DNA of 63,290 nt, filler included, from Perkinsus olseni (GCA_013115125.1; 37 parts of 37 records of this genome joined end to end with filler, not necessarily neighbours in it); one strand, 5' to 3'; positions 1-63,290 are shown, numbered from the whole stretch's first letter. Program-made: numbers and translations. The notes: generated from the sequence alone by a model not told the origin.

Positions 1-243
1 CATGTACTCCTCGACACGGCGAACATGATGATATAAAAAAATCCGGAATCCGTACGCACAGAAGGGTATGTATGCCAGTGACGACCCTTTTGCTGTAATC
101 TGCCTTCTTTCCTACGTATCCCCTTCGCCCCCTGAACAAAGTTGGGGCCCGAAGAACCTCGACACCGCTCGACAAACTAGTAACAAGGGGACCTACCAAC
201 TTTGGCCAGAGGGGTGCGGGGAATGGAATACGCGTCCAAATAC

Positions 244-314
244 TGCATCATCCGAGAATCGAACTCGGGTCACAACGATGGCAACGTTGTATTCTACCAC
301 TAGACCAATGATGC
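244..314 (-). tRNA. tRNA-Gly(GCC)
   Basis: Reverse complement GCATCATTGGTCTAGTGGTAGAATACAACGTTGCCATCGTTGTGACCCGAGTTCGATTCTCGGATGATGCA folds as a cloverleaf: acceptor GCATCAT/ATGATGC, anticodon arm CAACG-TTGCCAT-CGTTG, TTCGA T-loop. Confidence 0.96.
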
Positions 315-448
315 CGCCTAATGCGTAATCTCACTAACTTCCTACCTATTAAGATGATCATCTTCAAACTTACCTCCGATAGCCTTGTACTATCCGAAGT
401 AAGTCTACATTGAAGGCGTGTGCATCCCTCTACGCATCTACATATCGA

Positions 449-521
449 TTCCGATGCGGGGACTCGAACCCCGGTCGCGTGGGTGAAAGCCACGAATCCT
501 AACCAGCTAGACTACATCGGA
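449..521 (-). tRNA. tRNA-Glu(TTC)
   Basis: Reverse complement TCCGATGTAGTCTAGCTGGTTAGGATTCGTGGCTTTCACCCACGCGACCGGGGTTCGAGTCCCCGCATCGGAA: acceptor TCCGATG/CATCGGA, anticodon arm CGTGG-CTTTCAC-CCACG. Confidence 0.96.
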
Positions 522-1017
522 GATGTGAGACTGAGCCTGGTTTCCCGCTGATCACAGACTCGTGTATCCTTGACACAGACTTCACCGGCAAGACAACTTC
601 GCATTCCAACGTCACAGACGTTCACATGCGCAAGTGCGTGACACTCCGCAGTCACACGGTTTCACACGACCGCAGCCGCACGGTGACTCCGCGCCGGTGT
701 CACCCTGCTACACTGGAAATAACCTGCACATACATTTCGTCTTCATTGCGACACAAAATTCGGACATGAAACCCAACGAATGAAGTTATCTGCGCCTCAT
801 GTTCGTGTTTAGCACTCACAGCCTTTCACACAGTGCGACCCTCTTTCGCGTTCATCATTCATTGTCCCCACATAAATCCATGCTTCAGCAGAGCTCGAGC
901 ACATTCACCAGTCAACAGAGGGGGGCATTTCTCAGACGAGGCTCGGAAGAAGTGGTACGAATAAAAATCTATGCCTGTACCACTCCTTCCGCGGATTACA
1001 CGAGCACCTTCAAACCT

Positions 1018-1505
1018 TGTGGTGATTGGTGACACGAAATGCTAAAAAAGATAGATATCTATATATCTCCCTTTATTTAAATTCCTGTGTCACCAGTCAC
1101 CATAGTTTCGAGGGCTGTGGATCAACAATTCCTTAGCGTGATAGTGGATGATGACTGTCATCGAATGGTGGATTTGTGGTGACACGGGACGCTGTTCATC
1201 ATCGTGCAACCATTACAAGGTACGTACCAATCGTTTCAAATATACCGCTGAATTGAACGATATGGCAACCGCGGCTGGAGAAGTACTCCAGAGCTGAGAG
1301 TAATCGTAGTTATCTGAGAGAGGTGGCTGGAAATGTGTGCGCAAACCAAATGTTGGCAGAGGGGCTAGTGAGCATAAGAGCTGAGGGTTCAAGAAAGAAG
1401 AGTGAATCGCATAGTGCGCAATTCAAAGTGAAGGAGTCGCAAGGAAATGGTCTGTAATGTTGGACGTCGAATGCAGTCGGTGGGGACTCAACCTGCGTGA
1501 GCGCC
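1018..1505. repeat. Dispersed ~500-bp repeat family, copy 1 (homologous to 18580-19055)
   Basis: Collinear shared blocks: tgtgtcaccagtcacca, gtaccaatcg, gagctgagagt, gtgagc...gagctgagg, aacctgcgtg. Confidence 0.7.
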
Positions 1506-1585
1506 ACGCGGACGAAGCTTTGAGGATTGTGGCGCGCGGGAATTTTATGCTACCGGCACGGCCACAACCTGGATTCCTATAGGTT

Positions 1586-1648
1586 ACCGTAGCCATCTTG
1601 GCTCAAGGTAAATATCAGGTCCGCTCGCTAGGCTGCAGCCGAAAGGTG
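1586..1648 (+). ncRNA. Spliced-leader (SL) RNA gene, truncated by contig end
   Basis: Exact 22-nt leader ACCGTAGCCATCTTGGCTCAAG (1586-1607), followed directly by the splice donor GTAAAT at 1608. Confidence 0.9.
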
Positions 1649-1955
1649 NNNNNNNNNNNNNNNNNNNNNNNNNNNNNNNNNNNNNNNNNNNNTTAATTAA
1701 TTAANNNNNNNNNNNNNNNNNNNNNNNNNNNNNNNNNNNNNNNNNNNNACGGAACTGCGCTTGCCTCAGGTTCCGGTGCTCGCACGCCCCACTCCCCCTC
1801 CCCACACTCAGAGGTTTCACTTTGTGGCACAAAGTTTGTGCGCCTTTGCTTCTTGTGTGTCCATTCGTATCTTAGTCCCCTGCATTCCCCGTCACGCTAT
1901 TGAACATCCTCTCCGCCCAATTCCGCATCAGTCCAGTTCCGTAACTCTGTAAGCC

Positions 1956-2098
1956 CCGTCTCAATCACCCACACTGTAGTACAGTGTGGGTGATTGAGAC
2001 GGTTAGCGGTGCAGTTCCTCGCTGGTGGTAAATTACACTGGATCAATCTCTGTGGTGAATTACCACTGGTAATTCACCACAGAGATTGATCCAGTGTA
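1956..2098. repeat. Two adjacent perfect palindromes with 1-nt centres (23-bp arms 1956-2002; 32-bp arms 2034-2098)
   Basis: ccgtctcaatcacccacactgta-g-tacagtgtgggtgattgagacgg and tacactggatcaatctctgtggtgaattacca-c-tggtaattcaccacagagattgatccagtgta. Confidence 0.95.
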
Positions 2099-3324
2099 TG
2101 TCGCTAAGTCCTACAGAATGGAAATTCATGATAAGTAGTGTAGGCTGCACAACGATGTCCCGCTAGTTTATTGGCCGTCGGGACTACGAAACTAAGCAGA
2201 GTTTCGGAGACAGATTATTTCGTGTATCGATTCATCGCAATCCTTTCGTTCTTTGCCGGATGATCCCCGCTGTCAGCTGTGACGTAACGAGTGCCTTCAC
2301 GCTGTCCGACTCAGTGTGGCTGACACAATGAAAATTTTCATCTTTCTGTTCGAAATTTTCTAAAATTTTCGAACATATAACAGAAGGAAAGCGCGCGCCC
2401 GAAGGAAAAAAATGAAAAAATGGCTGTTTTGGAGCGAATTTGGGGTATTTTCATGAATTTTCTCTGCCACCGTATTGCGGTCTAACCGACTACTCATTAG
2501 TCACTAATGTACGGCGGAACTTCCAGATATATCTTTAGCCTCGATGCCATGGCTTTTTCCAGTAATATTCTGTTCGTGCTTAAATGATTTCCCGAAGACT
2601 TCAAATGTTACAAATGTGTGCCAAATCATGTGTCTGACAGCTAAGATGTGAGTTCCGAGAGCTTGATAGGTTGAAGTTTATACTTGAAGACAGTCCGCTC
2701 CCCAAGACCGAGGTCCAAAAGTTTTGGACGTTTCAAAGTTGTGGTTTTGGACCAAAACCCCTAGCGCTTGTTGAATGTTGTTGCAAAGAGGATTTGCGAT
2801 ACGATCACAGACTGTGATTCACAGTATCACCGTGCACTGTGTTGATTCCGGGTGTCAGTGCTTGCGCTCAAGTCAAACAGAGTTGGGACCCGAACAACAA
2901 GGCCTGCACCTTTCGTCCAGCTTCTGCACGATGAAGAAAATTCGTTAGAAACAACGGCTGCCGGGGGTCTAGGTCGTGAGATATGGGATACTCACGTCGT
3001 GCATTTCACGGCATGAATTTCCTGTTGATAAACCTGATAATTATCTCGGAGACAAGGCCATACGTTGCTGTAATATTCTGTGTTCATGCGTAGCTAGCTT
3101 GTTGCGCGACGAGCATGATACTGTACGGCTTGTGCAGATGGACGGTCATGGATGGTCGTTTGACTGTAGAAGCTACGCCAGTAGACAGCTTATCGACCGA
3201 ACTCGGCATGGATAACATCGCTCGAGACACTTTGGTGAAAGAGGTTGCTTCCGCAACAAGGCCGTTGATGTCGTGCTCATCCCAGCTGAGCGATCTTCCA
3301 ACAGCTTCAGCGCGCTCACAAGTC

Positions 3325-3396
3325 CAGGGGCCTATTCAAGTGCTTTTCGTTTCCGGGTTCCGAGTCCGAGGGAAATTTACCAGGCCCCGAGTCCGA
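3325..3396 (+). mobile_element. Putative DNA-transposon terminus (TIR plus CCGAGTCCGA subterminal repeats)
   Basis: CAGGGGCCTATTCAAGTGC followed by repeated ccgagtccga. The same terminus recurs in reverse at 49969-50040. Confidence 0.6.
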
Positions 3397-3498
3397 NNNN
3401 NNNNNNNNNNNNNNNNNNNNNNNNNNNNNNNNNNNNNNNNTTAATTAATTAANNNNNNNNNNNNNNNNNNNNNNNNNNNNNNNNNNNNNNNNNNNNAG

Positions 3499-4980
3499 CA
3501 GTCGGTACTACTACAGCGTGTTGTCGACCTCACCTACCTGCTCATTGGTAAACGTCATATCGACATCCGCTACGTACCTACAGCTTCCAACCCCGCCGAC
3601 TCTGGCACCAGATCTGAGCTCTACTCTGATATTATCAACTTACGAGACACTGTGGATGGTTTCAGTATCAACGACTTTGATGTCGATAAAACCGAGACCA
3701 ATACCAGTACTGTTCACATTTCACGAGTGGTGAGGAAGCGAGATGCTACGGCTGATTCAGATTCTTCTAACAACAAGCGTGTTAGACTCGAGAAACCCAT
3801 CAAAGTTCCTCGACGACCACTCCTTCCACTAGTAAGGCCATCTACCTATGATACTGTACAACTACCACCTCATCTACTTGAAGTCTACCGATCTCTTCCA
3901 CTACAAGATGATGGTAAACGGGAAGTCGCTGACTCCGACTTTCTCCAAGCCTGTGCTACACATTGTCATGAGCAACGGCATGCTGGTGCTCCTGAAGTAG
4001 AAGCTACTCTCAAGTCAACTTTCCACTGCCCGACCATCAACCTCAAGGACTTGGCTACAACTGCTTCCAGATCATGCACCACTTGTTCATTGATCAAGAC
4101 CGCTCCTGGTGATCGTCAGTTCAAGAATTCCGTCGACGACGACTTCAAGCTCCCTACGCGTGTCTGGGAATCGGCAAGCTTGGACGTCCTAGGCCCATTC
4201 TACACTGACCCGGTCACAAAAAAGCCCAAATTCTTCTCTATCAACCTTGTCGATCAGCTCAGCAATGTTATTGTCTCTCTACCCACTATCGGCCCTCCTA
4301 CTTCTACTGATATACAACGAGCTTGTAACCTTCCACACCGGCTCTACAACCACGCTGTGGTCAACATCACCACCGATAATGCTACGATCATCACTGCTGC
4401 TGACCACAAGCTACCAACTATCAAGTTTCATTATGTACCACCAAGGTGCAGTGCCTTCAATGGTCATGTGGAGAGACGGAACAAGCTGATGAATGAACGA
4501 CTAAGGCGATTATTCGCTACTACTGCTTTTGTGGACGACGACACTTGGCGCGACTTCATCGCCAAGAGCTGCTACGAGATCAACACCAGTCGACAACCAC
4601 TAGCAGATGGACTTACTCCTCTTGATATGATACTCGAGACTTCCACATCTCCTATGGATGCAACTGAGATTTGTCGTCCTTCAGCTGACAAATGGGACAA
4701 GTGGATCGGCTTCAAGCATCTGTGTCGTGATCGCACTGTTGCTACTATGATCCGCAACACTTCTTCTGGTGGGCAGCTAGCCGTCGGCGACATGGTACTC
4801 CAACATTCACTTGAACCTCATCCAAAGTCTTCAACTCCATGGCAACCTACTCCGAGGACCATCACTAATATTGTTGGTAACAGAGTTCTACTGGATGATG
4901 GCTCGTGGACTTCGACTGACAAGCTCAAGCGCTTCACAGCCAACTTAACTGTACAAGATGATGATCTATGTATATTTTGA
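3499..4980 (+). mobile_element. pol: LTR retrotransposon pol C-terminus (RNaseH end plus integrase), BEL/Pao-like
   Basis: Frame open from the contig start. RNaseH end YVPTASNPADSGTR, HHCC (HCHEQRH...CTTC), DDE core SLDVLGP / TTDNA / HVERRN. Confidence 0.88.
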
Positions 4981-4995
4981 TCTTCAATATCATCT

Positions 4996-5144
4996 GGGGG
5001 TAGCGTGTTCGTGCGCCCTATGCGCCCAGCCCATCTCGCTCACCCTAGATGAAACTGATATGAAACGGCTTGATTCCAGATCTGCTGAGTCAACCAATCA
5101 CAATTAATATATGCCATTTGTATTCATTCCAATTCATCATGGCT
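4996..5144 (+). mobile_element. Polypurine tract and start of 3' LTR
   Basis: GGGGGTAGCG just after the pol stop, then TGTT at 5006. Confidence 0.6.
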
Positions 5145-6640
5145 NNNNNNNNNNNNNNNNNNNNNNNNNNNNNNNNNNNNNNNNNNNNTTAATTAATTAA
5201 NNNNNNNNNNNNNNNNNNNNNNNNNNNNNNNNNNNNNNNNNNNNAATGACTCCAGAGACAGGTGAGAGCATTATCCTAGTCGGGATAATCCTAGCTGGGC
5301 CTCAGTGCACGAACGTAGGCTTCCTATAACATGGGTAGATGCGTGCAGCGAGCTATCAGTATGGTGGCTAGACCGTTCCGGAGGCTTTTGGGGGAAATAT
5401 CGTTATTTGATGAGGCTCAACGTCCAACTTAGCTGAGACGCTAATATCTTTTTGACGGAGTTTCCGTGCTGATACGGCAATGATGCCCTGTTGGAGCGCC
5501 TCTTCGCAGACATTCCTGTGGATGAAGTAGAGGTGGTGGAGGTTCGGCCGAAAATTGTCTACATCCGTCACTATCATCGGCGGATATCGGAGTCGCCGTC
5601 TGCGACTAAACGATGTTTGCTGAAGTTCGTGGGCCATGTTATTGCGAGTAAGCCAGAGGGACTGTTGTTTGTCGGATATCACCAAAGCCGTGATCTTGCG
5701 CGGGATATTTCGAGAGCATGGCGGTTTAATATTTTTCTCTCTCCCGTGGCACCTCTTGTGGGAGCTCGCAATGTATCTAAGCTGCCGCTCTGACCAGCAG
5801 GATAGTTGATGGTCTCCAATCGGTGTTTCTATTACTATTTATTACTGTTCATTTGGCACGCGGGCTTTGGAGAAACTAAGACCGAATATCTTAAGATTGA
5901 CGGCTTCAATCAGAGAGTTCGATAATGGTGTAGGTACTATGGCCTTCATAACTATCCAAGCGTTCACCTTCGTGATCTACGGGGAGTATCCAGGGGTGAC
6001 ACTCAGGCCACCGCAAGAGAAGGCAGTTGCCGAGCTCTATATGTGGCTAGTGGTAGGTTTACGTCGCGAACTTCGTTGTGTGGAGCGCTCTCATGCAGGC
6101 TCTCAGCTCAGCAGCTCTTGTGTTGGTAATCAATCTTGTAGCTGCGAATAAGAAAGCCAAGTACTGGCTGACGAGAGAAACGTGGTGGGGCGACATCATC
6201 TTCGATGCTTTTCACAAGTAATGACTCTCCGATCTCTCATTTGGACGTATCTCCACGCGAGTTTCAATTTGAGGATCTCGCGCTGCTTCGACTCGAGTAA
6301 AAATGCTGCGCGGCCTACTGATGCTCGGAATCGGCAGTAGTACTATCACAGTAATGTCAAATATATTATTATGCAATTTGATGAATGATGAATAATTATT
6401 TGAAATGATAGGACTCAACTTAGAGACGCCTTCATTGAAGGACCTCAAGGAGACTTAGCCGGGCTTTGGCCAGTTTGACTTGGTTTCTGGCATGGAGTCC
6501 ATGCCGTGGATAATCTTAAACGTTCAGGATGCTTGAATATCTCAGTCTGTCAGACTTAGACTGCGTCTGATTTAGACTACCTAAGACTCTCAGACATTCA
6601 CGAATGAGAACTGAATAGACTAGTACGCGAGTGCGTCGCC

Positions 6641-6700
6641 GTCATACAGCACAGGGTAATACGGCACAGGATCATAGAGCAAAAGGTCATACAGCACAGG
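6641..6700 (+). repeat. Four tandem 15-bp repeats (consensus GTCATACAGCACAGG)
   Basis: gtcatacagcacagg gtaatacggcacagg atcatagagcaaaag gtcatacagcacagg. Confidence 0.85.
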
Positions 6701-8388
6701 TCAGAAAGTTTAGGGATTTTCACAAGGGAGGGGTGGACGGCATGGATGCGCGCAGTTCAGAGGCTCCGAACAGGCCAGCATTGCACTGGCATTACTGGAT
6801 CAGGGAGTACTCTCAGATTCTGAGACCCAGAATCATTCTCGGCAATGATGTTGCCTTCGGAGAGCAAATTGACTGTCTCAGGATAGCACTNNNNNNNNNN
6901 NNNNNNNNNNNNNNNNNNNNNNNNNNNNNNNNNNTTAATTAATTAANNNNNNNNNNNNNNNNNNNNNNNNNNNNNNNNNNNNNNNNNNNNGCTCTCGGAA
7001 GAGCTCATCGGAAAAGGCGGCAGGAAGTAGATAGCTCCCCTCGTGACGCCTCACCGTCGACATCGTGCTATTGAAGGTCAAAGGCCATCTTGATATCTTG
7101 ATTGCCACAGGCTGTGGCCCGCAGCCGACTAGCAGTTGGCATGAACTCCTCCCACTTCGATCTCTGCCCAGCGATACTGGCATGTAAACGGCAACATAAC
7201 CAAATCGAGACTCTATCTCGCGGTCTACCGTGAACACGGCTGCAGTGTCGTCATAAAAAGGCTAGCGGAACGCGTCCGGTACCCCTCCGCAGGATTGAGC
7301 CCTTGGACTGAAGTTTTTTTTGATTCGACGAGGGAGAGAGAAAAACGCAGGGCCTCGGGGAAGGCGAATCCTGAGCGAGGATGTACAGAACAAAATTTGA
7401 CCTCCAAATTTTTATCCTCTCAAGTCCTCTGAAGCAAACGTTTCAGTTCCCCTTGATATGTCGCCAACGACTACTGCATCAGTGCCAGAGGTGAAGTTGC
7501 AGAAGGGAGAGGTTCTCACTGGACGAAAACTTCGCACTGCTCCAGCATCGGCTCACAATGTGGGGCGAAAACTTGTTGAGGGCAAATTTGCCTCGAATGT
7601 CCATGCGCCATGATTTGAGTATGCTTTGCAGTTTGAAATCTGGACCGATCAATACTTTTGTTGTAAGCCGTAGGAGAGCTGGTGCAGGCCACGATGTCCG
7701 AGAGATTCTGTTTACTCGCGGAAGGTGTGGCAGGCCTTCTGCAAGGGTCAGCGCGAACCGAGCGCCGCCGCGGGGTGGGTGAGCTGCCATTGACGGCTGC
7801 CAGGAGGAAGCAGAACCGTAGCTCTCTCGTACAAGGAGATTGATCACTATTCCCCTCTCCCACAGTCTTTCACGCAAGAGACAAATCATCATTTAAAGCT
7901 TGGGTGGAATCTAGATGAAGCTGGCTTGAATCCACGAACCTGCTCAGCTTCTAAACAGGCTCGTAGTTTCAAGCCAGCTGACGGACTGCGAGCAGATGGT
8001 TCAAGGAGCCTGATGCGCTTCGCTCCGCTGTGCTCTAGACGAGGCACTTCCTCCATGAAATGCATGGCTTTACAGGGCTTAATATGGCTTAAAACACCAT
8101 TTCCTGTGTGTTGCGTCCTATGTCACCCGATACACCCGAGTGGCACAACAGTGCCAGCTCAAGAGCACAGCCCTTGTGACAACTCACCCAAGAAGCTAAG
8201 AATGGAGTAGGTTTGATTGAAACTGTGCGACAGAATGGTCGTAATATTTGTACGGAAATTCAAGATCGGAACTTGAAAGACTCGTTGAAAAGTTGTTCGG
8301 CACTGCTCTCGTTCTTAATACGATCTTGAGAAAGTACGAGATGAGCTTGGGATGAGCCCGAGCAGTGCCGATGCTCACTTGATAGTTC

Positions 8389-8636
8389 TTAATCGGACAT
8401 GTCCGCGCCAACCTCAGCGTCCGTGACATCTGACTTCACCTTGCGCATGTTCTTATCCCAGGGGCCTTTGCAGGGAGAGAGGAGGCGGGGAACACCGTTG
8501 ATGGTCATGTTGAGCTCACTGGTGGTTGCATTATGCTTCATGGCGGCGAACTGCTTCTGCGTGAAGTAGAAGCCGCAGAAGTCGCGGTCCAAAACGAAAG
8601 GCTGAGGGGCATCATGGCAAGGGTTGTAGTGCATCG
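8389..8636 (-). CDS. Exon fragment of a hypothetical small protein
   Basis: Open frame with GC3-rich codons (...MTINGVPRLLSPCKGPW...) and a candidate GTGAAG donor. No family recognised. Confidence 0.35.
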
Positions 8637-11600
8637 NNNNNNNNNNNNNNNNNNNNNNNNNNNNNNNNNNNNNNNNNNNNTTAATTAATTAANNNNNNNN
8701 NNNNNNNNNNNNNNNNNNNNNNNNNNNNNNNNNNNNGTGAGGTCCTGTCGACCTTTCCGACGCTAGCTTGGTGCCGCGCCTTGCCCCATCTCGGAGACCA
8801 GAGGTTTTAGAAGAGATAGTGAGAAATTTGAGAGGGAATTCAGCCTATGGATGACATTGACATGATTATCATACCATGGTCATGAAATGATGGTATTAGC
8901 GATGATTGGACTTGATGTTCCAATCTTCAATATTATTCCCGGCGGACGGCGGTATGTCAGACCACAACTAATGTAGCAGCGTGCGCCGAAGAGCAATCGT
9001 GGTGCGTGTAGTCCCTTTACCCTCTTGGTCTCCTCCTAGCACACTTGCTTAAGGGAATATTGAGGTGACTGCTCAATGAGAAGTGCTCATACCTCTGACC
9101 TTATCACGGAAATGAGAATATAATGAGCAAAATAGACTGTGAGAAGCATCGGATTACCTAAAGATGAGGTGATGACTGAATCACCACGATCCGAACTAAA
9201 ATCTAATAAGCTAGCCGAAAAGTGCTCCTGGGTATCAGCAGATTGTTAAAGGTATGCCGCCCTGGACTGAACTCAGTGCCATTAAGGTCTCAAGAGAAGA
9301 GCTGACTTGAACATGTGTAAATCGGGACTAGGAAAATAATAGGACTTTTCAACTGATCAACCAAAGCGAACATGTTGACTGCGCGCATACTCACTTTCCT
9401 CGCTGAATAGAGCTGGCGCACAAAGCTCGTTGTCTACATGCAGACAACGAAAGAGAAACAGGTGTTGCAGATGCCCTTGGTACTGTGGCACAGTAACTGT
9501 GCTCCAGACAACAGCAAAGGATAGCCGAGAGCCTCTCGGCGAGAGACAGAATTGTACTTGCGTACACCGCAACAAAATAGCTATGGTGGAATAGATCAAC
9601 TTGGCGACCTATAGAAACATAGCAATAGGGAGTTACACTGTACAGTACTCAAGGCAGAGACATCACAGCAACGAAGGCAACAACATCACAGCAACAAGGA
9701 CTCTCTTGTGACAAGAGAGTGACAAGATTCTTGTCATAGACTCTTTCGATAAGGTTCAAAATGGCCATTTCCCGGCCCGGGCAAAATGGTATTTTGAAAG
9801 ACGCGTCCACGCTGGTTGCAGAGTTATATCATTTTACCACCGTCATACAACTGATGCCCACGAACGATCATCCATAACTGTTTCGTAGCTCCCCGTCACA
9901 GGACAGGACTTCACAGGTCAATCTGTGAGGAGCTATTAACTCCTAAGAACCTCTAACGCTATATGCAATTGGTCAAGTTGTCGCATACAGCACATATCAT
10001 CTGATACAACAAAGGTGAAGACAGAATCGACAAAGCGGCAGAACGATAGACCAAGGTGACTCACCGCGTCACCAATACATATGTCAAGACACCGCGACTA
10101 ATACTTATTCTTTAACAATAACAAAATTCTGATCATTGGTTAGCTCTAGCACAGATGTGCCCAGAATGATGAGAACTGGACTTTTACTTTCCACTATCGA
10201 GTAGTTCAAAGAGACGGTAGGGGTAATTGACCGGAACACGATGGTGACTTCGGGACTCGGGATCCGAAGCGCTGATCTACACACCAATATAACTTCGGAA
10301 TCTCCAAATCCCTTCTTGGTCACTGTCGATGTTCACGAAAAAGATTATTCGCGACCGTTGGTAGCCTCTTTCACCCTCCNNNNNNNNNNNNNNNNNNNNN
10401 NNNNNNNNNNNNNNNNNNNNNNNTTAATTAATTAANNNNNNNNNNNNNNNNNNNNNNNNNNNNNNNNNNNNNNNNNNNNGATATCATTGCCCTATACAGG
10501 CCATGGGGACAGATCGGCCACAATAATGTATTACAGTAGGCAATCATTGAAATGGCGGTTCACTACACACCGTTGAAGGGCTCAATAATGTAGGCTGAGG
10601 GGAGCACCACTGGTGATGCGCCAGTCGAGGAGCACACCGTTGTTAGGCCGCTTGTAGCCGCTCGCAGGATCTGCCGGCGTGAGGCCGCAGGGAGGGCAGT
10701 AGGTGTCTCTCCTTGTTACTCTCACTGCCGTCAGGTCCACCGCGGCTACCGCCCCGACTCGCAATCCCCGTACTCAGAGGTTTCACGAGAAGGCAGAGTC
10801 ACCATTTCGCCAAGTGAATGTGTCGTGTAATGCGACCGTGGTTGTTGTGCCATTCGGGTCTCGTCTCGAGCACAGCGGAGCGAAGCGCATCAGTGGTCTC
10901 GTCACCCGCGTGAGGGGAATTAGTGAGTTCTCTGGGGGTCTGGCCAATTCTGGGCAGCAGCCGGCTGTCATTCATTGTCAGCGCAATTTGGGGAGGAGGA
11001 AGCAAGGCTGAACCAGTTTCTCCTTCTAGAGAGAAACATTGAAGCATGAGAGGTTGCTGGCAAGTCTGCCCACATGGCATGATAGATCATATAGTGGAGA
11101 GGGAGCGCCTCCGAGGAACCAACGCGTCTTAAGAAACTCGTTGAGGTCGAGGGCGGCTCGAAGGTTTGGTAGCAGTCGATTCAAGCGTCGCCACACCTCT
11201 TCTGCCCTATTCACCAGCGCCTGTAACTGAGCGTTTTCGTCTCGCCTACACACATTGCGTTTGAGCGCATTCGCTATGCCGTGGTGGAGAGTATTCCAAT
11301 CGTATGGGATCGATCCCAATGGCATCAGGCCATTCAAGACAGGAGGCATGAGCGTTCCTTTCATCAATGGTAGTCCCGCGAAGATTTGATGATGTCGAAC
11401 GACACGAACCCTCGAATAAGCTGAACTACACGGAGCTCCTCAGTATGGTTGGGACCAAATCCGCCTCGAATTGGGCTGGGCTACAACCTGCAGGAGGAGC
11501 ACGCCGAGAATACGACGCTGACGCACGGTGAGTGCGGCGGTCGCACTCGAGGTTAAACTATCAATAACAGGTCGTTTGTGTTGTCGCTGGCGCCCAAAAG

Positions 11601-14058
11601 TGACTCGGGGAAGAAGCCAGTGGTATCCTATCCCCCGAAAGCAAACCGTGCCGTTCAGGCTCAGGAGGTCTCGGCGCACTCGATGGGGATACTTTTGCCC
11701 TCAACACTCCCTGTTGTGCTCGTACAGGTAGGTGGCGCACGAATCGCACAGCTCAGTCGTTGCTTGGGGGGAAACGTTTTGTCCTGCTTAGCTCCGTCCG
11801 CTCCTCGAGCACGTCGCCAAAGACTGTAAAGATTCAGCGGTTCTAGCCAACCACCATCCAATCACGATCTCGATGACCGTCACCCTGGCCACTAGAAGGA
11901 GGTGAGCCCACCAGCTCGATTTCTCTGAATCTGATACCATCCTTTGGTGATCCACTCTCCGTGCTCAGGTTGGTTTTTGAACGCAACGCTCATTTCCTTT
12001 TGATCATGCAGGTTCAGCGTAACCTGCAGCACAGCGTTCCGTGAGAAGGCGGTCAACGGCCAGCGGAATAGAGCTGCGAGCGCCAACCTCACGAGCGTCC
12101 AGTAATTATCTACTTTTGCTGNNNNNNNNNNNNNNNNNNNNNNNNNNNNNNNNNNNNNNNNNNNNTTAATTAATTAANNNNNNNNNNNNNNNNNNNNNNN
12201 NNNNNNNNNNNNNNNNNNNNNTTTTGTAAGCAGCTCCGCAAGCGTGCGGCACGCTGCGTACCTCATTGCCTAATCCTCAGTCATCTAGGGTTTTGTAGGA
12301 AAGTGTCACGGTCGTATCATCTTTGTTCTTTTCCATCCGTAAGCCATGTTGCGACAGAACAGACTGTCCTTCCTTCATGGGCCACAGAACGGACTGATAC
12401 GCCTGTGTCTGCGTACATTAGCACGCACACTCACCGACCCTATAATTGCGAGGTCTAGTGTAGATAATGCGAGGAAGAATGACAATTTGCAGAGTAGACG
12501 TTCCACACGCACCACCCTGATTACGCCAATTCAACAGCGTGTGTCTTTTAGATGGTGGTAATCTCTTCCATCAGTAATAGTAGGAGGCACCTGCTAAATA
12601 CTACCTCGAGCTCAGAAGTGAGTTCGAGGAGTCCACTTCCCTCAAATCCACAGAGATCACAAGGACGACATGGAAAGGCGGAGATGATGACGAAAAGGGA
12701 CCGAGGCAGTAAAAACTGGCCGAGGAGAGAAGGGAGATTGGCAGAGAGGCAAACCTAACCAACCAGCACGAGCGGAAACTCAAACGATGATGGGATACAG
12801 GACAGCCTTTCATGCTGTTTAATTCTCTACTTACCTATTGCGAGTTGGGAATGGAGTGGTATGTGATGGATTATCGTCGCAGGGTGCAGCGAGATTGATG
12901 CTTCATGATCAATGATGAAACCTAAAGCTTTTATAACGGAAGTGGAGATAACTTGAGACTCGCTGCAATCCACAAATACAAGGGTCTTGGCTGATGCTGT
13001 CCGTGATAAAGTAGATGCCGCAGGAGAGCCGAAGCGACTCTGAGCCGAACGATGACAACAATACCATCAATTAGATGGGGTAAGAGTCCACTAGCTTGAC
13101 GCTAGAAGAAATCAGAACACAATTTGGCAGACTTGACATGCATTCTAAAACCACTCCAACTTGCTGTCGATCGCTTAGTCATAAATGCTGTTACCAGCAT
13201 ACTGTCGCTTCCTGACGAAATGTGTGGTAAGAGTGGATGAAGGCCTCAGTTGTTTTTCCTGCAACCAGATCAAACTTGATGGAGCGGGTTTTTATTGTTT
13301 ATTTGGCTTGTGTATGAGTCGAAATTTCCGGGCCACGAAATCGGGTCGTGGCCAAACTTGTGCTTATTCATGAGCTCTATCTGGAGGAGCTGGTATTGGT
13401 GAAGGGGTGACTGCCGCTCTGGAGCTTCCAGCGCTTCTCTGTAGTTTACGTGCTCGTCACGCTCACCTCGCATATCTTTCATCAATCCCTTAATGAAAAA
13501 CCTCGACATATCTTCCGCCATACAATCCTACAAACATGCAGTATTAGCATATCTCAATTTCGGGCATTGGAGTAAGATCGTACCGGTCGCACAGAAGGCG
13601 GTGGAGAGTCCACACGCAGACGTCATGGTAGGTGTGGTATTGGGGTCTCTCAACTCGAACCATGCATGCTCTGAAATTTTACTGGTTGTGCTGCTTTGAT
13701 ACCTAATCATGGTTATGGTAGGGCCGGACACCGTGAGTGATACTCTAGGAGGAAAAAACAACAACCGCGGCATAGCAATGCTAAGGGATTGGCTTTAATT
13801 CTGCACCGCACACCCCGACTGGATTTACGTATCATCTTTATCTCCGTGAATAACAGTCATNNNNNNNNNNNNNNNNNNNNNNNNNNNNNNNNNNNNNNNN
13901 NNNNTTAATTAATTAANNNNNNNNNNNNNNNNNNNNNNNNNNNNNNNNNNNNNNNNNNNNAGAACTTTTCGGGCACTGAAAGGATTTTTTGGGAGCCGAA
14001 AGTGTTTTTCGGGCGCGCGAAAGTACCGGCCCCCCTAAAGTACTCAAACCGCCCCTAA

Positions 14059-15197
14059 ATTACTCATGCTTGCCCCTAACCATTTTCTTCGGTGTACGAG
14101 TCGTACAGTACGACCATTATACGTGCTTTCTAGGACTATTGACCAGTGTCCACGTATTAGGTAGAGTCTACGTTGATTTTCTGCCATGCCAAGGAAGTTG
14201 AGAGTGCCAAATCGCTTTCATTCTAGATCTTTAGGGCACGTGAGCGGGTATGTAGGCGAACTGAATCAGGCCTGCCGTACAACTGGCCAGTACAGGCCCT
14301 ATACTGTAGGGGTCTTCAGTGAAGACTCTTCACGTTGTTATACCGCTACATTGATAAGTTTGCACAATCCAAAAGTTGCAGATGGGGGTACAAAATATGT
14401 AAACGAGAACGTTCGCTACAGAAGGTATTGGAAGCAGAGAACGCTAAAACTCTTGAAAGCATGCTCACGTAGCAGCATCATTTACTGGAAGCTAATAATT
14501 TCTAGCGCTAGTGGCGTAATTTAAGTATTAATTTGCTTGTCTCTCTACTAGCACGGATATCTTTATGCCAGTTATATACGGCATAACGTGTTTCACGACT
14601 CGTCACTCTTCTGTCTTGGAGAGGTTCTTGGGCATTTGAGTCGGTGTAACCACTATCAGCGTGGAATTTATGGCATATATCGTTTGCCTACCACCGATCA
14701 CGCTGACAGCCCTTTAGCGGCAGTTTGTCACACGATCCGGGAGAGCGGGAGCTCGTTAGATTGTCTCACTGACTCTGATTTGTTTAGGTCGGGTGGTGGG
14801 CCACTCTAGTACTAGCCCTGTTTTCTGAAGGGATCCGAGCTTGCGGAACTTTCTGTTGAAAAGCTGCAAGACCAATTGTCATTCAGGGGAGCATGTGAGG
14901 AATCAATGATGTGATACTTGAATCGTGGGCCCGGGAATCACAATTGTACTAGTACATACTCGGGATTTAGTCCTAGTTTTCAAGGATTGTCAGTTATTTA
15001 TGACCTTTCTTAGCGGCTAGGATCCAGCCGACATCCTGAAGGGCGTATAATAACGTGGTGTAGCCAGCGCCGCGCGGTGTGGTAGAATCTTTATACCCGA
15101 CGTCTGGCGAGGGTCGGAACGCCGGGTATCGCTTTCTTTTTTTCAGACCTTGCGGTGATTACTTATGCTTGCCCCTAACCGTTTTCTTCGGTGTACG
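14059..15197 (+). repeat. 40-bp direct repeat pair (14059-14098 and 15158-15197), probable transposon end
   Basis: attactcatgcttgcccctaaccattttcttcggtgtacg vs attacttatgcttgcccctaaccgttttcttcggtgtacg (38/40 identical). Confidence 0.8.
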
Positions 15198-15698
15198 GCC
15201 TGAAAGCCTTTCAGTGAAAGGCTCTGCAGCCTCCACTGTAAGACGGCCTGTAAAGAGTATAAGCCTTCCGAATCAGTCTGTATCTCCCCCGTATGCTGTG
15301 GGAACTTATATAAAGTGGGAGTTGACGGAGAGAAAGGTTGACATGAATCTCTGCTGCTACCAATGAGGCTGATGATCTAACCTTTTCTTTACTCGCATGA
15401 CATAGCCTCGGTATGCCCTGCATCGCATTCGTGTGCTGTGGAAACTCATGTCGCGTGCGAGTCGACGGACAAAAGGTTCGACATCAGTCTTCGCGATTAC
15501 CACTGGTAGGCTACCAGTGACGCAGATGATCCAAACATAGCCTCACTTGGGCGAGATAGTCGTCAAGTGGTCTGTCTCACCTCAATGTGCTCTGGAANNN
15601 NNNNNNNNNNNNNNNNNNNNNNNNNNNNNNNNNNNNNNNNNTTAATTAATTAANNNNNNNNNNNNNNNNNNNNNNNNNNNNNNNNNNNNNNNNNNNNG

Positions 15699-17326
15699 CG
15701 GGTCCTTCCCCGCTCGGGCCGCTACATTTGTGAGGTACCCCGCATAGAGCGAGGCCTCCGTCCACCAAGCCGTACCATGGCTGCATGGCGCCAGGTGAAT
15801 GAATCCATCGTCCTGAAGCTCGATGGGTTTCATTTTATGCGACGCTTTGATCTGGGAATAACCCACGTATCGCATGTGTACTACAAATCCTTCATGTCCG
15901 ACCTAATGTTTGCTATCTTTGCAAAACATGAAGGAGATTGGAGAGATTTGACGGAAGCCGCATATCTACATTATTCGGAAAAGGGCCTGTCGCGAGCCGA
16001 GGCAGTTCAGAGAATAACACGAGCTGATGTCCAGAAATACTGCCGCCGTAGAGTGCCACCGGCCAATGAGCTCTACATGCGTGTGCGCGAGGTGGTCGAG
16101 CGCTACGAGGGAAAATCCTACGACGACGTCCCCCTCTACAACTCCTACATGCCTGCAATATGGCAGCAGTTGCAAGTCCACATACGTCGAGGTTGCCTCT
16201 CAGACCCTGATCCGACAACTGACAACTCCGTGCCCTTATATGCTGTGGTTGGGACTGAGTTCTTCCGTCAAGATCCTCGCTGCCCACTGACGGTCTACAG
16301 GACGTGCAGATCTACAAGCCAACTTGAAGCATATCACAGGGTGCTGAAATCCAATTTTCAAGGGGCAAGTTGTGGAGTGGAACTTGGGCACGCGCTCATA
16401 TGTGACTGCGCTTATCGATTCAACTGCTCGCGGGCGGCTCATGCGGAGGCCGAGGGCGTGGCTGTGAGCCAAGGCCTAGCTGAAGACCCGCTGCCAGGAG
16501 TGGTTATGGACCCCTTCTCCGTAGCCGTGCTGAATAAGCGGAACAATGATACTTTTGGTTCTGATGCGTTCCCTCTTTTCGCGAGGGATTACGATGCTAG
16601 TGAGAGTGGTGAAGAGGTATTTGGTCTTGCCTATACGAGAGCACGGTTTGCGGAAGTCAAGGCTATGGGGGATCAAGAAGATGGGGCTTGGGAGGATGTC
16701 TTCAGTGAAGCCATTCAGGAGAGCTCTGGGAGAATCCAGAGAATAGATGATGAGCTTGCGGATCGCGACATTGACTCAACAGTCGCATCCTCTGGGGACC
16801 TACCCGAATCTTCGCTGGAAGCCAACACGGTATCGGGTGGCTCCAGTGAGCGGGCGAGGAAAAGGGCGAGGCTAGCCTTCTCCGGCAGCGTTGCGAGACC
16901 GCGAAACCCAAGTATCTCCAAGGAGATGTCGGATCTGGTGCTCAAACTGCTAGCCATCCACGGGAGTGATATCGATGGTATCTACCGAGCCTACGAGGTT
17001 GAGTATCGCAATCGCAAGGCCCTGGATAGCACTTGCGGCTTATTTCAAACCTCCAGGGAGCTGATACGGAAATTCGTGGTCGGCGATGCTAAGCACCAAG
17101 CCGCTGCGGAGCTGGATGTTCTAGATCCAGCGGGGAAGGTGCGCATGAATGCACTGAAGCAACCGGTTGTTCGAGTCCCTGACGGTGTATTCGAATCATC
17201 TCAAGCAGCCCCAGTGAGCTATGATCCTATCTTCGTGGAGCCGGCCTCGGCTACATCTAGGCACACACACGCAGCAAAGCCGCTAGCCGTGCGATGTCGA
17301 GTCTGGCTTCATTGTGTTGCGATGGA
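15699..17326 (+). mobile_element. Putative transposase of the DUF6729-associated family (partial)
   Basis: Motif series LKLDGFHFMRRF, YCRR, HIRRGCLSDP, LTVYRTCRSTSQLEAYH, YRFNCSR resembles the C-terminal region of DUF6729-containing proteins (recognised from memory). DxxH plus a distal E fits a DDE fold. Confidence 0.65.
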
Positions 17327-18579
17327 NNNNNNNNNNNNNNNNNNNNNNNNNNNNNNNNNNNNNNNNNNNNTTAATTAATTAANNNNNNNNNNNNNNNNNN
17401 NNNNNNNNNNNNNNNNNNNNNNNNNNACACCTGGTGTCCCCTCTCGCGGGTTCTGGTTTCGCGTATGCCTCTCCCAACCTCAGCGTCTATGGGTTTCCGT
17501 GGTTCGAAATCAGTGTTAGAGTATCTAGGTCGGGTTCGGGTTTGTTTGAGCCTCGATAGTGTGAGCACAATGAATGAGAGTATTGAGATTGTGGAGAGCG
17601 TTTTCAGAGGAACCAAACTCCTTGAGGAGTTTAGCAGTGCCCTATGTTGTGTCATGAGGCTTGCAGTTGGTCGTAGCGTATCTTGGTAAGACTAAGACCA
17701 TCATCATGATAGGATCATAATACGCAGGTAAAGCCTGGTTAACATCTATGGCTTGTGTAGCTGCTACATTTCTGCAGGTTTATAGGGGGTTCTTGAAGAC
17801 ATATATGCTCGACAGTATGAGAAGATAAAGATATGTTCTAAATTACCAGTAAAACTGGTCTAGTATTGCTACGTTTCCCTGCATTCAATTGTAGGATGGT
17901 GATCACAACTGCATTGCTTGGTCCCCGTCGGATGAATTAGCTTTTTAGGGGGCATCGACGCCCCCAGAGTCTGTCGTGGACAGTATCTTTTTCATGAAGG
18001 TGGGACTGCTTGGGCATTTCATGAAGGTGGCCTCATGCGGAGTAGGCCTGCTCTGATCTCTGCTCGACTCCCTGCATTTCTCGTTGAACATGGAGCAGCT
18101 GTGACACTGGGGGGTATTGCTCTCCTTGTCACAGTTAGGTCTCCCAGTTGGGTATCGCCTTCCGGGGGCGAGAGGCCGCTATGTGGCCTGTAGCAGTGCT
18201 ACAGTAGCACTGCACCTATAATATATAGGTAGCATTTCCACAGTGTCCCCACCTGCACGGTCTGCGCGCTCTCAGTTGTTGTATTCCCCAAAAATGTCCC
18301 TTTCTGTGTCGTGGGCATGCGTGGATACCGTGCTGGCGCCGAATTTGGTCGCAGTTACCGTGGATGGCAAGTGAAAGCAATAGGAATGGCTGTTGCGAGT
18401 GAATGGAGAGGGATGCGCAGATTTGGGAATGGTGACAGATCAGGAGAAAGTGGCTTGGCTGGTGTCACCACAGAAAGTCGATTTTTGTCGGCGAGAATTG
18501 GATGGATAATGTAAGGGGATGGCTGGGTGATTCCCGTTGGATTGTCTCTGATTGGTGTGCGCAAAGTTGGGCCTAAAAT

Positions 18580-19055
18580 CGTGGTGATACGGTGCGATTT
18601 TAAAAAAAGAGAGAATAATAAATAATAATTTTTTTTATAATTGCTGTGTCACCAGTCACCACAATTTTCAGTGTGGTGGACGAGATAAGTACCAATCGCT
18701 GCGGACATACCGTAGAATTCGAGATTGGGCATTCGTGGTTGGTGAATTGTTCCGAGCTGAGAGTGATGCTGCTTGTCGGAGAGAATTGGATGGATTGGAG
18801 GTGCGCGAGAGAAAAATTGGCGGTCTGGCTGGTGAGCGTGTGAGCTGAGGATTCCGGTGGTGTGAGCAAATTGGAGAGTGCGCGGGTAAATTCGGAGAAA
18901 TCGCGAGGGAATGGTCAGTTGTGTGTGTGGGAAATGGAGACAGCGGGGGTTGAACTCGGGTGCTTCGGTCACCGCAGCGTGGAATGAAGTCGGCGAGAAT
19001 CGAACTTGAGTGGCGTTGGACAGTCCGGTGGGATTGAACCTGCGTGTTGTCGAAT
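18580..19055. repeat. Dispersed ~500-bp repeat family, copy 2
   Basis: Collinear homology to 1018-1505, with an internal repeated gtcggNgagaat unit. Confidence 0.7.
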
Positions 19056-19157
19056 NNNNNNNNNNNNNNNNNNNNNNNNNNNNNNNNNNNNNNNNNNNNT
19101 TAATTAATTAANNNNNNNNNNNNNNNNNNNNNNNNNNNNNNNNNNNNNNNNNNNNTC

Positions 19158-20783
19158 ATCGGTTATCCCTTGGAGGTGGTCATGGTCACGGACCATAGGC
19201 CCCTCACGTGGTTACGTAAGGCTACTAGCCCGAAGGTGACGAGGTGGCTACTGGCCCTACAGGCATATCGGTTTACGGTCCGCTATCGAGAAGGAACTAA
19301 GCACGTTAATGCTGATGCTCTCTCTCGGATTAGGCCGGTTACCCTCAAGAAGGAAGGTGTTCCTGGTGTTGAGGTGTTGTCCGCGGAGCAACTTGGCTGC
19401 GGGACGGAGCAAGATCGGCTCGTTGAGCCTCGTCGACTCTCGGCTACGTTCGAGGGCGGCGAGTTAGGTGGGTCGGTACGGTTGACTTCGGCCATCGTGT
19501 GCATCCTCTCGGTGGCGCCCCGGTGGACTAAGGAAGAGCTTCGTAATGTTCAGCAAGCTGATCCGACTCTCTCCCTGGTTTTCGAGCGAAGGTTGGATTC
19601 GGCTCCTTTGGCGAGGAACGAATTGATAGGGCCGGAGCTTATGCCTTATAAGAAGATCTGGGGTCAGTTGGATGTCGTGGACGGTGTCTTAGTGCGACTG
19701 GTTCGGCCGCTGCCTGATGATAAGCCTCGCCTGGTTCCTGTGGTCCCTCAAGCCATTAGGTCGGAGGTGCTTCTTCAGTTTCATGATGACGACGGCCACT
19801 TCGGCAAGGAACGGGTTGGCCAGAAGCTTACCTCTTTGTGTTACTGGCCGGGTATGTTGACGGCGGTTGCGGACTACATCTGCGAGTGTCGCCGTTGCAA
19901 GGAGGCTAAGAAGAAGGTCGTGCCCCCTATGGACTTGGTAACTATCCCGGTAGGCCGGCCGTGGCATACGGTAGCCATTGACTTCTTGTCGTTGTCAACT
20001 CCGGTCGGGTCTTTCTCCAAGTTGTTGGTGGTTGTGGACTATTTTACTAAGTTCGCGGAGGCCTTCCCTGTGACCGATGAAACGGCAGCAAGTGCGGTAG
20101 CTTCTCTCTATGTTCTGTTCGGTCATTTTGGTCCCCCAGAGCGAGTGTTGTCGGATAATGGGCCGGCGTTTGAGTCCAAGGTCTTTGAGAAAGTTCTCAC
20201 GGGCCTGGGCTGCAAGCGAGCCCACTGTACGGTATATCACCCTCAAGGCAATGGTTTAGTCGAGCGCTTTAACCAGACGGTGCTGGAAATGTTAAGGACG
20301 CACGTGGACCACTCTTATGATTGGCTGGGCAAGCTGAGGACGGTTTTGTGGTGCTACAACACTAGTGTGCATGCCAGTACGGGGCACACGCCTTACTTCC
20401 TCATGTTTGGCCGGGAGCCTAATGTTGGCTACTTTCCACCTTTGTCTGACGCCTTCAATCTGCATGATCCTATCACTTGGTCGGAAGAACAAGCCCACAC
20501 TCGAGCTCGTATTCAGGATACCGTGGATCTATATGTCTCGTATGCTGGTGCTCGTCAGAACTTCTGACTCAGAAGTACTTCTATGATAAGAAGGCTAAGT
20601 CGAGGGTGTTCTTTGTGGGTCAGAGGGTGCAGCTCAAGAGGTTCCCGAGTTCTCGTGGTCGGCGTGATAAACTCTTATCCGGTTGGGAGGACGGTTGGTT
20701 TGTCAAGCGTATTATGCCAGGACGGGTTGTGAAGGCTGTGGAAGTGATGCACGAAGACACTGGTCATACTAAGGTTATCTCTG
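19158..20783 (+). pseudogene. pol: Gypsy/Ty3 pol (RNaseH-integrase), frameshifted at 20561-20574
   Basis: TDHRPL, HVNADALSR, HDDDGH...CRRC, AIDF / SDNG / VERFN. The C-terminus (QKYFYDKK...GQRV) continues in another frame after a 14-nt insertion. Confidence 0.92.
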
Positions 20784-20883
20784 NNNNNNNNNNNNNNNNN
20801 NNNNNNNNNNNNNNNNNNNNNNNNNNNTTAATTAATTAANNNNNNNNNNNNNNNNNNNNNNNNNNNNNNNNNNNNNNNNNNNN

Positions 20884-22511
20884 CGAAGGTTCTTGGGCTG
20901 GTGCGAAACGGTATCGGGGTGGAGATCTATCCCATATGTGGTCAAGCACTGCAAAGGCCTCTCCAACGACTTCGCTGACTTGCTGAGCCGATGGATGGCA
21001 GCGCCCACTACCAGCACGCCAGAGATCACAGACGTGCCCAAGCCGACCATGAACACCTCGACTAGGGGGGGTATGCCAACACCATCGTCTTACAACGACA
21101 CTCTTCTCGTCAAGCCGTTCATGGTCAATCTACACCAAGAAGACAACTCCCCCGACGATGAACCTCGAGCGAATGAAGGGGTAAGGTTGGGTCAACAACA
21201 AGCACAGGAGGTCAGACGAGCCCTACTGGTTGACGACTCCACCTACCTAGGGGTAAGACTGAAGGATATCTACACGATCGCTGCCGACGAGGAAGAAGAC
21301 GTGAACATCCCAGAGGTCGCCCTCAAGAGAGTGAAGAAGTGGATAGAGGACAAGTACTTCGTCATGAGGGAGACTGCCGGCGTGAAGTTGCTATACACGA
21401 CGCCGGTGATCCGCAAGGACATGACCAAGGAGGCCGAGGACAACTACGGTGACTATGTTATGGTGGTGCCCGGTGACTGCAACGTCAACGTGGTTCCCCA
21501 AGTGGCCGGGTCCGAAAGGTTCGATATGAGGCAGAGCATCCTCTACATGAACCACGACACCATCATCGCTGCACACGGGTCCGAGGCGACTACACTGAGG
21601 TCGGTATTAACTTACTACTGGTGGCCGTCTCTCGTCAAGGACATTCGCAACCACAGGCTATCCTGTGCGATCTGCCAACCATCAAGCTACCTGTCGGCGG
21701 TCGGTACTTTGCCCACTACGAGGGAACGGTTCAAGGTGTACTCCATCGATTTCAAGGAGATACCCGATGAGCTGAAGTCCAGGCTGGAGCTAAACCATGA
21801 AGCTGCCATCTTGAGCTGCATCGACTTGGGCACCGGAGAAGTGACCTTCGAGTACGTGAAGGACCACAGTGTCTACACGGTATGCCTGTTCCTATGGACC
21901 AAGGTGATTGCTCGCCACGGACCCCCTGCTAAGGTGTGCTCTGATCAAGCTGCCAGCTTTGTCTCTGCGGTGGTAGCCAAGCTGGCCAAGCTGTTTGGGT
22001 TCACGATGAAGACTAGTGCCTCTCGCAACCCGACAGGTAACAGCCGTATTGAGAGAGCCCACAAGTCCCTAGGGTTCTTACTACAGGCGATGTTATACTC
22101 TGGCGATGGGGCCGACGAGAACGACTTAAAGGTCTATTTGGCTGCAGCTGAGGCCCGCGCTAACTTCAAGCTTGCTGAAGGAGAAGAGCTCTCAGTCCAC
22201 GCCGCTGTGTACGGGCAGGCCCCCAACGGGTTCCTAGACGAAGACCAGGAGGAAGTCGACGACTCGGAATATACTGAGCCAGAGATCGACGGTATCTTCC
22301 AAGCGGCCACCTATGCATGTGCAACTCTAGCTGACCTACGAGACCTGAAGGCCCACTACAACGTTGGATATCGCCTCACCCAATTTCATATGGGGAAGGT
22401 GCCAAAGCTTAAGGAAGGTGACCGTGTCCTCCACCAGAACGTCGGGGACGAGATCGTCAAGGTATATGTGGCCGACAACAACAACAAGCCCACGGTGGCC
22501 ATCTTGAAGTC
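20884..22511 (+). mobile_element. pol: Gypsy-like pol fragment (RNaseH end plus integrase)
   Basis: HCKGLSNDFADLLSR, NHDTIIAAHG...CAIC, SIDF / SDQA / IERAH. Confidence 0.88.
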
Positions 22512-22613
22512 NNNNNNNNNNNNNNNNNNNNNNNNNNNNNNNNNNNNNNNNNNNNTTAATTAATTAANNNNNNNNNNNNNNNNNNNNNNNNNNNNNNNNN
22601 NNNNNNNNNNNAC

Positions 22614-23471
22614 AGTTCTACCACTTCGGTGCCTACGACGACCTCCAGTACACCTGCACGTACCACCGCTCGTTGTGAATGCCCACCTATTCCGATACAC
22701 TGTTATGCCTCTACACTTGCACCGACAACTCCATTCACCACTCGGACAGCTAGTCCTCCTACGACGGCTTCCTCTACGGGAGCGCCTACCACTCCCGCCA
22801 ACTCTACGACGACGGCTTCTACTACAACTGAGTCCACTACGGGACCGCATAGCACTTCAGCTGAGTCCACTACGGGAGCGCCTACCACTCCCGCCAACTC
22901 TACGACGTCGGCTTCTACTACAGCTGAGTCCACTACGGGATCGCCTACCACTCCCGCCAGCTCTACAACGTCGGCTTCTACTACGACTGAGTCCACTACG
23001 GGACCGTATAGCACTTCAGCTGAGTCCACTCCGGGACCGTCTAGTACAATTCCTCGCTCTACTTCTGCATCTCCCACTTACTCTTCCACGTCAGCTACGA
23101 CGAGTACAACTACGACTACCTCGACTATGTCCTGTACCTGTGAGCCTTGGCCTATCAACTGCACTACAACCTCTCCACACTGGCCCTCGTCGAGTTCATC
23201 CACCTCGACAGCTGTGTCGACCACTAGTACCACTCCTACAAATGATCCCTCGACCACCACTAACACCTCGACAGCTCCTGTGCCGACCAGTGCTACTGTT
23301 ACCGTTACCACCCCTACCAGTGATCCTGTGACCACCACGGGGACTACGACCATTCCTCGGTCGACCACCGTCGCTCCAAGTACCGTGACTGTACCTATAT
23401 TTAGTGCGGCCGCTGATGTCGGCTCGACGTTCACTGTACTGGCGATTGTAGTTACCGCGATGGTTAATTAA
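22614..23471 (+). CDS. Thr/Ser/Pro-rich mucin-like protein, C-terminal part, probable GPI or membrane anchor
   Basis: Tandem STTG(A/S)PTTPANSTT and STTGP(H/Y)STSAE repeats, two CxCxPxPIxC motifs, hydrophobic tail TFTVLAIVVTAMVN-stop. Confidence 0.75.
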   Translation, partial: SSTTSVPTTTSSTPARTTARCECPPIPIHCYASTLAPTTPFTTRTASPPTTASSTGAPTTPANSTTTASTTTESTTGPHSTSAESTTGAPTTPANSTTSASTTAESTTGSPTTPASSTTSASTTTESTTGPYSTSAESTPGPSSTIPRSTSASPTYSSTSATTSTTTTTSTMSCTCEPWPINCTTTSPHWPSSSSSTSTAVSTTSTTPTNDPSTTTNTSTAPVPTSATVTVTTPTSDPVTTTGTTTIPRSTTVAPSTVTVPIFSAAADVGSTFTVLAIVVTAMVN

Positions 23472-25688
23472 TTTGTGCATTTTTATGTTAATAGCAAGCG
23501 ATTTGTTACGCTCCGCCAGAAGGGGTTTGCAGAACTCCGCTCTGTCCAATTATTCGTCAATGAAGTTTCAATCCAACTTTTCTTCCTTCCCTCTCCTTTT
23601 AAGGAGTGTCAGTTGTTTGTTGCTGACTATACGTTAATAGTCTGCTGAAACAACGTTTGCTGTTTCGTTGACAAGTTCCTGTAGACATTTCTCCACAGTT
23701 AAAGGCGTGCGATGGATACGACCAACCATACAGGACACTCTCGGAGACAGCTGTAAAATCCTCATACGATGTGGGTTGCGGTTAGTCGAACATCAGTTCG
23801 TTTCGAAGAGGATGAGTGAGAGTCCTACCGAGCCAGATTTGAAATTTCCTGTTTCAGGAATTCCTAAATCATTGACATGATGCACAGCAATGGCATGACG
23901 CCATTCAGAAGTCTGTTTAGGGAGTGAGGGCCGCTATGACACGGTTGACGATATTACATTAGCGATTAGAGATTTTTGGCGTGGTTCAAGTTCATTTCTC
24001 GAGTCAACACCGATGCCTGGACCAAAGGAATAATCATTTCATAACGAAGATGCCCACTTCAAAATCCACCCTGGCCAGTATTCTGATAGCAAGCAAATCC
24101 TCGGCGGCGAGTGCGTGTGTAACATCTGATACCCTGATGCTCCACTCCTCCGCTCAACGCGTGATGACCTTCATGAAAAAACGGAATAGTCATTGTGGTA
24201 CACCGCACACACATGGTTTGTTAGTGGCGAGCTCTAATANNNNNNNNNNNNNNNNNNNNNNNNNNNNNNNNNNNNNNNNNNNNTTAATTAATTAANNNNN
24301 NNNNNNNNNNNNNNNNNNNNNNNNNNNNNNNNNNNNNNNGAAAGTAATTCAGCAGCTGCTACTCAACTGCATTAGAAAGTGATAAGAAGGCTGGAAGGCT
24401 ACGTGCTGGAAGGAACAATTCGACCACAATCATTGTGGTAATGACCGAGACGAAGTGTTTGTGGCACAACGACTTCCTCGGCCCATGCCGCGGGCAACAG
24501 TAGAATCACAAGACGGTCAATGTGGTCACCACACTGACCACTGGTCAGTCACACATCGCACAAGGTCCTGTGGTCCACAACACTGCGGTGACTGCTCCTA
24601 GCCTTAGGCTAGCAGCCTAGGGTGACTGCACCGCAGTGAGTCTTCGGAGGCCGCTTACCTAGGATTCCTAGGTGAGCGACGAAGACTCACTGAAAGGCAA
24701 GAACTTCTTGCCAAGAAGGAAGAGTGATACACTCTGAGTGAGTACGCCTTCGAAATGAATTCACGTGAGGGCCCACTTTAATCACGAATATCTAACCTGG
24801 GATCTGTAGAATATAGAGGGCTTACTTCATTCAGACTGACGATTGCGAGTTTTTGCCGTACTTGTTGATGACTTCGTTGGGATCTACTAAATTGATCCTT
24901 CATGAAGGCTTCATGATGAAGCTAAAAATTTTAGCCTAAAATGCTTTGGGGCTCTGCGAATTTGGTCAGGGATTTATTAAGTTGCTCTGGGGTTTCACTG
25001 AATAGATCTGGAAATGGGGTATTGCTCCTCAGGTCTTTTGTTTGTCCGGATACAGTACGGTAGTTCGAGTTGGACTACTGTAGATCTCAACTCGACTAGG
25101 TCGCAGCTAGGACTTGCAAGGTGCTTCGAACTCTGTAACTCCGTGTAGTAATGCCCCTACCCTCACGGCTTCGTTGCCTGCCTCGTGCGGTTTCTGTTTC
25201 TCGCTCATTCCTTCGAGAACAGTAGGCACTGCCTAGTAGGCAGTCGACTCTGAAAATGGTCCTCCTTCCTGCCCCATTGACAAGGCGAACACTCATTCCA
25301 GTCAATGAAATCGACTTAGCCATCCGCACTGGTACCCCAAACCTTCGAGTCTGAGGCAAACGTAACGTTTGAAAGTTTGATATCACTCCACCAACATCAC
25401 GAACTCTGGAAGGTAGATATGGATGACGTCCTATCTGACGGGACCTATCAGGATTAGGATGATCAACAAACGGTGTTAACAGCAAAAAAGTCAAATACAT
25501 CGTATGAGCTGCGCAGTCGGCAGAGGGTACAAGGAGACCGCAAGCTACAACGTGGGGGAGATCGCGCTAGAGGGAGTAATTCTCCGGCGGTAGGTGACCG
25601 CTCTGAGCAGTCCGTTCATACCGACCACGAGCCCGAACGATATATGGTCAAGAAAATATAGCCGGACATTCAGAGTCGCTGCACAATA

Positions 25689-25965
25689 TCAGCATGGTGT
25701 CAGAGCGAAGTTGGCTAGATTCACGACATGGAGGTTCTTGCCGTCGTAGTGGAGCTTGGCGAGGTCAGAAGCCTTCAAAGGTGCACCGATTTTGGTGATC
25801 AGGTCCTGCAGCTTGGTGGTGTCGGTGACCGTCACGTCGCTTGTCGAAGTGTCGTACTTGTAGGGAACACCGGCCTCACTGCCGCTCTTTTTCGTACCCT
25901 TAGTGGGAGTCCACGAAGCCGAGATGTCGAAGGCTGTATCACTTGTGACAGTGACCTTGACAGTG
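25689..25965 (-). CDS. 3' part of a small hypothetical protein with a 1-nt frameshift (error or pseudogene)
   Basis: TVKVTVTSDTAFDIS, one extra G, then ASWTPTKG...LHYDGKNLHVVNLANFALTPC-stop. Strong GC3 codon bias. Confidence 0.55.
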
Positions 25966-26066
25966 NNNNNNNNNNNNNNNNNNNNNNNNNNNNNNNNNNN
26001 NNNNNNNNNTTAATTAATTAANNNNNNNNNNNNNNNNNNNNNNNNNNNNNNNNNNNNNNNNNNNNC

Positions 26067-27689
26067 CCCGTGCTGCTTGGTTGTCCTACACTTGGCAAAC
26101 TGAAGACGACCATCCAGATCAACCCAGAGGGTATGCACGTCATCACCAACGACGAGCACGACTTCTCCCCCTACGAACCAGAGAAGATGGTCAGATTTGC
26201 TCAACCAGGAGAGGGTGAACTATCAGATGACCGTGACAGAGAGTACATCCTGACGTCATACAAGATCAACCACGTTCATCAACTATTCCTACGTCAGGAT
26301 AAATACACTACTACTCTGCCCAACGGTATGCTGGAGGACATCATCTACTCCGACGCCAACATCTTCCCACAAGACTCCTTTTTGGGCCGGGCCGACTGTA
26401 ACCACTCGGGGAAAGATCCTACAACTAAGTACTACGTCCACTATGCGGCGACCCCACCAACTACTACAACCACTAAGGACTCCATGACCCCCCACAAAAT
26501 TGATGACATCATGGAGAAAGAAGAAGAAGACGCCGACGTTCACTCAGACGACAACCTACCTCCTTGGGAAGTCCTTATCCGTCAGTGGATACAGGACGAC
26601 TCAACTCCCCTTGGTAGAGCTTGTGTACGTGTACCCTGGCTCAACGACGAACGTCCTCCGTTCAACTTCAAGAACGCGGCCGAGAGGGGCGCAGCATCAG
26701 TTAGACGACTTACTCCAGATCAACGCCAATCCTTTGAAGCTGCACTACAGGCCTACGTTGAGCGAGGATTCTGCGTCATTGTCAAGGACAACAACGTCGG
26801 TGGTAGGCACTCTATCCCTACGTTCAACGAGTGTCAAGATGCCTGGGACGCCATGACACGTGGTACGGCCTTAGAAGGCACTGTGGTTATTAAACCGTAC
26901 CACTTTACGCCTTCCCACATGGTGTTCCGAGACCATCACCCAACGACACCGTGTCGTATAGTCCTGGACTTCCGCAAGTTGAACCAGTTTGCTGCACGTG
27001 GTGGGAAGTCCCAGAATGACTTACAAGGTGTTCTACTACAACTACGGAGCTTCCGGTACTTCATCTCGGCAGACGTCTCAAAAGCGTTCTGTCAGATGAA
27101 AGCGTCGCTCTACGACGTCGGCTACTCCAGCTACACGTGTATCGGCAACTACACCGTCTTGTGGTCTAGTATTGCCTTCGGCAGCAACAACGCCCCATGT
27201 ATGCTGGAAGCTTCTACTCACGACGTAGTCACCGAGATCCACGGTTTAGTCCAGACAGCTAAGGACAACATGACGGGCCCCAGAGAAGACTTGACGACTG
27301 AAGAACCTCCACGTCTCTCGTACATGCAAGTCGAGAGAGCCTTACTCAGGCCATCTGCGACTGGTGTCGAGTATATCTTACGTGGTCCCAAGATCCCCTT
27401 ACGTATGTTCTTGCTCAAGTACGTCGATGACCTCTTCTTCGGCGCAAGGACTAAGGAAGGAGTCTGTGAGTCGTACGACTTTGGCTCGTACGTCTTCGGT
27501 GGACATGGCTTCAAGTCTGATCCTGTCAAGAACTTCTGCAACTGGCTCGTCAGTGAAGACGACCACGACTTGAAGAAGTCAGTCCTTGGCTACGTTCTAC
27601 GACTAAGCCAAGATAAGTTCCACGCGGTCTACTCCGGACACGTCCCCGAAGGTAGAGTCACTAAACTACAGGCTTGTGCTGCTCTGGCA
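26067..27689 (+). mobile_element. pol: LTR retrotransposon reverse transcriptase, BEL/Pao-like (partial)
   Basis: VRVPWL...FNFKNAAER, CRIVLDFRKLN, ADVSKAFCQ, IAFGSNNAP, YVDD, SVLGY, VTKLQACAALA. Confidence 0.9.
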
Positions 27690-27974
27690 NNNNNNNNNNN
27701 NNNNNNNNNNNNNNNNNNNNNNNNNNNNNNNNNTTAATTAATTAANNNNNNNNNNNNNNNNNNNNNNNNNNNNNNNNNNNNNNNNNNNNAGTGGGCTGCC
27801 GGGATGGTAGGAGAGGTATCGACTGGGGGCGGCTCATGGTGGCCTCCGCCGTTGCTCGTCCCAGGGGACTGACAAACACAACAACATAAAGCTGGGTGCG
27901 AGAGAATAGATGAGGAGAAAAAGATGGGGATATTGGTAGTGAGTGCTCAAAAGAATCTCTAGAGTCGATCGACT

Positions 27975-29330
27975 TCACTTGTTCACCTTCTCGTCTTTCT
28001 TCTTCTTGTCGTCATCCTTTTTGTCATCACTACTCTTCCAACGTTTGGAGTTAGGATACCAGCTGCTGTACCAGTCGTTACAACAGCTGCTACTGCCCCA
28101 GTTCTTGTTCCAGTTCTTGTTCCAGTAGTAGTTACTAGAATGGGAGTTGTAGTAGGAGTTCCAGCTGTCATTCCAAGAGCGCTTGTGACCGCGGCTGTCG
28201 GAGGATTTCCACTTGTCGTTGCGCGAGCTGACCTGGGAGGACAGAATCAACAGCTGAGAGGCGTCGACGTCAGACAGGTGGCTGAGAGCATCCTGGATGG
28301 AGATCCCTTTGGTAGATACCATCTTGGCGAGTCCCTGCCGAACATGGGTGTCGTAGGCCTTGCAGAGAGGCAGACCGCCGAACTTATTAGAGGTGCCCGA
28401 GAACTGGACGGAGAAAAGGACGTGTACGGCATGACTCATCGCTAGGCCCCAATCGCAAACTCCCAAGATTGTAACCGTAACGGCCCAAGATAGTAGGCAT
28501 GAGGCGAAGTAGGCCAGGCCCTCCTTCTCGAGTTCGGGGTCACCACAGAAAGACTCTAGGGGCTCCGTTAGGATGTAGTTGTTGTCTTTGATGGCGGCTG
28601 CCAGGGCGTCCATGTTGAAAAGCTTGGGGTCAAAGCTGCCTATACCAGATTTTCTGATAGCGTCCGCGGCGGCCTTGAGGGTGTCTTTTTTTGAGGCCTC
28701 GTCGGAGCCGTCGGCAGGAGACTTGTTGTTAAGGCCCTCGATCAGCTTGGTCACGAAATGGTTCGCGGCACGGGACATAGCCGCTTCCCCAGAACCTAAG
28801 GAGTTACTCGGACTCGGGGCATCTTTCGAGGGGATCTCGATGACGCGAGTCTCTTCCCCCGACTTCTTGGAAGCCTTGGCGATCTCGGCCAGGAGTTTGG
28901 AGGTCTTGGCAGACTTCGACTTCTTGGGAGTGTGGTCGGCGTCGGTCTCCCCGTCTTCGACGCCGTCATCTTCTTCCCCCTCGTCGTCGTCGGCCATGGG
29001 GGGCTTCGAGGAGCTCGAAGGAGGAGACGTCTTCTTCTTGTTATCTTCGGTCTGATCGGAGGTAGATGCCTTGGAGGCGTTGGCCTTCCTGAGTCGCCTA
29101 GGCGTCCCCTTCTCAGCAGCGGCCTTGTCAGCGGCGGCCTTATCAGCGGCGGCCTTGTCGGCGGCGGCCTCGTCAGCGGCGGCCTTGTCAGCGGCGGCCT
29201 TGTCAGCGGCTGCTTTATCTGCCGCGGCCTTCTCAGAAGAGGGAGTGTCGTCAGGTTTCCTAGCCATGCGTGGGGAGGAAGGGTGACCCTTCGAAGGTCC
29301 ACTTAACTGACAAAAGTGTAGTGCGACCAT
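27975..29330 (-). CDS. Intronless 451-aa protein with (AAADK)n repeats, possibly Gag-like ORF1 of a tyrosine-recombinase retroelement
   Basis: Complete ORF with a low-complexity N-terminus, a helical core ending ...KAYDTHVRQGLA, and a Trp/Asn/Ser-rich tail. The functional call is tentative. Confidence 0.6.
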   Translation of the reverse strand: MVALHFCQLSGPSKGHPSSPRMARKPDDTPSSEKAAADKAAADKAAADKAAADEAAADKAAADKAAADKAAAEKGTPRRLRKANASKASTSDQTEDNKKKTSPPSSSSKPPMADDDEGEEDDGVEDGETDADHTPKKSKSAKTSKLLAEIAKASKKSGEETRVIEIPSKDAPSPSNSLGSGEAAMSRAANHFVTKLIEGLNNKSPADGSDEASKKDTLKAAADAIRKSGIGSFDPKLFNMDALAAAIKDNNYILTEPLESFCGDPELEKEGLAYFASCLLSWAVTVTILGVCDWGLAMSHAVHVLFSVQFSGTSNKFGGLPLCKAYDTHVRQGLAKMVSTKGISIQDALSHLSDVDASQLLILSSQVSSRNDKWKSSDSRGHKRSWNDSWNSYYNSHSSNYYWNKNWNKNWGSSSCCNDWYSSWYPNSKRWKSSDDKKDDDKKKKDEKVNK

Positions 29331-30365
29331 GATTGGCCCAATTGATTAACTCGGCAACAAACTTGTTGAGCAGGAACAAGTCTTAATCAGTGTACATTCC
29401 GTCATGGGAACTNNNNNNNNNNNNNNNNNNNNNNNNNNNNNNNNNNNNNNNNNNNNTTAATTAATTAANNNNNNNNNNNNNNNNNNNNNNNNNNNNNNNN
29501 NNNNNNNNNNNNGTTGAACGCTTAGCGTTCACATCCGAGCGGGATCTCATTCTCGCCTGCATTCTTTTTTCATGATATCATTTTTTTTGATCGTCCGTCC
29601 TGGTCATACGTTGGTGGTTCGGAACGAGTTCCAGTAATCTCTGCTGTTCTGTGTTTGTGAACAGTCAGCTCCTCAGTCGCGGCAAAGAGCGCAACTAGCT
29701 ACTGCTTCGCAACCCTGGCCGCGAACTTAGCAGTGCGGAGCATGGTTTAAGGGAAAAGTACTCCAGAGTCCTTTGCGCAGTGACCAAGAAGCCTCGTAGC
29801 TCTGAAGGAATGATGCGGATCATCATGCTTGAGTGCTTCATACTATGAACCACTCATGAACTATGAACTTCATAGTTGCTCTCGTGGTTGAATGTACACA
29901 GTACACCATCCCGATTGCTGGCGGAAAATAGAGGATCTTCTCGGGAAGGCGTATTGCCATTAAACTTCACTCACCTGTGACATAGATGGAAGGCACCGTC
30001 AAGTTGCGGAGGCTGCAGGGAAGTTCGGAACACATTGCATGAGGTGTTTCGATCCTCGTATTCCGCAGCAGACGGCTATTCCCAACGGCGATGGAGTAAT
30101 ACACGCTCCCCAGTAGTTATTGAGTTGGGTTGAACGAAGTGGCGAGGCGCCAGCTCGACTTCCTGTCGTTCTGATAGGTCTTGCTGATGAGGTCGCTGTG
30201 ATGACGACGTTATAGATTGTAAATATGCTCATTCTCGTACGCTCGTTGGCGACATGAGCAGGCAACAGGTTTCGCTGGACCCTCGAGGAGTTGTTTTCAT
30301 CAACTCTGAGCTCCTTGGCTGCTGTGAAGACCTAGGTTGGTCTAGTTCAGTTTTGTATCACATCC

Positions 30366-30990
30366 ATGGCAGGGAATATGACCGCGGGGCCAATGACTGT
30401 TGAGTCCTTCGTGGAGTTGCAGAGAGATCTGTTCACTCTAGAGAGGGACGAAGAGGTTGCCCAGACCACCACCGAAGTACTCAGAACTTACTTAGCCAAT
30501 GCTGAGCTGCAGGTGATCCTACCTGTCGCCGATCGACCCTCCTTGATCCCGGGTCTTGTTGGCCATCGACTAGACTGAAGGGACCGGGAGACCGCGTTGC
30601 TGCAACTATCTGCTCGCTTGCTACCGTAGCGAGAAGATGCATGCCGTAGTAGTATTCTCTCCCACACTTCCCTCAGGATCGTGGCGTTGTTATCCTGAAG
30701 CTCATCCTCGATTCCGTATCAACCGGGCCTTACGGACGTGAGCCCGCAACACCTGAACACCTCTGCCACCAGACAGGTGGGAGGCAGTTTCAAGTCGAAG
30801 GGGTACCCTCCTGTCGTCTTGGACACCGGGATCGAGTACCCGAACATCATCAAGGCTCCTGTCAGCAGTACTCAATGCGCATATTTCCTGTTCTTAGATT
30901 CTCATCGGGTAACATAGTGGGCGCCTTCAGTGTTTCGGCTCATCAGGGATTCGCCGGAGATCCGAAAATTAGCGACGTTGCTAACGTAAT
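30366..30990 (+). CDS. IGHMBP2: 5' exons of an IGHMBP2/SMUBP-2 (Hcs1)-like SF1 helicase, apparently truncated
   Basis: Exon 30366-30512 (VESFVELQRDLFTLERDEEV...ELQ), exon 30677-30737 (DRGVVILKL...TGPYGR) and exon from 30898 (FSSGNIVG) match the IGHMBP2 N-terminus. GT-AG introns. Confidence 0.75.
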
Positions 30991-31032
30991 AAGCGACGTA
31001 ATAAGCGTTCGCTGTCCGATAGTTTTGAGACC

Positions 31033-31132
31033 AACTAACTAACTATAACTAACTACCTATAACTAACTAACTACCTATAACTAACTACCTATAACTAACT
31101 AACTACCTATAACTAACTAAGTAACTAACTAA
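31033..31132 (+). repeat. AACT/ACCTAT simple tandem repeat
   Basis: aactaactaactataactaactacctat... runs to the contig end. Confidence 0.9.
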
Positions 31133-31903
31133 NNNNNNNNNNNNNNNNNNNNNNNNNNNNNNNNNNNNNNNNNNNNTTAATTAATTAANNNNNNNNNNNN
31201 NNNNNNNNNNNNNNNNNNNNNNNNNNNNNNNNGTTGAGAGGAGGGATTGGACCCTTGTTGACGTGCCGGTTATGAGACGCATGCCGAGTAAGCGTGATGT
31301 AGAAAGGTTTCTGAAGCTGTTTCTCATGCCATGATCACAAGCTGTTGGGTTGTTGGAGTTACTCCTGGGGAGTTGCCGACCTGATGACATGCGGCGGGGA
31401 GTCGTCGGGGTGAACGTGGCGTTAACGGCACTCGATGAGCTCAACGCATAGGGGCGAATCAGAAACATACATCCGAGGCGTGAGCATACACACGTCAGAG
31501 ACCTCAAGGCAGACGCGTCCGAGGGAAGTATTTTAGACGGCCGCTATGTCCCCGGAGATGCTTGAAGTTCTTCCTGAGAGTGAAGAAATATAGATGTGAT
31601 GAGTGCTTGAATACCCTCACCTGTGTCTCGGCCTGTTGCACCAGATATCCAACTGCCTCGCCATCCCGGGGATCGGGCAGAGTTGAGGGAGGACTCTTGG
31701 CCTGAAACAGCGTCGAGGTTGATGCGGACTCTTGGGGGAGCTGTTCACCTGGCTCCAAGGATTGCAGTCGTAGGGGCTCGGCACAGGTTGAACATCGTAA
31801 GGGAACGCTGGTCTTAGGGCTGATCGGAGCTCCCCATGACGCAACGACTCTCCCCGGTCGCAGAAACCGAGGCAGAAACATGTGATATGAAAGTCATGAT
31901 CGA

Positions 31904-32847
31904 TCAAGTCTTCGCTTCGTCTGAACGCTTGCCAGCATCGGCCTCGCGCTGTCGTATTTTAGCCATTTTGTACTGGTAGGTGAACATATTGTCCCATCGG
32001 CCATACCGCCCTGTACTCCGAACTCTCTCGCGTTTCCGTCGGAGCTGCTGTTTGAGATCACTAACGGCGTCATGGACAACCTCCTTCTTCTCCCTTATTA
32101 AGCCCTGAGCTTGATCTATCTGGGATCGCGCATCAACCTCCTCCTTCGTCATCGCCTCCTTTGGTATCTGGTAAGCCTTGCCGACGAGCTTCCTTCGTCT
32201 TGCCCACTCAACCCAGTGTCTCTTAGCCTCTCGCCATGTCTCGTCAGAGGCCTTCTTCCTCCAGTTCCTCGGGTGTATATCGGATGCATTAACGAGGTCA
32301 GCCATGTCAAACCTTCTCTTGGGCTTTAATGGTCGAACGGTATCAGGGCGGCCCAGGTAAGTCCACTTCCAAGTTCCCTTGGGGATGACCTTAGGATTCT
32401 TAACGTCAATGTAGCCAGTAGCGGTACGAGGCTCATACCACTCCTTCTTGGCTGCTGCTGCCGGCCCTGATTCTTCTCTTGGCCGCTTGATTCTCTTAGG
32501 AGTATCTTCTGCCGTATCCTCCTGTGTTGCTGGGGCAGTCCAAACCTCCTCGTCAAGAATATCGTCCATCTCGGTGCGCCATTGCTTAGCGAATCCCTTC
32601 TTGAGCTGTTCTTGATAGCTCGAGCCCTCCGGGAAGGTGTCCTTTCCTCGATACTGTTTGATACCGGCCATCGGAGCGTTGACTGGCGGTGCCTCCGACT
32701 CCTCACGGCTCAGGTAGCGGCTCGGGAACTTGCTGAACCCATCGTCGCTGATGCGCTCCTCAGGCTCATCCTCTGGTATGACAAACGCTGGCGTTACGGA
32801 CCGCTGGGTGCTACTCTTTGCTCGAACGTTGAAGTCCATCACAACCG
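31904..32847 (-). CDS. Hypothetical charged protein (>312 aa, 5' partial)
   Basis: Long ORF with protein-like composition. No family recognised. Confidence 0.6.
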
Positions 32848-35800
32848 NNNNNNNNNNNNNNNNNNNNNNNNNNNNNNNNNNNNNNNNNNNNTTAATTAAT
32901 TAANNNNNNNNNNNNNNNNNNNNNNNNNNNNNNNNNNNNNNNNNNNNATACAAACATATAAGGTTTTATCAATTCTACGTCTAGTATGTCGGGTTCACCA
33001 ACCATGGGGTCACAACAGTAGTGGATGTAGACATCAAAGATCACTAGTTGAGACCACTAGTACTGGAGTTCTTCTCAGCAGCTAATCCCCCCACCGAGCG
33101 GTAAAGAGGTTTCCATCCAACCTGTATACGAACAAATACGGATAATAATCGTATAATACGGCAATCAAACGCAACAAATTGAATCTTGTCAAGTAGTATA
33201 CTAACCCGGATTCAACAACGACCAATGACCGACCTTCCGCTACTGTTACAATGTTACTTGGCTGCAGCGAGGGCTGGACAAGGCGAACCCAGCCGAATAA
33301 CAACAGCAATGATAACTATGAATAACGACTAGTTGGCCGAGCGAGAACATCAGTAGTCACCGCTGGCCAACTTTCGACAGAACTGGGATGCCACCGCCAG
33401 CAGCAACAAGTTGTTGCCAACAACATAATAGCAATAACATCAATAACACAGTATCTTTGCTGCTGCTCACACTAGACTTCTTATACAAACATAAAACAGT
33501 ACGGTACGTGTCTGGTCAGAAAACTTGCAAAGCCAATACCATCAAGCGGCGTGTAAAATGTTGCAAATGGCGAGGAGCTCAAGGACGCAGTCACCGTTCA
33601 GCTTCCCTGAGGGACTCTTCCAAGCTGCCCACCGACCCCTCAGCGATGGTCGACATTGGCCTGCAGGAAACAACCGACTACGCAACGACTCATCACCATT
33701 TCATAATGAAAAAATTTCGGGATTTTCACCCGAAAATTTTCTATCTTGCTAGCCTACTTATCGAACGCATCATCAGGCGCTTCCTTGGCTTGTTGATGCT
33801 GCCAAGAGGCATCCCCTCCGACGTTGATGGAAGATCCGTCAAGCCCATACTCCCCTCCTTCGTGGCACTCTGTGCCACCCAGTAGAAGCTCGTACCTGTG
33901 GACGGTAATTGTCCGAGGGAAACTACCCAGACGAAAAAAACCTAAAAATGCCGAAGCGAACAGAGACAAATGAAATTTTGTTGAGATTTTTCGCTCTAGT
34001 GAAAAGAGAACCGCCGCATTCGACCCAAGTGTTTATGCCACAGGAATAAAGGTGCGCAGGTTCAACACCGGTCGTCGAAATGAGAGGAAACGTCGGGCGA
34101 AAACCTCCGCAAATGCGAGATATTTACGCACGATTATCCCCAGTTATCCCTAGCTAACCTTACTGTCCCAATCCAATGCAGTTGAGCAGATAGCCCGGAC
34201 GCCGGTCGCCCTGGGAACCCCCGACGGTAGAATCAAGCTCAGCGGCAGCGAGGAGATTCATTTTGATATTTTCCGTCACTTCGTATCTGCGTGGAAGAGA
34301 ATCTTAGAAAAGGGGATGGGAGACGTTAAGGAGAAACTGTAATTAAACTCCATAATTAAATTCAAATTTACTTCTGAATTCTGGTGATTCACCGCAAAAA
34401 TTTTGTTATGTATTTATTTTTTCTACTCTTGCTGGAACCATGGAAATAACAAAGAAGTAAGATATCACCACTTAAATGTGATACTGTACACCCACTCATG
34501 AAAAAATCAGCGGAAATTTTCTTCCAAAAAAGTCTTTCTTTTCCCAGCTCACCTAAGCGNNNNNNNNNNNNNNNNNNNNNNNNNNNNNNNNNNNNNNNNN
34601 NNNTTAATTAATTAANNNNNNNNNNNNNNNNNNNNNNNNNNNNNNNNNNNNNNNNNNNNGGCCAGCCTTGCTAGAGTTGGGCGAAATATGGTAGGCCTTG
34701 CTAGGCCGGCAAGCATTAGAAACGGAAATCTGCCAAAGTGGACGGATGAGGACTCCTACCAAAACTCATTCAACTCAACACCACATACCCGTCTACAAGG
34801 TGCATGGTCGGCGGATCTTTGTCGTGATGGTAGAAATACTTATTGACCTAATCCCCATTTCAGGGCCCAACATCACCGTTCAAAGACTGCTCCTTTGGCT
34901 TCGCTTTCTGCCTCGTCTGTCCCCTTTGGGGATCCCACATTTCCCGATCGAGTGAAACGTCGACCAGACATTAGCCAATAAAGGAATAGTCACACCAAAT
35001 TCATTTTGTTACCGAATTCAAATTCATGAGCGATTCTGGTTCGTGCCGCTCTGTTTAGATCGATTTTCATCCAATTTCAATACCCGAATCATTCTCCAAC
35101 ATCTGGCAGAGCCCCTGCTACTACGGCCTCCTTCCCGCAACTCGAGCAAATACTGTGAGGTCATGAAACACGGGAGAAGCTGGTGTTCCACGAGAACCGT
35201 GACAACTTCAATCATTCGGATTGGAGTAACGCGGCCGCATGTGACATGCCAGAGCTACTCTATGACAAGTGTCTTAAATTTGCTGAAGTATGAAAAGTCG
35301 ATGAAACCTCTACTTCGAAGAGTCTTCTAAAACAAAACTCGGTTCTCCATCCCTTTTTTAATGAACCGAAAAAATCTTTTATATGATCATACAGTTCATC
35401 GCCTTCGCGTGCCAAACCTCGACTCGAACACAAGACACCACAGGATTGGGCTATCATCTGGACTCAGCGTCTCGATTAAGCAGATATACAGCAATATCCA
35501 TATACAACCGCCGACCAAGCACGACAGGGCACTATGCCGATATACAACAATGAATCGGACGCTGAACCTGCCCCGTACAAAGAAAGAGAAAGAAAGAAAA
35601 AAATCGGTGTGTTGGGCACACTCGCCACAGTAACTGGTCTGAGCGTCACAGCATGCGTGGAACTAATGACCAGGGCGCGCACAAGAGTCCTGCAATGGGG
35701 GGCTGACACCTGCCGCTAGCTGAGACCGACAGAGTTGTGTGCCAATCACAAAATAGGGGATGAGTAAGGTGAGCTAACGACTCCGGCACGAGCTGTACCT

Positions 35801-36368
35801 CCCAGCACATGTGGTTTCCAAGTAAATGGTGTACAACGCTGAACCACTCGCTGACGGCCTTCTTGAGGAGGAGGACGACGCTTCATGGGCTGAATTGAAA
35901 TTCAATAATTACATTATTCAGCTCTTCACGACGTGAACTCACGTAGTCATAGTCTATGACTAGGAGGAGTGTCTATCACCCATAGATACCCCTCCTCCTC
36001 CGGATTTCTACTGGCCACCAGAATCTCCTAATGGCCGCTAATGGCATCCAGGCCTGGGGTAGGCCTATTGTTGACGGGACGGTCGAAAGAACAAACGATG
36101 ACCAGAGCTAGAATATTCACCGTCTCTTGATGAGTACTAGGAGCGCACTGGCCACTAACGCTACCAGTGATGTTGAAATCGCGAACGAAGCAGAGATCAC
36201 GATGTCGTTGGCTAGACAACGTTACGGAGAGTCGCATGGCGCGACCCCAGGAAGCTCATTTCCATCCNNNNNNNNNNNNNNNNNNNNNNNNNNNNNNNNN
36301 NNNNNNNNNNNTTAATTAATTAANNNNNNNNNNNNNNNNNNNNNNNNNNNNNNNNNNNNNNNNNNNNT

Positions 36369-36893
36369 CCGTCGGACCTTTCCCGCGTACTTGCGGCGGT
36401 GCACGATCACGAAGGGTCGAAAGCCCTTTTCGACGATCTGCGTGAGTGGATCGACTGTCCCGGGCTGGCAGCAGCGTGCCGCGAGTTTGTCCGTACTTGC
36501 GTAGACTGTAAAAAGGGGAAAAGCGTCCCTGGTGATCGCTTTCCGCTTGTCCCATTGCGAGCGATTTCCCGTGCGCCACATGTGTTTGATCGCTTACATC
36601 TCGACATTTGCGGTCCGCACCGTCAGGTCGACCGAATGTCTCGGTTCTACTTTGTATCCGTGGTAGATAGTGCGTCGGGCTTCGCGTTCGTGGGAACGTC
36701 GCTCCACGCGCCGTCGGGTACGATTGTGACGCGTTTGCTCACACAGATAGTAGACACGTTCCTCTGTCGGCCGTTGTTGGTGCAAACGGATCGGGGAAGT
36801 CAATTCCTGTCGAGTGCGTTTGCCACTCTTTTGTCGGAGTGGGGAACGGAGCATGTGTGCACGGCACACAATTCACTCTTGATAATACAGTGA
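36369..36893 (+). mobile_element. Truncated Gypsy-like integrase
   Basis: HDH...CVDC, HLDICGP, QTDRGSQF. Homology stops just before the catalytic E. Confidence 0.85.
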
Positions 36894-36926
36894 ATCGTCG
36901 AGACTCCCTCCTTCTTTCGTATAAGC

Positions 36927-37903
36927 ATGGGGAATCAGTCCAGCAAGCTGACTTTAGAGGAGCAGATGCGTGCCAATAAACGCATGATAAACCGGGCTGT
37001 TAGGGAGCTGGATCGAGAGAGGATGGGGCTGCAAAGGAACGTGAGGCATTTGGGGGAGTTATGGTACGGAGTATCTTGAGGTCAACTTCAGGAACAAAAA
37101 TTAATTACGGATATAAAACAAGCCGCTAAGAAGAATCAGATGGGACCTGTGAAAATTATGGCCAAGGATCTGGTAGCATTGCCTTTGGTCCGCCGAGTGG
37201 GAGAACAGGTGTGCGGTGGTCAGGTCAGGACTCGTCGATACGAGTCGAAGTTTTTGGAGATGAAGTCCCATCTACAGGGGGTTAGTTTAAGGATGCAGAC
37301 GGTGAAGTCGACAGAGGCTATGGCCAGGAGCATGAAGGGATGCACACAGGCTATGGTACTAGCTAGAGGTGTCAGAAAGTCAACGACGATGACATTGGTT
37401 CTAGGCACGCATGAATAAGCAGCTCAACCTGCCGCAGTTGCAGAAGATCATGCAGGAGTTCCAGGACGAGACCGAGAAGATGGGCTTGACGGAGGAGGTA
37501 ATGAGGGTCTTGGAGGCTGCGAACTTGAAATTTCTCGCTTGTCATCTTGCGGAGTGGAAACTACGTTCTCCCAGGTTATGGGTGACACCATCGATGATGT
37601 TCTCGGCGAAGTCGGAGACGAGGAAGAAGAGGAGGCCATTGTGGGCCAGGTCTTAGAAGAGATCGGAGTTGATATGAATGAGGTCTTGGCTAACGCCCCA
37701 GGGTCGGCGTTACCTGCTGGTAGTCCTAGCGTGAGATCCCTAGTTCGATCCTAGCACCCTGCACTTTGGCTCAGGCCAGAAGACTTCAGTGGGAGCTGGC
37801 AAGCAGTCCAAGCAGCAGGCTGTTGCTGAGGGTGCTGCTGCGACTGGTAGACCCACTGGGGGACAGGACAACAAGAAGAATAACGGAGGCAATGACGATG
37901 GCG

Positions 37904-37974
<71 letters not shown>
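36927..37974 (+). CDS. VPS2: ESCRT-III subunit VPS2/CHMP2 (multi-exon, 3' partial)
   Basis: Exons 36927-37040, 37092-37172, 37224-37355, 37405-37497 and 37575-~37719 splice to RAVRELDRER, KIMAKDLVRTR, LQGVSLRMQT, MNKQLNLPQLQKIMQEF, IVGQVLEEIG. Confidence 0.93.
37904..37974 (+). repeat. (AGT)n microsatellite
   Basis: Perfect trinucleotide run to the contig end. Confidence 0.95.
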
Positions 37975-40900
37975 NNNNNNNNNNNNNNNNNNNNNNNNNN
38001 NNNNNNNNNNNNNNNNNNTTAATTAATTAANNNNNNNNNNNNNNNNNNNNNNNNNNNNNNNNNNNNNNNNNNNNTTTGGGGTTTGTTTTTTGCTTTTTAT
38101 TTTTTTTTGGGCCCCTCCTGGCGCCCGGGGGGGCGGGGGGTTGGGGGGCCCCGGGGGGGGCCCACCCCCCCCGGGGCCCCAAAACAATACCCTTCCGTGG
38201 TTCAAATTTGCGCATAACACCGATCTCAAATGCCTCGTAAGTTCCGAAGAATTTCCCTCAGTTCTAGCTTAAGATGTCGTTCTTAAGGTTAGTTCCCTTA
38301 CACTCAAGGATGAGGGACTTGTGGAACGTTCTTTGTCTAACAAACTGCTGCCGGTTGAGCTTCGATTCGGAGCCTCCGATGAAGACACTGTGGAGGGCAA
38401 CATGTTGCGCGTAACGTAAAAAAGCAATCCGCCCCGGAGTGGATCGTTGTGCGACATTTTACACCACCGTCGGTTCGGTTCCTGGTAGCACTCCTGCGTT
38501 GGAGGATTCGCTTGGATTTGCGGCACCCCAGCGGATTTCATTGAGGAAATGCGCGGACATGATTTTATGCGCAATGAGCTTCACCACAAATTCGCAGTAC
38601 TTCAATGAAATTATCTGTTAGAGCTAGTTGCAATTGCTAGTTAAACGCTAGCAACAAAACCACTCGCGAGGTCATCCCACTGGGATGTCATGATTGTCGT
38701 GATGGCGGACGTGAGCTCGACTCAGCCCTTAACTCCCTGGCTGTGAAGGTAGGATACTAGAGGTCGCTGACTCAACCCAGAGGGCAGTTCTCTCTGGTCC
38801 TTCTAAGCAGTGGTGGTCATCGCTTGCAGGTGCCTGCTGCGAGCACAGGTTACGGCTCGGTTGCTGGCTTTGACACGGATGAATATCGGACGGGTCAGGC
38901 CCACGCGCTGCTCACACTCCCAGCATCTGCACTATGGAAATTTCATCTGTGTGTCAGTCTAAAGTCCAACGCCGTCACCTGCTTGGCAAGAGTAGATGTG
39001 ACGACCACTTGGCGATGAGCTCAAGTCATCAGTCATCATGCGGACTCCTCGTGAAGGAGACATTTCGTGTATGTCTCGTCTGCGTTACGGCATTTTCGAC
39101 TGAACGCATCTACGAAGTTTCTACGTTGCACCATAACCATCAACAGCAATTGAGTGTAAAATTCATCCATCTTTTCGAGCGGTGCGTTGAGGTAAAGTGA
39201 GAGTCGGCTGTGTCTCGGAAAGCAGCTCCTGGTAAACGTCGTTAACGTGGTAGTCGAACAAGGTGACGGGTGACGGGTGTCGTTCCGTTCGCACGGCTAT
39301 TATCAAACTTCGTCAGGATATGGTCGGACCATCATGGTCCTCGTGCTTTGCAGACAATATAGGACTTACGCTTCAAGATACCGTCCACTCTGCTTGGCGT
39401 GGGTCGGGTACACTTGTCGCCAGACATCCCAAACATGCTACTCGCGCATGGCCATGGCGCTCGCCTTTGTGTAATTGGGACATTCTATGCGTTTCATCTT
39501 GCATGTTCATTGTTGAAACCGTTAAACGTTCATTGCTGTTCCTAGCAAAAGTTTCACTCATAACATGAAAGTATGGGGTTTAGGGTTGTAAGGCATATCA
39601 TTTGTCCTCCTGAGGGTGCAGTTGGCGTTTCATAGTTGAAGGCTTCACTCCTGTTCTGCTAAGTAATGTTCGTCTACACCNNNNNNNNNNNNNNNNNNNN
39701 NNNNNNNNNNNNNNNNNNNNNNNNTTAATTAATTAANNNNNNNNNNNNNNNNNNNNNNNNNNNNNNNNNNNNNNNNNNNNCGGGACATGCATGCATTAAC
39801 TTCCCTGAGCCTCTCGAACGCAGAGGGTTTCTAGAATGGACGGTCGCCTGCCGGCGGCAGGCTGCCGCCTTCGTTGTGCAGTAAAAAATGCTTTCCAGCG
39901 ACTACACCCCACAGAAACGAACGCAGAGTCTGCGCCGCAGACCCTTCCGCGAATCTTCATGATGATCATCGCACGTTCAGATGGCTGAATTTATGGTGAC
40001 CATTCCCCACTGATTGGGGCCCACTCGTAGCACAGCATACGCCTTTCTGAATTCATCACATCATGATCTACATCATTATCATCTACTCAGAACCGCTCAG
40101 CTATGTAAAGGACTCAATCGGAGGCGATCTCACCGAATCCCGATACACTACGCAGATGTGCGCACGGTGGGGTGAGTGAGGCGGTATATCTTGAAAAAAC
40201 TTGTTTGTTCTACTCACGACGGGGGTTAAAATAAGACTTCTCTTAGCTCTGTAACTACGCTGGTTGCCGAGTTGCGTGCGGGAGGGTTAGACGCATTGAA
40301 AAACGCGTTGCCGCTTAGAAATACTCCGAGATATACAGCCGAGAGTGGTTTAAGGGTCGCCTGATAGGAGTGTCTCCTCCCCGGCTGATCGATTCGCGAC
40401 TTGAGCTCTTTTCCCATTGTATGTTACGCAAGGTCGCGGACGAAGAGCCGGGATTTTACAGTTGTTTTGTATGAACGGTTCGTCATGAATTGTTCTAGCA
40501 TTGAATTGCCGCCCGACAATGGCGGCAATGGCCGGCTTCTCTTCTTTGCTTGAAGTCGCCCTACAGAGGGGCTCAGCAAGTGCTCTCACGAGCTATGCGA
40601 TTCCATCTTGATCGATTTTGTTGATATGCTATTATTGACATTTCTGTTGGGCTTTTGCTCGCATAGCGGGCCGTCCGGTTTTTGTGGCTTTAGCCCTGCC
40701 TCTCGTCGTGGTCTGTGTGCCGAGGCTAGTGCGGTCATTAGCTCTAGCTCAGCATATCTGTTCGTAGCTTGAAGTTACCATTGCCTTGCGCAAGTCGGCG
40801 TCAACTTGACGGGAAATATGATCAAGTTGATGTCCGGAGTACTCGTGATATCACCAGAATCATAACCCAGCTCGACCCTCTGTCCTTTTCCGCTTGAGTG

Positions 40901-41485
40901 TGGCTACGACGACCCGACTGTTCTCGTCTCATTTGTAACCGATCGAAGCTCTCCCTCTAAATCTTGCGGCGCGAGTCGTGCTGTACCTGGCGCATTCCCA
41001 ACGTCTGTCAACACAAAGGGCACCGCCAGCCGCCACGCTAGAAACATAAAAAATTTTCTTTAAAACATGTTGTCCGATTGCTCTTTCGCGCTCTCGACGC
41101 TATTTAGATGGATGCCAGTACAACCCTGCAGTCGGACCGAGCCCCGTACTGACATAAGGGGTGCTTATTACGTACCAATTTTTCCCGCTCCAGTTCGGAC
41201 CAATTTCGGACTTGTGTGAATAGTGGGGCACTCTTAGTTGGGGTACACAATTCCTGCAATCTCGCGTCCCCCAAATTCTCAAGCCTTGCCCGTACGAGCC
41301 ACATCATCGCGGCATCTCATTTCACCCATCAAAATCGCCCATAAAATAAAATCTCGGCCCATCCAGTCTCACTTCTTCCATACATNNNNNNNNNNNNNNN
41401 NNNNNNNNNNNNNNNNNNNNNNNNNNNNNTTAATTAATTAANNNNNNNNNNNNNNNNNNNNNNNNNNNNNNNNNNNNNNNNNNNN

Positions 41486-43034
41486 CTGGCTGACGTTGTG
41501 GAGTAGGTCTTAGCGAGTACTGTTTACCAGTCGTTGCCTTAGAGCTATCCTCTCCTTTACTACTGCTGGCTATGGCACTGGCAGTAGCAGAAGGTCCTGA
41601 AGCAGGCGTCTTCTCGGAGTGACTCTTAGAAGAAGCCGGGGAGGCTTTATTAGTATCAGTACCTTGCCCACGCTTCCAGCAGTGCTCTGGCTTATGAAAG
41701 ACTTCTCTTTCACAGTATTTGCACCACTGCTTCTGGCGTTCCTTCTGATGGTGAGAACCGCCTATGGATGCAGAGTCAGACTTAGTTGGCTTAGCACCCT
41801 TACCATTATTCGATGTAGTAGTCGCAGAGGTCTGGTTCTCCTTCTTGGACTCTTGGTTATTAGAAGTACCAGACTGGTTGCTAGTGGAAGTACTTGATCT
41901 GTCCCACGGGAAATCAATAGACATACCGATGTTAATGTTAGTGATATCGGAAATTACATCTCTGTAAGTCAGATCTTCAGGTCTCTTATTCTTCCTCCGT
42001 GAACTCTTAGTATAAGCCGAAGACAAGGTAGGAGAGACGTTGGAGATGAAATGCACTATCCGATCATATTCGGACGGAGCATCAATACCTGCCCAATCGC
42101 AAGTGAGCGACAACTTCTCGAAGCGTTGTCGTTCATTAGCCACATACCCTTCGAAAGTCTCACTTTTCCCTTGCTTTACAGCAAGCCAGTCAGTCTTCAC
42201 TTTCTTGATGTTGTTTCCTTCAGAAGGATTGACACCAACATAAAGAATACCAATTCTAAGAAGCACACCCCACTCGCTGATCGTGATCTCTTCTTTATCA
42301 TCATGACCATGTACTACATCTTCTTCATCGACCTCCTCCTTCTTGCTTGGGTCAAGTGCTGCTCCATCCTTATCACCGTCCTTCGGATCAGCCACCTCTG
42401 CAGAGGTCTCCTCGCCCTTGGACGGGGATTCTGCTGCAGAAACAGCCGGTGCCGGTGTAGCAGAAGTAACTTGTTTTGCTGGGGGTTCTCGGACACAAAA
42501 GTTCAACCTAACGGCACCGGGACCATTCTCTAGCTCAATATCAGAGGGAACAATTTGAGAATTAACGAGGCTGTACCCTTCGCCAGATTCTAGTGTTCTC
42601 AGAAAGGTTGAACACTCTTTCTCGCTAGAGGCAAAATAGGTACGTAATACATCTCGCGCTCGCTGTTGCTTAACCTTAGAATCGCACCGCTTCTCCATCG
42701 TGTAGAAAAACACGAAGGTAGCAAGTGGCACATCTAGGTTATAGGCAACTTCTAGAATTCTCAATATCGAGGAACTCTCCGCATAAAACTCAGAGCCAAG
42801 AGAAGCATCAGTCCACGCTTTGATGTCATCGGTCTCTACGTTCCTAGCAACACTCTCCGGAGAATACTGCCAGGTGTTAAATGAGAAAATATGATACCGA
42901 GTCTCATAGTTCAAGAAACCACCCAATATATAGCACGCCGCAGAAGGAATTCTTGGTCTCATTCTAGACAAGTCAGAACCAATAGCATTCAGGTTGTTGA
43001 AAGCCCAGTCGTATCCTGTACTAGAATTAGCCAA
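41486..43034 (-). mobile_element. gag: LTR retrotransposon Gag (partial)
   Basis: KQGKSETFEGYV major-homology-like motif and zinc knuckle CKYCEREVFHKPEHC. Confidence 0.75.
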
Positions 43035-44435
43035 CTCGACTCCACCTTTCCGCCTCGGAATAGTATCACTGTATAATGAGGTATTAGANNNNNNNNNNNN
43101 NNNNNNNNNNNNNNNNNNNNNNNNNNNNNNNNTTAATTAATTAANNNNNNNNNNNNNNNNNNNNNNNNNNNNNNNNNNNNNNNNNNNNGAAACTATTTGG
43201 TTATGATACTGTTACTCTATGACAAGTATCACGTTATGGACTTTATGCGCTGTCTCCATGTTGGAGTTTTTAGAGTCGTTGGTAGAGACGTCAAGGCTCG
43301 GCACGCCTATGCGTACACATGAAGTTGATCGATCTTTACGAGAAAGCTTTTCTTGTAGTCGCCTCTCTTCATTTATCGGGCGAGCCCATATATGACATAT
43401 CTCTCTCCGGCCTATCGTGTTCGTCAATCGGGGACTGGTTCTAAAGGGTGGTTCACGAGGGTGTGAGCGATTTCAAAGTGTTATTTCTTAGTATTGAGTG
43501 AGCATCAAATCATGAAATTTTATGAGGAGCTGCTAGACATCATAAAGAACTAATTTGTCAAGTTTCGCGGAATTTCGTGGCGCGTGACGGAAGCTATTGG
43601 ACGAAACGTATGCCAAGTAACGGGCTAGCTCAGCCGCGATTTTTCGATTCCCCCGAAAGTTGTCGATACCACCTTTTTCGGGGACCCTGATTCTCATTGC
43701 AGTCTCCGTTTTTCGATTTTCGCAACGCAATTATGGTTATCAATGAGAAACACTTCCCCAGCTGATCTGAGGGTCACACGAACGGGTCATGCAAAGTCAG
43801 TCATGTACTACTTTTTTTTACTTCTGCAACTGGCGTTCGAAACCACGTTCATGGGAATGGGGTTTAGAGTTTCTTAAACTGGCTCTGGAACCAGATCCGA
43901 TTCTCGCACTCATCCTTTAAACGCGATTCTATCAAAGCCAGTTCTGAAACCAGTTCCAGTTTCCGAATCTCCAGACGGTCGTTTACTGAACGACCCAAAA
44001 GACGTGGCTCGTGATTAGGCTCCTTAGTGAGTTAGTTAGTGTGAGTCGAGCCTCGTTGTTGATGCCAGTCCCCCCGCCCGTGTATGACGTAAACTGGACT
44101 AGGATTCACGAGCTGTTGCAGAACAGCGATGCTCTTGTTAAAGAGGCAGTGAGCCCACTGGAGGCGCCGGCAGACTTGTGGACTAACGGACGACATGTTC
44201 TTGACGGGACATTTCACTTCGTGCTGGTCGTGGTAAGCGTTGATGGATGGGCCTCTTTCGTATCTTCCACGCTGCAACATAAGATTCACTCTCAGGTGCT
44301 GATCGGCTCAGTGATACTTTCAATCGTCGCATTTTCTCGTAGACTGGACATGCCTGCCACCCATGCAAAGTGATATTAGTCTACAGGAGCTCGTCGCGTT
44401 GCGTTCATCTCGATCGATTCTTCGCCGTTGATTGA

Positions 44436-44688
44436 AACGTTCCTTCATACATCGAGCTGTGCATGGTACATTCAGCCTCGTCTTTCTGCTCAATGGGCTT
44501 GCACGCCCAACACACAATGGTGTCTTAAACCCTCTTCACCGCATAACTAGGACTTGCCATCTGACACTATTCCGAAGCACCATGAACTAAGTTGCATTTT
44601 CTCTAAGATAAATAATATCTATTAGAACGTTCCTCTATACGTCGAGCAGTATATGGTACATTCAGCCGCGTCTTTCTTCTCGAAGGGC
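44436..44688 (+). repeat. Diverged ~60-bp direct repeat, 190-bp period
   Basis: aacgttcct...tcgagc...atggtacattcagccNcgtctttct at 44436-44498 and 44626-44688. Confidence 0.75.
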
Positions 44689-44891
44689 GCCGCCGGCTCA
44701 ATCCCCCCTTCATTCTCATTTCTTGCCCTATCAACAAGGCCCCAGAAAACTCGTGACGCTGCATGGGGTAGCGCCCTGCCTAGTTACTGTTNNNNNNNNN
44801 NNNNNNNNNNNNNNNNNNNNNNNNNNNNNNNNNNNTTAATTAATTAANNNNNNNNNNNNNNNNNNNNNNNNNNNNNNNNNNNNNNNNNNNN

Positions 44892-46358
44892 GAGTTGTGC
44901 ATTGTCAAGAAGGCACTCAAGAATGGGCTACTGATTCAACCGACAACGCCTTCTTTGGCTGAGTATGCTAAGATGAGTCATGAGCTGAGGTTGGTCGACG
45001 ACACTATTTTTTGGGCTCGTGATCCGAGCGATCTCTTACCGGTTATTCCCCACTCCCTCTTGGAGGTGATCATCAACCAGGCGCACGCTGTTGGCCATAC
45101 TAATACGCAAGCTACAGTAGAAATGCTCCGTAAAGTGTGTTACTTTCTGTGGATGTGGAGGAGTACCCATGAGATTGTCATCAGATGTCCTAAGTGTGCT
45201 CTTAATGTACGGCCCGATCCAGTACTGCCTATGCAACAGGTGAATCGAGCCTCAGCGCCGTGGGAAGTTTTGCATATCGACATCGTCTCCTATGGGCCAG
45301 CGTATTTTTTAACGATTATTGACTCCTTCAGCAAGTACTTGCTGTGGGAGTTTCTCCCATCTACGAAATCAAGTTGGATTGCGACTATGTTGATGCGCTG
45401 TTTCATTAAAATGGGGCCCCCCGGGATGTTAATAGCAGATAATGCAAGAAACCTGGGGGCCCCGGAGGTTGTGAAGGTGCTAGAAGACTTTGGAGTGAGA
45501 TTGAGGAGAAGCTCGGAGTATTATCCTAAGGGTAACTCTATAGCTGAACGAGTACATCGAACCTTACACCATCTAGCTAGAGCGTTCTCCCTAAGGACAC
45601 CCAACGACATTCGCCGAGAAGCAGGGAAGCTGGTCTATGTCTACAATAGTCGTCCTCATAAAGCATTGGGTAATAGGAGCCCTTTCATGGTGTTATTTGG
45701 TCGCGATCCTTATGTAATGAAGTCTGGCCGGTATGATCTACATGAGCTGTACTCTATATGGGATGATGTCCGTACTCAACAAGCATGGCAACATCGTAAT
45801 AATAAGGTCTATTATGATCGTCGTAATCGGGCCCAGGAGAGAAGTGGTGTCGATTATTGTGAAGGTCGTAAGGTGTTATTGTACACTAAAAGAGTTGGTG
45901 GTATGGGTGTTGACCATAAGCTATCTGATGCCTGGCAAGTTGGTTGGTGGATTTTGAATTCTCCTTCCCCCAAGCATCCTAACACCGTAATCATCACTGA
46001 TGGCAAGTCCAAGAGATTGGTTAATTTGAGATATGTGAAGCTCGATGAGCTACGCCATCCTCATGGGAGTGCTATCCAAGAGATTCCACGAGAGGGTGAG
46101 CTCGAGCCAAGATCATCGTGTCCGACATATGAGGCTGATATCGAGTCGATTAAAGCTAATGAAGAAGTTCAACGAGAAGGCGTTCAGTTGCAAGTAGATG
46201 AAGCACGAGAAGAAGGTTTTAGATTTTATGAAGATGAAGGCCAGCAGCAGTTACGAAGAAGCCAGAGAGTTAAACGTCCAGTCCAGCGATTGAGTTTCGG
46301 CCTGCATAATAGTAAGCGCTATGATGAAAAAGTTGTTCCACCATATAGAGCTAAATGA
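44892..46358 (+). mobile_element. pol: Gypsy-like integrase (pol C-terminus)
   Basis: HAVGH...CPKC, HIDIV / ADNA / IAERVH, SPFMVLFGR. Confidence 0.9.
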
Positions 46359-46394
46359 CGAACTTTGGTTCTTTCTTTGTGTTCGCCTCTCTCT

Positions 46395-46487
46395 GAAGAA
46401 GAGGGGGGAATAGTTGTAGGATGAGTACACAATATGAGATCTAAGCTGTCCCCATTGTGATGTTCGTATCATAGCTAAGCTAAGTAC
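46395..46487 (+). mobile_element. Polypurine tract and start of 3' LTR
   Basis: GAAGAAGAGGGGGGAATAGT followed by TGTAGG at 46415. Confidence 0.75.
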
Positions 46488-46660
46488 NNNNNNNNNNNNN
46501 NNNNNNNNNNNNNNNNNNNNNNNNNNNNNNNTTAATTAATTAANNNNNNNNNNNNNNNNNNNNNNNNNNNNNNNNNNNNNNNNNNNNTCCGTCGAGTTCA
46601 AAGGGTGGCGAGATTCCTGCTGTTTCTAGTGAACGGCCTGGTCAAGCCGGGAACACTACA

Positions 46661-48180
46661 TTGGTACCCGATGCAGGATTTCTTGCTCTTACTGGTTCTG
46701 AACACCGACCGGCGGGTGACTCAAGTGAAGGTAGTGCTTCTTCGGCCCGGAGTGAGTTTGGCAAAGCGGTTGGGCTCGATGCCAAACTCATTCATCTGCT
46801 GAGGCCAGAAGAAGTGGAAGCTCTTGTGGCTAAAGTTTGTGGTGAGGATTTGGACAAACGATTACGGCTTCGATTCTTGTATCAGTCGGCGTTGACTGAG
46901 GTCCCTGCTGTTGCCCCTGTCCAGGTGAATGTCCCCCATGTTACTTCTCGGTTGGACTATGCTCGGTACCATAGACCACTTCCCACGCCTGGTGTTGGCG
47001 GGAGAAGCGATAATGGATGCGGTTCCAGTATTCATGATCTATGCTTGGAGCAAAGTTCCGGCGCTGACGACTCTGTTAGCATCAAATCGGTAGGAATGGT
47101 CTCTACTTTGCCCATCCCTGGTGGCGGTCAGTGTTTCAATGGCCGTAGTGATTCTAGGTCTGTATCATATTTCTTAAGAGAGTGGCTCCAGATGTGCCGA
47201 CTATATGGTTTGTCGACAGCTAACTGCTGGAGGTATCTCTTGAGATGTATCAGCGCTGGTGTACGATCAGAGCTGATGGATAGCTTAGAAGATAAAGGTT
47301 TTCTTGTCTCTGCTTCTGTCGAGCAGAGGCTGCAACATGCTGAAATGTTCCTGAAAGGTGCTTACAGTATCACCGATGATACTGTACGGTATCGTCAAAG
47401 GCTTGCTCAGGTTAAGCAGAAGTCCAATGAGCTTATTGGAGAGTATATCGGTCGTCTAAGGGAATGCTTAGCTGAAGGACGCTGTCTAGGTATTAACATC
47501 TCCAATGACGAGTTGCTTGATAAATTTGTTCGTGGTTTACGGCAGAATTATCAGAAGGCTGTGAAGACTATCTATGCTCACATTCGTGACACTAATGAAT
47601 TGTGTAGTGTGCTGACTCTGTGGGAGGCATCCAACGGTGAGAATGCTACTGTTAACTCTCTAAGCGTTGATGATGACTCGGTTAATGCAGAAGCTCCTCA
47701 AGTATTACAAGCTGCTCAGGCTCAAGGAAGCTCCCAGAGAGGGAAGGCCCCTATGAGGTGTTGGCACTGTAACATGGTTGGCCATATGAAGAGAGACTGT
47801 GAGCTCTGGAAGGCGAAAGTGAGATTCCAGACCGCCCAAACTGCTCTTGTCAATACTGGGAAGCCTGTATCCTCTCCTCCTGTCAGTGCTCCTCAACCTC
47901 AAGGCCAGATTGTGACTACTCCATCGTCGACGTCTGGAGTCGGTGGTAGTGCGGTTGGGCAAGGGGCTGATCGACTCCCACCAAATACTGCTTCCCAGGA
48001 CTTTGAGAAGGTCTCTGTCATCTCGGCTATGGTGAGTGGTAAAAGGCACTGTATGGTGGACGTGATTATCCGTCAGGAGCCGCGCCGCTCACCATGGGGT
48101 GCCAAGGTTGCTGCGCTGTTGGATACTGGTGGACAGGGCACTGCGTACATCAACGCGGACTTGTACCGTGCTATCAAGGG
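46661..48180 (+). mobile_element. gag: Gypsy-like Gag plus start of aspartic protease
   Basis: KQKSNELIGEYIGRL, CCHC knuckle CWHCNMVGHMKRDC, protease motif ALLDTGG. Confidence 0.9.
46662..46680 (+). promoter_or_regulatory. tRNA primer-binding site after the 5' LTR end (...TACA at 46660)
   Basis: TGGTACCCGATGCAGGATT is complementary to a tRNA-shaped 3' end AATCCTGC-ATCGGGT-A-CCA and lies directly upstream of gag. Confidence 0.65.
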
Positions 48181-48331
48181 NNNNNNNNNNNNNNNNNNNN
48201 NNNNNNNNNNNNNNNNNNNNNNNNTTAATTAATTAANNNNNNNNNNNNNNNNNNNNNNNNNNNNNNNNNNNNNNNNNNNNCGTAGGTGCGGTGTAGCTGT
48301 GTATACAATATGTGGATCACATTCCTGAGCA

Positions 48332-49261
48332 TTAGCCAGGGAAGCTGGCTGGGAAAGAGTGCTGAAAGAGTGCTAGATCAGTAGGAAGAGTGCCAGCACT
48401 CTTCCTAGAAAGAGTGCTGGCAACGGGTATAGAGTCCTCAGCTGACCAGGTTCTCCCAATCTGCACCGTCATGTCTATTATAGTTTGCACAAACCTCAAC
48501 ATTGGCTTGGCCCGATGTGTTGCAAAGCCCACCCCCGGAACGTTGGAGGTCAACCTTATGCAAGCATCAGTGAGCCGTTTCTTCTGTGAGGGGGTGAGCC
48601 TCGCCGCCTCTTGGACACCAGGATACTGCGTTATCTTAGCCTGTGACCGGGAGCCCAGTGAGCACTCATGCTTAACCATGGATGAAGTATTACCATCAAC
48701 GTTCGACACCACGACCAGGCAGTCCCTACATACCTCAACATCTTTGCAGACGAGTCCAGTTAACTTGCAGTCAACCAACCGAAATCGCTCCCATACGTCG
48801 CTTCTCGAATGAGGCTTAGGCTTGCCCACGGAGAAGCGTTCAGTGTCAAGAACGTGACCGAATGGGGGCGCAGTAGGAGCAGTTTCGGTTGTCTTCTTGC
48901 TTGTTGTTGATTTTCTTCTAGCCTTAGTTATGGAAGACGAACGGGCAGTAGCCGATAGGTCTACCACTGGGGTCGCTAAGCTCTCTCCTCCGATCTTGGG
49001 CTCAGCCGTCAACGTCAATCTCTGCTGTTTAGCAACCGGCGTTGGCTTTGTTGGCCCTGACTTCCTTTTCTCACGGCCTGATGGTGCTTGTCGTAGGGCA
49101 GTATCAGAACCGGATAGGCTCAGGCGTTTAACCGGAGCAGACCCACATGACTTTGAGCGACTAGCTTGAAAGGAGGAGTCAGAGTCAGAGGATGAGGCAG
49201 AAGATGAGTCAGAGGACTCGGGGGAGTAGTCCTCGTCCGACGAGTGCGATGAGCTTGGCAT
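48332..49261 (-). pseudogene. hAT (Ac/Hermes-like) transposase N-terminus, disrupted
   Basis: BED finger RSDVWERF...CRDC...GNTSSMVKHEC and a Hermes-like DNA-binding/dimerisation region ending IPVASTLSR. A palindromic insertion (~48380-48420) then leads to a stop. Confidence 0.78.
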
Positions 49262-49569
49262 TTAGAGAGTCTCTAATAGAGACTTAACTGGCGATCTGTC
49301 TCTCATGATTCATGAACGCTCAAGATTCTTGAGTCAAGAAAGAGCTCTTGCTGCTACGCGAAGAAACGGCCGGATACTTGAAATCTTGCTCTCTTGTACA
49401 CTCACTGACGGCGAAGCGACGCAGTCGAGATGTGCACGAGGATCGTCTCGTCTCGCTGGTTCCGAGCGAGGCGGGACGAACGAGCGACGACAATTGGCTT
49501 GACTCGCGAGCCGAGCCGCGAGGCTCGGCTCGCGTGAATCGAATGGCATGGTTCGAGTCGCGTAGAGCA

Positions 49570-49812
49570 AGTTTTGCTAAAGTAAGCATTGGCGAAGGTA
49601 GCATCCAGAGAGGTACATATAGTTATGAGTAGATCGAAGAGCTCCTCACCATTATTTAACCTCCTGTCCTCCATTGTACCCCTTTGCAGCGCTGCATTGA
49701 ACGACTCCGAGATATTGTTGTCCAACCGCAAGCATATAAACCGGCCGCAGGACATAGGAACCAAATAGGATGCCCCGTAGTATCGAGTATCACATGATAC
49801 AGTACCCGCCAT
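49570..49812 (-). pseudogene. MULE transposase fragment
   Basis: LDNNISESFNAAL matches LDNNVSESFNAVV in the MULE at 55015-56593. Confidence 0.65.
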
Positions 49813-49968
49813 CTAAAGACAGGTAAACTTTCAACGGGGCTCACGCATTCAGTTTTTAGAGTTAGGGGNNNNNNNNNNNNNNNNNNNNNNNNNNNNNNNN
49901 NNNNNNNNNNNNTTAATTAATTAANNNNNNNNNNNNNNNNNNNNNNNNNNNNNNNNNNNNNNNNNNNN

Positions 49969-50040
49969 TATCCCGAGTTCGGAAGGGACGCCCTTCCGAC
50001 TCCTCGGACTCGGGAAGAGGGGCACTTGAATAGGCCCCAG
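49969..50040 (-). mobile_element. Putative DNA-transposon terminus, same family as 3325-3396
   Basis: Reverse complement CTGGGGCCTATTCAAGTGC...cccgagtccgag. Confidence 0.6.
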
Positions 50041-50129
50041 GTTGACGCTAGGACCTGAAAAGAACCTTAAGTTCAGGTTCTGTTCAAGTTCTAACGCTTC
50101 CGTGGTCGAACGCAGTATGAGTTCATTAT

Positions 50130-50510
50130 CCACGGAATTGAAGGTGTACCTACTGCAACTGCACAAGTTGCCACTGTCCGAGGAGCGACTGCACCAGTTG
50201 ACACGAGACGAGAATAGGATGTACTAATCAATCGTGTACCAATTTGGCTGTGTACGAAGTAATTACTGTAGCAGTGGCAACTGCTCCAAGTAAAACTCAC
50301 CCGGGATAAGCATCGGCGTACTTGCCGGCCCCTTGACGCTGCGTGGAACTTTGGGAGTGGGCGTCTCTTGCTATCGATGCAGCGACGTGGCCACGTATAC
50401 CTGGCTGCATGACTATTTTGATGACCTGCTCATTGCAGTCTTCGGAAGTTCCAAGGGCCTTGGACCAAGGCACCTTCGCTTAATCGGAAATCAGCAGCGA
50501 TGAGCAGCCA
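50130..50510 (+). pseudogene. Decayed reverse-transcriptase fragment
   Basis: YFDDLLIA from 50414, with upstream remnants broken by stops. Confidence 0.35.
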
Positions 50511-51653
50511 CTACGAAAGTGAGACTCTTATGATGCAGAGGTTAAGAGGGTGAACAGCGTGTGGTAGGGGTGTAAAGTCTATCTCTTCAGCTAGACTCAC
50601 TTCCATCTCTCGATCGCATTGCCAGAGCCGCTCCAAACCCTGTTTGGCTGCTACTACTATTCAGAGTGAACAATTTTAGTAGTGTACCAGAGACTGCCTG
50701 ACTCTGTGCCCACGGGCAGCGGTCTCTGGTGTCCTACCTCCACATCAAGGGTGCAGAATGCCAGATTCAGCCTTAATAATGCAACCATTAATGCAAGTGC
50801 GAGTGCAACCATTAATAATTTTTTAGGTTTGTATGGTCGCAGTATGACAGCGGTAGTACCGCTGTCATACTGCAACCATACGAACCAAAGCAATATTAAG
50901 GTACCAATAGCGGTACCGCTGCGGTATCGCTATTGGAGCACTCTATGGCGCGTTCTGCGCGCACGCATCTTCGCTTTTTATGTGAATTTCACTCCGGCTG
51001 ATCCTCCTGTTGGAGGATTGCTACCATGAGATGATCAGTCAGTAAACCTCTACCACAAGGTCCTAGGAACCGTCAAGCTCCGCATGATTCAGAGAACTCT
51101 CCCGTTTATGGCAAGAAGCGATCGCAAAATGCAATCTCGGATAGGAATATAAGATTGCGATTCGCAATCTCCTATTCGTAGGATACTTCCTCCCAGCGAT
51201 TGCCGCGAACATTGCCCGTGATGCTAGTAATGCTCGTCGGGCAAGTGTAGTAGTTCGTGACATATGAAGCTTCCATGGATACTAATAGCGTCCCTCACGA
51301 AATTCCCATGATTGATGGTTAAGAAGTAACCGAGTTTAGTCACGAGTGGTATGGACGTTGGCATGTCGCCCGCCTACACGGGACACACTGCTGGGGTGCG
51401 ACACGGATTGTGTCGCGTCGGGCGAGCGCGTCATGGTAGCTAGCTAGTTGTTCACGTACAAAAGTGTAGGGTATGTGTAGTATTCGAAGACGCAAGACTC
51501 ACGTCTTGCTGCCTTACGCCCCCTTATATTCTACTTATTTTATGAACTATGGTNNNNNNNNNNNNNNNNNNNNNNNNNNNNNNNNNNNNNNNNNNNNTTA
51601 ATTAATTAANNNNNNNNNNNNNNNNNNNNNNNNNNNNNNNNNNNNNNNNNNNN

Positions 51654-53226
51654 GTTCCAAGAGCTTCCTCATGAATCGACGTAGGGAGACTCGATCATTT
51701 GTCAAGTAGTCGTCGATCCTGTCACGTAGCCTTTCGCTATGGAGCGCGTCGAAGATCTTGCGCTTCATGTCGCGATCAGTAGGCTCGGACCCAAGGTTGG
51801 CAAGCTCCAACCTTATACTTTCGGCACGGTCAAGTAGGGCAGCAACATCTTCCTGTAGTCCCTGTTGAAGGTTGTGCAGCAGATCTTCAGCACGCAGACG
51901 GACCTCTTCATTGTTATAGAGACTGTTCACGCGCCGAAAAAGACTCGCTAGATGGTCGGAGTAGTCCCCATGGCACATGGCCGGGGCTTCTCGCCCAGCC
52001 GTGATGTGGCGCCATACCGAATCGTCACAGTTAAGTTCCGCCCAAAGATAAGCAGCAGCATCAGGATACCCCTTCATCGTACGCTTGATGATGGCAACCC
52101 ATGTCGCGCCACTGCGACGATCTTTATGGCCCAAGAACTTGTCGGCACCCTTACGCTTCTTGGCAATGTTGTGAAGGGTGTTGAGATCGGAGAGGGAGAT
52201 CTTCTGACGACACTTAGACTTACGACATCCACAGCACCAGCCATCGAGATCGACGCGACGTTGTCGATCGGAAGTACCGATAGTGCCACGGCTCTTAAGA
52301 CGGCGATGATGACGGCGGGAACGGTCGGACTCGGATCCAGATGAAGATGCACTCGAAGAGCTCAGCGTACGACAGACCGAAGACCCAGAGTCCGAAGGAC
52401 TTGATGACAGTGACCGCGAACGCCTCGTTCGACGACGACGATGAGATCGATGGGGTGGAGATCGCTTCCTCGTTTCGGAACGATCCATCTCAGCATCCGC
52501 CGGCGTAGCTGGAACGTTCACCGGTGGAATGTTCACGGCCGACACGTCAAGACCTGGCGCCGAAGACGATGGATGCGACGGTGGAAGGTGTAGATTGTTA
52601 CGATGGTCAACACCGAAGGATGGCGTAGAAGGGAACGTCGACACAGGGTCAGGAACCACCGGAGATGTACCCGTCAAACCCACATGGTAGAGTGGCCTTT
52701 GATAACTATAGATGCTAGGAGCTTGCGCGGTCCACGGCTGACAGAATGTCGTCAACCCCGCGAAACCAGCAGTCGGAGCCAAGAGTGGATGGCCAGCAAC
52801 AACAGGGCCACTCGGGACGACATTAGCACTGGGACGATGCGGACCACCGTGGGGGAGATGATAGAGGTTGCTATCCTGATGAGGTTGACGGACAGGTATA
52901 GAGCTGGCATCACCACCGGCAGGGAGAACGCCTGCTGGGCTAGTCGGCGTTGGAGAGTTGTCCGGAGGTAGAACACCAACGGAACCGCCATGCCATGACC
53001 TTGACAAGGGGGTAGGCAGAAATAACTGATGGTTCGACAGCAGTTCCTGAGGTGGTTGAAGTGGAGGTTGATGTTGACCAGACGTAGATGCCGAGAAGGA
53101 TGGCTGTACACCACCCAGTTGAGTCTGACGTTGAGGAGGAGGAGGTTGGCGAGGATGCTGAACATTGTCGTTAATGTGAATGGTCTCGTGAATGGCATCG
53201 TCTGGAGAGGGCATCCAAGCGTCCAC
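51654..53226 (-). mobile_element. gag: LTR retrotransposon Gag with long Pro/Ser-rich N-terminus (partial)
   Basis: KFLGHKDRRS resembles FNGRSDSRS in the Gag at 46661. LQQGLQEDVAALLDR is a major-homology-like motif. Confidence 0.7.
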
Positions 53227-53334
53227 CGGGGGCGNNNNNNNNNNNNNNNNNNNNNNNNNNNNNNNNNNNNNNNNNNNNTTAATTAATTAANNNNNNNNNN
53301 NNNNNNNNNNNNNNNNNNNNNNNNNNNNNNNNNN

Positions 53335-54255
53335 GGTTAGGGAACCCTCTATCGCTGCAAAGAACCTCTCGTAAGTGTTTTGGTTCTTCCTGGGGAGAAT
53401 GGCGTAAAATAGAGGGAACATGCGGCCACAGTCAAATCGGACCATCACCGTAAATTGCTGCGACCAATGCGTCGGAGAGGTTTTGAATGTTCCATCGACA
53501 GAGATATGGAACCCTCCTCCGTCGTTCTTCATCGCGTCCTTTACCCAAGGATCCATCCAGATGATAAGACGATCCTTATCCCCTTCGCCGCTATCGAATA
53601 ACACGGTAGACCGACTCAAGCCTCCAGCATCCACGTGGGCAAATGCAGGTGGCAGAGCCGCTAGACCTTCTCGACTAGAAGGGGCCGTCGGTAGCCCGAG
53701 AGAGGCTTTTTTGGTTTTACGCAGAGTCTCATGTATCGCCTTGCGACTCGGCAGACCCATCACTGCTGCGTTGTCCATTGTTGGAGTCACCTCGTGAAAC
53801 GGCTCCATGACGCGTGCCCTCACCGGCAACTCTGCAGCCTTCTCCTTCATTTCAATGTAACCCTTCATAGAAGGCGCATCCGGATCCCCGCATGTGTGAG
53901 AACCTTTGACAGTTGCGGTGGCAAACCTCACGTCATCAGAATTACCCGTCACGAGTAGCCGAGCATTGCACTTGCGATATCCATTGCTCTTAAAGCCGCG
54001 ATACCTCTTACAGCGACAAGAAAAGGAGCCCCTTTCTCGAGCAGGTGGGCGATCGCTATTCCCAGCAGCATTCCGATGGTAGAGGTACCCTTCAAAAGCA
54101 TAAAGAGTTGTCCCCTGACGCTCTCCACGAACTATTTCCAGCCGTGGGCCCGCGGTTTCGTCAGCAGGAGACACGGGGGCCACCATGCCAGGCTGGTCCG
54201 CATCTTCATGCAGCTGAGGTGTCCCAGAGGCGTGAGGAGGCGGGGTGGTATTCAT
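53335..54255 (-). mobile_element. MULE (Mutator) transposase with FLYWCH/WRKY-type N-terminal domain (3' partial)
   Basis: FEGYLYHRN...CRC...CNARL...GSHTC, VDGTFKTSP, PLFYAILPRKNQNTYERFF. Confidence 0.9.
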
Positions 54256-55014
54256 ATTTGTGACGCAGAGGTGGGGAAATATAACTAAATCGAGTCAATG
54301 AGATTCGAACGAAGCATGCTGATCCCCCGGGCGGACTCCGCGGAATTACAGATCTGCACAACACAATCCACCACCACTGTAGCACTCCAGCTAATCCGCT
54401 CAGTGAATCGTTATCGCGATCGACAAACGCTCCCGTTCTCCTATATATTGATAAACCCAAAAAATTAGCGAAGCGATGAAGAACTGGAAGGCAAAGTGAA
54501 GCTCAGCGTATGGAACACACGCCGCTCTTTCTTCAAGAGTTACAAGCTACAGTTATTATGCTGGATTGGAGGTGAATACAAAAAAGGCTGTCGCAGCGGT
54601 GCAGGCTTTCGCGTATAAAGTCATCATCCAGAACGAAATAAAGGAAGTTTAGTTAACAGGGCTGGATGTATTTTGGATGAATATGGTGATAAATTGAGGA
54701 TGCTGCGATTAGGTTTTGATAGATGAGATCCAGCGATAGATGGATGCAATTTGTTGGGGTAATTTCCATTCTGAGAAGGCCTTGTGGATACAAACGAGGA
54801 GATAAATCGTTATAGTGAGATGATTATTGAGCGGAAGAGCCTCTTTCGAAGAGGGCACCGAGGAAGAGCAGAAAGGTTGAAATGTATCGAGAGGAGATAG
54901 ATGAAAAGAAGAACNNNNNNNNNNNNNNNNNNNNNNNNNNNNNNNNNNNNNNNNNNNNTTAATTAATTAANNNNNNNNNNNNNNNNNNNNNNNNNNNNNN
55001 NNNNNNNNNNNNNN

Positions 55015-56593
55015 TCGGAGGTGTTGATTTTCCGCAACGATAAATCGCATTCCGATGTTCTTCGAGGCTCTGCCATGAGCCATTTCTCAACCATAAAGTT
55101 GCCTGCCGACGTTCGTGCCAAGATCAAGGTAGCTGTCCGCGCCAATAGGAATACTACAGCGGGAGATCTATATGCAAAATTCGTGGCCCCAAATCCAGCC
55201 AGCTATCCGTGTGGCGAAGATGAGAGTGCTCGGGAATATCGAAAGCGTTTGAAGAAGCACGTAGGCCATATAAAGAAAGCGGAGATAAGGCAGATGAAGC
55301 AGGAGGGATTCGAGAGTGTGGAAGAATTCTCACAGACTATTGCCGAACGACATTCCTGGTCCGAGGATGACTGGGAGAGAGCCTTACAGCTACTGAGAGA
55401 TGGGAAGAGCCTGAAACCAGGCATGATCCACATTGGGAGCATGATCGGGTCTGAACACTATTGTGTTGCTGTTTGCCCCACCGCCGGTGTCGAGAGTCTC
55501 TATCATTATGCGAAGGCAGCCGCCGGCGCTAAATCTGCCATAACGATCTACTGTGATGGTCAGCCTAGCGTTGTTAGGGGCAATGACTCAACTACGTATA
55601 CCATCGGCGTGTCCAAGCTAACCTTGGGCGGTAATGCAGGAGAAGGTCAGCCGTTCACAACTAGTCTATGCCCCGTGGTGTTCTGCCTACTCGATTCCGA
55701 AAATCGAACTGCGTTGGAAAGCGCGTTCGGCTGTTTCGAAAGGCTGCTCCGAAGGGTGGTAGGTGATGTGGATATCAAGGTGGGCGGGGCCGTGGCTGAT
55801 GCCCAAGTTGCTACTATGCAAGCGCTCCAAGCTACGTTCAACAATGTGATGACACACCGCTGTCGGTGGCACCGGCAGCAAGCTATTGCGAAAGCAGATA
55901 AGCTTAATAACATAGATAGAGCCCAAGCTAAATCCATCGGTGAGATGCTCGAGCGTTCTGGCGATCCACTGGTTCACGAGGGTATTCTGAAAAGTGCCTT
56001 GGCTGACACGAAGACTTTCTCAGCGAGGTTGCGCAAGTATCTGGAGACGTCCTCGGAAGAACGCTTCGGTAAGTGTTATCTGTTACCTGTATGGTACGAC
56101 GAAGCCCGAGAACCTCACCTGTTGACGATGTCCCTTGATAATAATGTCAGCGAATCATTCAATGCTGTCGTTAAACGAAAGCTCGGCCGCCGAATGGCTT
56201 CTGGATACGAGGTGGGTCAAAGCCTATATGAGTTCCCAAATGCCCTTTCACCCTGAATTTTCAGGTATATAGCCACTTTCTAGAGATATCTACAATACTA
56301 GATGCGTACTTGGAGCGAGGAACTTTCACCAAATACGATACTGTGAGGCTTCCTCTGCTCGATAGCAGTATCAGTCGAGCTTCGACCCGCCTACCCAATT
56401 CGTCCATAAGAGTTTCGGGAGAAATGTATCTGGTGGCATCGGCTGGTCGCAGCCAACAACACCTTATGAGTAGTGATATCGAGAAATTCCAACGCCGAAA
56501 TCACCAGCTGTTGAGAGATTGGGACTCATCAGTCCTGTCCCTCTATTCTGTGAGATGGGTGTGTGAGCAATGGGTGTGCCAGTGCCTGGCTTA
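55015..56593 (+). mobile_element. MULE transposase with one intron (56212-56264) and the start of a SWIM finger
   Basis: YCDG, PVVFCLLDSE, VADA, CRWH, DNNVSESFN. Removing a 53-nt GT-AG intron joins the frame to ...WVCQC. Confidence 0.85.
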
Positions 56594-58008
56594 NNNNNNN
56601 NNNNNNNNNNNNNNNNNNNNNNNNNNNNNNNNNNNNNTTAATTAATTAANNNNNNNNNNNNNNNNNNNNNNNNNNNNNNNNNNNNNNNNNNNNGTCTCGG
56701 TCTATCTAGAACTTCCTCGTACTCCGAGATTAACCTAACAATTCCTGGCTAACCACGTTACCTTGCCGATGCTGCGCGGAACTCCCTGCTGTACAATGCT
56801 CACTTCCGAAGTTCGGACCGCAGACCGATGGGAATCTCCAATTTGGCCCATTCAGCCTCCGATAAGCTCGCCAGTACCCCGCGACCATCGAGCCACTGGT
56901 CTTTGAGATATTGTCGCCATGGTGCTTCCTCTATGAAGAGAAAAAAAGTAACCTAGCGAGACTCGTGACAACCGCGTTGTAATTCGTTGTAGGCTCTTAT
57001 TCAAGTTGACTTGAATCGTGCTAGTAAGACTACACGGATCGGGTTCGATTAGGCTCGACCTTGCTCACTCCACCGACCTTCCGGAGCTTTCCCCATTCTC
57101 CTGCATGCTTCTTCGAGGAGATCGATGCCGCTCTTTCGCAACCCCACAGTGCTCTTCTCTAACGGGCGCCCCTCCACTGAGGAGACATGAGCCACTACAT
57201 AACGGCCATGTGATGCCGAATCGAATAGCAGCCTTCAGCCGGCGTGCGTGGAGTTGACGATGATCGACCGAGGTCTACCCGCGGCGGCTCTCGGTGCTTC
57301 ATTTTCTGGTGACTGGTTACTTTTGACCGCAACCTCGCGATCTATCGGGCCTGTTCGGCAGGGGAATATGGTCGTATCTCTACTCATTGATGTTCGACCG
57401 AAGCGACTGTAACAAACTTTACCATCATCCCTTACTAGAGAATTGTTGATTCTTATCAACGTGACTATGGCTTCATAAGGGTTACGAGAAAACGTCAACT
57501 CAGCAAGTGGTGTTGTTGGGCCGGAACCCGCGCAGCGATCCGGCCGTTGACGATCCGGCGGACCGAGCATGATGAGCCCATTCAACAGTCTATGGTTGCT
57601 AACCATAGAGCTGTAGGACGAGTCTCGATTGCTGCTGTTGCACCTCGGACTTCATAATCTGGGCGGGAAGTCATCTTCCGCCACCCCGTCTGCGAATCAT
57701 CGATCAAGCAGTCTTCTATTCATCTCTGATGCAGTCGTACTCGACGACGAATGCTTACTCACAGCTCACTGCAGTAGAGTGACTGCACAGAGTTCAATAG
57801 GAAATGGTCAACGACACCTGAGCGATGCGAACCTTCGCAAGCACAATCTTAGCAGGGCACCGCGTTGATCACTCGGTCGAAGTGACTGCTTTAAACCTGC
57901 TCACGCCTTCCACCTCCATGCTGGTCGTGTTTACGCGAAAACCTGTTGGCTATGAGCTACGTGTGTGGACTCAGCGATCGCCTAGGAGGCTCAAGAAGGC
58001 CTCCTATC

Positions 58009-58082
58009 GGTCGATTAGTTCGGCTGGATAGCATATCAGCCTACGGAGGAGATGGTCGTAGGTTCGAATCATGCACCGATTA
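58009..58082 (+). pseudogene. Degenerate tRNA (Arg-ACG-like)
   Basis: A-box-like TAGTTCGGCTGG, CTACGGG loop and GGTTCGAATC B-box at tRNA spacing, but the stems are mismatched. Confidence 0.55.
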
Positions 58083-58426
58083 TATTTAGTTCTCGACCGA
58101 CATATTGCAAGGATGGCCTCGTTTGTGTTGAGCTAAGGGGATGATCGTACAGGTGGTCTTCAGAAAGGTGACGCAAGTGTAGTGACGTGTCTCTCGGTCT
58201 TCAATAACTAGCTTGACCAGAGACGTAGAATGGACGTGATTCCCATTAGAAGCACAAGGTGTCATCGACCANNNNNNNNNNNNNNNNNNNNNNNNNNNNN
58301 NNNNNNNNNNNNNNNTTAATTAATTAANNNNNNNNNNNNNNNNNNNNNNNNNNNNNNNNNNNNNNNNNNNNGTCAACACGACCCGACATGGCTGGAGAGA
58401 TGCGTCAACCAAATGTACACTGAGAC

Positions 58427-58448
58427 CTTGAGCCAAGATGGCTATGGA
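58427..58448 (-). other. Second SL-like sequence (relict leader or variant SL gene)
   Basis: TCCATAGCCATCTTGGCTCAAG is 20/22 identical to the SL at 1586. The downstream sequence is unrelated to the SL intron. Confidence 0.8.
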
Positions 58449-60048
58449 CTTAAGAGCTATCGACACTCAATACTCAAGGCTTATGATAAGTAGAACATCC
58501 CACTCTAGCGCGGGATCGGCAGACCATCTGCACGCATGTATAAAGGAAGACAATCTCTACCAAACGAACTGATCGAGCATAACCGCAAAATCGGGCAATG
58601 ATGTTTCTGAAGAATGTTATTCTGACAGTGCAGTCTTCTCAGGCTGAGAATCTCAGCTCATGATAGTGATTTTAGTGATGCCCATGATGATGCCCTTGAT
58701 GTGTGAAGCTTATGTCGAGACCTGGTTCTACGACCTGGGGATTATCGTGAAGAACCAGCCTTCGATTCGCGTTTTTGGGTACGACGGTTACTCTTGGGTG
58801 AACATGGCCGATGGTTCGCCTGCGAAAGGCAGCGCTCTCTTTGGGTGCTTCATTCTCGAATCATTCCTGATGTTCAGATGACATGAAGAGGCTGCTTAAC
58901 TAAACGGTGCGAGAATAGGCTGTGAAAGGCTGGGATTCCACCTTGATTCTCTCTATTATGTAATGACTGTTGCTCTTCGATGTAAACCACCCTAGGGGGC
59001 CTCATGTATCGCTCCCCACAGATACTCTCCACACAAGCTGTGGCTACACAGGATACGCACTAACAGAGTGGCTGATGTTGATAATCATTGAATATTGTTA
59101 TCATCTTGTTATAATTCAACTAAAAATCTTGTGTTAAACAATGACTACCGGTTTAGACATGGGAGCACCTTACAACGGCAAGGTTGATGCTGAGCATTAG
59201 CCTTCAGTTAGTGTTTCGCATATGAGTTTTTTGTAGTTCCCTGACATACTAACAACTAATTGTAAAGTCAGTCTTTTGTGGCAGGAGGGCGGATGCTGGG
59301 GTAGAGCCACACCACAATCTTAATGAGTAGCCTTACGACAAATTGTATGCGTACAGCATATTATTAGAAGTAGATCTATTCTTTTATAGCGTAGACAACT
59401 ATTGCACGCATACACAAGGTACGACCCCTTCGTGGCCTATTATTACCAGTGGGCTTGACCACCTGATTGGGACACACCCTTGCTTGGGGCTTGACGGTAT
59501 TCACAATCCGTGAACCGGATCGAAAGTGTTTGGCACTTTAGTATACAAAGCATCAGACTGAAGTTTACTAGCTTAGTGTGTACCATTTTTGAGCGTACAA
59601 GGCTGCACGAATTTCTTGTGTGCGAGATATTAGTGGAAAAGATCTATTAGTGTACGAACTCATAGTGGCAAGTGCGGATCTCCGCGATGACTCCCACAGG
59701 AGTGTCCTAAGATTTCTGTGTACGAGATTTATGTTTATGAGTGATTATACACTCTGACGGCGGGCCTGCCGCCCTTTACTGGAGCAAGAAAGTGGCACGT
59801 GGCCCCGGTCCTGGTCCTCGAGTGCCGAGGATAAGGCGTCGTGTAGCACTAACGGCAATAACTCTAACCAATGACCGCGGCGGGGCTCTCAGCCTGTAGT
59901 ATGTGGTGCCAGGTAACCGTAGTCTACGGTGCGCTGTTCGTGTCGCNNNNNNNNNNNNNNNNNNNNNNNNNNNNNNNNNNNNNNNNNNNNTTAATTAATT
60001 AANNNNNNNNNNNNNNNNNNNNNNNNNNNNNNNNNNNNNNNNNNNNGC

Positions 60049-61618
60049 GCGGCCATCCTACTTGCTGTCGATGACTGCATTGGCCTCCTCGAGGGACGTG
60101 TTATCGTGATCGTCGACAATCAGAACGTACAGAAGGAATGGCGAAGCTTTGCTAACGACTTCACCGGTCCCTTTCTTCACAAATGGGAACAATTCCTTCG
60201 CGTCGTTCATGATGTCTGCTGGTCTCCGAGGGACACTTCTCCCGTCTGGCCCGATGCTCTCGCACGAGCCATCTCCGTTTACGGGGAGGAGAGAGAGGAT
60301 TGTGACGTGCCCGATAACTCTGGCGACAAGGTCGTTTGCCATGCCGTTGATGCCGCCGATGACACCTCTTCCACCTCTAACGCTGAGCACAGTCTTGACG
60401 ATGCACTGAAGCATATTGTCCCCGTTCAACTTCTGCGCCGATCTTTCGATGCTTGGCATGGTCGGACAACCTTCCAAGAAGTGGGGTTGATCCCAGTCGA
60501 CCCCGCGGCTGCTCGTTCATGGCTCGAGAACGCTCAGTCCAACGACCCTACCTGCCAGAGGCTCGCCAGTCTCCCTCACTCTCAGTTCACCACTGACGAG
60601 AACGGCCTATTACGGTATGGTCTTCGCTACGTACTACCACAGAGATTCGCCTACTCTATCATCGAGGAAGTTCACATCTCTCTCGGTCACTGCCCAGTCA
60701 AGCAGACCCATGATAGCGTGGTGAAGGCCTTCTACATCCCCGGTTTGTCCCGACATGTTCAACACGTGGTGTCCAGATGTGTCTGTCAATTCTCTGCTGG
60801 TCGTCGTGGCAACATCAACCCCGTTGGTCCGCCGTTGAGAAGCACCTCGAGGCCCATGAAGATACTCGACTGCTGCTTCCTTGACATCGTTGGTCCCCTG
60901 CCTGTGTCGCGGTCCTTCTCCCATCCGTTCAAGTTCATCATATCATGTATGGACTGTTGTAGCGGCTACTGTTGGTTCTGGCCAACACCCGACATCAGCA
61001 GCAAGACCATCACCGGCATCCTTGAGACCAGATTGATCGACCAGGTCGGAGCTCCGAAGATCTTCACCGTCGACAACGCCCGGTACTTTACCGGAGTCTA
61101 CTTCCGTGGGTGGGTCGCCAGTGTCGGTGCTACCTTGAGGACCATCCCGGTGGCTGCTCCCCATCGGAATGCGTTGCTCGAAAGGCAGCACTCCAGCCTC
61201 AAGCGGTCGTTAAAAGCTCTCTGTGCTGAACATCCCGAATTGTGGCCGGCATATGTTACTAAGGCTCAGCGAAGGATCAACACTCGCTCTACTTACGGTC
61301 ACACTCCTCAAGAATTATTCTACGGCTTCGACTCTGTGACCCCTTTTAGGAGAAGATTCGAGGATGTCAGCGACACCATTGATGAGGACACCGTCCGCTT
61401 CGAAGCCCGACGCCGTGACCGTGAACGACAGAAGATGATCGACAGTACGATGAACGTTATGGAAAAGATGCGTGGGGATGCTCTCTCTCGCATTGATCCA
61501 TCAACCTACTCTCGTCAAGCGGCACGGCGACGTCTGTTCAAGGTTGGTGACTCTGTGATGAAATGGGTTCGTAATACTGATCCGCTTACCCCTTCGTGGA
61601 AAGGCCCACTGCGAGTCC
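60049..61618 (+). mobile_element. pol: Gypsy-like pol fragment (RNaseH plus integrase)
   Basis: VIVDNQ, PDALAR, HISLGH...CVC, FLDIVGP / VDNA / LLERQH. Confidence 0.9.
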
Positions 61619-61718
61619 NNNNNNNNNNNNNNNNNNNNNNNNNNNNNNNNNNNNNNNNNNNNTTAATTAATTAANNNNNNNNNNNNNNNNNNNNNNNNNN
61701 NNNNNNNNNNNNNNNNNN

Positions 61719-63290
61719 ACGACCTGGTTATGGGAGGCGACGCGTCATTGGGTGGACGCCAGCAAGCACCCCACAGTGCCTTATTCGACTTTATCTGTCA
61801 GCCCATGAAGCAACTAGCATGTAATACCAGGCTTGGGCGGCTATCACTACTCAGGGACCTTCCTTCAGGCTGGCAACTGGTGGCGGGGTGCCTCTGGATG
61901 GCTGCTTGTGCCTACGTAAACTGTATCTCCCAGGTAGGTCCTGCCCCCACCGGGCCCGCCGTACATCCCCTCTCCTCAGATCTATTCGGACAAGTTTCAT
62001 AACGAGTACTATCATGGCCGGACACCGGAGCTGATACCGGACTTGGGCTTCTACCTCCTCCCACGTATTGAGATACCACACTTAGCAGACTACTGGAACG
62101 TCTTCATGGTCGTGGGCACTATGGTCCCGGTAGTAGCACTGGGCGGAAATGATGAAGTCGCCTCCAATTTGCGCCCCCCGACGGAAAACCAATTCCGTTA
62201 CAATGGATTCTGGATCTACACCTAGATCCAGTTGCAGGATCTACTGCGAGTCCTAGATTTAGGTTATTGAACATCCTCAAAGCCACTGGTGTGTAGCCCA
62301 CAACAGGGCGACTGTTGAAACTGTTACACATTCCCTCCTCAGGTTGTTTTATTCCACCCGAAGCGGCGGAAAGTGGTAATACCCTCCTCCCCTCAGCTCC
62401 CTGACGTCTTTGTTCCTAGATTCTGCGCTTTCTGGCGATCCAAGGCTCAGTATTCCTGCTGCGTAGCGCTACTATTATTGCAACATTATTGCCACAACCT
62501 GACCCGCTCTGCGTAAATGTCTCGAGCCCTGACGAGAATGTACGTCACCGAGAACTTCTAGTGTAGTCGTATCACAGTAACACGTGCCCTGTTAGGTTTT
62601 TATAGAGGCCGTCAAAATCGTTCTGGGCGCCCGCATCACTTGCGGAGACCTACTTTTTTCTGGTAATATCCGAAGTATCATCATATTCGTGACCCTCCTT
62701 CCCGTAGGTCATACAGCTAATTTAACTTTGATGGCCCTCATCTGGTCGGAATACGGTTACGGCTTCCTTGCAGTGGACGCGAGTACTGCACTGCCATTGA
62801 GTTTCGATCGGTCTTTCATATTCCGTGCTCAGCCACTCGAGGATACTCGGCCCTAGGGGGAAGAAACCGCGGACAAATTGGCGGTCGGCATCGAGGAGGC
62901 CCTGTTCTACATTTTGTGTTCCGTCGGCTGCTGCCTTTGTTATGGTGGGCAGCAGCAATCTCGGGGTAGGCCTTGCCGGTCTGGTCTGCCCCTCAGCCCC
63001 CTGCCTTGTAAGGTACTTCGTCATCGTAGCGACACGGTTCCACTACACAGTAGACGTTTTAGTAGCAATAATAATAGTGACCAAGCAGTGGGGGCTGTAC
63101 CACATGTAGGGCTAGGGGTGGTCGTATCGTGCCAAGACTCTCTCCCAGGTACATCCGGACGCCCCGGATTATGAGGCGGCTGGGCTTCTTGCGGTGGTAC
63201 GAGCAGAAGCAGGACCTAGCCTCGGCCTCTGCGAAGAAGTACGGAGTTTAGTAATGTTGTTTGGAAGTGATTTCCTTCATACAGGACGCC
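61719..63290 (+). CDS. Sphingomyelin/IPC synthase-family (PAP2-like) protein, multi-exon, partial
   Basis: Exons encode IPDLGFYLLP, FLLRSATIIATLLPQPD, TCGDLLFSG|HT (split by an intron) and RFHYTVDVLVA, the conserved SMS-family motifs. Confidence 0.88.

Follow-up and report, generated by a model that had tools for sequence, protein, structure and literature searches.

The window (the whole stretch of Perkinsus olseni DNA analysed here, 63,290 nt) contains 17 perfect copies of a 22-nt double palindrome, spread over 11 of its 37 contigs. These copies are probably footprints left at donor sites by the excision of hAT transposons, the hairpins on the two flanks having been unfolded over at least 8 nt and annealed through the reverse-complemented duplication. 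The recurrence of the 22-mer, noted in a preliminary description of this DNA, is confirmed and is stronger than first described. Footprints of this kind are known; those seen here are unusually uniform and dense.

Geometry and distribution of the 22-mer

The window is made up of short Perkinsus contigs, each 1572-1648 nt long, with N44 + TTAATTAATTAA + N44 between neighbours; at the protein level they are 97% identical to P. olseni. All-against-all blastn of the 37 contigs found almost no sequence common to different ones, so the preliminary description was right to call them unrelated. The pattern scanned was X1-7 + revcomp(X) + X2-8, where X is a k-mer, which totals 22 nt at k=8. Thirty dinucleotide-preserving shuffles served as controls for k=5-10. 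All seven perfect copies listed previously lie where they had been placed and fit the pattern exactly, but that list was an undercount. The perfect copies (window positions, no strand assigned) are:

1820..1841, 8-mer CTTTGTGC
2804..2825, 8-mer ATCACAGT
9481..9502, 8-mer TACTGTGC
14093..14114, 8-mer TGTACGAC
14312..14333, 8-mer GTCTTCAC, adjoining the imperfect copy at 14290
15200..15221, 8-mer CTGAAAGG
18189..18210, 8-mer TGTAGCAC
20554..20575, 8-mer GTCAGAAG, within a Ty3/gypsy-type pol ORF, +14 nt against a P. olseni paralog
24697..24718, 8-mer GCAAGAAG
24901..24922, 8-mer CATGAAGC, overlapping the copy at 24921..24942 by 2 nt
24921..24942, 8-mer GCTAAAAT
33403..33424, 8-mer GCAACAAC
39847..39868, 8-mer CCTGCCGC
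49262..49283, 8-mer TTAGAGAC, immediately upstream of the start codon (ATG) of the hAT-like ORF
49319..49340, 8-mer CTCAAGAA
50450..50471, 8-mer TCCAAGGC
58636..58657, 8-mer TTCTCAGC

The 8-mers of the 22-nt copies are all different, a claim of the preliminary description that holds throughout the window, and its chance figure of about 2e-4 agrees with the uniform expectation computed here. Copies with 0, 1 and 2 mismatches number 17, 13 and 14. The imperfect ones, again without strand, include the three that had been reported near 9526, 25222 and 54833:

2052..2073, one mismatch, nested in the 65-nt palindrome 2034-2098
2488..2509, one mismatch
6811..6832, one mismatch
7104..7125, one mismatch
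9069..9090, one mismatch
9525..9546, one mismatch (previously "near 9526")
12241..12262, one mismatch
24598..24619, one mismatch
25222..25243, one mismatch (previously reported)
39319..39340, one mismatch
39921..39942, one mismatch
40005..40026, one mismatch
54833..54854, one mismatch (previously reported)
14290..14311, two mismatches, adjoining the perfect copy at 14312
13 further copies, two mismatches, starting at 6490, 10603, 11312, 15496, 17845, 24721, 25357, 25429, 25597, 29278, 35308, 38359 and 57767

The enrichment is confined to a single geometry. Over the whole window, 17, 28 and 41 copies were counted at k=8 with at most 0, 1 and 2 mismatches, against shuffle means of 0, 0 and 0.17 (maxima 0, 0 and 1; n=30). 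The peak at k=8 that the preliminary description had set as a condition is present in the window, no shuffle yielding a perfect copy. The whole-window scan found no perfect copies at k=6, 7 or 9-13; there were 27 at k=4 and three at k=5, the latter near the shuffle mean of 1.0, and no excess was seen at the other shuffled lengths (5-7, 9 and 10). When duplication lengths of 5-12 were crossed with nick offsets of 0-3, only the combination (8, 1) was enriched, all other cells lying at background. Offset 0 gave no match at any k from 5 to 12, and the two matches at (10, 3) belong to sites 18189 and 39847, where the flanks happen by chance to extend the match; beyond these the grid held nothing at k=9 or 10. 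The centre base had been expected to be complementary to the terminal base of the duplication, and within the window only the corresponding 1-nt offset is enriched.

The palindromes themselves show the same restriction. Perfect palindromes centred on a single base, with at least 7 nt in each arm, number 64, compared with about 3.9 in shuffles, and those with 0-, 2- or 4-nt centres are at background in the window. Pairs of palindrome centres implying an identical 8-mer occur 24 times at spacing 7 and 0-4 times at the other spacings from 1 to 60, the chance expectation being about 0.9 per spacing; the classical footprint at spacing 1 (16 nt) was not found in the window. Two variant junctions have palindromic tails of 9-11 nt; in each, the two sides lead back to one 8-mer, with a single mismatch in one of the junctions. 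Three longer odd palindromes are also present (no strand assigned):

2713..2759, variant footprint, odd palindromes centred at 2721 and 2751 with arms of 8, both implying TCCAAAAC, 13 nt of filler between
9700..9736, variant footprint, odd palindromes centred at 9710 (arms 10) and 9728 (arms 8), 8-mers agreeing at 7/8 positions
1956..2002, long odd palindrome, 23-nt arms, single central G
2034..2098, long odd palindrome, 32-nt arms, single central C
50839..50873, long odd palindrome, arms perfect over 17 bases, single central G; 38-nt arms at 87%

The scars are clustered in the window (dispersion index 2.44, p=3e-4) and reach a density of about 1 per kb of ORF-free sequence, far in excess of any known for hAT footprints, a point against the hAT reading. 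Transposon-independent errors of replication or repair, such as template switching or polymerase snap-back synthesis, are able to yield forward-reverse-forward triplets, and a fold-back artefact of library or assembly might be suspected in short contigs from a fragmented assembly. Such origins are extremely improbable, as none of them predicts that the length is always 8, the offset 1 nt and each centre a single base that is the complement of the terminal one. The gradation from perfect to decayed copies looks like real sequence of different ages, and all 44 copies with 0-2 mismatches lie inside contigs, the closest being 67 and 72 nt from an end.

Probable excision through flank hairpins

In the favoured reading, insertion of an element would have duplicated 8 bp (X). 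On excision the transposase would nick the non-transferred strand in each flank at a point 1 nt from the element, leaving a 3'-OH that would attack the opposite strand. The flank ends would thereby be capped by hairpins, the left reading X1-7, comp(X8), comp(X7) and so on, and the right being its mirror image. If both hairpins were opened 8 nt or more away from the tip, or if one were opened and its tail copied around the other, the unfolded tails would bear revcomp(X) and X, a ready complementarity of 8 nt. Annealing, flap removal and ligation would then give X1-7 + revcomp(X) + X2-8, a fixed insertion of 14 nt. We infer a former element at every site, distal opening of the hairpins, annealing, and the involvement of host nucleases and a ligase; the proposed repair route, in which both hairpins are opened and their tails annealed, is read from the product. 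The nick made by Hermes is reportedly offset by 1 nt (Zhou et al. 2004).

The site at 20554 allows a comparison. A P. olseni paralog, P0002 (93% identical), matches frame +3 before the 22-mer and frame +2 after it, and when the 22-mer is reduced to its 8-mer the ORF grows from 469 to 537 aa. P0002 reads straight through a single 8-mer, and the scar breaks the pol frame of the retrotransposon; the single 8-mer in the paralog thus indicates that the 22-mer at 20554 is a 14-nt insertion, a comparison that concerns one of the 17 perfect sites and was made through a predicted protein, not DNA, the P0002 model also lacking 15 residues elsewhere. None of the seven 14-nt stretches whose removal would restore the 8-mer there is bounded by GT..AG. 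Of the single-8-mer and hAT-occupied alleles that the preliminary description proposed to look for, a counterpart of the former was seen at this site in the paralog; no occupied allele was found in the 37 contigs.

The target 8-mers of the 17 perfect sites lean towards nTnnnnAn, weakly and asymmetrically. This motif is the preferred target of Hermes according to the available parts of two accounts (PMC6900584, PMC10368747). T occupies position 2 in 8/17 sites and A occupies position 7 in 9/17; the two occur together in 4/17, at least one in 13/17 and neither in 4/17. Position 7 is a purine in all 17 and position 2 a pyrimidine in 13, and the logo is asymmetric, with C at position 8 in 11/17 and G at position 1 in 5/17. 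The count given previously for seven sites (both T2 and A7 in three, at least one in all seven) was right for those sites.

Transposase sequence and comparison with known systems

The window carries the following ORF:

48335..49261, minus strand, 309-aa ORF, apparent N-terminus of a hAT (Hermes-like) transposase with BED zinc finger and DNA-binding part, stopping short of the first catalytic Asp

Alone, this ORF matched neither Pfam nor Hermes. Combined with seven relatives as a profile, it matched the Hermes transposase 8edg_A at E=1.9e-28 over Hermes residues 9-229, covering the BED and DNA-binding domains and the first part of the catalytic core, a link that depends on the seven-relative profile, the source being known for one of the seven. 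The relative P0128, from P. marinus ATCC 50983, matched Hermes residues 28-278 at E=2.5e-8 and has the catalytic blocks. By these matches, hAT-type transposase sequence is present in the window and in the genus. A word-based search returned no longer relatives of the ORF, and no hAT catalytic or dimerisation domain was detected in the 30 of 53 ORFs of at least 120 aa and the 116 of 159 ORFs of 75-119 aa that were scanned. No copy that is both complete and demonstrably active was seen. The hairpin excision by a hAT element that had been proposed for these scars is supported by the restriction to k=8 with a 1-nt offset, the excess of odd palindromes only, the 14 nt gained at 20554 and this transposase sequence.

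Nowhere in the window were two copies of an 8-mer seen to enclose an element, and no hAT terminus was found; no structure of TIRs plus an 8-bp duplication was seen in any of the 37 contigs (about 1.6 kb each, a small sample), and no repeat family common to several of them emerged as a candidate mobile element. The absence of a mobile family in the window, with the high density and clustering of the scars, would suit a host-domesticated hAT-type nuclease making repeated hairpin-capped breaks, the palindromes being by-products of a programmed or regulated process. Domesticated hAT transposases that hairpin the flanks do exist, Kat1 being an example in the accessible part of PMC4763223. This origin is nevertheless highly improbable: two direct copies of the 8-mer presuppose that each site had already received an insertion with an 8-bp stagger, the wholly different 8-mers and weak consensus imply that the cuts are not site-specific, and the scar that breaks the retroelement ORF at 20554 looks like collateral damage.

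Another superfamily that hairpins the flanks and makes 8-bp duplications, chiefly a FLYWCH-type MULE of the Muta1 kind, is an unlikely source, although an ORF at 53335-54294 (minus strand) matches FLYWCH and MULE weakly (E about 1e-3, both below Pfam cut-offs). Muta1 resembles the present case in its FLYWCH finger, to which that fragment is similar, its flank hairpins and its duplications of 8 or 9 bp, as far as the available text of PMC5499845 describes them. Its hairpin, however, is even (43+43 = 86 nt), and in yeast it excises precisely in more than 90% of cases (same source and extent). An even hairpin with duplications of 8-10 bp would not give the present pattern, in which offset 0 is empty at every k, k=9 is unrepresented and even palindromes do not exceed background.

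V(D)J recombination by RAG, and Transib, share with these scars a flank hairpin, its off-centre opening and palindromic additions. The cut made by RAG and Transib falls exactly on the border, so that their palindromes are even; their duplications are of 5 bp. Coding-end P nucleotides of this type do not account for the window, given the near-background count at k=5, the empty offset 0 and the lack of excess even palindromes.

Two hAT systems offer parallels. As far as available accounts go, Hermes, from Musca domestica, is linked by the profile match and 8-bp duplications, and it prefers nTnnnnAn, towards which the Perkinsus sites lean weakly; it differs in that the window copy ends short of the catalytic Asp, is of low identity and finds Hermes only through the profile. 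In Ac/Ds, palindromic additions have at their centre the complement of the duplicated base that lay next to the element, and in yeast the palindrome arms reach 20 nt, with microhomology at 88-89% of junctions (accessible parts of PMC5873905, also PMC1978519). Footprints of Ac/Ds in plants, Saccharomyces cerevisiae and Candida share the retained 8-bp duplication, P nucleotides, microhomology and long arms (same parts of PMC5873905, PMC1978519). They are, however, heterogeneous and mostly short (28 types among 128 Candida revertants), whereas Perkinsus shows one dominant product, equivalent to full 8-nt overlap of both unfolded hairpins and seen in the centre pairs at spacing 7. The Ac/Ds footprints come from a reporter; those of Perkinsus were read from a wild genome. 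Introner elements of Amoebophrya, a related myzozoan parasite, likewise place short inverted repeats between direct repeats genome-wide, but they are introns in sequence families, with inverted repeats of 8-20 nt and direct repeats of 3-5 nt (PMC7789003, available part), and the Perkinsus 22-mers have no family sequence.

Implications for Perkinsus

Transposon excisions normally leave little trace. If the hAT reading holds genome-wide, the scars would preserve them as a fossil record that can be counted, and excision rates, target choice and local hopping would be measurable from sequence alone. Recent, perfect scars would imply a hAT family active now or recently. Each event would add 14 nt and a palindrome, a frameshifting class of mutation to be allowed for in gene finding and variant calling in Perkinsus. 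The uniform product would also report on the repair of hairpin-capped double-strand breaks in a perkinsozoan, a member of the sister lineage of dinoflagellates and apicomplexans. No published statement on such repair in Perkinsus was found in the portions of the Perkinsus literature searched.

It is possible, though doubtful, that Perkinsus incises hairpin-capped breaks distally, in an MRN/CtIP-like manner, and closes them by annealing, instead of opening the tips through an Artemis/NHEJ-type route. Excision of hAT elements would then have approximately one mutagenic outcome, 14 nt with a new perfect palindrome, and ORF-free DNA would be seeded with about one hairpin-forming scar per kb. Such scars would attract further insertions, as the abutting and nested scars suggest, and may feed new inverted-repeat elements or regulatory hairpins. 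If this distal incision is true, hAT activity would be a major shaper of the lineage's non-coding genome and its scars a direct read-out of break repair.

Counts and geometry of the 22-mer

Scanning the full window recovered 17 perfect 22-mers at a duplication length (k) of 8, spread over 11 contigs, and no perfect copy of the pattern at k=6, 7 or 9-13. Three copies were found at k=5, against a shuffle mean of 1.0; the 27 copies at k=4 are given without a shuffle comparison. Such a scan over k had been proposed in the preliminary description, and among the shuffled lengths only k=8 gave an excess over the shuffles. At up to 0, 1 and 2 mismatches, 17, 28 and 41 copies were observed at k=8, compared with means of 0, 0 and 0.17 in 30 shuffles made for each contig separately with dinucleotide composition kept. 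Every one of the seven 22-mers first listed is present and exact, the one-mismatch copies reported alongside them were located at 9525, 25222 and 54833, and the observation is confirmed and extended beyond the original seven. By majority vote, 17 listed copies had no deviation, 13 had one and 16 had two. Two of the two-deviation copies (2059 and 18196) were dropped as +7 shifts of better matches, leaving the 44-site set on which the target-site, ORF-overlap and clustering analyses are based.

For an 8-mer X, the 22-mer has the compact form X1-7 + revcomp(X1-8) + X2-8. The pattern was generalised to any duplication length k and nick offset o as X[1..k-o] + revcomp(X) + X[1+o..k]. Over the grid of k=5-12 and o=0-3, the combination (8, 1) alone was enriched, with 17 matches. 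Both matches at (10, 3), at sites 18189 and 39847, arise because the flanks extend the pairing by chance; other duplication lengths, and offsets 0, 2 and 3, stayed at background level and were rejected. Replication errors or library artefacts might be thought to produce the pattern, but these predict neither a fixed 8/1 geometry nor graded decay among copies.

Palindromes with a single central base and perfect arms of at least 7 nt numbered 64, against about 3.9 in shuffles, while those with 0, 2 or 4 central bases showed no excess over background. Thirty-four of the 64 are halves of perfect 22-mers; among the 30 others, several lie within imperfect 22-mers and some are free-standing, including the following perfect ones:

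1956-2002, free-standing odd palindrome, arms of 23 nt
2034-2098, free-standing odd palindrome, arms of 32 nt
50839-50873, free-standing odd palindrome, arms of 17 nt

When palindrome centres implying one and the same 8-mer were paired at spacings of 1 to 60, 24 pairs fell at spacing 7 and 0-4 at any other, with about 0.9 expected by chance. Spacing 1, that of the classical hAT footprint, gave 0 pairs, and short classical footprints (centre spacings 1-6) occurred at background level only. Two variant junctions follow the logic of the 22-mer with longer tails:

2713-2759, variant junction, TCCAAAAC implied from both sides, palindromic tails of 9 nt and filler of 13 nt
9700-9736, variant junction, both sides implying one 8-mer with agreement at 7 of 8 positions

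Sequence context and the insertion at site 20554

The 63,290 bases of the window comprise 37 contigs in order of length (1572-1648 nt), with N44 + TTAATTAATTAA + N44 at each join, and a G+C content of about 50%. Fragments of Ty3/gypsy-type retroelements make up many contigs, and Integrase_H2C2 and rve matches were found in five ORFs; most of the remaining ORFs had no Pfam match. Among the latter are ORFs of 526-542 aa that span their contigs (15699-17324, 26067-27689, 41487-43088, 46589-48178 and 51655-53232), judged by eye to be probably gag, pol or other pieces of unclassified mobile elements. The ORF at 22614-23468 (+) is Thr/Ser/Pro-rich and mucin-like, with tandem repeats of 63-nt period. 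Two tRNA genes lie 135 nt apart on the minus strand at 244-314 and 449-521 (Rfam RF00005, 58.5 and 62.6 bits). An Snf7 (ESCRT-III) gene at 37080-37751 (+), interrupted by short introns or frameshifts, occupies three frames (Pfam positions 51-94, 96-127 and 124-169); no 22-mer was found at its frame switches. The PAP2_C domain at 62596-63106 (+) is likewise divided between two frames. Repeats of the AACTAACTA type occupy one contig end (31016-31132) and a (TAG)n run closes contig 36368-37974; the assembly appears to break within simple repeats.

Site 20554 sits within a pol ORF (19158-20564) of 469 aa that bears an integrase and is 97% identical to a partial protein of Perkinsus olseni and 80% to one of P. 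chesapeaki, which places the contigs in a Perkinsus genome, most probably that of P. olseni or of a near relative. With the 22-mer collapsed to its 8-mer, the frame stays open to the contig end and measures 537 instead of 469 aa. A P. olseni paralog, P0002, is 93% identical and reads ...AGARQKYFYDKKAKSR... across the site. The tblastn alignment of P0002 stays in frame +3 as far as contig position 1409 and resumes in frame +2 at 1415, which puts the change of frame within the 22-mer. At this one of the 17 perfect sites, the 22-mer accordingly reads as a 14-nt insertion by comparison with a predicted protein rather than with DNA, the gene model of P0002 missing 15 residues elsewhere.

Seven different 14-nt removals would restore the 8-mer at 20554; as none of them has GT..AG ends, it is improbable that a gene finder spliced out the insertion. 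Tiny introns or introner-like elements were rejected as an origin, given no GT..AG at 20554 (the one site examined) and no family sequence; the introners of Amoebophrya have a repeat architecture unlike that of the Perkinsus 22-mers. Only 2 of the 44 scars lie inside ORFs of at least 250 aa, which cover 36.6% of the sequence. Because a +14-nt insertion itself terminates an ORF, this depletion is in part circular, and it was not used as evidence of selection.

Transposase relatives and the search for an element

Perfect scars 49262 and 49319 lie directly upstream of the ATG of a hAT-like ORF:

48335-49261, minus strand, hAT-like ORF of 309 aa with no Pfam match

Exhaustive HMMER searching with this ORF returned 11 proteins at an E-value of 1e-3 or better, including its own record, with zf-BED in several of the relatives and weak DBD_Tnp_Hermes in two. 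The same two domains occur in a minority of cluster members in a protein atlas, as leads only. When the ORF and seven relatives were combined in a profile, the Hermes transposase (8edg_A) was matched with E=1.9e-28 along its residues 9-229, a span that takes in the BED finger, the DNA-binding domain and the beginning of the catalytic core; the ORF alone gave no Hermes match among solved structures. One relative, P0128 (Pmar_PMAR014109 of P. marinus ATCC 50983), aligned to Hermes residues 28-278 (E=2.5e-8), a stretch with blocks recognisable as the CxxH motif and the first two catalytic Asp residues. The hAT-like ORF departs from its relatives just past ...TLSRK and ends before the first catalytic Asp. 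At this divergence point AAGAGTGC(T/C) occurs five times within 64 nt (48355-48418), four on the plus and one on the minus strand; the cluster may represent subterminal repeats of a hAT element that has lost internal sequence.

Word-based search found no longer relatives of the ORF, and no complete transposase was found in the window. Catalytic or dimerisation domains of hAT were absent from the scanned ORFs (30 of the 53 of at least 120 aa and 116 of the 159 of 75-119 aa). An 8-bp duplication accompanied by a TIR (at least 10 of 12 bases matching) was not seen in the window scan, nor was an occupied allele or hAT terminus found within the 37 contigs. Polyploidy and heterozygosity have been reported for the genus Perkinsus. 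Repeat finding and all-against-all blastn revealed almost no sequence common to different contigs, and no element family. One 34-nt island (8010-8043 and 10860-10893) is 97% identical and inverted between two contigs, with both flanks unrelated.

The serious rival is a Muta1-like MULE as the maker of the scars. Muta1 forms a hairpin on the flank and duplicates 8-9 bp, and FLYWCH/MULE fragments occur in the window, as in this ORF:

53335-54294, minus strand, possible MULE ORF, matching FLYWCH and MULE weakly (E about 1e-3, under Pfam cut-offs)

The hairpin of Muta1 is, however, even (43+43 nt) and its excision mostly precise, and the window carries neither an even-palindrome nor a k=9 signal. 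By eye, the ORF at 55015-56253 (+), without a Pfam match, may be a transposase related to that at 53335-54294. If instead a domesticated nuclease made the breaks behind the scars, the duplications would be left unexplained.

Target sites, clustering and origin of the scars

Of the 17 perfect sites, 8 carry T and 5 carry C at position 2, 9 carry A and 8 carry G (hence always a purine) at position 7, and 11 carry C at position 8. Across all 44 sites, A occupies position 7 in 22 and T or C position 2 in 30. The target 8-mers thus lean, weakly and asymmetrically, to the hAT consensus nTnnnnAn.

The ORF-free contigs hold 39 scars in about 34 kb. For a genome of tens of Mb that mutates at about 1e-9 per site in each generation, a rough estimate puts the fixed excisions required by the perfect copies at only about 1e-4 to 1e-3 per genome and generation, a frequency inside the range of ordinary transposition. 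Scars are clustered (21 ORF-free contigs, dispersion index 2.44, p=3e-4), and contig 24340-25965 alone holds nine; the pattern is consistent with local hopping or with a bias towards existing scars. Three pairs lie within 2 nt of each other, against 0.51 expected (P=0.013). These and a nested scar suggest re-insertion at or beside old scars:

14290/14312, abutting or 2-nt-overlapping pair
24697/24721, abutting or 2-nt-overlapping pair
24901/24921, abutting or 2-nt-overlapping pair
2052, scar nested inside the longer palindrome 2034-2098

Two dispersed repeats also border scars. The first (14059-14098 and 15158-15197; 40 nt, 95% identity) ends where footprints 14093 and 15200 begin, and one copy of the second (1787-1820 and 10753-10786; 34 nt, 82% identity) ends at footprint 1820. 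Copy 10753-10786 has no footprint; in the other three, homology stops at the scar.

The hAT-excision interpretation offered in the preliminary description is supported by these results. The hAT nick is reportedly placed 1 nt inside the flank, as Zhou et al. are said to have found in 2004. For Hermes and RAG, PMC6900584 describes nicking of the non-transferred strand first and hairpinning of the flank. Work on yeast describes palindrome arms reaching 20 nt and microhomology at most junctions (PMC5873905, PMC1978519). Footprints of hAT excision that show hairpin-derived palindromes and microhomology are a known kind of event. Literature searches on Perkinsus and on genome-wide hAT footprints yielded no description of near-exclusive full 8-nt overlap (a fixed +14 nt), or of such scar density in a wild perkinsozoan genome.

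Under hAT excision from an 8-bp duplication X, the unfolded left hairpin would read X1-7, then revcomp(X), then the complement of the left flank, and the right one would be its mirror image. Opening both hairpins at least 8 nt from the tip would leave two 3' tails with an 8-nt perfect complement, and annealing there followed by flap trimming would give the exact 22-mer wherever the nicks fell. Alternatively, one hairpin might be opened and its tail prime synthesis around the other, with the same product. If the hairpins were opened at the tip and 5' resection followed, the two copies of the duplication would anneal, and the original site would be restored without a visible trace. The prevalence of the 22-mer over short footprints suggests, therefore, that hAT excision is resolved by distal incision and annealing, a step that, like its enzymes, we infer, rather than by tip-proximal opening with blunt-type joining.
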